DNA of 64,000 nucleotides from Ginglymostoma cirratum (lineage: Eukaryota): NCBI GenBank assembly GCA_024137785.1, contig JAHRHZ010000087.1, positions 17,860,258-17,924,257 of the forward strand, read 5' to 3'. A program made the position numbers and the translations under genes. The notes below the pieces were generated by a model that saw only the letters and a program-made list of their open reading frames with translations, made no database searches and had not been told where the DNA came from. Each line of letters begins with the position of its first letter. Within the stretch, counting starts at the first letter, position 1. Shown here piece by piece: positions 1 to 64,000 of the stretch.

Positions 1-187
1 AGAGGAGGCAGACAAGTCGAAGAGGCGGGGATAGAGCCAGTAAAGGTGAGTGTAGGTGGGGGGGTAGGGAGGAGATAGGTCAGTCCAGGGAGGACGGACA
101 GGTCAAGGGGGCGGGATGATGTTTGTGGATAGGAGATGGGCGTGGGGCTTGAGGTGGGAGGAGGGGATTGGTGAGAGGAAGGACAGG

Positions 188-1920
188 TTAGGGAGGCGGA
201 GCTAAGCTGGGCTGGTTTTGGGATGCGTTTGGGGGAGGGGAGATTTTGAAGCTTGTGAAATCCACATTGATATCATTGGGCTGCAGGGTTCCCAGGCTGA
301 ATATGATTTGCTGTTCCTGCAGCCTTCGGGTGGCATCACTGTGGCATTGCAGGAGGCCCAGGTTGGACATGTCGTCTGAGGAATGGGAGGGGGAGTTGAA
401 ATGGTTCGCGACTGGGAGGTGCAGTTGTTTGTTGCGAACTGAGTGCAGGTGTTCTGCAAAGCAGTCCCCAAGCCTCCGCTTGGTTTCCCCGATGTAGAGG
501 AAGCCACAACGGGTACAGCGGATGCAGTAAACCACATTGGCAGATGTGCAGGTGAACATCTGCTTGATGTGGAAAGTCTACTTGGGGCCTGGGATGGGGG
601 TGAGGGAGGAGGTGTGGGGGCAGGTGTAGCACTTCCTGCGGTTGCAGGGAAAAGTACCGGGTGTGGTGGAGCTGGAGGGGAGTGTGGAGCGGACAAGGGA
701 ATCGCGGAGGGAGTGGTCCCTCCAGAAAGCAGATAAGGGTGGGGAGGGAAAAATGTCTTTGGTGGTGGGGTCAGATTGCAGATGGCGGAAGTGTCAGAGG
801 ATGATGCGTTGGATCCGGAGGTTGGTGGGGAGGTACGTGAGGACGAGGGGGATTCTTTTTTGGTTATTATTGCGGGGACGGGGTGTGAGGGATGAGTTAT
901 GGGAAATGCGGGAGACACAGTCGAGGGCGTTCTCGACCACTGTGGGGGGGAGGTTGCGGTCCTTGAAGAATGAGGAAATCTGAGATGCACGGGAGTGGAA
1001 TGTCTCATCCTGGGAGCAGATGCGGCGGAGGCGAAGGAATTGGGAATAGGGGATGGCATTTTTGCAGGAAGGTGGGTGGGAGGAGGTGTATTCCAGGTAG
1101 ATGTGGGAGTCAGTGGGCTTGAAATGGACATCGGTTTCTAGGTGGTTACCCGAGATGGAGACAGAGAGGTCCAGGAAGGAGAGAGAAGTGTTGGAGATGG
1201 TCCAGGTGAACTTCAGGTTGGGGTGGAAGGTGTTGGTGAAGTGGATGAACTGTTTGAGCTCCTCGTGGGAGCACGAGGCGGCGCCGATACAGTCATCAAT
1301 GTAACGGAGGAAGAGGTGGGGTTTAGGGCCAGTGTAGGTACGGAAGAGGGATTGTTCCACGTAACTTACAAAGAGGCAGGCATAGCTTGGGCCCATGCGG
1401 GCACCCGTGGCCACCCCCTTTGTCTGTAGGAAGTGGGAGGAATTGAAAGAGAAGTTGTTGAGGGTGAGGACGAGTTCGGCTAAACGGATGAGGGTGTTTG
1501 TGGAGGGGGATTGGTCAGTTCTGCGGGACAGGAAGCAGCGGAGGGCCTTTAGGCCATCTGCATGGGGAATACAGGTGTATAGGGACTGGATGTCCATAGT
1601 AAAAATGAGGTGTTGGGGACCTGGGAATTGGAAGTTCTGGAGGAGGTGGAGGGCATGGGTGGTGTCATGGACGTAGGTAGGGAGTTCCCGGACCAACGGG
1701 GTGAAAATGGAGTCTAGGTAGGTGGAGATGAGTTCGGTGGGGCAGGAGCAGGCAGAGACAATGGGTCGACCAGGGCATTCAGGTTTGTGGATTTTGGGAA
1801 GGAGATAGAAGCGGGCGGTGCGGGGTTGGGGAACGATGAGGTTGGAGGCGGTGGGTGGGAGGTCACCTGAAGTGATGAGGTTGTGGATGGTTTGGGAGAT
1901 GATCGTTTGGTGCTCGGGGG
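188..1920 (-). pseudogene. Penelope-like RT-GIY-YIG polyprotein, N-terminally truncated, with two premature stops (794-796, 578-580)
   Basis: RT motifs FYLLPKIHK, GRPIVS, MDIQSLYT, G.RMGPSYA, FLRYIDD and FLDL. Cys linker FPCNRRKCYTC. Endonuclease NVVYCIRC..CGFLYIGETKRRL...FAEH. ORFs 794..1963 and 188..559 are in the same frame. Confidence 0.93.
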
Positions 1921-2261
1921 TTTCACAAGCTTCAAAATCTCCCCTCCCCCAAACGCATCCCAAAACCAGCCCAGCTCATCTTCGCCTCCCTAACCTGTCC
2001 TTCCTCTCACCTATCCCCTCCTCCCACCTCAAGCCCCACCCCCATCTCCTATCTACTAACCTCATCCTGCCCCCTTGACCTGTCCGTCCTCCCTGGACTG
2101 ACCCATCTCCTCCCTACCCCCCCACATACACTCACCTTTACTGGCTCCATCCCTGCCTCTTTGACTTGTCTGCCTCCTCTCCACCTATCCTCTCCTCTAT
2201 CCATCTTCTATCCGCCTCCCCCTCTCTCCCTATTTATTTCAGAACCCTCTTCCCCTCCCCC

Positions 2262-2296
2262 ATTTCTGATGAAGGGTCTAGGCCCGAAACGTCAAG
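2262..2296 (+). ncRNA. Minimal type I hammerhead ribozyme motif in the PLE terminal repeat (family A)
   Basis: CTGATGA (2266-2272)-A-GGGTC-TA-GGCCC-GAAAC-GTC (2291-2293): intact core, stem II, and loopless palindromic stem III (ACGT). Matches the known PLE minimal hammerhead architecture. Confidence 0.85.
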
Positions 2297-3294
2297 CTTT
2301 CCTGCTCCTATGATGCTGCTTGGCCTGCTGTGTTCATCCAGCCCCACACCTTGTTATCTCTTAACCAAAAAAGAGTTGCTTTCTCCATAAAGATTTCATG
2401 ATCTGCCAGCACAGCAATAATCTTTTGATATAAATGTTCAAGCTTCCTTTTCAAACTTCTGTGGAAATTGCAATATGTTCACACTCATTAATCAAAATAT
2501 TAACTGCATTACATATGAGAGGTACAAAGCTATAAATTAGGTCATGTCAACACAATAGAACACTATAAAAAGCATAATTAAATGTGATTTATTTATCTTT
2601 GTAGTGAGTGAAAATCGTTATTGAAAATCATGATTTAAGTATGATCGTCGTAGGTATGATCAATCTTCCTGAAAAAAACTTTTAAACAAATAAAATTCAA
2701 TTAATCTACTTTGAAAAAACACAAAAACGCTGAAGTTGCAACATGCAAACCATTAACATTCAAACAACTAACGTGTTTGTGATTCCCTCGAGTATAATTT
2801 CCTCTCATTTTTCCACATAGTTGTTATCATGGAGAATACACATTCAGTATGAGTGTTGCTACATGATATGAAGATTATAGGAGTTTTTTTATCTGCTACA
2901 ACAACTAAGCAAATAGATTCATCCTTCCTTTGAAACAGTAGATAAATGAATCTAAAATAATTATATTATTTTGCTCTAATCCCAATATTTATAGAACAGC
3001 AATATTTAAAAATGTTTAGTTTCATATTGTTACCTGTAAAGCACAACAAAATTATCCTTCCTAACCCATTCTGATCAACAGTCAATATAACAAATATATG
3101 GGACAATGAAATATTTCTTCTCATTGTCTACTCATATTGTTGAGCTTTGAGTCCATTTCCTAACTTCAACAAACCTTCTACCTGGGGATTAATTTGTCAA
3201 AATATGCAGCATGTGATACATCTTTGTCAAAGTAAGACTTTGCTCTTGCTTTCCTTAAAAGAAACATTCAAAACCAATGACTTTGAAATAAAGA

Positions 3295-3392
3295 GAGATA
3301 ACAAGGTGTCGAGCTGGATGAACACAGCAGGCCAAGCAACATCAGAAGAGCAGGAAAGCTGACGTTTCGGACCTGGATCCGTCTTCAGAAAT
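3295..3392 (-). mobile_element. PLE-terminus mini-insertion (family A) with intact hammerhead core at 3361-3388
   Basis: Minus strand reads CTGAAGA-C-GGATC-CA-GGTCC-GAAAC-GTC-AGCTTTCCTGCTC...CCTTGTTATCTC, homologous to 2266-2360. Confidence 0.85.
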
Positions 3393-3589
3393 CCTTTCAA
3401 ACACTTATTTTTAAAACAGCTCTTTCTAATTTCCTTCCACAGTTTTTAAAAAGACACTGTCTTTACAAAGGTATTTTAGTGCTGTATTACCTGCTGCCTT
3501 AGTCTTTCCCCTTTTCTCACCTGAATATACCAAGTCTTATAACATGTTTGAAATAACAGTAAAACAGTATAGAGGTAGCCACTGGATAT

Positions 3590-3830
3590 TCTGGATACCA
3601 AGGCAGGCTGTGTGAAAGGCCTTCCTGGGTGATCCAGGACTTCGCTGCAGCTTAACAAAAACGCAAAAAATAGCTCTCTAGCCCTCTCATGCCAGCATTA
3701 CATGCCCACACACTTCCTGTGCCCTATCTGTGCCAACTCATGCTATTCTCATACATCTCACCAATTTCTCATGACCCATCATACACTCCATGCCAACTTT
3801 TAGCCCCATCCAACCTTCAAGGTTCTTTCT
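3590..3830. repeat. Dispersed repeat fragment rich in CATGCC-like motifs; related sequence on the opposite strand at about 62640-63060
   Basis: Recurrent CATGCC/CCCAT motifs. Reverse-complement-like GGCATG-rich sequence at 62670-62880. Confidence 0.35.
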
Positions 3831-3837
3831 TGCTTGC

Positions 3838-3958
3838 TTCATTCACTCATGGGATGTGGGCATCACTGCTGTGCCTTGAGAAGGTGGTGGTGAGCTGCCT
3901 TCTTGAACTGCTGGAGTCATTTGATGTAGGTACATTCAGAATGCCATGAAGGAGGGAG
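3838..3958 (-). mobile_element. LINE 3'-end fragment sharing its tail with the SINE at 9803-10160
   Basis: ATTCACTCATGGGATGTGGGCATCACTG...CCTTGAGAAGGTGGTGGTGAGCTGCC resembles the reverse complement of the SINE tail and of 11100-11400 and 49870-50120. Confidence 0.5.
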
Positions 3959-4400
3959 TAAGATTATCATCTTGGGGACTTCAATGCCGAGGTTGGAAAT
4001 GATGCTCAACTCTGGAAAGGAACTATCACAAAGGAAGGAGCCAGATTTGCAACTCCAACAAAATTCTCCTGCTCGCCAAATGTGTGGAACACCAGCTGTT
4101 CAGCACCAACACACAGCCCGCCAAAAAGACAAGTTCAAGAGCTTTTGGTACATCCATGATCAAAGCACTGGCGCATGATTGACAATGTCATTGTTCGATC
4201 CTGAGACCTAAAGGTTGTTCTCATTATTGAAGCAATGACCAGTGCAGACCAATGTAAACCACCAGCTCATCCACTCCTTAATGTCTATCAAATGCCACTA
4301 GAAGCAGCTGAAGTTGGATAAATTGTTCAGAAAAAAGCTCAATGTTGAACAGCTTCAAGAATCAAGCAGACTAGCAAATTTCCAACAATGTTTTGATACT

Positions 4401-4740
4401 TCATAGAATCCCTACATTGTGGAAACAGACCATTTGACCCAACAAGTCCACACTACCCCTCCAAAGAGCATCCCATCTCAACCCATTCCTGTACCCCTGT
4501 ATTTTCCCATGTCCAACCCACCTAACCTGAACATCCCTGAACATTATGGGCAATTTAGCATGACCAAATTCACCTACCCTGCAGACCTTTGGACTGTGGA
4601 AAGAAACCGGAGCACCCAGAGGAAACCTATACAGACATGGGGAGAATGTGCAAACTCGACACAGCCAGTTGCCTAATGGTGGAATTGAACCTGAGTCCCT
4701 GGTGGTGTGAAGCAGCAGTGCTAACCACTGTACCACCCCC
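4401..4740 (-). mobile_element. HE1-like tRNA-derived V-SINE
   Basis: Minus strand: tRNA-like head GTGGTTAGCACTGCTGCTTCACA, V-domain TTCTCCCCATGTCTG...GGTGCTCCGGTTTC, and CR1-type tail ...GTAGGGATTCTATGA. Confidence 0.88.
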
Positions 4741-6292
4741 CTGTGAATGTCTTCACCAAAATCTCCAAAGAGTTCTTTTTAATGGAGTGGAGAAAATCTG
4801 GAAAGAGCGAATGACAACTGTCATCTCATGCTGTGAAGACCAGGAAACACCAAGACTGCATTGACAAGCATGGCCACAACATTGAATCGATCAGAAGGGA
4901 AAGCTCTGCATGCCTGGCAAAACGGCATCACCAGCGAGTTAAAGATTAATACTCATCAAACAGTAAAGGGAGAGTAACAAAGAAGAATTAGGGATATCAG
5001 TGGTAGACTGAGAAAGCTAAGGAGCTGCAACTCCTTGCTGACAAGCACATCACCTGAGATTCCTTTAGTGCTACCAAAGCAATATATGGACCCAACATGC
5101 TTGGCCTCAAACCAGTGTGGAATAAGGATAGAACCTGTTTGAGAGACAGGGAAAACAACAGTCTCCAATAGAGAGAAAACTTCAAAGAACTCCTAAACTA
5201 CAATAAAATCAATGATGAAGATATGTTTGAGGAAAACCCCCAACTCCCCATCAAAGGCGATCTTGGACTCCCACCCAGTGTGTCATTGGACACAAGAATG
5301 GAAGAACTGCAGGAGTAGATGGGATTCCAGTGGAGATTTTCAAACCTTGGAGGAGCAGAGCTTATCAGTCATCTCCATCAAATGTTCCTTAAAATTTGGA
5401 ACCAAGTAGAAATCCCTTCCGATCTCAGGGATGCTGCCATTGCCACTGTTTTCAAGAAAGGAAACAAAGTGGACTGTGGCAGCTACTGAAGAATCTTCCT
5501 ACATTCCATCATTGGAAAGATCATCATCCAAATCCTCTCCAGGCGTCTTTTCCCAATCTCTGAGGAAATTCTTCCTGAAAATCCAGTGTGGCCACTGAGC
5601 AAACTGTGGATCTAGGGACATGATTTTCACTGCTCAGCAACTCCAAGAGGAACACCAAGAGCAACTCCAATAACTCTACATGGCCTTCATTGATCTGACC
5701 AAGGCTTTTGACTCAGTAAATGGGGAAATACTATGGAAGATCCTGTCAAAGGCTGGCTGTCCAGTGAAATTCATCAACATCCTCCGTCTCCTCCATGACA
5801 AGATGTCAGCGGTGGTGATATGACAGAATCATTTGAGGTTAAGGGAGGGGTCAAGCAGGGATCTGTAATTGCCCCCACTCTTTTCTCTATCTTCATCACC
5901 ACCATTCTTCATCTTGTCAAGAACAAGGTTCCCAGTGGTGTGGACATTGTCTACAGATTGTGAAATTTTCAATGTCAACCATTTGAAACCCAAGAAGAAA
6001 ATGACACCACCATTACCTGTGGATACTTTCAGTAGCCGGCTGACAACATCATCACTGCTTTCTTGGAACGCAATCTTCAAGCCTTGCTTAATGCCTTAGT
6101 GAAAGAATACTGAAGAATTGATCTCAGCCTCAACCTCAAGAAGACTGAAATCCTTTACGAACCTTTCCCAGGCCAAGTTCTGGTCTATCCCTCTATTAAG
6201 ATCAATGCAGAAATCCTCGCAAACGTGGAACATATTGCCTTCTTAGGAAGTTACTTCTCATCTAAGGCTGATTTCAATGCAGAGATTCAATA

Positions 6293-6631
6293 TCATAGAA
6301 TCCCTACAGTGTGGAAGCAGGCTATTTGACCCATTGAATTCACACCAACCCTCCGAAGAGCATCCCACCCAGAACCAACCTATTGCTTTAATTTAATAAA
6401 CCCTATATTTCCCCTGGCTCATCCATTTAGCCTGCACACTCTTGACAATATGAGCCACTTGGCATGGCCAATCCATGTAATCATTAGACTGTGGGAGGAA
6501 ACTGGAACACCCAGAGGAAACCCATGCAAACATGGGGAGAATGTGTAAACTCTACACAGACAATCGCTTAAGGATGAAATCAAACCCAGGTCCCTGGCAC
6601 TGTGAGGTAGCAGTGCTAACTCTACTGCCCG
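6293..6631 (-). mobile_element. HE1-like V-SINE inserted in the RTE element
   Basis: Same head, V-domain and tail as 4401-4740. RTE coding resumes on both sides. Confidence 0.88.
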
Positions 6632-8329
6632 TATCACATCCAATCTGTTAAGCCCATTTTTGGATGACTAAGAATGCGCTTCTTTGACAACCATGCTGAT
6701 ACTAAGATCTTTCTGTATAAGGCAGCCATCCTTCTGATTCTTGCATGTGGCTCCGAAACTTGGACTACAAATAGACACCACCTCAAGGCCCTTGAGAAGT
6801 ATCATCAACATTGTTTGAGATGGATTCTCTGCATTAGCTAGGAGGACAGGTGTATTAACATCAGCATCCGTGAAACAGCCAATAGCACTAGCATCGAGGT
6901 TACTATCATCCGAAACCAACTCCGCTTGGCTGGCCGCATGCTTACGATGTCTGAGTTCCGACTCCCAAAGCAAATCTTCCTTGCCCAGCTTAGGGAAAGC
7001 ACACGAATGAGAGGAGGACAAAGGAAGCATTCCAAAGATTCCTTGAAAACTTCTCTCAAGAAATACAAGATAGACGTCAATGCATTGGAGATTGTCATTC
7101 AAAAGGAACTGACTTGGAGGAAACTTGGGTATGAAGACACACAGTTATTTCAAGAACAGCCAATGGTACGGAAAAGGAACCGGAGAAAGGATTGTCTGAG
7201 ATCTCAAGACCAAGTATCACTTCCACCTCTTGGAACTACCTGTCAAATGTGTGGTCAGAGATGCAGTTCATGGGGTCCACAGATCCCACAACTCATGACG
7301 CAGAATTTCCCAGTTGGACAATTGTACTCAATGACAATGTGGAATGGTGTTTCAGGATTTTGATCAGCAAGGCTGAGTCTTTATTTGAAATATATCGCCA
7401 TTTCTTCAGTGTCACTGAATCAAAATCTTGGAGCTCCCTCCCAATTTAGTGTCAACTCATTCCAATCCATAAACTCCACCACCCTTCACCCACCTTTTGC
7501 ACTTCCACTGTCATTCATTTTCTGCTTTAATCCACCATTGGCAAACCTCAGAAGACATGCGAAGATGAAATAAAATAAAATTTTAAGTGTCTATTGATGA
7601 CCACTATTTTTAAATAAACATCCTCAATGATAACCCACAAAATCACTTAAAATGAAAAACCTTCCAGAACTTAATCCTTTAAAACAATCAATTATATTCA
7701 TAGTTGCACATCAAAGACTTTATGATCAATCAAACTGGGGAACTTGCAGGCGTCCTGCTGTCAAAATGAAAGATTGAGGAAGTAGTCATGCAACTCTAAT
7801 CATATAATGATAATCCTCAGGGTTATGCGGATAACCATCTTTTTTTTTCCAAAAAGGGCTTGGAGATTCGATTGTCTGGACAGTGTAATAGCTCCAATAA
7901 GTTAATCCAATTTTTATGCAAATTCATCAATCACATTGGGTAATTATTATTATGAAACAGCATTTGATCTCACCCAAAATGTCCTTAACCTATTCCAAAG
8001 GACACCATGCCTCTCCCAATACCTATCCAAGATGGCCCCCACCTCTCCAAATGCAGCTTTATTCGTTATGCTTAAATATTTAAAGTTATTGAAAATTATG
8101 TTTTACACATTGCACTGCAGAAAGCATTCAACATGGTTCCACATTAGCTACTATTAACAAAAAGATAAGAATGGAACGGGAGGCAACCGTTTATCCTAGA
8201 TAGGGCATTGGTTAGGATGTAGAAGGCAAAAAATGGTGACAATAAGTATGTACTCAAATTGCCAGCATATGGTTACTGATGTGCTCTAGCTATAGTGTAC
8301 TCGTCAGCTTTTCAGATTCTACAGAAATT

Positions 8330-9050
8330 ATTTTGACAAAGTAATATTGAGCTTTATGTCTAAATAGTACAATACGTGCACCACGTGGGAGCAGGAAGTT
8401 GAAATGACACATTAGATATTTTCTGAATTGTAAGAAGTGAATGAATTGGAAGTTTTAGGAGTGCAAATTTAAAAATTCAGTGCAAATGAATGACATACAC
8501 GAAAGACAATCAAAATGACTAATAGAATGATAGCCTTTTATTGGGGCCGCAAGGCAATATAAAGGTGTGAAAGTTATGTAACAGCTTGACAGAGCCCTGG
8601 TTTGATATCATCCAGAGTGCTGCTGTTGGTTCTGGACACCACAACCCAAAAAGAACATATATTGCCTTTGGAGGGGATGCAGCAGCACATATTCATCAGA
8701 CTGAAACTGAGTCTAAAGGGTTTAATAATAAGGTAGGTTCTATAGACTAGCCTTGCATCTTTTTAATATAGTAGATTATATAATCTAATTGAGGATTGTA
8801 AAATAATTAAAAGAAGTGATTGGTACGGTACAGTAAAACTGTCTTCTTAGGTGGGATGAGTACAGGACAAGGGAGTGTAACCTAAAAATTTAAATCTAAG
8901 TTGTTCACACATAACATCAGAAAATTATTTCATCATAGAAAAAAGAATGGAAACTATCTTCTCAAAAGAACTGTAAAGACTAATTTGATTGAAAATTACA
9001 AAATTGAAATTGAAGCCTTTTGGTTGGGAAAGAGTATTAATGATTACATT
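8330..9050 (+). mobile_element. Highly decayed CR1 LINE 3' portion
   Basis: Residual CR1 C-terminal phrases (GCCCTGGTT..., TTCTGGACACC, TTGCCTTTGGAGGGGATGCAG) similar to better copies in the window. Confidence 0.55.
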
Positions 9051-9739
9051 TGTCTCAAGTTGCATACCTAAATATTCAACTAATTTACTCTGTGGTATCT
9101 GAATCTTCCAGGTATGATCTTTGCCAGGATGATATGTGAAAATTGAGAAAGGGGATGCAAATCTATCAGGATTTGTGCTCAGAATTGTTATCTAGTGGCT
9201 CCTGAAGGTTTAAAGTTTTGGTTAAATTGGAAAATGAAGCGTTTGAATTTTTTTGTCCAGTTGCAAGACATGGCAGCTTAACTTGTTCTGCCTCTGCATT
9301 CCAATAGGATCAATGTAACTTTTGAACTGCTGAAGACAGTGCTTCAAAGGAACAGAATTGGACATTTTTAAGGCAATACATAAACTTTAAATCCTTTAAG
9401 AAAACAATATTATCAAAAAGCTCAAACATAATTCAGGTAATTTCGCCTGTGTCCAGTTTGATTCATCAGGCTGTTACTAATGTAACTCCTCTATCCCATA
9501 GATAAAAGTGAGTTAATATAATTTTACATTTAATGAAAAATGCATTACCATTTATCAGCTTTAGAAGGACTTCTCCAGACTGATCACTTAAACTTATTTT
9601 AGCAAATAAAAATCACATTTCCGGTTTGTTTATATTTAGGGAAGGAATTACACCTATGGGTGATTGATTTAAAATCAGTCAATGTGGCCAAATGAAATGA
9701 TTGATCATGATCATGGCATTTATAGGCTCAAAGTTATGT

Positions 9740-10670
9740 AAGAAGTATGAAATGCGAGCAGACACAGGCCATTCATCCACTTAGCCTGCTTCATCAATCA
9801 ATTGGGGAGGTGATGGCTGAGTGGCATTATCGCTGGACAATCAATCCAGCGACCCAGGTAATGTTCTGGGGACCTGGGTTTGAATTCCCACATCTGATAG
9901 TGGAACTTGAATTCAATAATAAAAGTCTGGAATTAAGTGCCTAATGACAATCAGGAAGCCATTGTGAATTGTTGGAAAAACCAATCTGGCTCACTGATGT
10001 CCTTTAGGGAAGAAAACTGCTATCCTTACCTGGTCTGAAGTACATGTGACTTGAGATCCACAATGTCATTGACTCTTAACTGCCCTCTGAGCAATTAGGA
10101 ATGGGTAATAAATGATGGTGTAGTCAATGACACCCTCGTCCCAAGAATGAATAAAAAAAAATCTGATTATGTACTTGACTCACCCTTCCTACCTACCCCT
10201 TATAACCTTCGGCTCCCTTATTGATCAAAAATCTGTCCATCTCAGCATTGAATATGATTCAATGACCCAACCTCCACTGCTCGCTGGGGAAGAGAACTTC
10301 AAGTAAATAAATTCCTCATCGTCTCCCTCTAAAATGCAATAGCCTTTATTTTGAAACTGCACCACAACATTCCAGATTCTTCCTTGGGAGAAAATATTCT
10401 GCCAGTATCTACTCAAAGTCTTCTGTTTCAATAAGATTATCTCTTTCCTCTAAACTCCAATGAATGCAAGAAGATAAACTCCTCATCCCTGGAATTAGCC
10501 CAGTGAACCTTCTCTGAACTGCTTTCAATGCAAGTTTGTCCCTCTTTAGTTAAGGTGACCAGAATTGTACACAGTACCCACGGCACATCCACACCAATGC
10601 CTGTACAGTTATAATAAGGCTTCTTCACTTTTATATTCCAACCTAGTGCAATAAAGGCCCACATACTGTG
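9740..10670 (-). mobile_element. Decayed CR1 LINE 3' end, split by a SINE insertion at 9803-10160
   Basis: Tail AAGAAGTATGAAATGCGAGCAG..AGGCCATTC at 9740-9800 and RT C-terminal homology (CCAGAATTGTACACAGTAC) at 10160-10670. Confidence 0.65.
9803..10160 (+). mobile_element. tRNA-derived SINE (second family), full length with A-rich tail
   Basis: Box A-like TGGCTGAGTGG, box B-like GGGTTTGAATTCC, body CCTTTAGGGAAG...CCTTACCTGGTCTG, and 3' end GAATGAATAAAAAAAA. Confidence 0.75.
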
Positions 10671-11099
10671 TACCTTTCGAAGGAAAAGGTCTAATTTCAA
10701 GGATCATCATCTCCTGCTCCTCCTGATGCAATGTGACAACAATGATAAACATTTTCCAGTTCCCATGCTGCCATGTCAGTGAAAGGCCCCTCTTTATTTC
10801 AAACAATATCTCCAGCTCTGCTTGCCCCTTGACATCTGCTTAGTCCAAGTGGCTTTCTCCATGCCAATGGAGGAAATGAAGGCACAACGTGAAGGAAGTA
10901 AGGGAACTGAGTGAAGTATTATTTGATATTGATGTAACAAAGCAAATGAAAACAATTTTAGTCATGTGCTGTTGTGTCACACAACCATTGAAATACCAAC
11001 AAGTTTTAACAAGAGGAGTGAGAGATCACAGGCACTAACTCTCAATGTTACTATACTGCTAACTTGAAGACAGAGAGGATCTGCCTGTTATGGCTTTGC

Positions 11100-11420
11100 G
11101 TCTGTCCATTTGTCTAGATAACATTGGCAAGGCTGCATTTAATTGGCCACTTCTCATTGATCTGAGAAGAGGATGATAATTTGTCGTCTTGAACTGCTAC
11201 AATTCTCAAGTGCTGGAGTGTCAGTGGTCGCATTATAACAACTTGCTGGGCCATGTCACAGAGAATGAAATAGTCAGTCATGGAGTGTAGGATTTAAAAC
11301 GTAGTCAGACTAGAGCATAGGGATCTGTAAGAATTTCTTCCTTGGTGGACATTATGGACTGTTAGTTTTTTTTCATAAAAGTTCATTAGTTTTCATATGA
11401 TTTGTTTTATCATAGTCAGT
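11100..11420 (-). mobile_element. Decayed SINE/LINE-tail fragment
   Basis: GGCAAGGCTGCATTTAATTGGCC...TGAGAAG...CTTGAACTGC resembles 3838-3958 and 49870-50120. Confidence 0.4.
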
Positions 11421-12429
11421 CTTGAAACAACGTGTCTGACACTTTGGTAGACCTTGACTGTTAACGGGGAAGCAATTCTGTTGAGTACTAGCTTGAGCAT
11501 GTCAGACTATTGAAATACTTAGTCCATTACTTAATTAGAATTTCAATCAAGCTCTAAGAACAAATCAAAAAGACCCAGGATTTCTTTCAGGTCAATAATC
11601 TTTGAGTTCATTAAAAAAAAGAAGCCTTTTCTCAGATTTAAGCAATCTACTGAGTGCCTCTGTTTCCCTCCAATGCCTATCTGCAAATAGTCCAGCTGTC
11701 AGGGATGCTTAAATTAGTGTTACTGCAGTAAATTTGCAATCACTGTTGATTTTGTTGAAAAATTTGGAGCTGTATTAACTAAATCATTGAGGACCTTGGT
11801 GGAGCAGCATTACAGTCTCAAGAATGTAAAGCATGATGTAATTCATAACATAAATCACTCATGCCCTAATTTTCTGGCATTTCTGTGCCATAATAATGGT
11901 GTATGCTATAGATGTACTTTTGCAATGGCACAGATTTTCGGGTAAATCAAAGCTGTTATTCAACCAGAGAATTTTTTTTTTTTGCTAAGTGATTGCTAAG
12001 CCCTTGAAAGCAGTGGAAATTAATTCACAACCCAAAAGTGTGTGAATGAATTTCCTGGATTCCTTTCAAAAATGAGTCACACATTTTCAAAACTTTCCAT
12101 GTCATTGACATGAAGCATTATTAGTAGTTCTTTGGTTCAGAGGTTTATATCCTGAAGGAATGAAAGACATTGGCATGCAAATTTACAGTGTCATAGTATG
12201 AATCAAAAACTTTAATGCTTGTACGAAAGGCCAACCCTAAGCCAGTTACATTGTTTCTGAACATCTGGCAGATGCACTTCAGTGCTTTACTTGCATTGTT
12301 CTGTGTAATATTATTACTTCGCGCAGTAGTCTATTTCATAATTCATTCCCGTGACTCAAAGGATCGGTTTAATTTCTGCAATATGCATCTTGAATTCTTT
12401 TCATTTCCAAAGCGTTAAACTTAACTTAG

Positions 12430-12800
12430 TATTTAAATGGCAAAACTTCATAATATCAGGACATCCCAAAGCACTTTACAGGCAATTAAGTTGATTCACT
12501 GCTTTAATGTTTTGAGAGTAAATTCTTTTACTCAGCAAGGTTCCACAAATAATGATAAAATAGACCACCCATTTTTGGCAATTTTGGTTGAGGGGAATCT
12601 AAAATGGTCTTCCTTGAAGATCTCATGGGAACTTTTTATGTTCGCTGATTTAATGTTTCATTTCAAAGAAAATACATTTGGTGTAACATTGCTACAGTAC
12701 CATACTGGATCATATTAGCTTGGTTTAGGTACTCAAATCTCTTGACTGGGATTGGAAAATTCAGAGACAAGACGGCTACTTAGCGAACAAAGATGGACAC
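12430..12800 (-). mobile_element. Decayed Deu-domain (SacSINE1-like) SINE
   Basis: CATCCCAAAGCACTTTACA, CAGCAAGGTTCCACAAA, GGTTGAGGGGA, CATGGGAACTTTTTA and CTCAAATCTC occur in the order I recall for shark DeuSINEs. Confidence 0.55.
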
Positions 12801-13089
12801 TTGTTAACTTTAATAGTCTATAAAAATCTTAGCCATGTGGTGCTAAAGAGACAGATTTTTGAAGAAAATTCAACTGATTTAAGAATGAGATTTCTTGATC
12901 AGATTAACTCCTAAGCAGTTGGGCTGTACACTGCCACTTTACGGCTTTGCAAATGTAGGCGAACAGTGCAGGGATGGGAGATCATGATATCACCACTCCA
13001 ATGTAGCAACAGTGAGCCAATCTCCTCAGATCAGACAGGGTACTTTTGTGCCTGACTGAGATTGGAACAAGGCATCCAAACCAAACGAC

Positions 13090-14125
13090 ATTATGATCCC
13101 AACTGATGTTACAACTGGACAAGTCAGATCCAGAATTAAATCTGCTTGATAGATCATATGTTGCTTTTTTTCTAATTTAAAGTGGTAGTCTTTCCCTGAA
13201 CAAAAATACACAGGCTACAGATTTGGTTTTAACAATAAAATCATACTTCATTCCACAAAAGGAATTAGAAAAAGCATATCATGTTCTCTGAATATAATGA
13301 AGTGTGAAGGCCTTCGAAACACATAGCAAAATAAAGTTTCATCTACTCCCCAACAACATCACTTTATAGTTACTCAAAAAAAAATGTTCCCTTTCTGCCC
13401 AATCTGTAGATTTTATTTGACTGTTTTCTCCCTCAGTTCCTGTGAATGGTGCAATCTTTGCCTCGAATTCTCGCACCACTTGAAATCCTAGACTTTCTTG
13501 TCTTTGAATAACATGCAGATCGCTAATCAAAAATACTTGATCTGGAAGTTTTCACAAGCTGAAATCCTTAAGCTAAAGTAATTTATTCCCTTAAATGATC
13601 TGAACAAACTCCTTTTTCTAGGAGAAACTATTATTACATCTGACTTCAGTCAGGTCTCCTTCAAAATGAATTCACAAGCTTTTAACTAAATTAAAAACAA
13701 ACGTACTCATCCCAGCTTCTGCAAAGCTAATGATTTAATTTTTTTCACCAACTGTCATAGAACCCAAAATATTAACAAACTTCCATTAACACTACTGGAG
13801 GCCTTTAGTTGCCTGCTCTCTGAAACATACCGGCTTGAAATCATGTTTCCAAAAAGACTGAAACAAAAACAAAGTTGCTGGAAAAGCTCAGCAGGTCTGG
13901 CAGCATCCGTGAAGGAAAAGACAGAGTTAACGTTTCGGGTCTGGTGACCCTTCCTCAGAACTGTTTTTATTCCTGATTTACAGCAACCGCAGTTTTTTCG
14001 GTTTCCAAAAAGACTGACCAGTTAATTGTGAAACCTCTTCCCCAGCAAAAAAAAGACCAGCACCCATATCTGTCTCTCTGTCTCTGGACAGTCATATTAA
14101 GGAATTCCCATTGAAACATCACAAT
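13090..14125. mobile_element. Probable solo LTR-like repeat hosting a hammerhead mini-insertion
   Basis: Begins TTATGATCCCAACTGATGTTAC... and ends ...AACATCACA. Non-coding, about 1 kb. Recognised by resemblance only. Confidence 0.35.
13862..14000 (-). mobile_element. PLE-terminus mini-insertion (family B) with intact hammerhead (13925-13962) and 17-bp TSD
   Basis: Minus strand AGTT-CTGAGGA-A-GGGTC-ACCA-GACCC-GAAAC-GTT-AACT. Flanked by GTTTCCAAAAAGACTGA at 13845-13861 and 14001-14017. Confidence 0.88.
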
Positions 14126-14394
14126 GACAGTTTCTTATAAGAGGGTTTTCAAGGATGCCACTTGGTGATCCAGACACTGGAATTGCAATTTAGAACCTTG
14201 ATCGCCTGCTCAATGATTATTCTGCTGAACAGGTAGCATTAATTATATTTTGATGGTGTCTCTGCCTAGGGATCATGACCACCAGGCCTGTATGCAGGGT
14301 GGTCAATGAACTGGGAATTTATTTTGTTTGTTTAGTCTCATTTTAGTTATTTTTGGTCTTCCTGTTCTAAAAACAAACAGCATCAAAATTTTAG

Positions 14395-14552
14395 AGATAA
14401 TAAGTACTGCAGATGCTGGAGAATCCGAGGTAACAAGGTGTGGAGCTGGATGAACACAGCAGGCCAAGCAGCATCATAGGAGCAGGAAACGTCAAGCTTT
14501 CCTGCTCCTATGATACTGCTTGGCCTGCTGTTTTCATCCAGCTCCACACCTT
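14395..14552. mobile_element. Fold-back PLE-terminus insertion (family A): 55-bp inverted arms, 16-bp TSD
   Basis: 14435-14489 is the reverse complement of 14498-14552 with 2 mismatches. AGCATCAAAATTTTAG at 14379-14394 and 14553-14568. Confidence 0.9.
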
Positions 14553-14707
14553 AGCATCAAAATTTTAGCCTTAAACAGGCTAATGGTTAGCTTACTGTAC
14601 AACAATTGTTGGAAGTTACTGAGTAGAAATGTGATACAGTTATCAGATAACATACCAATTTAAAGATTAAATATTGATGTGGATAAAAGGTACTTATGAA
14701 ATTGGAT

Positions 14708-15218
14708 TAGAGATAGTAGGAACTGCCAATTGGATTAGAGATAGTAGGAACTGCCGATGCTGGAGAATCTGAGATAACAAGGTGTAGAGCTGGATGAACN
14801 NNNNNNNNNNNNNNNNNNNNNNNNNNNNNNNNNNNNNNNNNNNNNNNNNNNNNNNNNNNNNNNNNNNNNNNNNNNNNNNNNNNNNNNNNNNNNNNNNNNN
14901 NNNNNNNNNNNNNNNNNNNNNNNNNNNNNNNNNNNNNNNNNNNNNNNNNNNNNNNNNNNNNNNNNNNNNNNNNNNNNNNNNNNNNNNNNNNNNNNNNNNN
15001 NNNNNNNNNNNNNNNNNNNNNNNNNNNNNNNNNNNNNNNNNNNNNNNNNNNNNNNNNNNNNNNNNNNNNNNNNNNNNNNNNNNNNNNNNNNNNNNNNNNN
15101 NNNNNNNNNNNNNNNNNNNNNNNNNNNNNNNNNNNNNNNNNNNNNNNNNNNNNNNNNNNNNNNNNNNNNNNNNNNNNNNNNNNNNNNNNNNNNNNNNNNT
15201 CTACACCTTGTTATCTTG
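14708..15218. mobile_element. PLE insertion with inverted termini spanning an assembly gap
   Basis: Left: AGATAGTAGGAACTGCC...AGATAACAAGGTGTAGAGCTGGATGAAC. Right: TCTACACCTTGTTATCT (inverted). TATGAAATTGGAT duplicated at 14695-14707 and 15219-15231. Confidence 0.8.
14800..15199. other. Assembly gap (400 N)
   Basis: Run of N. Confidence 1.
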
Positions 15219-16711
15219 TATGAAATTGGATGTAGTTTCAGTCTGTCATTAGTGCATGCTGTTGCTTGTTTGTAGATTGTCTTTCGGGAAGTGAAATTGT
15301 TGAAAACTTGAAGTCAGAATTTAGCGGAAGTGATTGTTTCTATAATTGAATAGTTGGAGATTTCTTAAATAGGTGGACTCAGGGTTAGAGCTGGCTTTGA
15401 GAGAGACCAAAAGGGAAGGTTTCTTGTTCTTCATTAGTTCTGTGGTAACAGTACTTTCAGATTGGCTTGTCTCTTTCTGCAGAACTCTGTTGATTTCTGA
15501 AAGCCTTTCTCTTGTCAGTGTGAATTCACTCTGTAATACTGGATCAGAGATCTTCCTGGTTTTAAAATGGAATTTCATAACCTGATAAACTTCAAACTTA
15601 AAATGGCTGCTAAATTAACTTTTGATGAATTATCATTCAATAGAGCAAAATAAGTTCTGTAAGGATTCCCACAGAGAGTTCTGCCAGACTCCTGTGTATT
15701 TCAGATTTTTTTGGAGTTTTCAAACCTTTGGGTCATCCCAGGGATAATCACACTCTTAATGGTTCCCTTTGTCATTACTACTGGACTAATACATAAGTTT
15801 GTCTGCCTTTACTGACAGATTTTTTTGGTTTTCTTCAGTCAGGTGGCTTTTGGCAGCCATTTGTAAAAACTGTGACTACATTTTTAAACAGTCAGTAACC
15901 TTCTTTACAAAACATATAGTGTTACAATTACAGAGTTGTAACACCAGTGCTCCTGCAGGGGGGTCAGTAGCCATTTCTCAAGGGTTATCTCTTATTCCCT
16001 AGGATCCATCCGTGTACTTTAACAGTTTGCACAAAGACCTGAGGCAGTTTAAACTGACAGAGGACTGAAGCTTTTATTGTGCTCACGGACCAGTTGGCCT
16101 TTGAGAGAGTGTAAGCCCTTCCTGTTGATGGGTCTCACTGATTGGTCACTTGGTTCCTTCACGGCTGTACCATTGCATCTGATGACGCTTCAACATGGGA
16201 GAAATCTAGCAATGGAAATGAAATTCCGATTCCCCTGTCCCAGCATGGCTTTATCTGTCTTTAAATGAGTGTACTGTCCAGCTCTAGCAGTGAACACATC
16301 AATGACCAGTAAGATGCAATGGTACTGAGCTATTTCTGAGTACTAACATTGACTGCTGGGATGCTAGCTCTGTTCTTGCCTTCAGGGGCCTTGAAAATCT
16401 AGCCCTCTATCGCCACCTGGTGAATGAGATTCACTAAGTGAACTGTGAGGCATCTGGCTGTTCCTTGAAAATAGTGCAAGGTGGCCTCGTAAATGGCTAC
16501 CTGTATGGAATGGGAAATATTGCCCACATTTAGAAACCATTATTGATTTTGGCATAACCGTTTCAAGTTTGTTTGGACTATTTCAGATAAAAATGGACTA
16601 TAGAAATTAGCATTGTACTAGATATGAAATGAGTTATAGACTGAAAGCTTGAGTCCACAAAGGTGTGCAGGGATACCTAGCTGCCTAATGCATAGAACAA
16701 TAGCTGGTGTA

Positions 16712-16812
16712 AGTGATGCAGTGGTAATGTCCCTGCCGCTCAGCCAGGAAGCCTAGGTTCAAGTCCCACCTGCTCCAAATGTGTGTATTAGCATCACTGA
16801 ACAGGGTTGGTG
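16712..16812 (+). mobile_element. Short tRNA-derived SINE (third family)
   Basis: GCAGTGGTAATGTCCCT...GGTTCAAGTCCCACCTGCTCC. Inverse copy at 17805-17925. Confidence 0.65.
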
Positions 16813-17804
16813 TGTCGGACATGTTGCTCAAGACATTGAGGTGGAGCAGTTTGTAGAACACCTTTTTTTAAAGGTAGCTACAGTTCCTTGCAGGACACAA
16901 GAACTACCTGATGTAACTGTAAATTTGTCTTTCCCCAAATGTGAAACATCAGGCATTGTCTTCTGGGAAGAAATCTGGCCCTAACCCAATGTCGTTGATG
17001 GAGTGCATAAAATATAATGAAATGCTAATCTCAAAAGTTCAGTAAATGTTCTTTAATTAAGTTATGTAAACAATCAGATGTAATTGCAAATTCTTATACA
17101 GCTCACTAGCTCCTTTTTTAATTTCAAGACACAGAATGAAACCATTATTGCATAAGTTTTTAAAGGTTTCATTTGGAAGTCCTTGCTATTTTAGCAAAAG
17201 CTTTAAACCATATATTTTAAACAGGTTTCTTAAATTAGTGAAGAAAAGGATTTCAGGACAATGTCTTAAATGCTGAGTTTCAAAACACTGAAAATGTGAG
17301 TCCTGTGTGGAAGAATTAATAATATTAATAACGTAATAATTGAAAGCAAAGGAAACATGTTATGTCTGTGACAGGAGAAATGTTCTGATAATCGATCCTA
17401 ACTACTCCACCAGTTGCACCATATGTGTAAATGTGTTTATTCAACTACCAAAATAGCCAAATTGACTCTCTTTAGTACTACTCCCAGGATAAAAGATACT
17501 TGCACCATTCATCTTTAATGAACTCAAAATAACCCATTAATTAGGAACAAAAATTATTAAGACAAGAAGCAAACACTGGTTAATACCTAAACTGTAATCC
17601 AGAATTAAAACCATATCTCCTTAGACCTACATGTAGACACAAACACTCTGACTCTGAAACTACACAAAAAGACCAGCCTCTGAGGAGATGATGGTTATTC
17701 AAAAAACTGACACAAGGGTAAAGCAACCCCGGTAAGTCAAACATCTGGAAACAAATGATAGAATGTGATGACTTTTTCCATCCATTGGGGTTTTTTTATT
17801 AACC

Positions 17805-17925
17805 TAAATTTCCTAATCAATCTGTTCAGTAATATTATGACACACTTCTGGAGCAGGTGGGACTTGAATTGAGGCCTCCTGGGCTAAGGACAGGCATACT
17901 ACCACTGTGCCACAAGAGGACCCCT
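17805..17925 (-). mobile_element. Short tRNA-derived SINE (third family)
   Basis: GGAGCAGGTGGGACTTGAA...TACCACTGTGCCACAAGAG is the reverse-complement homologue of 16712-16812. Confidence 0.7.
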
Positions 17926-18060
17926 AGCCATTAGGTTTTTGGATTGAGCTGAATTGCTGATAGCTATAGATTGATGGTCATTGTCCAGCTCTGAATGCTG
18001 TTAACTTTGGTTTGAGTCACTAGGGTTTGGACACAGACTACTCTTTCGGGTTTTGTCAGG

Positions 18061-18965
18061 TCATGGAGTCATAGAGCCATATGGCATGGAAACAGACCCT
18101 TCGGTCCAACTCATCCATGTCGACCAGTTTTCCAAACTAAACCAGTCCCATGTGCCTGTGTTTGGCCCACATCAGTTTAAATCTTTCCCATCCATGTACC
18201 TGTTCAAATGTCTTTTAAATATTGTAATTGTATTCACCTCTACCACTTCCTCTGGCAGTTCGTTCCAGATACACGTCACCTTTTGTGTGAAAAAGTTGCC
18301 CCTCAGGTCTATTTTAAATCTTTCCTCTCTCACCTTAAATGTATACTGTCTAGTTTTGAACCCAGCTATACTTGGGAAAAGACCTTTGCCATTCACCTTA
18401 TCTGTATCTCTTGTAATTTTATGAGGTCACCCCTCAACCTCGTACATTTCAGGGAAAGAAATCCCAGCCTATTCAGCCTCTCCTTATAAGTCAAACCCTC
18501 CAGTCCTAGCAACATGCCTGTAAATATTTTCTGTACCCTTTCCAATTTAGTAACATCTTTCCTATAGAAGGGCAACTCAACCGTACACAGTATTCCAAAA
18601 GTGGCCTCACCAATGTCCTGTGCAGTTGCAACATGGTGTCCCACCTCCTGTACTCAATGCTCTGACCAATGAAGGCAAGCATGCCAAATGCTTTCTTCAC
18701 CACCCTGTGTACTGTGACACCAGTCTCGAAGGAACTGTGTACCTGAACCCCTAGATCTCTCTGTTTGACAACATTCCCCCAGGGCCCTACCATTAACTGT
18801 GTAAGTCAGGCCCTGGTTTATCTTACCAAAATGCAATACCTTGCATTTATCTAAATTAAACTCTTTCTGCCACTCTTTGACCCATTGGCCCAGCTGATCA
18901 AGATCCCATTGTACTCTGAAATAACCTTCTTCACTGTTCACTATGCAATCAATTTTAGTATTTGG
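18061..18965 (-). mobile_element. CR1 (HER1-like) LINE, 5'-truncated
   Basis: EFNLDKCKVLHFG, QRDLGVQVH, LVRPLLEYCV, RLRGDLI and FFTQKV..IWNELPEEVV, plus short-repeat 3' tail (TCATAGAG). Confidence 0.92.
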
Positions 18966-19235
18966 AAACTCCATGTCCCCAGGAATACCTACATATGAAC
19001 AGGATTTCTAGAGATTAGCTTGCAGCTGCTAGGTATCTTCTTTGCTCTGACTTCTGGGTCTAAGTCCAAGAGCAGTTGCTGAGCAACCATTGGCATGCAG
19101 CCGCCTTACATTGCCAATTTTCCCTCTAAGTAAAGTAATAAATTCCATCTCTTATCTTCTTAAATGCTTAGCTTGGCTGTTTTGTAGAAGTCACTTGATT
19201 TCAAGTAAACAGCAGATACATGATAGCACAAATTA

Positions 19236-19342
19236 AACTAAAAGCAAAATAGTGTAGATGCTGGAAATTTGAAATAAAAAGAGAAAATGGCAGCATCTGT
19301 GGAACTAGTTAATATTTTGAGTACAAAATAACTTCTTCAGAA
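19236..19342 (-). mobile_element. Decayed family-B PLE-terminus mini-element
   Basis: GTAGATGCTGGAAATTTGAAATAAAAA...GGCAGCATCTGTGGA...GTTAATATTTTGAGT...CTTCTTCAGAAC. Only the CTGAAGA box survives. Confidence 0.6.
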
Positions 19343-20118
19343 CGTATTAAATTGTTGGCTTCATTTCCAAGAAATCACATGGCAAAAATCCCTTTCAATC
19401 CAGAAAAGAAATTATTCAACATTTTTTAGGTTACCCATAGAGTTCTTAAATAAAAAACAATAATAACAGTTGATGTAGAAAAGGGCACCACTGCAATGAA
19501 CATTTAGCTATGCTACCAAAGTTTGGATTAATTAAAGGAAAGTGTATTTTGGTTGTGGCAAGGCAGGAAGACTAAAGGACGGTAAGGGGAAATGAAATTT
19601 GGTTGGTAAGTCCATTGATGAAGTGACATAATTAAGTAGCTCTTGTAAATGGTCTAAGTAGCCAAGAGATACTACCTACATGCCCTTAAAATCTTCTAAT
19701 TGTATTTCCAGTGACAAAGGATCCCTCTTAAAAAACTCGGAAAAGGGTATTCTCAGTAATTTGAACTGGTTATAGTTTGTAAAAATATCGGTTGCAATCA
19801 AAATGGTGTCCAGGTCCTAAATTCGTCATATATGAATTGGTCTCTCACCTGATTAGGTGGGGTTTTTTCTGGTTAAATTGAGGCCATGGAAAAGTTGGCT
19901 ACATGTACCTGAAGTGGGTTTTCTATGTTTTCAGCAAGATTAACAGATCATACAATCATTGTATCTGGAATTTCATTGTTTCATATCCAAACTTGTCAAA
20001 TAGCTTGATTTACCCCCTGTTAGCTGGCAGCCTTGATAACTGGATTGAGGGATGATTTCCCCTAAAATTTCATGTTAAGGTGGCCAAAACCACAAAATGC
20101 CAGTTTACTGTTTTTCAG

Positions 20119-20153
20119 AAGAAAGAAAACCATATCAAAGCCAAAAGCCAATG
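20119..20153 (+). CDS. Candidate 35-nt internal exon (RKKTISKPKAN) of an unidentified host gene
   Basis: TTTACTGTTTTTCAG acceptor and ATG|GTGAGG donor. One frame ends in phase 1, matching the phase-1 start of 21397-21461. Confidence 0.3.
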
Positions 20154-21396
20154 GTGAGGAAGTGCAGTACAGCAATGTGAGCATAGCTTCCTTTTCTTCC
20201 TTCCATGTCATAGATCACTAGAACAGGTTGTTCTCTCCTACATATATACTTCATTTTTCACTATCAGTATAGAGTTTAATAAATGATGCATCCGTTTTAC
20301 CTCTCAAAATGTTTAAACTGCAGAGGTGAGAGCAACTGTGCAGTGCAGGAAACCATGAAGATGACAAACATATTTTGTTTCAGGCAAATTAAGTGTTCGT
20401 TTAAGTGTCATCAAGTAAACTGAGTGTATCACCAATGCATGAGAAGGGTTGCAGTGAGCTCAGACAGGAAGGAATGTACAATCTAATTCTTTAAAACTTC
20501 CTTCCTCTGCAGTGCCAAAAATCTGTTTTTTTTCTCAGCTTGTGAAATAAGTTACAAAGCGTGGTTTTTTTTTTGCCTGAGGCATTGAAACAGAGCCTAT
20601 TTCCAGTACCACTGTGGCTCCACATTGTGCAGTGTCAACATCAGGGAATTAAAATGCATGAGATTAGGTTTCTTTTCATCGGTCCAATGTTTTTGCCAAA
20701 AGCACCAGCTCACAGTGCAGTTTCTTGAGTCTCCATCACCGTCAAGTATACCATGCCGATGGCTTCTCTTCAAGTTAGGCCAGTTAGTGAGTGTTAGAAG
20801 GTCTTTTCATCACGTCTTTATTCTGTGGTCAGGCACTCTGTGGCCATATGTAAACATTCTCCAGCAGAAGTCGCTACTAATCAATCAGGGGAAAGGGCAA
20901 TGACTAATTTTGTTTCACTTCCCTAATCTTGATACTGGAGCCAATTGTCAGCTAACAACATTTCCACAGCTTCATAGGTGGTTTGAAAATGATTTTAGAA
21001 CTCCAGCTTTCTCTTTCTGCTGAATTTAGTACAACATACAATAAAACTGTGTGTGGCAGAAGTTATTTTTGATGTTAATTGGTGACAGAAGTGCTAGCAC
21101 ATGTAGAAATTTAAACAACAATTGTTCTGAACTCATTTTTATTTTCTTACTGAAGCTCTGATTTCACTTCTTCTTTCTTAAAATATTCCCCCTTCTTATC
21201 TCCCTCTTAAACACTGGACCTCAACTTCGGAATTGAAATAAGATATTTATTCTGATGTTCCTTTTGTTTATTTCAGCAACTTAAAATCAACCATTGCTAA
21301 AAATTCCACCTTCTCTCATCCCAGCCCTTAATTGGCTTCACTGAATTTATCTGTCTCTATGACCATCCTAACCCTGAGATAATTATCTGTTTTCAG

Positions 21397-21461
21397 AAAT
21401 AACGCCTATCGGCAGGTCTACATCCATGAAAAACAGTGACCCCTACGCCTCTCCACCCCTT
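21397..21461 (+). CDS. Candidate 65-nt internal coding exon (xITPIGRSTSMKNSDPYASPPL) of an unidentified host gene
   Basis: Branch point CTAAC at 21368-21372, acceptor ATCTGTTTTCAG, donor GTAAGT at 21462. Open frame phase 1 to phase 0. Three retained CpGs in unique sequence. Confidence 0.58.
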
Positions 21462-21777
21462 GTAAGTGCCCTTTGTTCAGACCTGTACTTTCTGCTGGTT
21501 GTCAAAAGTGCACCTTGCATTATTGATTGTGAGAAAATAGCACAATGAAAAATAGGCTTTTGGATACCTCTTCCCCAATGAAAGCAGGTTAAAATTGCAA
21601 ACTGGGGGGATGAAGGTGAGATCACGTAGAATTTTCCTAGTTCTTCAATGACGTGACCATTGAGAGTTAGTTGGGAAAATACGGTGGGAATGGAAAAACA
21701 AGACTTTTGACACTGAGGAAAGAAGTCCTATTTTCCGTTTAAGGTTTAAACGGCAAGCTAAGAATCTTAAATAAAAT

Positions 21778-21862
21778 TGGAAAATGCTATTGGCACTCAG
21801 TAGGAGCTCAGTGGAGAGAGAAGCAGAATTAATGTTTCAAGTCTAAAGACTTCTTCGGAACC
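21778..21862 (-). mobile_element. Decayed family-B PLE-terminus mini-element
   Basis: GGAGAGAGAAGCAGAATTAATGTTTCAAGTC...GACTTCTTCGGAAC, homologous to 13900-13960. Confidence 0.55.
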
Positions 21863-22042
21863 CCAAACCTTGCTTTTGTTTGGGACCAGAATCTCACCAC
21901 TGAATGGCGAGGGACCTGTTTGCTTGCATTAAAATCTCACTATTACTTATTCTCATCTCGTTTATATGCAGGTTGCTATTTTCCCAGGCAGTGGAAAGAA
22001 ACTAAATGGCAACAATTCCCCACATGAGTGGGTGCCTGGCAG

Positions 22043-22677
22043 CCTAGGTAGTGTTGTTGAACAGAGAGATCCAGAGGTTCAGGTACATAGTTCTTTGAAA
22101 GTTGCATCACAGGTAGACAGTGTGGTTAACTAAGTGTTTGGCATGCTTGCCTTCCTTGTACAGGGCATTGGTGAGGAGTACTTTTGGAGTACTGTGTTCA
22201 GTTCCACTCACCCTGCTATAGGAAGGAAATTATTAAAGTGGAGAGGATTCACAAAAGATATTGCCGGGGCTGGAGGGTTTGAGTTATAAGAAGAGGCTGG
22301 ATAGACTGTGACTCTTTTCAATGGAGGCAGGAGGTTGAGGGGTATCCTTATAGAGGTTTATAAAACCGTGAGAGACATAGATAAGGTGAATAGCAAAGGT
22401 CTTTTCTTTAGGGTGGGTAGGTCAGATTTAAAAGGGACCTCAGGTGCAACTTTTTCACACAGAGGGTGGTTTTGTGTGTGGAATGAACTGCCAGAGGAAG
22501 TGGTAGATGCAGGTACAGTTACAACATTTAAAAGACATTTGAATAGGTACATGAATAGGAAAGGTTTAGAGGGATATGGGCCAAATGCTGGCAAGTGGGA
22601 CTAGTTCAGTTTTGGAAAAGTGGTCAGCATTGATGATTTGGACTGAAGGACCTGTTTCCATGCTGTATGACTCAATG
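22043..22677 (+). mobile_element. CR1 LINE 3' fragment
   Basis: RRLRGILIEVYK and VWNELPEEVVDAGTVTTFKRHL, with tail CTGTATGACTC. Confidence 0.9.
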
Positions 22678-22689
22678 CAGCTCATCAGT

Positions 22690-24760
22690 GTCTTCTCCTG
22701 ATGTCCATCCTGCTAGCATTTCCCGACATCCCACCATACACTCCATGGGCAATGATTGTCTGCATCCAGGTTGGTATTGGCAAAGCAGCAGGCTTGTCAC
22801 ATCATTGTGGCACATCTTGAACTAACCTTCAGTACAATCCAGCAGTTGGGTGTTGCACTTTGGTGCTCACTGACACCTCAAATTGCAGTGCTGCTGCTAA
22901 GCTGCATTGTGCACATGGACTGTCACCCAAGTCATGTGTTGGAACAGAACTCTTGGTGTTTAGTCATAAAAGCCTTGTGGTTAACTGCCCAAAACTCTAC
23001 TTTATTGTGAATGTGTGATCACATTGTAAATATATGTTCCATTTTCACTAGCTGCTGTGTGAGCAAATGTCATTTTGTCTACAGCTGCAAGCATGAAGGT
23101 AGCATGCCTATCCACCTTTAGTACCACACAATATCCTAAGGCTATCAGACCAATACCTAACCTTTCCAAAGCATCCCTACCAGCATGATTGTCAGGATTG
23201 GATGAGGGAGCATTGGATTTTGTGAAGTGTTCCATTTGTGTGTAACCTTAATGTTTATTAGGCTACATGAACAGCAGAGGAAGATCAAAGCATTAAACGG
23301 CATTTACAGTTGGGTTTATACAGTTGTTGCTGATCTTAGCAGCATCAGAACAGTTACAGTCCATAAAAGGTGACTTCCCACAATGGCGGTACTAACATGG
23401 CAGTACTTCCAGTGTTACTGTTGCTAATTCTGCTGCACTGTAGGATACTGAAGGTGCTGTACCATTGGAGAAACATATTCCTCATTGAAATGCTGTGGCT
23501 CTTATACATTCCTGTCATCTATCTCATCACGTTGTTGTTTCCTCCAATTCTTCAGAGCAGAAATTCTGAGGGTCAAGTGGTGTGTCCTCTGCCTGTATGG
23601 TACCAATATGAAGTCCCAGACATGACTGCAAGGAAACCTAATGTTCAGGGCCATTCTATCCACATTGATCCTGATGGAAAGAGATGATTCATTACAGAAA
23701 CACTGGATAGCATATTGGGTTTCCATCTCCACCTCTGATGGAATATGGTGCTATTGCTCCTCTCTCATCAGCACGTCATTCCACGGAAGATATGTGACTG
23801 TGGCTGTCCTGCATCTCCACCGTATCATGAGGGCACCTATGGCTGCAAGCTCTGCATTAGGGGTTGGCTTCACATCAGCTGGAGATTGATGTTGGTCCTG
23901 GGCTTGTGGATTCATATGCTACTCATCCTTATGTGTAGCAGCCCTTCATGTAACAGGCACAGGGATGATCACAGCTTTTGTGCCTGGATCCATTAAAGGT
24001 GGTTCCAATGTGGGCGAGATCAGAAGCAATGCAGCTTGTCAGTAACATGACCATTCAGCAGTTGCAGCATAGAAATAACATTTAACCAGGGACCTCAAAA
24101 ACATTGGGACAGCAATGTACATATGGGTAAGGCAAGGCAGAAATGCTATGAGTATCCAAGTAAATGGAAAATGATTGAACGCAAAAGAGCAAGCCATAAC
24201 CCTGAGATGCACTTGCTCCAATGCATTAGATGATGCATTTCCCTGCATGCAAAGTGGCTTGATGGCAGCAATGCAATGAAAGGTATTGGTGAGCTCCAAA
24301 GTGCAGTATTGAAGTGGTGAACTGCGTTATAAGTGAGTCGGAGCTGTGCCATGATTGTGTTGTTAGATTGGTGAGTGTCTCTTGCCAATCTACACTGCCC
24401 AGGGAACATGCCCTGAGATGTTGGGGAGTGCTGGGAGAAGGCTGGAGGAGCAAGTGGTGAGCTGGAATCGCCAGGTATCCACTCTGACTTTCCTGTTGGA
24501 AATTGTGGCCATCCAGTTACTCTCCTCTGCATGGGTGAAAAATAACCTACATATAAATAAGGCAAGATTAGGTAATGATGAGATATTAATGTATATAAAT
24601 AGGCCTCTTGCCACTCAGTAGTAAGATGCTCATCTCGCCAATGAACCCTAGGATAGAAAATCAGACTTTTCTTGATGTCCAGTGTCGAATTTTTCAAATG
24701 TCAACATATTTTCCCAACTGATTTCCCATTGTTCATGTTATTCATAGTTTGGGAAGATTC
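22690..24760. mobile_element. Possible decayed DNA-transposon-derived segment (unclassified)
   Basis: GC-richer, coding-like but stop-riddled 2 kb block. Only faint Harbinger-like phrases. Confidence 0.25.
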
Positions 24761-26989
24761 TTCCAAGTGTTTCAAATGAAACTGCTGTGACAACCAGTGA
24801 GTTGGGATCAGGGTGGGATTTGCATTCCAGTAAGGGTCTCAGCAAATCTCAGCAAGCCATTTCTGAACTGCAACAGAACACATAATTGAAAGTAACTTCT
24901 CCCGGTAAAAGCAAGGCGATTTCTCAAGCAAAGTGCAATGAACTGAGAAGTTACATAATACGAATCAATTATTTCTCCAGTGAATTGTAGTGTTTAGAGG
25001 ATAATTACAATCAAATTATGTGCATGTCATCAATTCCAGGCACTTTCAGCAATGTGATCTATTTGTGAGATTGATGGCTGAACTTCCAGTCATGTCCATT
25101 CTGTTTGGGAATAGTTCTGTCACTACATATAGCAATTAAACATGATAGCAGCCCAAACATAATTAAAATTGTTGAAGCTTGCAAAGCAGCTATCAAACTC
25201 GAAAGCTTACAAATTTTCATGACAGGCATGTAAAGTATGCAAACAACTGTCAGGTCAATTGAACTTCTATGTTTAAAGAAAGACATTAAGAACATGACAA
25301 CTTTTACAAACGAAATGAAACCATCACTCTGCAAAGTATCTCTTAATGGAGCAGCAAGAGCCCATTTTTGGTCAATATTTAGAATTTAGTGGTGTTGCGT
25401 TGCTATAGTTACAGTTGACACTTTCTGGGATCCCATCTTTGGTCAGTCTTTAGAATTAGCAGCACCCTGTTGCTATAATCACGAGTGATAAAAAATTCCA
25501 ACTGGTTTTAAAAACAATTTCTTAAGGAGAATATAGTTGGAAGTTTTCATTGTAAAGGCATATCGTATACAGGCATTATAAACATTTGAATAGGTAAAGA
25601 CAAACTATGAAAACCTGATGGAAGCAAATCTTTCCAAATAATGCCTCAATCTGTCTGCGTGGACTAGATAATGATGCATTTTAGTTTGTCCTGGAGTGTT
25701 ATTATTCATGATTTATCAACGTTTAGCCAAAGTAATTACTGGAAAATTAAAATTTTGGATTTATTCATATTAATGTGCGTTTCCATTTGTGCAGAGTCTT
25801 AAATTAGGACTTAAATGTTAAAATAGTTAATTATCTGCCCCATAGAAGGTGAGTGGAAGTAATGATTTTGCCTCTGTTTATAAATGATATATATCAACAA
25901 TTAATTAATGGATGGGTTTCAACCAAACCCTATACACAGATATGATATGGCATGAGGGAGAACCGTTTAGTTTTTGGTGAAAGTACAGATCAGTATCCTG
26001 GAACTTTTAAAAAGTATCTGTTAAGATTAGGAGATAGGCTGAATTGATTTGCTTTCAAGAATGCTAAGAGTTGTTTTATTTGGAATGATGCTGATTATCT
26101 CAACTGTTGTGGTACCATTAGTCACAGCTGCAAGCAGAAATTTCAGAGCAGGTTGTTGGATGTGAATTAGCCTGAAATTTCTTCAATGAGAGAGAAAGTC
26201 TTATTAAAAAAAAAGTTCTTTCTTTCCCTTTACTGTCAGAGATTTGCTGTGCAGTGTTTGTATACAATAGAAGGTTAAGGTGGTTCATGGACTGTCAGGC
26301 TACCTATATTTTCTGCAGTCTTAAGGTGTCTGTGTTTCCTATACTATAGGATATGTCAGGTTTTAGCCTCTTTTCTGGTTATTAGAAGGGGCTACTCCTA
26401 AATATTTGGTTGCACATTAGTCCTGATGCGAAGGTCAAAGACATCCTTATATTTCTGCACTGAGCCTGGCCAAGGTGTCCATCAACAGGTGCAAGCAGCA
26501 GGCTATGGAGGGAGTTCATAGACCCAACTGCCTGCTTCAATATTATGGCCACCTCCATGCCTGAGCACGCCTGGAAAAGGAAATTGTAGTGTCCACTAGT
26601 AGGTTTGAAGCCTTCTATGATCTGTGAACACTGTGGGTGCTATAGTGCCCTATCTCTGTTTGTAGATAAATTTGAATTTAAATTTAACATTTACTTAAAA
26701 ATTTGACAGATGTTTCCATACCCCTTTAAGCAGCTGCCACTAATTTAATTTGAATAAATTTTGTTCAATGAGATTTCTTTTCAGAGTATAAAAAGACATT
26801 TTTTCCAGCTTTGTAGTTACAGCGCATCAACCAGGCACCATAAGGAAAATCTGTGTAATTGTATTAATGTTGAATTAATACAATGTGTTGGGTTAAGTGC
26901 TCTACTGAGTGCCCTCTTCAAATGTTAATGAATTCAGGAGAAAGCTCCACCCAGAAAGTCTATACAATGTAAAACTTGTTACAATCAGC

Positions 26990-27765
26990 CAAAGGCTGAG
27001 TTGGCATATTGGAGGGGAACAATAAATTAGTTTGTCTATATTTACTTTTATTGAAAGGAGGCTCCCAAGATATGGAAAATGATCCAGATTTTCCAGGATC
27101 ATAGAATCATACAACACAGAAGAGGCCCTTCAGCCTATCAAGTCTGTACTGACAATCACACTGTTGATCTTAATCGCTAGGAGGGAGGGGTGAAAGGAGT
27201 TTGGTTAGTGAAGAGTCAATTTTCTCATATCCTTTGGGGGAGAGGTTTATCATGGAGCTTAGTTTCTGAGTGAACTGAAGCTCCATGACTGTGATGGGAG
27301 TGTTTTTGTTTTCATTTCAAGGCAATGTCTGTTGAACAGTTTCCCTTCTGTTCTGTAGATTATCTCCATGGCTGTGGAAAATTTGCTGATTATGAGGTAT
27401 CATTGTGCAACAAGGAGATTGGAGATGAGGTTTGGTGCAATGACGCAGCCCTGCTTGATACAATGAGTACAGAGATAGGGTTTATGGTTGTTTCATCATG
27501 AGGAACACTGCTCGCCTCATCATGGCAAAGGATGGTCACAAACTCCTAAAGGCAGCCAAATTTGTGGAACGTACTCCATAAGCCTGTGTGGCTTTGAGAT
27601 CAAAAAAGACCATGTGGTGCCAGTAGTGTTTCTTGCACTTCTTTTGAATTTCCCAAACAACGCAGTTTGCATCTGTGATGCTTCTCAAGGGGTGAAAACT
27701 GCATTGCAAATCTAGAAGGAGCTCCTTATTTCTTGGAAAGAGGAAACTCTTGTGCCTCAAGAGGC
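26990..27765 (-). mobile_element. RTE LINE RT fragment with a short CR1 tail inserted at about 27098-27150
   Basis: HMVFFDL, KQGCVIAP and ILENLDHFPYLGSLL on the minus strand. Confidence 0.75.
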
Positions 27766-28379
27766 ATTTCAGCTTTTATTTCAAATCTTCAGCATCTGCA
27801 GTTGTTCATTTTATTTTAGTTCCACGGATATTCCTATCTTGTATGTGTGTGTGTGTGCCAGATAAGATGTAAAGTACCTAATTTCAAATCAGCAACAAGA
27901 TTCCTTTAGTTACTGCAGTTGGACTGATCTCCCTGCTTGAATATAGTCACAATCAGAGCCTCCTTGATAGATACATAAATGTCAGAAGAAAGGACTATAA
28001 GGAAATGCAGATTGGATTAAATGAATACGGGTAGGCGAAGGTTATGTAGAACATTAACACTGGATTGGTTAGGTCAAATAATCTTCTTCTGTGCTGTAAA
28101 TTCTTGATAATTCTGTGTAATTACATGAAGTGAGTAACATCTTGCACAGACTACAGACTCATAGAATTCTCAATATAATGATTAAATTGGCAAATAATGC
28201 CAACAATGACTAGATGTGACTAAGGATTGTACCTTGAAGCATGGGGGGAAAAAAAAATGAAATGCAGGAACCATTTGTACATTCATCTTTTATAACCTAG
28301 TTTGTCATACATAAAACCTATAGTTGCAAATAAAGATTTTTATCATTTTCAACAAAGCAATGTGGTCAGGTTTTTGGTG

Positions 28380-28513
28380 TGGGGCTGGATGAACACAGCA
28401 AACCAAGCAGCATCAAAGGAGCAGGAAAGCTTGACGTTTCGGGCCTAGACCCTTCATCCAGCCCCACACCTTGTTATCTCGGATTCTCCAGCATCTGCAG
28501 TACCTTTTATCTC
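28380..28513. mobile_element. Fold-back PLE-terminus insertion (family A), 17-bp TSD
   Basis: TGGTCAGGTTTTTGGTG at 28363-28379 and 28514-28530. Inverted hammerhead segment joined to a forward 3' tail. 18-bp inverted repeat 28376-28393 / 28453-28470. Confidence 0.9.
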
Positions 28514-28870
28514 TGGTCAGGTTTTTGGTGAGCTAATGCACATCTGCACCGTTTATTATCTTACTGAATGGCAGACCAGGGTTGAAGAGCAGAATGGCCA
28601 ATTTCTGCTCCTCCATCCTATGTTTCCAAGGTCAGGATAATCATTAATGACCAAGGCATGGGAGCAATGTTAGAGTAAAGCCAGCGATTCTCAAATGGTA
28701 CACATAAAGCTTAATATATGCTTCACTGTCCTATTATTTGTGATAGTGCACATGTATGTTAAAAGAAGTTGGCTAGACAATATGTCAATCCTGCCGTTCA
28801 TGGTCATTTACAATTAGGCACTTTACATTTTAACTGGCACACAGACATACAAGGCAGGATTACCCATGGA

Positions 28871-29032
28871 ACTAAAACAAAACAAACAACTGCAGATGGC
28901 GGAAATTTGAAATAAAAACCAAAATCACTAGCTTGCTTCTCAAGAGTCATTGGACTCGAAACATTAATGCTGTTTCCTCTTCACAGATGCTCCAGACTGG
29001 CTGGGTTTCTCCAGTAATTTCTATTTTTATTT
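28871..29032. mobile_element. Decayed family-B mini-element with two oppositely oriented parts
   Basis: CTGCAGATGGCGGAAATTTGAAATAAAAAC (inverted tail) followed by GAGTC-ATTG-GACTC-GAAACATTAA...CACAGATGCT (stem II and GAAAC). Confidence 0.65.
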
Positions 29033-29159
29033 TTTTAAAATATATGAATCTGTCAATTTATGCATTTGCTAAAAAAAGTTTTATCTCAATTTGCAACTGA
29101 TGCTGTGGTAAATATTGTGACAAATTTCAACAGTAATGAATTGTTACAATCCTCATAGA

Positions 29160-29450
29160 GACTGAGGATGTTTTAGAAGACAGGAATTTAAGACAGGATG
29201 TGACGTTTTTTTCCTGTCAGAGGGTAGTGAATCTGTGGAATTCTGTACTGCAGTGGGTTGTTCAGAACGGATTGTTTAATATATTCAAGGCTGAGGTAGA
29301 CTGATTTTTAAACAGTACAGGAATCGAGAGTAATAGGGATAAGGCAGGAAAGTGGGTTTGAGGATTATCAGATCAGCCATGGATCTAATTGAAAGGCAGA
29401 GCAGACTTGATGGGGCTGAATGAGCATCCTCTGCTCTTAGTCTTATGGTC
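29160..29450 (+). mobile_element. CR1 LINE 3' end
   Basis: CAGAGGGTAGTGAATCTGTGGAATTC...ATATTCAAGGCTGAG...TCTTATGGTC. Confidence 0.75.
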
Positions 29451-30134
29451 CAACAAAGCTGCAAACAGAATGCAAATTAATTGACAGGATTTCACTTTAT
29501 AAAACCGGTGCTGTAATAACTGATTACATTCAACATAATTCAAAGTTTAACTGATATGATATTTCAAATAAACAGGTAAATTTAACTTGAAGTAGTTAAT
29601 ACAACAAAACTATGCTTTTCTGATACAAAGAAGGTGCTTTTAAAATCATATCTCCTCACCTGCAGTTATTAGGAACTGGCTTATCTCAACTAATTTTCCT
29701 TGACTTTAGTCAGAGGGTGGTAGACTTTATCATACATAATTTGGGCTTGCATTGTCCAACTAGCCCCACACCCAGAGGATGAAAGCCAGTTACTTGCTTC
29801 CTGACAGACTAAAATAAAGATATGTTTTTCACTAGATTTAGTTTTCCCAGACATTATAAACAGAAAATGTTCCCCATCAAAGGGAATCGGAGTTGGGTTC
29901 ATTGTACATTTGATATAGAAGGTTAGCTGTGACTATTTAAATTTTAACTATAAATTTTATATAATAAAACAGCAAGCAGTTTTGATGGTTGTACAAATGG
30001 TATGAATCTAAAAGCTAAATTATATCCTGGGAAGAAAAGATAACATTCTTATTTCTATGAGAGAATTCAAACTTCAAACCTGACGTAGTACAAACATAAG
30101 ACTTCCACAAAAAGCAAAGACATACATTAAACAA

Positions 30135-30225
30135 TAAGAGTCACTGGATTCAGAACACTGAATCTGCTTTCTCTTCATAGATGCAAACAGCCCTCCTGAG
30201 TTTCTCCAGCAATTTCTGTTTCTGT
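30135..30225 (+). mobile_element. Decayed family-B mini-element
   Basis: AAGAGTCACTGGATTC...CATAGATGC...CTGAGTTTCTCCAGCAATTTCTG. Confidence 0.55.
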
Positions 30226-30497
30226 TAAACATCAAAGTGATATTATCGAGAACCCCAAGAATGTGAGACTCGTTAGGTTCTGAATGAATCTCAGGTGGAG
30301 GTGATCAACACCAACACCTCTCTTCTAATGAACCTAATCGTTTCAGTTATGTTGAAGGATTTGTTACTAATCTTTTTTATAATTAAAAGATGGTGTGGAA
30401 GATGGTCGTTTGATCAATAAAAACCACCCTTAATCATATTAGGTGAGGAGGCCTAAAGTGTCTCTCACTTACACAATCTGTTCCCATTGTAATCAGG

Positions 30498-31975
30498 TTA
30501 TAGAGTAAAAAAGTCGTACAGCATGGAAACAGACCCTTCAGTCCAACTCGTCCATGCCAACCAAGTTTACCAAACTAAACGATCCCATTTACTTGCAATT
30601 GGCCCATATCCTTCGAAACCCTACCTATTCATGTGCCTGTCCAAATGTCTTTTAAATGTTGTAATTATAGTCACCTCTACCATTTCTTCTGGCAGTTCAT
30701 TGCACACACAAACTACCCTCTTGTGTGAAAATGTTGCCCCCTCAGGTCCCTTTTAAATCTTTCTCCTATCACCTTAAAAACAAGCCCTCTAGCTTTGAAC
30801 TCCCCTAACCTAGGGAAAAGACCTTTGCTATTCAACTTATCTATGCCCCTCACGATTTTATAAACCTCTGTAAGGTCACCCCTTAACCTCCTATGCTTCA
30901 GTGAAAAAAGTCCCAGCCTATCCATCCTCTCCTCATAACTCAAACCTGGTAACATCCTTATGAATGTTTTCCAAAACTCCTCCAATCTAATAATATTCTT
31001 CCTATAGCAAGGCGACCAGAACTGCACACTACTCCAGAAGAGGCCTCACCACTGTCCTGTACAACACAACATGATATCCCAACTCCGAGACTCAATGGTC
31101 TGAGCAATGAAGGCAAAGGTGTCAAATGCCTTCTTAGCCACCCTGTTTATCTGTGATGCCACTTTCAAAGAACTATATACCTGAACCCCTAGGTATCTCT
31201 GTTCAGCAACAGTCCCCGGAGCCCAACTATTAACTGTATAAGTGCTGTCCTTTGTCTTACTAAAATGCAATACCTTGCATATATCCAAATTAAACTCCAT
31301 CTATATCTCCTCAGCCCATTGGCCCAAGTTGATCAAGATCCCTTTGTAATCTTAGATGACCTTCTTCACTGTCAACCATACCACCAATGTTAGAGTTATT
31401 CGCAAACTTACTAACCATGCCTCCTAAATTCTCATCCAGATTGTTTATATAAATGACAAACAACAATTGATCCAGCACTGGTCCCTGTGGGGGACACCGC
31501 TGGTCACAGGCCTCCAGTCTGAAAAACAACCCTCCACCACTACCACTCTCTGTCTCCTACCATCAAGCCAATTCTGTATCAAATTGACAAACTCTCCCTG
31601 AATCCCATGTGATCTTTTACTAACCAATTTACCGTGTGGACCCTTGTCAAAGGCTTCACTAAAGTCCAGGTAGACAACGTCTACTGCTCTGGCCTCGTCA
31701 ATCTTCTTGGTCATGTCTTCAGAAAACTCAATCAAGTTTGTGAGACACGATTTTCCTCACACAAAATCATGCTGACTATCCCTAATCAGTCCTTGCCTCT
31801 CCAAATGCATGTAAATCCTATCTTTCAGAGTCCCCTTTCCAACCTACCCACCACTGATGTCAGACTCACAGGTCTGTAGTTCCAGGCTTCTCTTTACAGC
31901 CTTTCTTAAATAAAGGCACAACATTAACCACCCTTCAACCCTCTGGCACCTGACCCATGGTTATAGATGATGCAA
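30498..31975 (-). mobile_element. CR1 LINE with RT domain, 5'-truncated and frameshifted
   Basis: AVDVVYLDFSEAFDK, WLDGRRQRVVV, VTSGVP, PQGPVL, EFNLDICKVLHF, QFWSPCY and RRLRGDLTEVYK. Confidence 0.93.
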
Positions 31976-32068
31976 GTTGCCTGTTCAATGTCTAAGAAAT
32001 GTCCATTTATATTCATTCTTGAGAAACTAGGGCTTGTTAACAGTCCAAGTTAGTCAATTAGAAAACAA

Positions 32069-32205
32069 GAACATAAGAAATAGGAGCAGGAGTAGGCCAT
32101 CTGGCCCATCAAGCCTGCTGCACCATTCAATAAGATCATGGCTGATCTTTTTGTGGATTCAGTTTGACTTATCAACCCGCTCTCCATAAGCCTTAATTCC
32201 TTTAC
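32069..32205 (-). mobile_element. CR1 3' tail fragment
   Basis: AGAACATAAGAAATAGGAGCAGGAGTAGGCCAT...AAGATCATGGCTGATC. Confidence 0.75.
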
Positions 32206-32956
32206 TTCACTATTCCTTAATTTTGGGTAATGTTCTGCAACCAGTTAGATAAAAAGACTAGGGGCTTAGCATTCCTTTCTCAGTTTATGGTTTTATTAGC
32301 TGAATGGCAACGCATCCCAGTGCTATTCATCATCACAAAATTAGTGGCTTTTAGGTGTAAGTAATCTTTGTCAGCAATTTCATTTGATTTAAAGGGACCT
32401 TTTATTTCTGGACATCTTCATTCTTAGAAGAATGCTGCTTGCTGTAGGTTTTACTGAAAAGTAACTTTTCAATTAACTTCTTGTATTGATTCCATAAATT
32501 GTAGCTCTTCTTCCTTCAAACAAACACTTGTACAATTTCCCATACAAATGTGGCACCATATGCAATCTCGCATGCTTTCCAACTTTGCCTCTGATACATA
32601 GGATCTCTCACTTCCTATTCATTGCATTTAGTCCTCAAGTCACTTTCAAGGGGAGGCATATTCCAAGTGACACTGATACCCCAGCCTAATTTCTCCAGCT
32701 AGACTCCAATTAGTCTTGATGGCTTAGAATCCCTGGAAACTCCCTTTACAGACTTCTATCAATGGTCTGGTTGGTGCTAGAAAAATGAAACAGAAACATG
32801 AGCCTTGTCCAATCCATCAACTTTGCTATTCCCATCTTCAGCTCTGTAGATTTTAAGTATATCACATGTACAGCAACCCAGTCCCATCTCCATCCTCAGA
32901 CTTATTCCAGCTTTTCACTCGAATCTGTTTTGAAATGCAGTTTCATTTGATTTCTA

Positions 32957-33039
32957 GATAACAAGCGTGGGGCTGGATGAACACAGCAGGTCAAGCAGCA
33001 TCATAGGAGCAGGAAAACTTGACGTTTCGGGCCGAAACC
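32957..33039 (-). mobile_element. Family-A mini-insertion truncated within hammerhead stem II, 13-bp TSD
   Basis: CATTTGATTTCTA at 32944-32956 and 33040-33052. Ends in the palindrome GTTTCGGGCCGAAAC. Confidence 0.85.
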
Positions 33040-33481
33040 CATTTGATTTCTAATTTGATTCTTTTATTCTTACTTGCAACCTAATAGCAAACTATCCCAA
33101 CAGCAGCATACCCCTTTCCCCGAATAATCTCAGTTTCACTTGATTCTTCAAGAGACCATTGCGAAAGTAAATACAGGTTTTCCCTAAAGAACATAAGTTT
33201 TCACAACATGTGTGCAATCCAGAACGCTTCATATCACTTGATTTTTCTGACATTAAGATTGTAAAATACTGAGGAAATAAGTAGAAAGATATCAGCCCAA
33301 ATTTCATTGATCTTCACTGTGCTGGCAAAAGTAATGAGCACTTAGCAATTACAATCTGAATATAATTTCCACATAATCATTAACAAATAGTCATCATTAA
33401 AAGAACTTGTAATGCTAAGTAGAGTTTATAACATCCTCAGGAGGTTTCAAAGTGCTTCACAATCAGTTGATTATTTAAATT

Positions 33482-34660
33482 GGACGGAGGAGGGGTGGGG
33501 CTGAGGAAAGTAGATGGGGTGGTGATAGGTGAGCGTAGGTAGGGAGTGGTGGGGATTGGTCAGTGGGATGGGTGGGACGGATAGGTGGGAGAGAAGATGG
33601 ACAGGTTGTGTCAGGTCAAGGAGGCAGGGATGAGAGGGAGGGTTGGACATGGGATGAGGCCGGGGGTGGGGATATTTTAGAACTGGTAATTTTCATGTTT
33701 AGGCCATTGGGCTGTAGGCTCCTGAGGCGGAATATGAGGTTCTGATCCTCCAGTTTGCGGGTGATGTCATTGTGACACTTGAGGACGCCCAGGATGGACA
33801 TGTCACCCAGGGAGCGGGAGGGGGAGTTAAAATGGTCTGGAAGATGTTGTCGTTTGTTGCATACAGAGCTCAGATGCTCTACGAAACGGTCTCTGAGTCT
33901 ACACTTGGTCTCACTGATGTAGAGGAGGTCACATCAGGAGCAGTGGATACAGTCGACTAAGTTGGTGGATATACAGGTGAACCCCTTTCTAATGTGAATG
34001 GTTTGCTTTGAGCCTTGAATACAGGTGAGGGGGGAGGGGTAGGCGCAGGTGTAGCACTTCCTGCTGTTGCAGGGAAAGGTGCCGGGTGTGGTCAGGTTAG
34101 TGGGGAGTGTGGAGCGGATGAGGCAGTTACAGAGAGAGCGGTCCTATGAAAGGCAGAAAGGGCTGGGGAGGGAAATATCTCTTTGGTCGTGGGGTTGGAT
34201 TGTAGGTGGCTGAAGTGGTGGAGAATGATACGTTGGATGGGGAGGTTAGTGGGGTGATACGTGAGGTCAAGGGGGATTCTGTCTTTATTATTGTTGGAGG
34301 GAGGGGGTATGTGGGCAGAAATACAGGAAATACAAGAAGTGCGGTTGAGGGCATTTTTGATCACTGGAGGGGAAAGTTACAGTCTTTGAAATTGGAGGAC
34401 ACCTGGGATGTTCGGGAGTGGAATGCCCCATCTTGGGAGCAGACGCGGTGGAGGCAGAGGAGTTGGGACTATAGGAATCGCATTCTTGCCGGAGGGTGGG
34501 TTAGATGAGGTATAGTCCAGGTAGCTGTGGGAGTTGGTGGGCTTGAAATAGATGTCACTTGATGCAGTGACCAGAGATGGAGATGGAGAGATCCAGGAAG
34601 GAGAGCGAGGTATCGGAGATGGTCCACGTGAATTTGAGGTTGGGGTGAAAGGTGTTGGTA
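33482..34660 (-). mobile_element. Older Penelope-like element fragment (RT C-terminus and GIY-YIG)
   Basis: NNNKDRIPLDLTYHPTN, FPSPALSAF and RKLEDQNLIFRLRSLQPNGLN, collinear with 190-1240. Confidence 0.88.
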
Positions 34661-34669
34661 ACTATATCA

Positions 34670-35490
34670 AGTTGAGATCATTCAAAATTTTGCTGTCACA
34701 TGTTCTAATTCACACTAAGTTCTGTTCATCCATCACCCCTAGACTTGCTCATCTTAGCCTTTCTTTCTTTCTTTCTGTTGTTCTTTCTTTGCTTGTTTGT
34801 TTCTTTCTTTCCTGGTATTCTTTTGAAGAGAGGAGGATGCTTAGTGCAGAGTTTAACCTGTGACAGGAACTTGCCTGTGGGTCCTTTCAACATAGGGAGA
34901 CAATTCCACGATAGTTACTCTGTAGTTCTGGCTGCCTAGGAGCCCCTCCCTCTTTTACTGAATGTCATAGACATGTTGGAAATACTAGCAGGTTGAAGAC
35001 TAGTCTGTTTGAAGACGTCATGAACGTGCCTTACATAGCCTTCAAATCCCGAACCTGGAGATTCTGGCTCAGAGGCAGGGATGCTAGTATGACCATGAGA
35101 TGATTTACACATGGTGACCTACTCTGGTTCCCAGTTAAGGACACCTTTATTTTAAAATTGCTATCCTTGATTTCAAGTCTCTCCATAGCATTTCCCCTCC
35201 CTATCTCTGTGATCTCCTCTAGCCTCAAAACCCTCGCAGATGTCTGTCTTATTTATTTCTGGACCCTAAAGCATCCCAATTTTAATCAGTTCACCACAGT
35301 TGGCTGTATCTTCAGCTGCTTAGGCCTCAAGCTCTGGGATTCTGTCCATCTGTTTAAGATGCTGCCCGAAACCCAACTTATTGATCAACATTTTGGTTAA
35401 TTGTCCTGTTTGCCTTCTATGGATTGGTAACAAATTTTGCTTTATCACAGTGAGACACACAGGGATGTTTTGTTGCATTAAATATTATGT
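34670..35490 (+). mobile_element. L2-like LINE 3' end, interrupted (includes a SINE head fragment at about 35040-35100)
   Basis: CCATCACCCCT...CTCTGGTTCCCAGTT...TTTTAAAATT...CCCTATCTCTG...CTTCAGCTGC...CTCTGGGATTC, corresponding to the L2 'ITP.L..LHWLPV..RI.FKI' region. Confidence 0.6.
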
Positions 35491-35599
35491 CTTCTTGAGG
35501 GATAAATGTAGAACTTGTCATTCCACTTTGATTATTGTCTTAATCCTTTATTTCCACTTGAGCAGAGAATCCTGTTTTAATGGTGGTGGGATGAGGATT

Positions 35600-36810
35600 T
35601 AAAAACCATAATCAACAAAAACATTTATAGGCACTTGGAAAGATTTGAGTTAATTAAGGAGAGTCAGCATGAATGTGTAAAAGTCAGACTGTGTTTGACT
35701 AATCTAATTGAATTTTGTGATGAAGCACAAGACAAGGCTGATGAGGGAAATGTTGCCTATGTGTATTCGAGGAAAGTGCTTGAAAACTACTGCATGCTCA
35801 AAAAGCTGCTTAATAAAACTGATGTTTCTGGACTAGGATGAGCAACATCAACTTAGATAAATAAAAAATTGGCTTAAGTATGGAAAAGAAAGTGGAGGAT
35901 GGTAGCTAGTGTTGTCCCCCCAGGGTCAGTACTCAGGCCACTGCCATTTTTGCTGCATAGAAATAATTTGGATAGGAAAACATAAAGTTTGAGAATCAAA
36001 CTTGGAGGGGTGGCAAATGATGAGAATGATGCCAATTGACTACAACGTGACATAGGTTAGTAGCATTGGCAGACAACTGGGAAGTGGAACGGTGTATTTT
36101 GACAGAAAGGAAAGAGAAAGGCACATAAAGGCAGAGTTCTAAAGAGGGACTTGGGGTGTCACGTGGATAGATCTTTGAATGTGGCAGATCATAATGAAAG
36201 AGTAGACAGCAAAGCACCTGGAATTTTGGGTGTCATTATTAAAGGTAGTGCATATGAAAGCAGTGAAATTCTGTTGAACCTTTATGAATCTGGTTAAACC
36301 AAAGCTAGAATACCACATCTGGTGTTGGTCAACGCATTTTAGCAAGGATGTGAAGGTTTTGAGAGGCTGCAAAAGAGATTTATCATACTGGTTACAGGGA
36401 TGGCAATTTCTAGTTACAAGGTTAATTGGAAAGGTTGGAGCTTTTCTTACAGCAGAGAAGGAATGAGGGGAGATGTGGTAAAAAAATATAAGATTATGAC
36501 AGGTTTGGCTGAGGCAGCCAAAGAAAAGCCATTCCCATTAATTGATTTTATAAGGCTAGAGGACTCAAGGTTTTCAGCAAGAGCTTCTGGGAAGGTAAGC
36601 AAAAAAAAAATCTTCTGTGCAATGACTGGTAACGACCTGGAACACTCAGTCTACAAGGGTGCCAGAAACAGCAATGATCAGGAAGTTCAATGGGCATTGA
36701 AGAAAATAAACTTACAAAGCTTTCTATTTACAGTAGCGGAATGAATTTGAATGGATTACTGCACCATCATTTGGTTTTAAAGACCTCGTTCTGTGCGCTA
36801 ATGATTTTAT
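35600..36810 (+). mobile_element. Highly decayed CR1 LINE
   Basis: SQH..VK.RLCLTNLIEF, GTCCCCCAGGGTCAGTACT (VPQGSV) and LVKPKLEY..WCWS. Confidence 0.8.
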
Positions 36811-37460
36811 GAGCAATATTTATTGCCATTCCCAATGGTGAGTTACCGGAAAGAACCTTACCACCTTCCTACTTCCACTCGGGAAAATCTTTGGGAAAGC
36901 CTTTGGATGGTCTGTTATGGACACATGCTTTTGCCAATTGACAGCTATGTCAGGAACCAAGATAGTCTTGGGTTCTGAGTGGGTGTGGTGCTGACAGCAG
37001 CTCCTCCTCCCTGATGGTACTGCTATTAATTAGAACCGCTGGCCTCTATTTAGCCAGAGTTCATGGTGGCCACAACTTCCACCCTTGGTCCTTGGTATTA
37101 GACAAGGGCCATCATTGTCTGGTTAAGTGCCCGAGTCCCTTTTTTTAGCTGACACCACTTTGGCTGGCAGGAAGTGGGATGTGAATCACAGGCCAGAAGC
37201 CCAAAGTCACAGGGCTGTTTTAAATTCATACTGACTTCTAATAGATTATGTTGTCACTGCTCCAAGAGTGTTAAGCTATAGTGTGGGAGTCATCAATTTA
37301 TCAAGCAGGTGTAAACAGTCTTGAAGGCATATTAGATAAGCTGACACATCAAAGATTTTGCAGAAGATAACAGCTCATGGTGTTTAGATAGCAAATTATG
37401 TCTGGATAGAATATTTGCAGGCTGTCAGAAAACAAGGTATGCATAAATTGGCCTTTAGTA

Positions 37461-37800
37461 TCATAGAATCCTTACAACGCAGAAAGAGGCCATTTAGTCT
37501 ATAAAGTCTGCAGCGATCCTTTGAAGGGCATCCCATCCAATCCCTGTAACCTTGCATTTCCTATGGGCAACCCACCCAGCCTACACATCCCTGGTACACT
37601 ACAGGGGAATTTACCATGGCCAATGCATCCAACCTGCACATTTTTGGACTGTGGAGGAAACTAGAACACCCAGTAGAAATCTATATAAACATGGAGAGAA
37701 CATATAAGATGCACACAGACAGTCACACTCGGCTGGAATTGAACGTGGATCCCTGGCGCTGAGAGGCAACGATACTAACCACTGAGCCACTGTGCCGCCC
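37461..37800 (-). mobile_element. HE1-like V-SINE
   Basis: GGGCGGCACAGTGGCTCAGTGGTTAG head on the minus strand, with V-domain and tail. Confidence 0.88.
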
Positions 37801-37844
37801 ATATGTGACAAGTCAAATCCAGCACAAATCTGTGCTGCAGCTTC

Positions 37845-39062
37845 CACTTTTTACAATTTACATCAATGATTTACATGAGGGTGTGAATGCATGGTGGTTA
37901 ATTTTGTAGGCAACAACAGATAGGTAGTAAAATATGTTCTGAAGAAGATGTAAGGAAGTTGCAGACATATACAGATAGGTTGAATGAGTGGGCAAAAAGC
38001 TGGCAGATGGAGTATAGTTTGGGAAAATGTGAAGCTGTTCACTTTGGCAGGAAGATTAAAAAAAAGCAAACAATTACTTAGATGAAGAATGACTGAAGAA
38101 TTCTGAGCTACAAAGGGATTTAGATGTTTTGGTGTATGAGATGTAGAAGGTAAGTATGCAGATACAGGACGTAAAAAAAAGGCTATCCTTTATTACCAAA
38201 GGAATTGATCGTAAAGGTAAGGACCTTGTATTTCAGTTGAGCAATGTATTGGTGAGACAACATGAAAAACATTACGTACTGTTTGGATTACCTTATTTAA
38301 GGAAGGATGTAAATGTATTGGAGATAGTTCAGAGGAGGTATACTAGATTGATATCTGGAATGCCTGGATTGTCTTAGGAGGAAGAGTAGGAATGGTTTGG
38401 TGTTTTCCCAGATGGAATACAATGTGAGAAAGTGTGAGGTTATGCACTTTGGTAGGAAGCTTAGAAGTGTAGACTATTTTCTATCTCAAAAGGCTTTGGA
38501 AACAGAAGCACAAAGAGACTTGGGAATCCTGGTTCAGGATTCTTTTTGGATTAACATGCAGGTTCAGTTGGCAGTTATGAAGGCAAATGCAATGTTAGCA
38601 TTCATTTCAAGAGGACTAGAATACAAGGGCAGAGATGTACTGCTGTATAAGGCTCTGGTCAGATTGCGTTTGGAATATTATGAGGAGTTTTGGGCCCCAA
38701 TTCTACGGAAAGATGTGCTGGCCTTGGAGGAGGTACAGAGGAGGCTTATAAGAATGATCCCAGAGATGAAGGGCTTGTCATATGAGGAGTGGTTAAGGAT
38801 TCTGGGTCTGACTCGATGGTGTTTACAAGATAATGGGGACTCTCATTGAAGCTCATAGAATAATGAGAGACTGGATAGAGTGGACATAGAAGCCAAGTTA
38901 CTGAGCATATTTATGTTAGATAGTTTTTCGATTGGTAAAGAGATTAAAAGTTATGGGCAGAAGGCAAGAGAAAGAGGTTGAGAAACATATCAACCATGAC
39001 CAAATGGTGGAGCAGACTAGATGCACCATTATGGCTTAATTCTGCTGCTGTGTCTTATGGTC
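37845..39062 (+). mobile_element. Two adjacent CR1 3' fragments (about 37845-38390 and 38400-39062)
   Basis: The WQME....KCE..HFG segment occurs twice. QRDLGILV, LYKALVR.RLEY and tail TCTTATGGTCT. Confidence 0.85.
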
Positions 39063-39119
39063 TAATATTTCACTTGAAAGTGGACACAAGTTTGAATCTA
39101 TAGTAGTGAGTTAAAAATA

Positions 39120-40895
39120 ATGCTACAGTCAGCAAAGTGCAGCAAACCAACAAGATCTGTCATCCCAAAAGATGCGAAGCATTTCTTCACATTTGCAAAT
39201 CTTTTGGCACCAAAAGCCATTGGGCGTGCATCTGTAGGAAATCTGGTTTCAAAAGCCATGCCAGATCCCAGAACAGAACATAGGTGACAGATAAGATGGC
39301 ACAACAGCACAACACTAGCAACTTGGACCATCTTAAAGAATGTGCACCTATGCAAGAATTGATGGAGTGCATAGTCAACTAATAAAGATAAATTTCAGAG
39401 ATAACCAAGCTGGCCATAGTGTTAATCTCAAGCACTATGTTAACTGTTTAAGACAATCGCAAGCTTTTACAATCATTAACATCACATGCCCTGAAAGGGC
39501 GGGGTGTCAAATATTAAAAGCTAAATTGACATGGGAGCCAGTGGCAACATACTATCACTGCACATCCTGAAAGACATGTAATTCAGTAAGTGGTGCTATA
39601 TGGTAATAATGGCACAGGAGGCGGTCTCACAACGTACAATGGCTTACCAATTCTATGCATTGGCACATTGACACTGCAGAGTCAACCAGCAAGTTCATCT
39701 TGGCTTCTTGAAATCTTCTACCTGGCAAATACAAATGTCAATCAGTGAAAGAACTGCCAGTGTGCACACATCTCCGTGTAGTAACAATTCATGAGATTCA
39801 TACCATTCCTTCCGTTGTGGAATGGACTAGGTGTGATACATCAAATCAGTCAACAATTTCAAACAGATGCACCCAAACCTCTTCAACATGAGCAACAACA
39901 GTGGTGCAATATTTCATCTTGAGGATTGTACAACCCCTTTTATTGACCCTTCAAATAAGTGCAGTGTGCACATTCAGATGAAGCTTTGTGCAGAAATCTA
40001 TGAGATGGAACTAAATAGTATCATTTCTAAGGTCAACCACCGCATGGATTGGTGTAGCTCCATCACATGTGTCCTAAGGAAAGATGGCAGCACAAGATTA
40101 TATGCTTAGATCCAATGCACCTCAACCTTTAGCTTAAGAGGTGTCCACCTAGAATGCCAACTCTGCAAGAGTTAAATCGTAAATGTGTTGGAGCCAGGTT
40201 CTCTTCCAAACTGAAACAAAATCAGAAATTACTGGACATTGCTCCAGAACTCTGAAGAAGGGTCACTGGACCCGAAATGTTAACCCTGCTTTCTCTCCAT
40301 AGATGCTGCCAGACCTGCTGAGTTTTTCCAGCAATTTCTGACTTTGTTTCTGACTTACAGTATCCACAATTCTTTGTTTTCTTTTCCAAACTGGATGTGA
40401 AACATGGAGCAACTAGATAGTGGAAGAATCCCAAGAGCTCATAATATTTTGGATACCGTTTGGACGGCTCTATTTCTTAATATTAACATTTGGTTATCAG
40501 TTAACCAAAACTTATTCCAGCAGCACATGGATAGATGTATTGAAAATGCAACTGGCTGGCTTTGCATAGCTGATCATGGTTAAGGATAAGATTTTTTTCA
40601 AATAAGATGTTTGAAGATTTTTTTTATCTTAAGTATAAAGGGGATGTGGTGTTGTCTCATCACCATGTCATAGTATCTGATGTCAACGTATAAATGTCTC
40701 AGACACTATCTTAATTGGTGTTATTTGACATTTGAAGGAAGTATGCTATTGTTTGTAACTGAAAAGCTTAATATTAACCTAGGCACTAAAGTGCCTGAAG
40801 GTGTAACAAGTGTGCATATATGTAGAGCTGTAATAAACATCACTTAAATTGTCTGGTACTACGTTACCTATGTTCTGTTCTGGGAGGTAACATCA
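39120..40895 (+). mobile_element. Ty3/Gypsy LTR retrotransposon relic (gag knuckle, protease, RT, PPT, 3' LTR)
   Basis: CHPKRCEAFLHICKSFGTKSHWACICRK (~39157), IDMGASGNIL (~39525), DWCSSITCVLRKDGS..CLDP, GARFSSKL|DVKHG, PFGR and CIAD. Purine tract AAAGGGGA (40637-40644), then TGTGG...AATAAA...AACATCA (40645-40895). Confidence 0.8.
40214..40383 (+). mobile_element. Family-B hammerhead mini-insertion inside the Gypsy RT, 10-bp TSD
   Basis: TTCCAAACTG at 40204-40213 and 40384-40393. CTGAAGA-A-GGGTC-ACTG-GACCC-GAAAT-GTT at 40252-40281. Short inverted head at 40214-40236. Confidence 0.88.
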
Positions 40896-41899
40896 GTATT
40901 GTTGCATCATTCATAAGTATCCTGCTGGCAGCAAAGCCCACACCACCGTGGCAGATCGGTAATGCAAATTACCTTTATACACATTGTTGTGTCAATTATA
41001 TGTGGTGTCATTATGATAAAAATCATATGCAGATGCTTCCCTAAAGAGTTTATCAAATAGTTTATGAAGATATTCACCCCTGAAACATAGTATTCCTTGC
41101 CTCCTTTTCAGCCTGGTTTTTAAGGATTGCAGAAACGAACCTATTCAGGTAGACCTATAGCAAAAGGAAAAACCAGTAATACTTGAAAGTGAATATACTA
41201 ATCATACTGGGTCTCTATTTTGAGGTATAGGAGATGACTTAAACCAGAATGGTTCATTCACAAGTTTTACTATTTTTTCTTCTGTGATATAACTGCATAT
41301 ATAGCCATGAAGCCATATAGTGGCTTTAGTGAGTTAATTACTTGATGGAATCAATTTTAACAACCTGTGGAATTATTGTGCCTTTACATTACAGAAAATG
41401 GAATGTGAAAATGTTTATACTGACAAGCACATTTCATTCAACATAGTGAGGCTGGAGAATAAGCAAATATGATAAAGAGGACCAGCTCTTCAATAATGCA
41501 ATTTTATTTTTTACCATTAGAGGTTTAGTTATCATCAACTGAAATAGTTCTTTTCTCTGTAATTGCGAAGAAAATCAATACTTTTGACAAGGTATCACAA
41601 ATCAAACAACTGTTCAGTGACAGGATTTTTGATTGCAGATCACTGCATTTATCTGTCTTGACTTTGAACATTACAACATGCATTTGACTGTGACACTGGC
41701 AAGTTTTCTGTGAGCAGTCAATAGATTACAGGGGAAAGGTAACTTAATTAAAGTTGTGCTGTCTATATGCTTGATATTTTCTAGTCTTAAAACGCCAGGT
41801 TTGCAAATAAATTTCCTTTAACCATTTCTGTGATTTTCTGCTTACAATGCATGTGCGCAATACACTTGGAGTATCGGTTATAGGAAAATGGATAATGAA

Positions 41900-42540
41900 T
41901 TTTATAGAGTCAGTGTCTCCACCTTCTCAGCATAAAAAAATTGGGCTGATGGGGGGAGTCTGTTGAACCCACCTTCACTTAGACAAAGCACCTTGCAGCC
42001 ATTTAATGTCTATGTAATTTCTTGTGACTTTAACCCCCAGTCCTCAAAGATACTCTGGCTCTGAGAGCTGCCAGCTAAGAAAGTAGCCAGCTCTCCTGTA
42101 CCAGCAGTACCACTAGGAGTGGTTGCCTTTGCTAGGACTACAGCAGACTCTGGCATGGAAGGTGGTGATATGGGGCACCCAGGACAGTAGCAAGAGGCAG
42201 AGCTGCTGGGGGCATCTTAAAGAGAAAGGGTAAATGAATGTTTCAGGTCAGGTTTGGCTTTATCCAAACTGTTATATTGGTGGATCTGCACTAAAAAAAC
42301 ATTGATCACACTTTTTTCTCTCACATAATGGGGTGGAATTTAATAGCTTTGGTACTAACCTGGGCCAATGGCTGGAAAGCTGGTGGCAACACTGTTACAG
42401 CACTAGATTCTGGGAACCCTAGTGAGGTTAAATAGTTATCAGTTAACTGCCTGCTGTTGGGGTGCCTAAGCCCTGAACAATGAAAAGCCCAACTCAGATT
42501 GCTGACAGATCTTCATTCTGAACAGCAGCACTTTTGTTTT
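41900..42540. repeat. Probable non-autonomous dispersed repeat fragments (similar block at about 36830-37250)
   Basis: Shared motifs such as CTGCCAGC.AA, CAGCAGTACCACT..GAGTGGT and TGACAGC. Resemblance only. Confidence 0.3.
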
Positions 42541-42647
42541 CCTTTCTCAATTATTCTTCTTTAAGCCTGCACATGAAGAATTATCTTAACTTGCTGTTGT
42601 TGCCTCAACCAGGATCTGGGGTTCATTTGCACTACAGGTGATCCCAC

Positions 42648-42950
42648 CACACTATACACTCTCACATATACACACACACACGTACATACACACGTATTCT
42701 CTCACACAAACACTCACATACACAAACACACACATGTTCTAACATAGATCCTCTCTCATACACACAGTCTCTCAAGCGTGCACACACACACAGACACACT
42801 CACTCTCTCTCTCCCACATGTACAGATACGCGCACACACACTCTTTCTGTCTCACGCACACAATACCTCTCTCCCAACCCCCCAACACACACACACACCC
42901 TCTCTGTCTGTCTCTCTCTCTCTCACACTCATACACGCGCGCACACACGT
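42648..42950. repeat. Compound (CA)n/(CT)n degenerate microsatellite
   Basis: Directly visible alternating CACACA and CTCTCT tracts. Confidence 0.95.
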
Positions 42951-43452
42951 CTATTAATCCATGAGTGAATTTGTATTTGCAGATGCATTCTATTCAAAAA
43001 GCACACAATTTATAGACAGTCAGTCAATGTGGCATTTTATAAGTTCATATTTTAGAACTAAAACCAGACTGACTCCAAACCAAAACAAACAGATTCTAAA
43101 CAAGGCTCACATCTAACATGCACTGTCTGACGTAAAATGTCGCCTCTTCTTTACACTAATAAAACCTTTAGTTCTCTCAGGGCAGTGACTTGAAAGAAAT
43201 TTGAGGATTTACATATACGTATTAATCAATTAAAACCTTCTAACTGATTAAAGGTTTAATAGCATCTTAGGTTTGTTTAATACATCCTCATCAGTTGTGT
43301 GACCCTTTGATCATTTACTTGTAAATTCTGTGTTCTGTGTGCTCCTTTCTCACTTTACCTGACAAAGGGGCTATGCTTCAAAAGATTGTGTTTTCCTGTT
43401 GGACTATAACCTGGTGTTGGGTGATTTCTGACCTTGTTTCACCCCAGTTCAA
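42950..43452 (+). mobile_element. 3' region of a third PLE family, with a decayed hammerhead at about 43359-43392
   Basis: CCTGACAAAGGGGCTATGCTTCAAAAGATT (decayed CTGANGA-stem-GAAAG), followed by CCTGTTGGACTATAACCTGGTGTTG...CAACACCGGCACCTCC, a shark PLE terminus as I recall it. Confidence 0.55.
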
Positions 43453-45629
43453 CACCGGCACCTCCATACCATTGTTAACTTTGTCATCAAGTAAATAATT
43501 CAGAGACATGTTAATCATTCTTCAAAATCTCAACTGCATACTTCTAACTTGATTTGTTAGATGGAGTACAACGGTTTGTGACCTTTCTTCTTGAGATCAA
43601 ATTTGCTCTGGGTGACAAGGAATTAGTTTCTTTCATGGCTACTCAATTTAGGTTTATCCCCTCAGCCACCAGTGGGCTTTTACTGGTCTTACTGCTTTTC
43701 TAAAGGCTTGTTTCCCCATTACTTTTTGAGACTTGTATTGCTCTGGTAGTTTCTCTGGAGGGTTTTCTGTACAGAAACATTTCCTTTACAGCAGTAGATC
43801 AGCCCTCGGGCTTTTCTGGTGGCTCGCTAGGTCTTAAAACTGCATTGATTTCTTGAAAAACCAACTATTTGAATTGTTCACTTCTCCAAGTGATCTCGGG
43901 TTTGTATCACAACCATTTTTTGACATTCACTGTGACATAGTTTTCAAGGTAGTGAATTCCATAACTGCCACCAGCTTTTATTGTGTGCTTTGACACCACA
44001 CTGTGAGTTTGGTTTGTTTACAGATTGCTCATGTATAAAGCAAAGTCAAGAAATGTCCTCGTGGTTAGACTGCAGTGTAACACTATGCTTATGATACTTT
44101 CATACTAAATACTACAATATTTGGTAATCATGCATAAACTGAGGCTTTGATTCATATATTTGTCTTGGCCTAATAGAACTATCTTCATTAACTATTCATG
44201 TGCAATTACTCTTAAGACTGTCTCATTCTAGATTGCTTTAGTCTTGTGGTGTTCTTCCAGTGTGTTCTAACTCCATTGATTATTTCCATTTATGCACAAT
44301 GATGTGCAGCTCCATGATATAACCATAAAATTGCTGCAGAGTCCTGATGCTTTTTCACAACAATCATGAGGAGTGGAGGCTGCTTTAGGTCCAGCAGAAC
44401 GTGCAGTCTAGAGTCAAGGGGTGGCAGTGGAGGTGGCCATTGTTGTTGGAGGTCTAGCCATGCGGTGTCAGGTACCCAGTAGATAAATCCTTCTCCGCAC
44501 CCTGAACCTGTAATAAATTTGACACGGAGGGGGGCCATTTTCATTTTTATATCATTCAACCTGGTTTTTAGCTGGTCCAGCCACTCTCTGGTACCAGATG
44601 AATTTATGTCCAGTATTTTGTGCCTTATACACACGCACCAATGAGACATTGGCCGAGGCTTGTGCTTGTTCCTTTTCCCATCTGCAGCAACCTCTGAGTC
44701 ATTGAGGCAGATTGGTTTGCATATTTTTATCCCACCTTGCCCCTACTCCATCATTTTAGGCCTTTTTCCATCTTGAACTGTGATGAATCCTCATAGGTGA
44801 TGACTTCACCTTGGTGTGCCTCACACATGTCCAGCATCAATAGTTACCCGGTCACCAGGATATACATGGCTGCCTTGCTATAATGTATGCCCCCTTCATT
44901 TCTCCATATCTTTCCACCCAATGGAAGATATGATAGCCGGGATCCCTGACAGTCAAGAGGACCGCTAGAGACCAAGCTAACGTCAGGCGTCTAGAAAAGG
45001 TCACAAGTAACAAAAGAGATGCCAAGATATGCAGGGGAACCTCCGGTCTATATGCCAGTCTTGACCAATCACTGGAGGAGTCTACCCAAGCTATGAGCTT
45101 TCATGGCCCTGGTATGTGAGTAGTTGGCTTTCTCCCTTGCCGATACCTTCCTACTTGCCCTGGGGGCATTGAGAGACTGGGTAGGAGCCATTACGTTTCT
45201 CCTCCACTGCACATTTCTATTATTTCCTACTTTTAATTTCAAATGTTCAACATTCACAGTTTTTCTGATTATCCTATTAGCACTGAAAGGTTTTCAAAGA
45301 GGATTCATTCCAGGTTGATCAGTCAATATTCTCTCGATGCTATTGACATTCTGATGGAGTTTAATCTTAGATGTAAACCACTAAATGCGAAACAAAGAAG
45401 AGCACTGAAGCAGCTTTATGGTTGGAGGTATTTAATTATTTTTTAAATCAAGGTGCTTTTAATTACTTGCTTTATCTTGCATTAAATGATACTAGATACA
45501 GGATTTCTTTTTATTCAATCAAAAGTCAGTACTATTCCAAAGCTCGGCAATATGGGCTGTGAAGGCCAATTGCACGGAATTAAGAGGTTATTACTGAAGA
45601 AAGAAAGTGAACCACGCTGATGCACTACT

Positions 45630-47070
45630 CTTCAAATATGTGATAGATTTGGGCAATTTCCATTGGGAATAGAAATCTGTTTGCTAATTTGCTCACTCTG
45701 ACACTTCCAATAATCTGAAAAGCACATGTTTTGAATAATTCCTGATTCCAGGAAGAGAAGGGACACTGGATTGGGGCAAAGGGGAGGAGAAGCGAGGGGA
45801 GGTGAGTTTGAGATACAGCGTTCCCCCTGTGCTTTTGCCATCCTTAAGTAGAGACCATGGTTCAATGCAGGACTTGCTGGATGACTCTCCAAGTTAATCA
45901 CCAATGGCTTTGTGGGTAATTGCCATGCACTCGCATACCAGAGCGATGAAAGCTCATACTTGGATAGACTCCACCACTGATTGCTCAAGACTGACACATT
46001 GACTGGGCAGGCCCTTGCATATCTCTGCATCTCCTGTAGTTCCTTGTGACCTTTTCTAAAAGCCTGTCATTAGCTTGGTCTCTAGCAGTCCTCTGACTGT
46101 CAGGGATCTCGGCTATCACATCCTCCATCAGCTGCTGCAATGTATCTCTGAAATGTTTATGGGATTTTAACCCTGAACCTAATTGCCAACTTGTTTCCAC
46201 CAAGATGACTATCTGTCCGGAGGTGGTGAAGAATGGTAGGGATGATGTGACTTTGCCTCCTTCTGAGTGTTTTGTGTCATCATTCCTCCAAGGTGGTGTT
46301 CTGGCTTATTGCAAACTGTGGGTCATATGTCTCTTATCTGTGAGTACTGTAATGGAGAACACAGAGTTAGCTTGTGGTTATGCATAATCCCATGTCCCAC
46401 TTGAACGCTTGGTTTTTGTCATCCTCACTCTGTTCTCTTGACTCTGTGGGTTCACCTTCTGCAACTGAGTGTCTGTTCCAATTTCCAGGCCAGTTCAACG
46501 TCTTCCATCTCTGCAGGGGTCAATTTGCAAATGTTAAGGTCATTGCCACCAGTCTTCCAGTGCTCCCTGAATTTATATACATTTTTGTCCTGCAGACACA
46601 CACAAAGGATTTACTATCATTTCAATAGACAACAAAACCCTTTCAGAGCATGCAGGCCTGTGACAGCCAATGTCATCTCCGAAGTAAACAAATAATCCTG
46701 CCTGGCAAACCTCTCCACTCTCTCTATTACATTGTTTGATGTCATCATGAGTGTCACTATGCAGTGACTATACCATGGTACTTACCGTTATTAAGTCCAG
46801 GAGATTGTTGTTTGGGGCATTTTTGTTCTAAAACCCAGTTTTAGAACAAAGAATAGTATAGCACAGGAACAGGCCATTCAGCCCACCACTACTGCAAATT
46901 TTTGATTGTGAACCGTATCACTAGTAATCTCTGCTGCAACCTCCACCCAGGGCGTCTTGGACAAGTTGGAGGGTCTTCTGCTATCAATGGGAAACTGGAT
47001 CCCTTGGAGGGGAATCTGCAGGGAGGCAATGTTAAACCTTGTGTCCGCTTCTGAATGGAGTGACAACAGG
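45630..47070 (-). pseudogene. PIF/Harbinger-type Myb/SANT-like gene, decayed, with a 196-bp intron (46590-46785)
   Basis: Exon 1: TRFNIASLQI...FPIDSRRPSNLSKTPWVEVAAEITS. Donor G|GTAAGT at 46786/46785, acceptor GTGTCTGCAG| at 46590. Exon 2: DKNVYKFREHWKTGGNDLNICKLTPAEMEDVELA. Confidence 0.7.
46840..46900 (-). mobile_element. CR1 tail stub inserted in Myb/SANT exon 1
   Basis: TAGAACAAAGAATAGTATAGCACAGGAACAGGCCATTCAGCCC. Confidence 0.6.
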
Positions 47071-47164
47071 TGAGCAGGTCAACAAGGGGAAGAGAATGGC
47101 AGCAGCTTCAGGGATTCAAGTGGAAGTAGGTGGACAATGGTTGATAGCAGCCTTGGTCTAAATT

Positions 47165-47275
47165 CCAAAGCTGCAGGAGAAATTCAGAAGACTTGGCAGC
47201 ATCTATGGAGAAAAAGCAGAGTTAACGTCTCAAGTCAGTGACCCTTTGCACCTGCAGTTCTTTGTTTAATTTTAG
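47165..47275. mobile_element. Decayed family-B mini-element (inverted part plus forward tail)
   Basis: GGCAGCATCTATGGAGAAAAAGCAGAGTTAACGTCTCAAGTCAGTGACCCTT, then GCACCTGCAGTTCTTTGTTT. Confidence 0.6.
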
Positions 47276-47414
47276 CTCAACTTCCTCCTTTCTGACAGTC
47301 AGAATGATAATCCTGGCTTAAAGGACTGAATGCTAGTATGGGGGCTACTTGAATATACCACTCAGATATTTAACGCTGTGAGGTAACAGTGGCATAGTCT
47401 ATTTCCCTGCCACT

Positions 47415-49330
47415 ACCAGGGGAAACGTTCTCTTGGCATCTACATCTCTCGGAATCAAGGCTTCTCAGAATCTTATGTTTCAATTAGAACCCTTCACGTT
47501 TTTCTAAGCTCCAAATGATTTGGATGTGAATATAGGAGGAATGGTTAGTAGGTTTGTAGATGACACCAAAATTGGTGGTGTAGTGAGCAGTGAAGACGAT
47601 TATCTTAGAGAACGAAGGGAATGTGATCAGATGGGCTGATGGGCCAAAAAGTCGCAGATGGAGTTTAATTTAGATAAATATGAGGTGTTGCATTTCGGTA
47701 AGGCAAATGGTAGGGTCCGGGCCAAACGAAGAAACCTTGGAGGTGCAGGTTCATTGCTCCTTGAGTCACAGATTGACAGGATAGTGAAGAAGGTGTCCGG
47801 CACACTTGCCTTCATTGGTCAGAGCATTGAATGTCGGAGTTGGGATGCCATGTTATGGCTGTACAGGACATCAGTTAGGCCACTTTTGGCATACAGCATT
47901 CAGTTCTGGTCTCCCTACTATAGGAAAGATGTTGTTAAACTTGAAATGGTACAGAAAACATTTACAAGGATGTTGCTGGGATTGGAGGGTTTAAACTATA
48001 GGGAGAGGCTGAATAGGCTGGGACTATTTTCTCTGGAGCGTCAGAGGCTGAGGTGTGGCCTTATAAAGATTTATAAGATCATGAGGGGCATGAATAGGGT
48101 AAATAGCCAATGCCTTTATCCCAGAGTAGGGAAGTCTAAAACTAGACAGCGTAGGTTTCGGATGAGAGGGGAAAGATATAAAAGTGACTTAAGGGGAACT
48201 TTTTCACACAGAGGGTGGTGCATGTATGGAATGAACTGCCAGAATGAGTGGTGAAGGCTGGTTAAGTAACAATATTTTAAAGCCATCTGGATGGGTACAT
48301 GAATATGAAGAGTTTAAAGGGATATGGGCCAAATGCTTGCAAGTGAGACTAGATTAATTTAGGATATCTGTTCAGCATGGATGATTTGGACCAAGGGATT
48401 TGTTTCCGTACAACTCTCTGACTCTAAATAATGATTTCAAATAAGACAATGCTTTCAATCTCAAGAATTGGCCTAGTGAATATTCTTTTAACTGCTTGTA
48501 GTGCAAGTGCATCCCTCTTTAAGTAAGAATAGAATCTATACACTTCCAAGCACGGTCTCACCAATGTACACAGCTGTAGCATGACTGGGCCCACAACTAT
48601 TTATGACCTTCTAACAACTTGGATGAACAGAACAACTGCATTGTAGCCACATTTGGTGATGATGGGTAAGAAAGGAAGATGCAAGGTGAACACAAAAGAG
48701 TCCACAAAGGGACATAGATAGATTCAGTGGGTGCACAAAAATTTGGTTGATGAGCTGTGATGTGGGAAATAGCGAGGTTGTGTAATTTGGTAGAAATAAT
48801 ATAAAAGCAGAATATTGTTTAAATCGAGAGACACTGCACAATGCTGTCAAACGGAGGGATCTGGGTGTCCTTGTTCATTAATAACAAAAGGGGTTAGCAT
48901 ACTGGCACAGTGAGTAATTAGGAAGGCAAGTGGAATGTTACAAGGGGATGAAGTATACAATTTGTGGTGTAATGCTACGAGTTTGCAGAGTATTGATGAG
49001 ATAGCGATCAATATAACACTCAGCTATTCTAGTCACTAGTTAATTTGCTAATTTGGAAATGACCTATTTATCTCAACTCACATTAACCAATCCTGTATCC
49101 ATGCTATTTTACCAGCCCAAACAACATGACTTATCTTGTGTATCAATCTTTTATGATCCATCTTATCAAATGGCTTGTGGAAATCCAAATACACTCCATC
49201 TACTGGTTCCCCTTTAATTCACGTCAGTTATTACATTTTCTAAAAACTCTAATAAATGTATTAAACATAGATTTCTTTTCAAATAAATGACGACCCTGCC
49301 AGATAGAATTGAGATTTTCTGTCGGTGTCA
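47415..49330. mobile_element. Cluster of nested CR1 fragments; best copy 47515-48427 on the + strand
   Basis: FVDDTKIGG, MEFNLDKYEVLHFG, QFWSPYYRKDV and GLFSLERQRLR. Flanking older fragments on both strands. Confidence 0.85.
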
Positions 49331-49428
49331 CAGATATGCAGTGTAACAGATGATAAGTTCTCGGATACAAGCCCTGTTAGAATTTCCACAGATAGGGTTG
49401 TTTGTATATGTGGAGTGGGAGAAGTACA

Positions 49429-49739
49429 GGGTGGCATGGTGGCTCAGTGGTTAGCACTGCTGCCTCACAGTGCCAGGGATCCGGAGTTGATTCCACCCTC
49501 AGGTGACAATCTGTGTGGAGTTTGTTTGTTCTCTCCGTGTCTGTGTGGGTTTCCTCTGGGCACTCTGGTTTCCTTCCACAGTCTAAAGATCTGCAGGTTA
49601 GGTGGATTAGCCATGGGAAATGCAGGATTACAGGGATAGGATAGGGGGATGGGTCTGGTTGGGGTTCTCTTCAGAGGGTCAGTGTAGACTCGATGGGCTG
49701 AATGGTCTGCCTCCACACTGTAGGGATTGTATGATTCTA
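49429..49739 (+). mobile_element. HE1-like V-SINE
   Basis: GGTGGCTCAGTGGTTAGCACTGCTGCCTCACAG...CCACACTGTAGGGATT. Confidence 0.9.
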
Positions 49740-49869
49740 AGTAGGGAAACACCTGCTTTTCCATTCTCAATGTATTTTTTTTGGCCTCAGTTGCCCAATT
49801 CCCATTTGTTTGTTGTGACAGAGATTCTCGACAGTAATGAAGACAATTTGGATATTTGCAGTATTTTTC

Positions 49870-50125
49870 TCTTCATTTATGGGGTGTAAGCACTCTGGCA
49901 AGAGCAGCATTTATCTACCATCCCTAACAGCCATGAGAAATTGATGGCTAGTTGTTTTGGAGAACTGCTGCAGTTCATTTGGTGAAAGTACTTTCACAAA
50001 GGGGATAAAATTCCAGTATTTGATTCAGTGATAGTGAAGGCATATTGAGAGTTTTCCAAGTCAGGCTAGTGTGTGACTTGGAGTCGAACTTGTAGGTGGT
50101 GGGATCCCATGCATCACCACTATGC
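49870..50125 (-). mobile_element. LINE 3'-end fragment (same family as 3838-3958)
   Basis: GGCAAGAGCAGCATTTAT...CCCTAA...TTCCAAGTCAGG..GTGTGTGACTTGGAG. Confidence 0.55.
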
Positions 50126-50131
50126 ACTTCT

Positions 50132-50472
50132 GGTTGGCACGGTGGCTCAGTGGTTAGCACTGCTACCTCACAGCACCAGTGACCCAGGTTCAATTCCACC
50201 CTCAGGATACTGTCTGTGTGGAGTTTGCACATGTCTGTGTGGGTGTGCTACAGTTTCCTCCCACAGTCCAAAGGTGTGCAGGTTAGATGGATTGGCCATG
50301 CTAAATTGCCCATAGTGTCCAGGGGTGTGCAGACTAGGTGGATTAGCCACAGGAAATGGGGATTTACAGGAATAAGATAAGGGGGGATGAGTTTGGTGGG
50401 ATACTCTTTGGAGGATTGGTGTGGACTCAATTGGCTGAATGGCCTGCTTCCACACTGTAGGGATTCTATGAT
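50132..50472 (+). mobile_element. HE1-like V-SINE
   Basis: GGCACGGTGGCTCAGTGGTTAGCACTG...CCACACTGTAGGGATTCTATGA. Confidence 0.9.
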
Positions 50473-52360
50473 ATTATCCCCTTCCAGCATACTGAATTCT
50501 TCCCTTTGTATCCCTGCCCAGACTGATTCACCACAGGCCCAAAGGATGGTACCTGGACTGGTTGTACTTGATCTGTGGGACTGACTGTGGTCGAATCTCT
50601 GACTGTCAGGACATGGAACTCTGGATGCTAGTAGACCAAGAACCTGACTGACAGTGGGCAACCCCCTGCATTGGAATCAGTCACACCCTTTGACTGATTG
50701 TGGCATCGTCTCCTGGCTGACTGCAGTCCCCAATGACTCACTAAGAACTGCATCCCTTTAACTTTCACACATGGCTATTTAGCTGAAGGACATTCAGTGC
50801 TTTTGCCATGTAGGCTGCTGGTACATGCTGCAAGTGGGAAATTGACATAGCATGGCGCCATACAGCATCTGTCCATCCCCACGACTGCTCTGTGTTTCCA
50901 GCTGTGGGAAGTTGCCTGCCTCTCCCTTGGTGCTAAGAAGCAATGCAAGCCACTGAGGTTTCAGCCTGCAATTAAGCACAAAGTGAGTGAGAGCTAAGAA
51001 ATCTAGCCGACAGCATTAAGATGCATCCTATGTAAATGCATGAGATATGAGGTGTCCTTTCGTGCAAAACAACCTGGCAGAATTGTGAAAGTTGTGAGTG
51101 ACCCTGACCTCAAAATTAAATCCTGAAGAGCTGAAGAGGTGTTTGAATTGGTGTTTGAATTGGACTAGAAGCAGACATGGGGATGTGGTGAGGCATGTGG
51201 TTTGCTGTTGCCACCTTGCATGGACAAAGAGTGGAGGAAGAGTGTGGTCAGGGAGCACGCATGGGCATTCTGGTGAAGACAGAATTATAGGAAAGCCTGG
51301 ATTAGCAATTGATGAGCTGAAGCAGCCAGATAGCTGTTCTGACTTTCATGTTGGAAATTGCACCATCCATTCTTGGGGAAGGAGAGGAGAAAGACTGGCA
51401 TAGAAACGGGATAGAGTTGGGGTTTAATGAGATGGAAATGAATGGAAATTATACAGTCAGTGCTCTGTAGCAAGGTTTTGAAGTTGCCTTTCAAACCTTA
51501 GAGGGAAAATCAGGAACTTATTCTCAAAGTCAAGACTCCACTTCTTTTTCGCTTCCATTTCTTTCTCAAGTTTCTCACCATTGTTTATGCCACACCAGGA
51601 AGGGGAAAGCTCCATCCCATGCCCCTGTAATGGCAATCATATGATTCTCATGTCTTTCTATTTATGTTGGCAAAGCATCCATCTTGTTTGAAATGTTCTG
51701 TTCAGATAAAGCACCTTTTTTTATTTTTGTCTTTTTAACCCATGTTCCCTAGTCTGATCTTATTTGCTGGTAAACTCTTATGTTTGTATGTTATGTTTCC
51801 CTGATGCACTCTGGTTAGCATTATTTGCTGCACTGTGCTACTCACTTGTCCTTTCCCTTTAGTTTTCTAAATCTGGCCTCACATGAACAGTTTACTTTCC
51901 ATTTTAGTTTGAAGCCCCCTCTGCAGCCATAGTTATAAGGATCACCCCTACACAAGTCCCAGAGGAGAATACAATCAATTTAACATAAACAATAACATAC
52001 CACAGAATATTACATGAATTAAGAGTTGAACATTAGAAATGAGAATGTAATTTTAACAAATAGATACAAATTTAAATTTTCAGCAACCGAATTTTGGTGA
52101 TTGAAAACCAAATTTGAGCCCAATATTTAGATACTGAGACTTTGATCTTCTACATACTTTGAATAGACATCTTAATTATGAAACATTCCCTGACTTACAA
52201 ACATCCGACTCATCAAAACTTGTATTTATGAATGTGATCCTGTACAGAAGTATGATTTTAATAATCCAAGATACAAATGTTTTCTGTACTTGTGCAATTA
52301 TTTTATATTGTCCTGCATTGGATTCAAGAACACAACCTGTTTGCATCTCGGGGACTGCTT

Positions 52361-52647
52361 GATAGAATCCCTACAGTGTGGAAACAGGCCCTTTGGCCCA
52401 ACAAGTCCACACTGAACCTCAGAGCATCCCACCCAGACCCACCCCCTATAACCCACCTAATCTACACCTCTCTGAACACTATGGGCAATCCACCTAACCT
52501 GCACATCTTTGGACTGTGGGAGGAAACCCACATAGACATGGGGAGAATGTGCAAACTCCACACAGACAGTCACCCAAGGCTGGAATTGAACCCGGGTCCC
52601 CGGTGCTGTGAGGGAGCAGTGCTAACCACTGAGCCACCATGCTGCCC
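52361..52647 (-). mobile_element. HE1-like V-SINE
   Basis: ATAGAATCCCTACAGTGTGGAAACAGG...GCTAACCACTGAGCCACCATGCTGCCC. Confidence 0.9.
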
Positions 52648-53038
52648 TTCTATAAGACATACTTCTCATATGATCAACAATGATCACTATTGAATGATAG
52701 GCTTAGGTCAGTGTTTATAAACTGTTTCGAACTCTCCAACCAAGAAAGGTCGGCATCAGTCTGCTCTATTATCGTTGGCAACCAACATCGTACACATTTG
52801 ACTGTACCTTCGAACAATCCATTCCACAGTAAGTAAACATCATCCTGCTGTTAAATTATCAAGGATCAGATGGACATCGTGTACATAACAACAATGCCTA
52901 AACCAAAGCCATCGCCCCCTCCCATCCTCACTTCTTATTGATAGGAAAACTAAAGGTAAATTTTAAAAAAAGCTGTCAGTGGGTGAGAAAACAATTTCTG
53001 TAGTACTGCTAGCCTGGGATAGGCTGTGCCTGAGGCAG

Positions 53039-53628
53039 AGATAGTAGGAACTGCAGATGCTGGAGAATCTGAGATAACAAGGTGTAGAGCTGGATGAACA
53101 CAGCAGGCCAAGCAGCATCAGAGGAGCAGGAAAGCTGACATTTTGGGCCTCGACCCTTCTTCAGAAATGGGGGAGGGGAAGGGGGTTCTGAAATAAATAG
53201 AGAGAGAGGGGGAGGTGGATAGAAGATGGATAGAGGAGAAGATAGGTGGCGAGGAGACAGACAGGTCAAAGAGGCAGGAATGGAGCCAGTAAAGGTGAGT
53301 GTAGGTGGGGAGTTAGGGAGGGGATAGGTCAGCCCAGGGAGGACAGACAGGTCAAGGGGGCGGGATGAAACTAGTAGGTAGGAGGTGGGGGTGTGGCTTG
53401 AGGTGGGAGGAGGGGATAGGTAGGAGGAAGGACAGGTTAGGGAGGCGGGGAGAAGCTGGGCTGGTTTTGGGATGCGGTAGGGGTGGGGAGATTTTGAAGC
53501 TTGTGAAGTCCACATTGATATCATTGGGCTGCAGGGTTCCCAAGCAGAATATGAGGTGCTGTTCCTACCTTCGGGTGGCATCGTTGCGGCACTGCAGGAG
53601 GCCCAGGATGGACATGTCGTCTGAGGAA
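53039..53628 (-). mobile_element. 5'-truncated Penelope-like element (GIY-YIG C-terminus and complete 3' terminus), 14-bp TSD
   Basis: LGTLQPNDINVDFTSFKIS as in 188-559. TGTGCCTGAGGCAG at 53025-53038 and 53629-53642. Hammerhead decayed (GAAAC to AAAAT) at about 53137-53164. Confidence 0.92.
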
Positions 53629-53764
53629 TGTGCCTGAGGCAGTTAGCTACACAGACCACACACTGCACGTTATTGTTCCAGGGAATGAATGTAAGCCTGA
53701 CCAGTGTCACTAGAACCTCTGCTTTGAAAACAAAAAAACTCATAAAAATATGACTCATGTTCTG

Positions 53765-53868
53765 TGTTTTGAAGAAGAATCATGCTAGACTCGAAACATT
53801 AATTTTATTTCACTCTACAGGTGCTGTTAAACCTACTGAGTTTCTCCAGAATTCTCCATGTTTTATTA
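53765..53868 (+). mobile_element. Decayed family-B mini-element
   Basis: TTGAAGAAGAATC...GACTCGAAACATTAA...CTACAGGTGCTG...CTGAGTTTCTCCAG. Confidence 0.55.
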
Positions 53869-56689
53869 TGGAATTGATGGTGAATCACAAAAGTACTGGA
53901 AAAAGCACAAATGAGTTCTTTTATGCACATGTTTTTCTCTCTGGGTGCTAACTTTACAAAATTGTTTTCATCTCTATCAGTCTGATGTTCATTTAAACAA
54001 TATGTCTGAAAAAACTACCGGACAGATTTCAACAAAACCTAGTGTAGAGAAGATTGATCCAAGAGGAGGTGGTTAGTCTTTGGTGAAGATGCAGGCCTGT
54101 TCTTGGAATTTTTTTTTAAAGATCCATTAATGTTGGAAGATGGGAAGGATTGTCTTTTTTTTAAAGAATAATTTTGATTGTTTTCAAATGTGGATTGTCT
54201 TATATCTTACGGTGCAATTTATCGCAAACCATGAGTAGAGTTTTAAGATAGGTTGTTGTATATGGATTTGCCCAAAGCTCCCTTAGTGACATGGAAGCTC
54301 AAAAAAAAAGATTGTTTTTCAGTTTTGTAGATACAGTGCATGAACCAGGAGGGAAAAGCCTCAATGAAAAGCTGTTTATTGCAATAAAGTTGAGACAACG
54401 CAGCATAGTGAAGGCATATACTGAATGGTAAATCCTCTTCACTAGTTTAAGGAATGAATCTGGGTGAGCTTTAAATCATTGAGGCTGCAAAGAATGTAAG
54501 AATAATTAAATAAACCTTATGTTGTCCTAATGCAGTAATTTGAGGTTGGGAATTTGTTTCCTATTTTCTGAATAAATGAGCATTCTGATCCTTTAATCAT
54601 AATAAAACCATGAGAATGAACAAACGCAATGTATATGCTTATATAAAATCAGAAATTATGCTTGCACTATTTCTTACTCAATCCTTTAAAACAGTATTTC
54701 ATTTATTTTATATAGGCGGCAGTGAATATTTCATTTTTGCAGTTCATAAAGTTGCCATAGAAACAATTTCCTGGATAATGCATTATCCTGTTCTGCTGTA
54801 TTGGAGTGTTTTTAGCGTAGTCATGCATTTGATTGACAGATGATTTTTTAAAGAGTATACTAAAATGTCACCAGGGTAATCTTTACGCTGTAGAGTTTCA
54901 ATGAGCTGGAATAAATCGTTGCAGTACATGCTGCTTCATTCTGCTCAATATCTATTTAGGAAATAGTACTTAGGACTAAACCCAGGATAATGTTTAATTC
55001 ATATTTTTCTTGAGTTGCTTTTGCAAATCAGATTTGTTGATAGCTAAATGTACACATTCATACTCTTCAATGTAATTTGATGTTTAATAATGGATAAAAT
55101 GCTATTGGAAAAAAATCCTGTAATTTGACCGAGTTCACAAATTGGATTTTATGTCGTTTGTAAATTACAATTTTGAAGAACATAATAATGGTGAGCAAAA
55201 AAGTAATACCTTGTAAATTATATTTCAGTATGAATAAAATCATGTATACCCATTATCTAGTGCACCACCTGAACAGCTACCTTCCTCTCCTGTTGCTTTA
55301 TAATAACCAGATGTAGTCCAGAGGTGAAAAGAACAAAAATAAATGTTACATTTAAAACATGGAACCTCCATCTGCCAGCTGTACCACCCACAGGGATGAA
55401 ATTAGAATGAGTTTGGTCTGATCAGAGAAAGTTTTTTTGCTGTTTTGAAATATGCTTCAGCAACATTTTCTCCTTGGATATTCTTCACAGATATCACAAA
55501 AAGCTCTTTGCAAAAAGTGAAAAAGCAAGCAATTGCATAATAATCAAACTAGTCTATCTTCAGGGGTCTTAGTGACTGAAGTATGTAATGGTTTTCTGTA
55601 TTTGATAATCATTTGTTAATAATCATGTACAATCATATTCATTGAAAATGGACAAGCTTTTACTCTGAAAGAAAGTATAATTGAGTAAGAAACTGCTTTT
55701 CAGGCTTAGTATTGCATTTCTTTGCAGCATTCAAATTAATTTAATTGTCAACCCTGTTGACTATGGAAGGGTATATGTAGCAACAGAAAGCATGTAGTAT
55801 ATTCATAGACATTATTGTAAAATAATTTTAGTTCATCAGGTGCATCTTCTATACGAAACTAAGAGGAACCATTGTGTCTAGGACTAAGCATACTGTCTCC
55901 AATTTTCTCATCCTTTTCAAGACCCATCTTACAGTTTAGTTTCACAGTGCCTGCAGACTTTGGAGTTTTGCTCAAGTACCAATTGTAATGATGTGAGCTG
56001 ACTTTCTGAAAAGCAGCAAGTCCTCGAATTATGGTCAAATATCACAGCTGAGCCTGATCCATTGTCCATGCATGCATAGATGCAAATAGATACTTCTGAG
56101 GATTGGAAGCCCTAGCTGGTTTCTTATCCTCCCTTGGCCCAATTTCCCTGCCAACACTGCTGATCTTGCTAGGATCAATTAGCTTAACACAGACTGGAGG
56201 TTGGATGTAAGACCCATAAGGGTAAGACAGTTCACATGTTTTGTGGTATCGCTGATATCCAAGAGATCTAAACTGTGCCTTTGTCTTAATTTTGCTTTGA
56301 ACGTAGAGAACTATATTGCCTTGAAAAACGAGTCATGAATTACTTGCCTTAATGCAACAATGGACAGCAAATAGAAGTCACCAGTTGCCCTTTGGAGTGA
56401 TATAGCTTTCAAAAGCAAAACAAAGTAGCCTTGAACGGAATTTCTAAATAAAATTATCAGTCAAACATAAATTGCAAAAGGGATTGTTTCCCAAAAAGTC
56501 TCCTTCAGAGTAATTATAACACTCTTAAATCACAATGAAACACTACAAGAGAGGTTTAAGACTCCAGAAACAGCCTTCATCATCTACAGACACAAGGATA
56601 TGCTGTGATTTGATGCTATGCCTTGCATCAGCGGCTCTTAGGCTGAAAGTAATGGACTAGGAAGGATGATACTGTCACTCTAAACCCAT

Positions 56690-58280
56690 CATGACTGTAC
56701 TAACAGTAATAGAGAAATGGTGTTGGGGAAATTGGTGGGATTAAAGCCTGATAAATCCCCAAATCCTGATAATGTACATCCCAGAGCACCTAAGGACATG
56801 GTCCTAGAAGTAGTGGATGAGTTGATGGTCATCTTTCAAGATTCTGTAGAATTCTGAAACAGCTTTGGAGGGTAATTAATGTAATCCCTTTATTTAAAAA
56901 AGGAAGTAGAGAGAAAACAGGGAATTACAGGCCTGCCAGCAGTAGTGGGAAAATGATAGAGTCCATTATAAAAGATTTAATAACAGGGCACTTGGAAAAT
57001 GATGACCGGATTGAACAGAGTCATCATGGATTTATTTCAAGGAAATCATGCTTGAAAACTACTGGAATTTTTAAAGATGTAATTGGTAGAGTTGATAAAG
57101 AGGAGCTAGTGGATGTGGTTTACTTGGACATTCAGAAGGCTTTTGATAAGATTCTATGTAGAGATTAGGATGTAAAATTAAAGCAAATGAATGGGGGATA
57201 GTGTACTGACATGGATAGAGAACTGTTTGACAGACAGGAAACGCAGACTAGGAATAAATGGGTCTTTTTTTCGAGTGGAAACTGTGAATAGTGGGGTACT
57301 GCAGGGATCTATGCTTGAACCTCAAACATTCACAATATATGTATTAATGATTTAGATGAGGAAACTACATGTCATATCTCCACGTTTGCAGCTGACACAA
57401 AGCTGGGTGGGGAGATATGATCTGAGGAGGATGCAGTGAAGCTTCAGTGTGATTTAGACAAATTATGTGGGATAATATATGGCAGATGAGGTATAGTATG
57501 GATATATGTGAAGTTATCCTCTTTGCGAGCAAAAGTAGGCAGGCAGATCTGTATTATAAAGCTTAGGAAAGAGGGAGGTGCATTGAGATGTTGGTGTCCT
57601 TACACACCAGTCACTGAGAGTAAGCAGCAGGCAGCAAAGAAGACAAAGAGTATGCTAGCCCTCACTGTGAGAGGATTCAAATAGAGGATCAGGGATGTCT
57701 TGCTGCAACTGTATAGGGCATTGGTAAGACTGCGCCTGGAGCATTATGTGTAATTTTGGTTTCCTTATCCGAGGAAGTAAGTTCTGGCTGTTCAGAGAGT
57801 GCAGCAGAGGTTTACCAGACTGATTCCTGGGATGGTGGGAATGACACACAGGGAGAGACTAGTTAGGTGTATATTCACTAGAGTTTGGAAGAATGAGGGG
57901 TGATCTCGTAGAAATTCTAACAGGATTAAACAAGGTAAATATAAGAGGCAGGCTCTCAATGACTGCGGAGTCGAAACCAGGGGTCATAGTCCAAGAATAT
58001 AGTGTATACCATTTATGACAGAGATGATCAGAAATTTCTTCGTCCAAAAAGTGGTGAGTCTGTGGAATTTGTTACTACAGAATGTGGTTGAGGTCAAAAT
58101 ATTGACTGTTTTCACGAACAACCTGAATACATTTCTTTGGGTTAAATGAATCAAAGGATATGGGGAGAACGCAGAACATGGTACAGTACTGCGTTGGATG
58201 ATTAGCCATGATCATATCGAATGGCACAGCAGGATTGAAGGACTGATTGGCCTAATGCTGCTCCTATATTCTATCTTCCA
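56690..58280 (+). mobile_element. Decayed CR1 LINE (RT to 3' tail)
   Basis: DKSP.PD..HPR, FKKGSREK.GNYRP, QSHHGF, VDVVYLDIQKAFDK, SGVLQGS and FAADTKLGG. Confidence 0.9.
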
Positions 58281-58684
58281 TCAGTATAATGGGATATACT
58301 CTAACTTAAATTACCGTAGCTTTAACTTCCTCACAAATGGAGGAGATATAAAATGTACATTTAAAATATTCCCTACAGCTGTTCAAACATGTCTTTTTAA
58401 ATCAACATTTATTTTTATCAACGTTTTATTTCTATGTTTGGATTACATTGTGAATTATTAATGAGAGGTTTCTGCACCAAAATTTCCTCAATGTTCTGAA
58501 CTATAATTAGAACTTATCAAAGATACAAAATATTTAATGTGATTATTACTAATGTTATAATTTTTGGAAATATAGTTAAAATAACTTGAATCATGCAATC
58601 AATGGTCATGCCTTTTCTGGATTGTGGGCCTATTAAAATGAGTAGATTTTTTAAAAACTGAGTGGTTGAGTTAACAAAAATCAT

Positions 58685-58787
58685 GTTCTGAAGAAGGGTC
58701 ACTGGACTTCAAATGTTAACTCTGTTTTATATCCACAGATGCTGCCAGACCTGCTGAGTTTCTTCAGCAATTTCAGATTTTGTTTCA
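58685..58787 (+). mobile_element. Family-B mini-element with partly decayed hammerhead
   Basis: GTT-CTGAAGA-A-GGGTCACTGGACTT-CAAAT-GTT-AAC...CAGATGCTGCCAGACCTGCTGAG. Confidence 0.75.
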
Positions 58788-59949
58788 ATGTGAAAGTATT
58801 TTTGGATTTTGAAATGTATTCACTAAGCTAAATATTTAGTAAGTGGAATTGACTGCATTAGACTCTGCTAGAATGGGTGGAAACCCAGGGGGCAGCACAG
58901 ATACTCACCAAGAAATATTTTGACAAAATTGGTGTAAGCAGAGAATATAACAGGCACTTTGATAATTCGGAACAGAGTTATGAGAAAAAGCTGAGAACAG
59001 AACAACTTCTGTAAACCTTCAGTTTTTTTTAAATACTTCTCCACAACCCACCTTCTGACAAAACTGTTAACTAGTCTGGATTTAAATTTAGAATATTATA
59101 TGCATATTTCCATCAAATTAAAAAACGTGAAATTCTGTTGAGAAACATTCATGCAGTTTCACAAAGTAAGTAAATCTGATAGTCGAATTTACTGGTCTCA
59201 ATTTCAGTCAGACCTCTATTTGTAGACAAAGATGTAAGCTTTATTCTAACACAAGCAGTCAACTGTATTTTAATTTTTTTTAACATAATAATGTGCTCTG
59301 GGGTAGGATAGTAAAGAACTTTGCAGTGGAATCCATGGGTTAGAAACTTTTTTTTTATACATACCCTAATTGAGAAGAGAAGCGGGAACAGGAAATGGAA
59401 CCTTTTTGGTTTCTAGGGAAACTAAAGATAGAAACCAAAATTGGAAACCAAAAGCTATGGGGAAACTGAAACTGGTTGAAAAAGACACAAGATTTTCTGA
59501 GTTTAGATAATCCCAGCAGTGCAGTACGGACAGACCGAAGAAGACAGAGGCTGGATTCAGAATCTGGGATTAGGGAAATACACACTTGGTGCAACTGTTT
59601 CTGTCACTTAGTGGATCTACACTGTCAAGACTTTTGCAAGCTCAGGCAGTTCTGTGGATGTGTGCCATTTTGGTGAAGACTGTGCCTGTGGAACCCTGTG
59701 CTGTTATCAGCTGGGATTGAGGCTAGAAACTTGGACAAAGGAGAGCTGGGCTCTCTGTGGGAGAAGCCCAAGCGCAAATTTACTGTTTCATTACAACTAA
59801 ATGCAAATTCAGTTAAATGTTTTGGAGAGTTCCAGGAGGCACAGCAAGATATTCTGTGGCATCTTATCTGCATTAACTACCTACTATATGGCAATCCTCA
59901 CTTTCCAATTTTATCCCCATTTTACTACGTTCTGTTCCTGGAACAACTT

Positions 59950-61330
59950 GCCATTCACCAGATATCTGCCGAAAGATTGTTCTCCCTGGCACGTGCATCA
60001 AAAGACTGCGGTATACTTGGAGAAATGTGGCATTATGAAGTTGCCCTTCCTGATTGATGACAGAGTCCAAATATGTTGGACAAGGGGAAGATGGTGCTGT
60101 GATTCTCTGATAAGGACCTCAAGATCCTGTCGAGAGTGTGGTGCAAAGGAGAGGAATCGTGTTCCCAGAGGAAGCCGCACGTCAGACTGTGGCAACCTGA
60201 TCCGAGGTCGTCCTCCGGCTCATTCCTGAGGAGGAATGGCCAGCAGTAGTGTATAAAAGGTCACTGACCTTCTCCATCACCCCAGCCATTGGTTCTCAGG
60301 ATTGAAGGCATGCTGACAGGGGGATGGGGACCCTGGCATGGACTTCAGGTCTTCATTCCTCACCAGTGCCGGGGGCATACAGCTGGAGGTGGTACCACAC
60401 ACTGACCCCTCAGAAATCTCCACTCAGGACATTTCAGAGGTGCCTGTGTCTTGCACCTCCACCCTATTTGCCATTGTTGTGACCTTTGGAGAAGTTGAAG
60501 CCAAACAGGACTCACTTGCCTCTGGCAAGAAGTCCCTCCTCATGTCTGGCCTGTCCAGACAGAAATGTCCCTGGGGTTTCCTGACCAAACCACCAGGGCC
60601 AGCAGGCAGCACTGCTGATCAGGCTGTCTCCACCCCAGCTGCAGAACCAGTTATTGCACTATGGCGTAGGGAGCGGGATAGGAAGAGAAAACTTATTGAG
60701 GCGACTTTTGTGGCTCAGGTGACAATGCACATTTGTGTAAATTTAACTGTTTTGATGAGACATCTAGCTCTTTGCCTTTCTGTGTAGCCCCAGAATGTAA
60801 GTGTGTCAGTGTGCTGCTTAATTTCACAGAGACATAGGATGTACTATAGAACGGCGTCCATGGTGAGAGCCAGCTGCATCATGGAGCAGCAAGAGAATCA
60901 AGGCGTATACAGGATGAGGGACCTGCTGCCACCATTAACCCTCATCTTACACATCCCTACTGTTTCTCTGGCTGCTGGTCTGAAAGTGCTGGTATAGATG
61001 AGGTGGTCAGCGATGTCAGCAGCAGGGAGGTACACTATGTGTTAGGATGGCCAGGGATTAGGACCCCGTCAGTCTGTGGACCTGTGCAGCGCATGGATCT
61101 GTGTATAACATTTCTCCCATTGAAGGTCCTCAAATCAATGGGTCCTACAGCTCCCTCTCTCCCACCCCACCTGCTCAGGTTGTGATCACAGCCATTTTCT
61201 TTCCCATTGGCATAAAAATAAAAGATGCAGTGAGATGCTCCTGATGTTCAGATAGGCCTTAGACTTGCTTCCTGATTTTGCCATACATCTCACTATCGTC
61301 CACATCATTCAGACTGGATAAGATTCCTTT
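59950..61330 (+). mobile_element. Decayed PIF/Harbinger-type element carrying a Myb/SANT-like remnant (about 60070-60275)
   Basis: Across frameshifts: FSDKDLKIL..ESVVQRRGIVFP...T*SEV...RRNGQQ, fitting the RF..LE.L...V..RR..LFP...W.EVA...R..QQC pattern. Confidence 0.55.
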
Positions 61331-62351
61331 CAGAGTTTTGAAGGTGCTTGGGGCTGAGATTGATGACATCAGTGCTGAGTGAAACTGATGAGCAAATATG
61401 TGAAATCTATCTCGTTTGTATCTATCGCTTAAATTACAGTTTATAGTCTATAATCAATTAAAACCTGTCATTTTATTAAATTATGTTGATTTTTGGTTTG
61501 ATTGTTATAGATAAAATTTCAAGAGGCATTTTTTGAACTTTGGTTTTCTTATTGGGCTCATTCCATTTCTTTTGGTCTGTGGGTCTCTACAGAAATCATG
61601 ACAACTGTCATTAAGAATTATATTGGTGTTGAAACTACATTGAAGGCAGATAAATGAGCCCACACCAAACAATTCATCTTTTAACATTCAATACATTTCT
61701 AACTTGGCTAAAGCGATTAGTATCTACATAAGATATATCCTATGTGTGGGAAAGCTGTGAAAACAGGGAGATGCCAAACACATATTGAGGTTGTAACCTT
61801 GCAAATAACTGACAAAGATCATGACAGCAAAATAAACCATCAACTAAGCATGGCAAATTGAGAAAAGAACAGTGCACTGAATGGACATGACACTACCTGA
61901 AGTGTAGAGTGAGAGTTTTGTTACGATTTCAATTCAATTTCTCAACACGTACCCTTGCCTGTAATGATGTATAGATATAAATTCATCCCATGCGATTTTG
62001 AATCACCAAGAAAGTGATATTTTGATAAATGCACCTTCAAACATTACAACAAATGCATGTTCGAAATCTCAGAACAGAATGTGTTAAAATGATGAAAAAT
62101 GACAAGCAGTGTGGAAAATAGTGGATACTGGTTTTGCTGGATAGATGGTAGCAATACATGCACCCACTGTTTCATTCTCAGTAATAAACTTCTTTTACTC
62201 ATAGACTTGTTGCAGCTAAAGAAATCAGTCCAGTATTTTTAACTACTGGTGGTGTCTATCAACTGACCCTCTCCAGTAATATTAACTTCTCTATTTAGTA
62301 ACAAAATACCTTTATGTATCAATGACATTACTTGAACTTGTTTTCAATCAG

Positions 62352-62373
62352 CTGAACAAAACGATAGTTACAT
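62352..62373 (+). CDS. Candidate 22-nt exon
   Basis: TTGTTTTCAATCAG acceptor and GTAAGT donor, in unique sequence. Confidence 0.3.
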
Positions 62374-63668
62374 GTAAGTGCAATCATTATGTCATTATTA
62401 ATGGTTATCTGCTTTTCACACCCTCTCATTATCACTGAGGGATCGTTGTAAATTCACAGTTTTACTACTCAAAGAGGTTATTAAAGGATTAACTATCTTT
62501 GATGTGAGGTTATAAATACAAACATTTGTTTATGTAAGGCACTAAGACATGAGGGGATTTAGATCTTTTGAACAGACATGCATGAATGGAAGTTTTGTTT
62601 TACATAATGAAGTCTCTAATAGATATTTAAAATTTTATTTTATTTCACTTGATCACAGCTCACAGTACTGGCATGGAGTGCATATGGGCAAAATGTGGTG
62701 AGTGAGGACGTGAAAAGGCACTAAGTTAGCATAGGGGCTTTTGGGGCCATGGGACTGATGGGGCATGTGGGTTGGAATAAAGGATGTGAGAGACCATTGG
62801 GGGTATGTGGGGGCATGGTTGATTTGAGTGGTATGGATGGGGCATGTCGGTAGATGGGAGCTGAAGGGGTGTGAGGGCCAGAGGGGGCCTAACTTTAAGA
62901 AAATAACTTTGATGCAGTCCCTGCAAGCCTCTTAAGTAGTTTGATGGTGGCAGGTCCAAGTCCATCCTACACCTTATCCTCTATAAAAATGATCTGCCAT
63001 TTTGATCACTTTTTCTAGAGGCAGGCAGCATGAGTCAGAAAATTTCCCAGTTTGACATAGGAGTGAAAATCTAGACCTACGTTCATGTGAAATAGAGTCA
63101 GTATCCAATAGTTAAAATGTGGTTTACACCTGCAATGGATCAATAAATCAAAAGTCTATATCACAACTCTGGTATAGGCTACAAAACCTGGAAGGTGATT
63201 GGAGAAGAGAAAATAATGAAAGGGACTCCAATTATGAGTTTACTATTGTTATGGCTCAGAGACTTCTGAACACTCCAAACCACTGTTTGGATATTGAAAA
63301 TTTAGAGCTTCAGTGACAGATTGAAGACGCCAAATTTTACAATATAATGGATTTCTGTCTCTTGGAGGCTAAAAATCATATTGTAGATGTGATATGATTG
63401 CGGGGAAAAAATAATACATAATGAACTATGGTGCATTACATTGCTGTAATTTCTATTTGCTGTGTGCTTATTATGAGTGTACCTATTAAAGTGCATGTAA
63501 GGTAATGCATAGTGCAAAATTATATATAATTTGTAATAGATGCAAGAAAACAGAAGCCAAGCTATAAATATAATTGTTTATAACTAAAAACATCTACAAT
63601 CTACATTTTTTTCACCCCCACCACATTTTCTTCCAGCTTTCTCTATTTCTCTATTTCCTTTTTTTAAG

Positions 63669-63715
63669 GTGATTGTTCCTTGAAGAATGGAAAGTGGATG
63701 CAAACATTTTGTTGA
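63669..63715 (+). CDS. Candidate terminal exon start (xDCSLKNGKWMQTFC*)
   Basis: Very long polypyrimidine tract (about 63625-63665) ending TTAAG. Phase-1 frame is open to TGA at 63713-63715. Confidence 0.25.
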
Positions 63716-64000
63716 ATGGAGCCAGGGTTCATGTGACACACTTTATGGGACTTCTGTCCATCCCATTGCTCTGTATGGCTGAAAAAAATACATTGGGTGT
63801 AATTTTTGCTTTACTTGTGTGGTGTCAGTAAAGGCAACTTTAGAACTTTGGCATTGCATTTCATTAGAGCTCTGCCTTGGCCTTATTTCTACACCACCTG
63901 CAATTCTCCTCCTTGCAAATTCCTAATATGTAAATTAGAGTGGGGGCCATGTGGCTGCAGTTCACCGAATCCTTGTCATGATAGTGATCAAAGTGCTTCT

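Follow-up and report, generated by a model that had tools for sequence, protein, structure and literature searches.

Endonuclease-positive Penelope-like elements (PLEs) leave truncated and inverted insertions with an optional tail of 30-40 nt, as set out in parts of three reports (PMC8557442, PMC3846280, PMC2377424), and both the combination of inverted arms with a tail and the scattering of minimal hammerheads have been described for PLEs before. A zinc-finger-like CX2-5CxxC linker between the reverse transcriptase (RT) and the endonuclease is given for Neptune/Nematis in PMC8557442. In Anolis Poseidon PAc (PMC11167929, in part), the PLE protein makes nicks in both strands of the target and extends them, two internal RT starts set the tail, uncleaved RNA serves as the template, and the hammerhead precedes the first start by about 100 nt; the portion of that report considered here holds no analysis of the 5' ends of short genomic copies. 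The minimal hammerheads of metazoan PLEs (PMC4209133, in part) lack helix III, have a palindromic 15.2/16.2 and a bulged base before stem II, and are for the most part dispersed single motifs, described as "probably related to truncated PLEs", some of them in close opposite-strand pairs. Animal non-LTR retrozymes (PMC7229834, PMC7761336, bioRxiv 10.64898/2026.07.22.740005) are small, non-coding, hammerhead-bearing and PLE-related, and consist of tandem repeats running from cut site to cut site that are processed into circular RNA. The in vivo role of PLE minimal hammerheads is an open question (PMC7761336).

Here we describe short PLE terminal modules of 85-165 nt in a 64-kb stretch of the Ginglymostoma cirratum genome (contig JAHRHZ010000087.1; the whole stretch is called the window, and all coordinates are positions in it). 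A preliminary description had named 14 insertions in two families, A and B, as consisting only of a PLE terminus. The insertions are real, since the module is present at 14 of 14 named coordinates (blastn and nhmmer within the window), and their PLE origin stands, but 7 of the 14 are two-armed inverted insertions and not single termini. With other copies from the window as blastn queries, family A is matched at 3295, 14395, 14708, 28376 and 32957 (E 4e-7 to 8e-35) and family B at 13862, 28942, 30133, 47172, 53770 and 58687 (E 1e-6 to 4e-32), while the copy at 19236 gives a weak match (E 0.006) and that at 21778 none. The nhmmer profiles recover all 14, including 21778, which was not a seed (E 8e-11); most other copies were seeds, so that their scores hold partly by construction. 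Reversed-window controls gave no match for family A and two for family B (E 0.24 and 0.6). Two further family A modules lie inside long copies (2262-2360 and 53037-53630), which brings the total to 16 modules, a density of about one per 4 kb. The A and B modules are 71-74% alike (blastn), so family B is a PLE terminus too. Taken as a whole, the interpretation offered in the preliminary description, with an origin as PLE end modules, is partly supported.

The derivation from PLE termini was upheld by family A, whose module is the terminus of an element with RT and GIY-YIG domains. Three long pieces of this family lie in the window. The decayed parent body (1..1917, minus strand), interrupted by in-frame stops and with a pLTR that continues past the window edge, comprises an RT (about 794-1917, RVT_1 E 4e-7), a CX4CX2C linker (CNRRKCYTC, 620-646) and, at the C-terminus, a GIY-YIG domain (188-577, E 0.007, under the Pfam cut-off; that of the relative P0017 is above it), and its closest long relatives show 57% identity. 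By this architecture the parent is an endonuclease-positive PLE of the predicted Neptune/Nematis type. An inverted 5'-truncated pLTR arm of the same element (1918..2360, plus strand, 94%) ends at the short 3' end described below. A 594-nt 5'-truncated copy (53037..53630, minus strand, with a 14-nt target-site duplication, TSD) retains the GIY-YIG end, the pLTR, a TATA-like box (53193-53199), the hammerhead (C3 at 53164), the short end (53071) and the long tail end (53037). Compared with PAc as described in PMC11167929 (in part), the shark parent belongs to a different clade and carries the Cys linker, and its start sites are U-rich where those of PAc lie in an AC-rich loop. In addition, the reading frame that begins at the ATG of CUGAUGA spans only 14 codons in copy 2262, and family B lacks this ATG. 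Comparison of the N-termini of 120 long relatives with the module translations gave no match (best E 0.17), and the ORF start was not located.

As the preliminary description had claimed, the copies carry a minimal type I hammerhead motif, a putative ribozyme recognised from its sequence. It lacks helix III and comprises CUGANGA, stem II preceded by a bulged base, GAAA, a palindromic 15.2/16.2 (AACGUU/AACGUC), UH and a short helix I; the last has 3-4 bp, unlike the metazoan motifs in PMC4209133, the considered portion of which names no sharks and maps no boundaries. The core is intact in the long family A copy (2263..2296, plus strand, cut predicted after 2293) and, among the 13 short copies that could be scored, in three: 3295, 13862 and, with a U-G wobble at 15.2/16.2, 40214. 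The core motif is conserved in both families and stem II changes preserve pairing, as in 3295, where one G-C to A-U double change keeps the pair. Covariation over 12 sequences and 8 pairs is above slid controls and does not exceed that of shuffles, of which 34-433 in 500 score at least as high, and the five modules folded show no gain in stability over shuffles (z +1.6 to -1.2). Decay affects the cores and the remaining module alike (Fisher p 0.50 for A, 0.11 for B), with no selection detected on individual cores. Rfam gave no hammerhead match at E up to 1; its five miRNA-like matches, all on the fold-back at 14395 and below the gathering score, were set aside as chance. A shared 21-nt motif found at 0 viral-contig, 31 metagenome and 19 prokaryote loci was likewise dismissed as chance because none of these 50 loci holds the module (one match of 32-35 positions per profile, E 1e-3 and 3e-4). 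The part of PMC12602865 considered here contains nothing on PLE termini.

Family A copies have two fixed 3' ends that lie 34 nt apart, a short end and a long "tail" end, and the tail of family B is of similar size. In contigs of related genomes (see below), loose ends with unrelated flanks cluster at the corresponding positions 53036/53037 and 53071 (835/540/654 in set X4, 2893/1686/1922 in X14 and 156/111/131 in X1). In 7 of 7 two-armed copies, one long arm is paired with one near-short arm. Among those of family A, the fold-back at 14393..14552 joins a long-tail minus arm to a near-short plus arm (16-nt TSD), with a 4-nt microhomology, GAAA, at about 14486. The copy at 28376..28513 has a minus arm running from +3 to 10 nt before the short end and a plus arm that reaches the long tail, joined at TTCATC (28453-28458; 17-nt TSD). 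The copy at 14708..15216 (13-nt TSD) carries a restart duplication in which 28 nt of tail and target are repeated. Family B supplies 13860..14000, with a minus arm from -3 to the short end (13860-13961, intact core), a plus-strand tail-only arm and a 17-nt TSD (at 13845 and 14001); 28871..29034, with a minus tail arm and, on the plus strand, an arm that spans +7 to the short end; 40214..40378, with a 25-nt minus arm from the short end, a plus arm that begins at about -1 and ends in the long tail and a 15-nt TSD with one mismatch; and 47165..47280, with a minus arm from +7 to near the short end and a plus-strand tail-only arm.

The single-armed copies are, in family A, 3295..3392 (minus, -4 to the short end, a minimal copy with intact core and a doubtful TSD) and 32956..33040 (minus, +9 to the short end, 13-nt TSD), and, in family B, 19236..19343 (minus, -3 to the long tail, decayed and with an internal deletion), 21778..21861 (minus, start at -3, decayed), 30133..30226 (plus, about +7 to the short end), 53765..53853 (plus, start at -3, decayed) and 58685..58786 (plus, -3 to the short end). 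TSDs of 13-17 nt flank 6 of the 14 named copies and one of 7 nt flanks that at 30135; at random positions (n = 296), a score of at least 12 is reached in 0.7%. The tail, the TSDs and the inverted 5'-truncated arms of PLE truncated/inverted insertions are all present, and they support the PLE-type insertion machinery that had been proposed. The shark copies share with those insertions the pLTR terminus, the 34-nt tail on one of two inverted arms, the TSDs, the microhomology joints and a parent with RT plus C-terminal GIY-YIG; they differ from them in being only 85-165 nt long, in lying at about one per 4 kb and, as far as the considered parts of the three reports go, in 5' ends that cluster sharply where helix I begins.

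For the 5' ends, the C of CUGA was numbered +1 and ends were judged by eye on the hammerhead-bearing arm, giving 13 scoreable copies; 14708 cannot be scored for length or 5' end because of a 400-N gap at 14800-15199. The 5' end lies at -4 in 3295, at -3 in 13862, 19236, 21778, 53765 and 58685, at about -1 in 40214, at +3 in 28376 (the inversion joint), at +7 to +9 in 28871, 30135, 47165 and 32957, and at +21 in the right arm of 14395, whose left arm stops at +33 to +36. The earlier statement that the boundary falls at or inside the hammerhead therefore holds for 13 of 13, and the placement is non-random: 7 of 13 ends lie 1-4 nt before CUGA, and the upstream flanks of these seven copies are unrelated (15-50% identity over 20 nt). 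Under smooth geometric truncation, 7 of 13 ends within any 4 nt would have P = 0.002 at a mean of 30, 5e-5 at a mean of 60 and 0.047 at a mean of 15. The hot spot takes in 6 of 9 family B copies (-3 to -1) and 1 of 4 scoreable family A copies (-4). None of the 13 ends lies within 3 nt of the ribozyme cut site. The ends are not ribozyme cuts, and the proposal of ribozyme-delimited units, if taken to mean cleavage, is not supported, because the 5' half of the ribozyme persists across the cut site.

The copy at 53037..53630 was compared with contigs (and contigs only) of four of 24 related runs (X1, X4, X14 and X20), related runs sharing at most 0.28 of the window's words. In X14, 1,268 contigs with unrelated flanks stop at 53167 (= -3), with a flank agreement of 0.35; this loose end is absent among the six rows listed for each of X4, X1 and X20 (24 of 2,320 rows listed). 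Summed contig depth, which is no copy number, does not fall across -3 in X4 (4.9M to 5.8M) or X1 (0.49M to 0.93M), and its main fall is closer to the cut site (22M to 10M to 5M in X4), in a part of the reference copy that is unlike most contigs at 53140, 53144 and 53151 and by an indel. Gene model P0124 reads, weakly and from its codons, as a head-to-head pair whose antisense arm halts at -3; P0123 reaches about -12.

In the sequence upstream of the module, a region covered in 30 of 30 bins in three related runs, both long family A copies have TATTTAT at -35 (2231..2237, plus strand, in the first) and an Inr-like A at -4 (in CCCATT, 2259..2264), spaced 31 nt. The joint background of this pair is 0.0004 per position, in a post hoc test in which the two copies count as one family. 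The box is non-consensus, with no strict TATAWAWR, and lies in the sole 8-9/9 A+T patch of the 348 nt upstream. The same patch reads AATAAA on the opposite strand. From this pair, transcription is predicted to start at about -4 (window 2262 / 53168), and this putative promoter is first proposed here. The pLTR of D. virilis Penelope holds the promoter, which is internal and TATA-less, with a start that lies upstream of helix I by ~120 nt, made up of 46 nt and a 75-nt intron that runs up to the helix; the Adineta Pen2a pLTR combines a TATA with an Inr-like element. For family A, which has no AG there and no shared upstream exon, a splice acceptor at -4/-3 like that of D. virilis was rejected, and an intron starting with GT was rejected for family B, as family A has TTT at that place.

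With somewhat better than even confidence, we regard the short copies as retrotransposed PLE end modules for which the RT begins inside the module, placed at the tip of the element's own uncleaved RNA, and then runs off that 5' tip. The two 3' ends 34 nt apart match the two internal RT starts of PMC11167929, and the hammerhead likewise lies about 100 nt before the first of them; the contig ends at -3 in X14 and the -3 to tail joint in X4 and X14 also speak for this reading. Transcription would begin at about -4 under the TATA-like box, so that the run-off product would be about 100 or 132 nt long, and the RT would leave the template at the transcript start just before the hammerhead. Priming would take place at the long site for one target nick and at the short site for the other, and would so produce the one-long, one-short inverted pairs, often joined at microhomology. 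Such run-off copies would be without the TATA box, dead on arrival. The 6 of 13 ends inside the motif (+3 to +21) would need earlier stops under run-off. Family B would have arisen by the same route from a parent not seen in the window.

The earlier statement that family B has no coding partner in the window was not refuted. A second decayed PLE (33490..34660, minus strand) is a candidate partner, being 74% alike to the family A parent, about equal to the likeness of the A and B modules, but it cannot be linked to B because its hammerhead terminus is lost. Of four candidates in protein searches for a B parent two matched, both starting at the module with unrelated sequence upstream, and a search for termini with upstream sequence gave two gene models and no parent. 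It is conceivable, if in our judgement unlikely, that the -3 copies, especially of B, stem from short non-autonomous masters, ribozyme-headed SINE-like partners of a PLE for which an internal promoter or read-through would supply the transcript and which would be mobilised in trans. Penelope promoters can be internal and the pLTR sequence alone suffices for trans mobilisation according to the literature, and none of the nine B copies extends upstream of the hammerhead edge. However, family A shows the same -3/-4 edge and has long parents, the 5' end of a read-through transcript would not be constant, tRNA gene calling in the window gave none, and the likeness of the modules makes B a PLE terminus too. 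A 5' end shared by most copies would also follow from run-off. That family B is a 100-135 nt hammerhead-headed SINE of PLEs, starting at helix I with its own internal promoter and RT start sites, borrowing the protein of another PLE and spreading without a living parent of its own, is correspondingly doubtful.

A stall of the RT, also raised earlier, seems to us similarly improbable: the RNA would extend upstream, the RT would stall or switch template at the hammerhead edge (at a protein-bound fold or a C-run just upstream), and microhomology joining to AT-rich targets would sharpen the hot spots. The microhomology at inversion joints, the secondary ends at stem II edges (+7 to +9 and +21) and the C-rich tract of family A from -5 speak for it. 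But the RT would meet the 3' side of the fold first, where a stop would be expected rather than at the far edge of helix I and where none of the 13 ends was found (within 3 nt of the cut site), the stronger AT patch at -35 is no loose-end hot spot among the rows listed, and the modules lack excess stability.

The retrozyme route, by which dimers are cleaved and monomers or circles reverse transcribed into ribozyme-delimited units, is highly improbable: although the conserved core, the paired stem II changes, a same-strand joint from -3 to the tail end (53167 to 53036, among the 15 best-supported of 538 in X4, with 20 contigs, and X14, with 21) and published PLE-derived tandem retrozymes, one chondrichthyan included, are in its favour, the window copies, unlike retrozymes, are dispersed singles or inverted pairs with no tandem array, their ends and this joint ignore the cut site, few cores are intact, core decay keeps pace with that of the module, and pair counts do not exceed shuffles.

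If the run-off reading is wrong, the copies are ordinary PLE debris. If it is true, they would record the points at which the PLE RT begins and ends its synthesis, much as a strong-stop product does, and the origin of partial tandems would be visible in the -3 to tail joints. Should the -3/-4 edge be the transcription start, the ribozyme would sit at the tip of a capped RNA and would be uncut when copied.

All 14 short copies of the Penelope-like element (PLE) terminal module proposed in the preliminary description were recovered in the window by blastn and nhmmer, comprising family A at 3295, 14395, 14708, 28380 (start at 28376) and 32957, and family B at 13862, 19236, 21778, 28871, 30135, 40214, 47165, 53765 and 58685. 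Independent blastn support is strong for all five family A copies and for six of the eight family B copies other than the query; 19236 gives a weak match (E 0.006), while 21778, which has no blastn match, is found by nhmmer with E 8e-11 although it was not a seed. The reversed window, used as a control, gives no family A matches and two family B matches (E 0.24 and 0.6). Eight B pieces are less similar to one another (49-85% pairwise identity) than six A pieces are (85-97%), and B is therefore the older family; between the families, modules share 71-74% identity by blastn. Target site duplications (TSDs) of 13-17 nt surround six of the 14 copies, and also a 594-nt 5'-truncated family A copy (53037-53630, minus strand), a comparable score being attained at 0.7% of 296 random positions. 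The short copies are insertions rather than deletion remnants. Weak profile matches (E 0.06-0.5) at 42205-42267 (minus), 29743-29772 (plus) and 15669-15716 (plus) may be very old module copies. An inverted local duplication of ~150 nt (27745-27894 and 28790-28945, ~1 kb apart) takes in a family B tail together with its junction and some unique flank, and is not a separate insertion.

The window also contains a short repeat family (D1, D9, D17, D19; 4401-4737, 6293-6620, 37461-37807, 49428-49735, 50125-50475 and 52360-52648), presumably resembling a shark tRNA-derived SINE paired with a CR1-type LINE end, and decayed LINE-like fragments of ~75% mutual identity (18056-18959, 22047-22659, 30493-31216, 37989-38849 and 47565-48790), which we take to be CR1/L2-like. 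No tRNA genes were called in the window.

The minus strand of 1-1917 encodes a decayed reverse transcriptase (RT; RVT_1, E 4e-7), a CNRRKCYTC linker and a GIY-YIG domain, and is adjoined by an inverted arm (1918-2360) whose end is the family A module. By this linker, the feature given for Neptune/Nematis PLEs (PMC8557442), the family A parent is probably of that type; its best long relatives are 57% identical. A second PLE at ~33490-34660 is 74% identical to the family A parent but ends without a hammerhead, which leaves family B with no parent demonstrated in the window or by protein searches.

Family A has two 3' ends, 34 nt apart. When 53020-53640, spanning the 594-nt copy, was compared with contigs of related genomes (122,735 records in set X4, 309,228 in X14, 17,635 in X1 and 1,122 in X20, a more distant organism), three of the four runs showed loose contig ends with unrelated flanks at 53036/53037 and at 53071. 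This is the PLE tail, which has been tied to two internal RT start sites; the same work shows that both target strands are extended and that the RNA copied is mainly uncleaved (PMC11167929). Seven of the 14 copies have a head-to-head two-armed structure, and in all seven one arm carries the long tail while the other ends at, or no more than ~10 nt from, the short end; in 13862, 28871 and 47165 the long arm is hardly more than tail. Opposite-strand joints of long end to short end are the commonest among the contig joints listed, and a one-sided tail on inverted PLE terminal repeats (pLTRs) has already been described (PMC3846280, PMC8557442). An exact 28-nt tandem of tail start and part of the target at 14700-14755 looks like an aborted start followed by re-priming at the same nick, and a hairpin on which the assembly failed may account for the 400-N gap (14800-15199) inside the inverted insertion 14708.

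The hammerhead core is intact in 3295, 13862 and the module of the long parent copy (2262), and also, with a wobble, in 40214. Stem II has 4-5 bp, helix I 3-4 bp, and helix III is a palindrome only, fitting the minimal hammerheads that are mostly single, occur genome-wide and probably derive from truncated PLEs (PMC4209133). Rfam gives no hammerhead match, pair counts in 12 sequences are not above shuffles, and the core is not significantly better kept than the remaining positions in A (1/47 versus 26/467, p 0.50) or B (8/75 versus 123/666, p 0.11). The copies received the motif from active parents and show no sign of its upkeep. Loose ends at 53131-53148 in X20 belong to further PLE-terminus variants with the same core and different stem II and upstream sequence.

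The copies had been proposed to be ribozyme-delimited, and their 5' ends do not support this in the sense of cleavage. With the C of CUGA numbered +1 and the preceding base -1, the predicted cut falls after +28 in family A and after +30 in family B; none of 13 5' ends (14708 being left out owing to its N gap) lies within 3 nt of it. The starts, read by eye, fall at -4 to -1 in seven of the 13, at +7 to +9 in four, and at +3 and +21 in one each, and the upstream flanks of six B copies are unrelated (15-50% identity over 20 nt). Under smooth geometric truncation, the post hoc probability of seven of 13 ends in any 4 nt is 0.047, 0.002 or 5e-5 for a mean of 15, 30 or 60. Among the matches listed for X14, a loose end at 53167 (-3) is shared by 1,268 contigs whose flanks are unrelated, versus 6,501 at the three 3' end positions listed; against this, the -3 end is absent among the rows listed for X4, X1 and X20 (24 of 2,320 listed). 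A 53167-to-53036 joint is among the best 15 of 538 joints in X4 (20 contigs) and X14 (21). Summed contig depth in X4 and X1 also counts against a -3 end, with its main fall near the cut site and none across -3; the reference copy is mismatched at the fall and contig depth is not copy number, so a cleaved class of copies may exist genome-wide. Ends at +29/+31, where a linear cleaved template would stop, were not seen. RT stalling at the hammerhead fold is disfavoured, as the enzyme should then stop on the 3' side of the fold, and the folding of the modules does not surpass that of shuffled sequences.

In both long family A copies, TATTTAT at -35 is the single AT patch in the 348 and 466 nt upstream, and an Inr-like CCCATT has its A at -4, 31 nt from TATTTAT (joint background 0.0004 per position). 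Since this pair is present, the cleaved end is unseen and a stall is disfavoured, we infer from sequence a predicted transcription start at ~-4, with a box that is non-consensus, found in one family only and reading AATAAA antisense. A TATA and Inr-like pair has been noted in an Adineta pLTR (PMC3846280), whereas the promoter of D. virilis Penelope is internal and lacks a TATA box (PMC2377424), with a start ~120 nt upstream of helix I (PMC2377424, PMC4209133). With a start at ~-4, RT would initiate internally within the 5' copy of the module and its product would run off the transcript start after ~100 or 132 nt; the -3-to-tail joint would arise where RT initiates again at the tail, and run-off copies, lacking the TATA-like box, would be dead. 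At 3393, one extra base separates copy 3295, at its -4 end, from a weak TSD; on the sense strand it would be a 5' G, such as copying of a cap would leave, in a single case with a doubtful TSD.

The suggested likeness to retrozymes fails in two defining features. Non-LTR retrozymes consist of units in tandem, from which processing at the cut site yields circles (PMC7229834, PMC7761336, bioRxiv 10.64898/2026.07.22.740005), and the last source, with one chondrichthyan sampled, derives retrozymes from PLE pLTRs; the copies here, in contrast, form no tandem units in the window and do not end at the cut site. A search of the available literature listed no account of these shark families or of 5' clustering at helix I, and the available text of PMC6155905 and PMC12602865 contains nothing on sharks or termini. 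The short copies do exist, and known PLE biology explains most of what they show; what remains of interest is the 5' hot spot where helix I begins, together with the base-exact promoter prediction.
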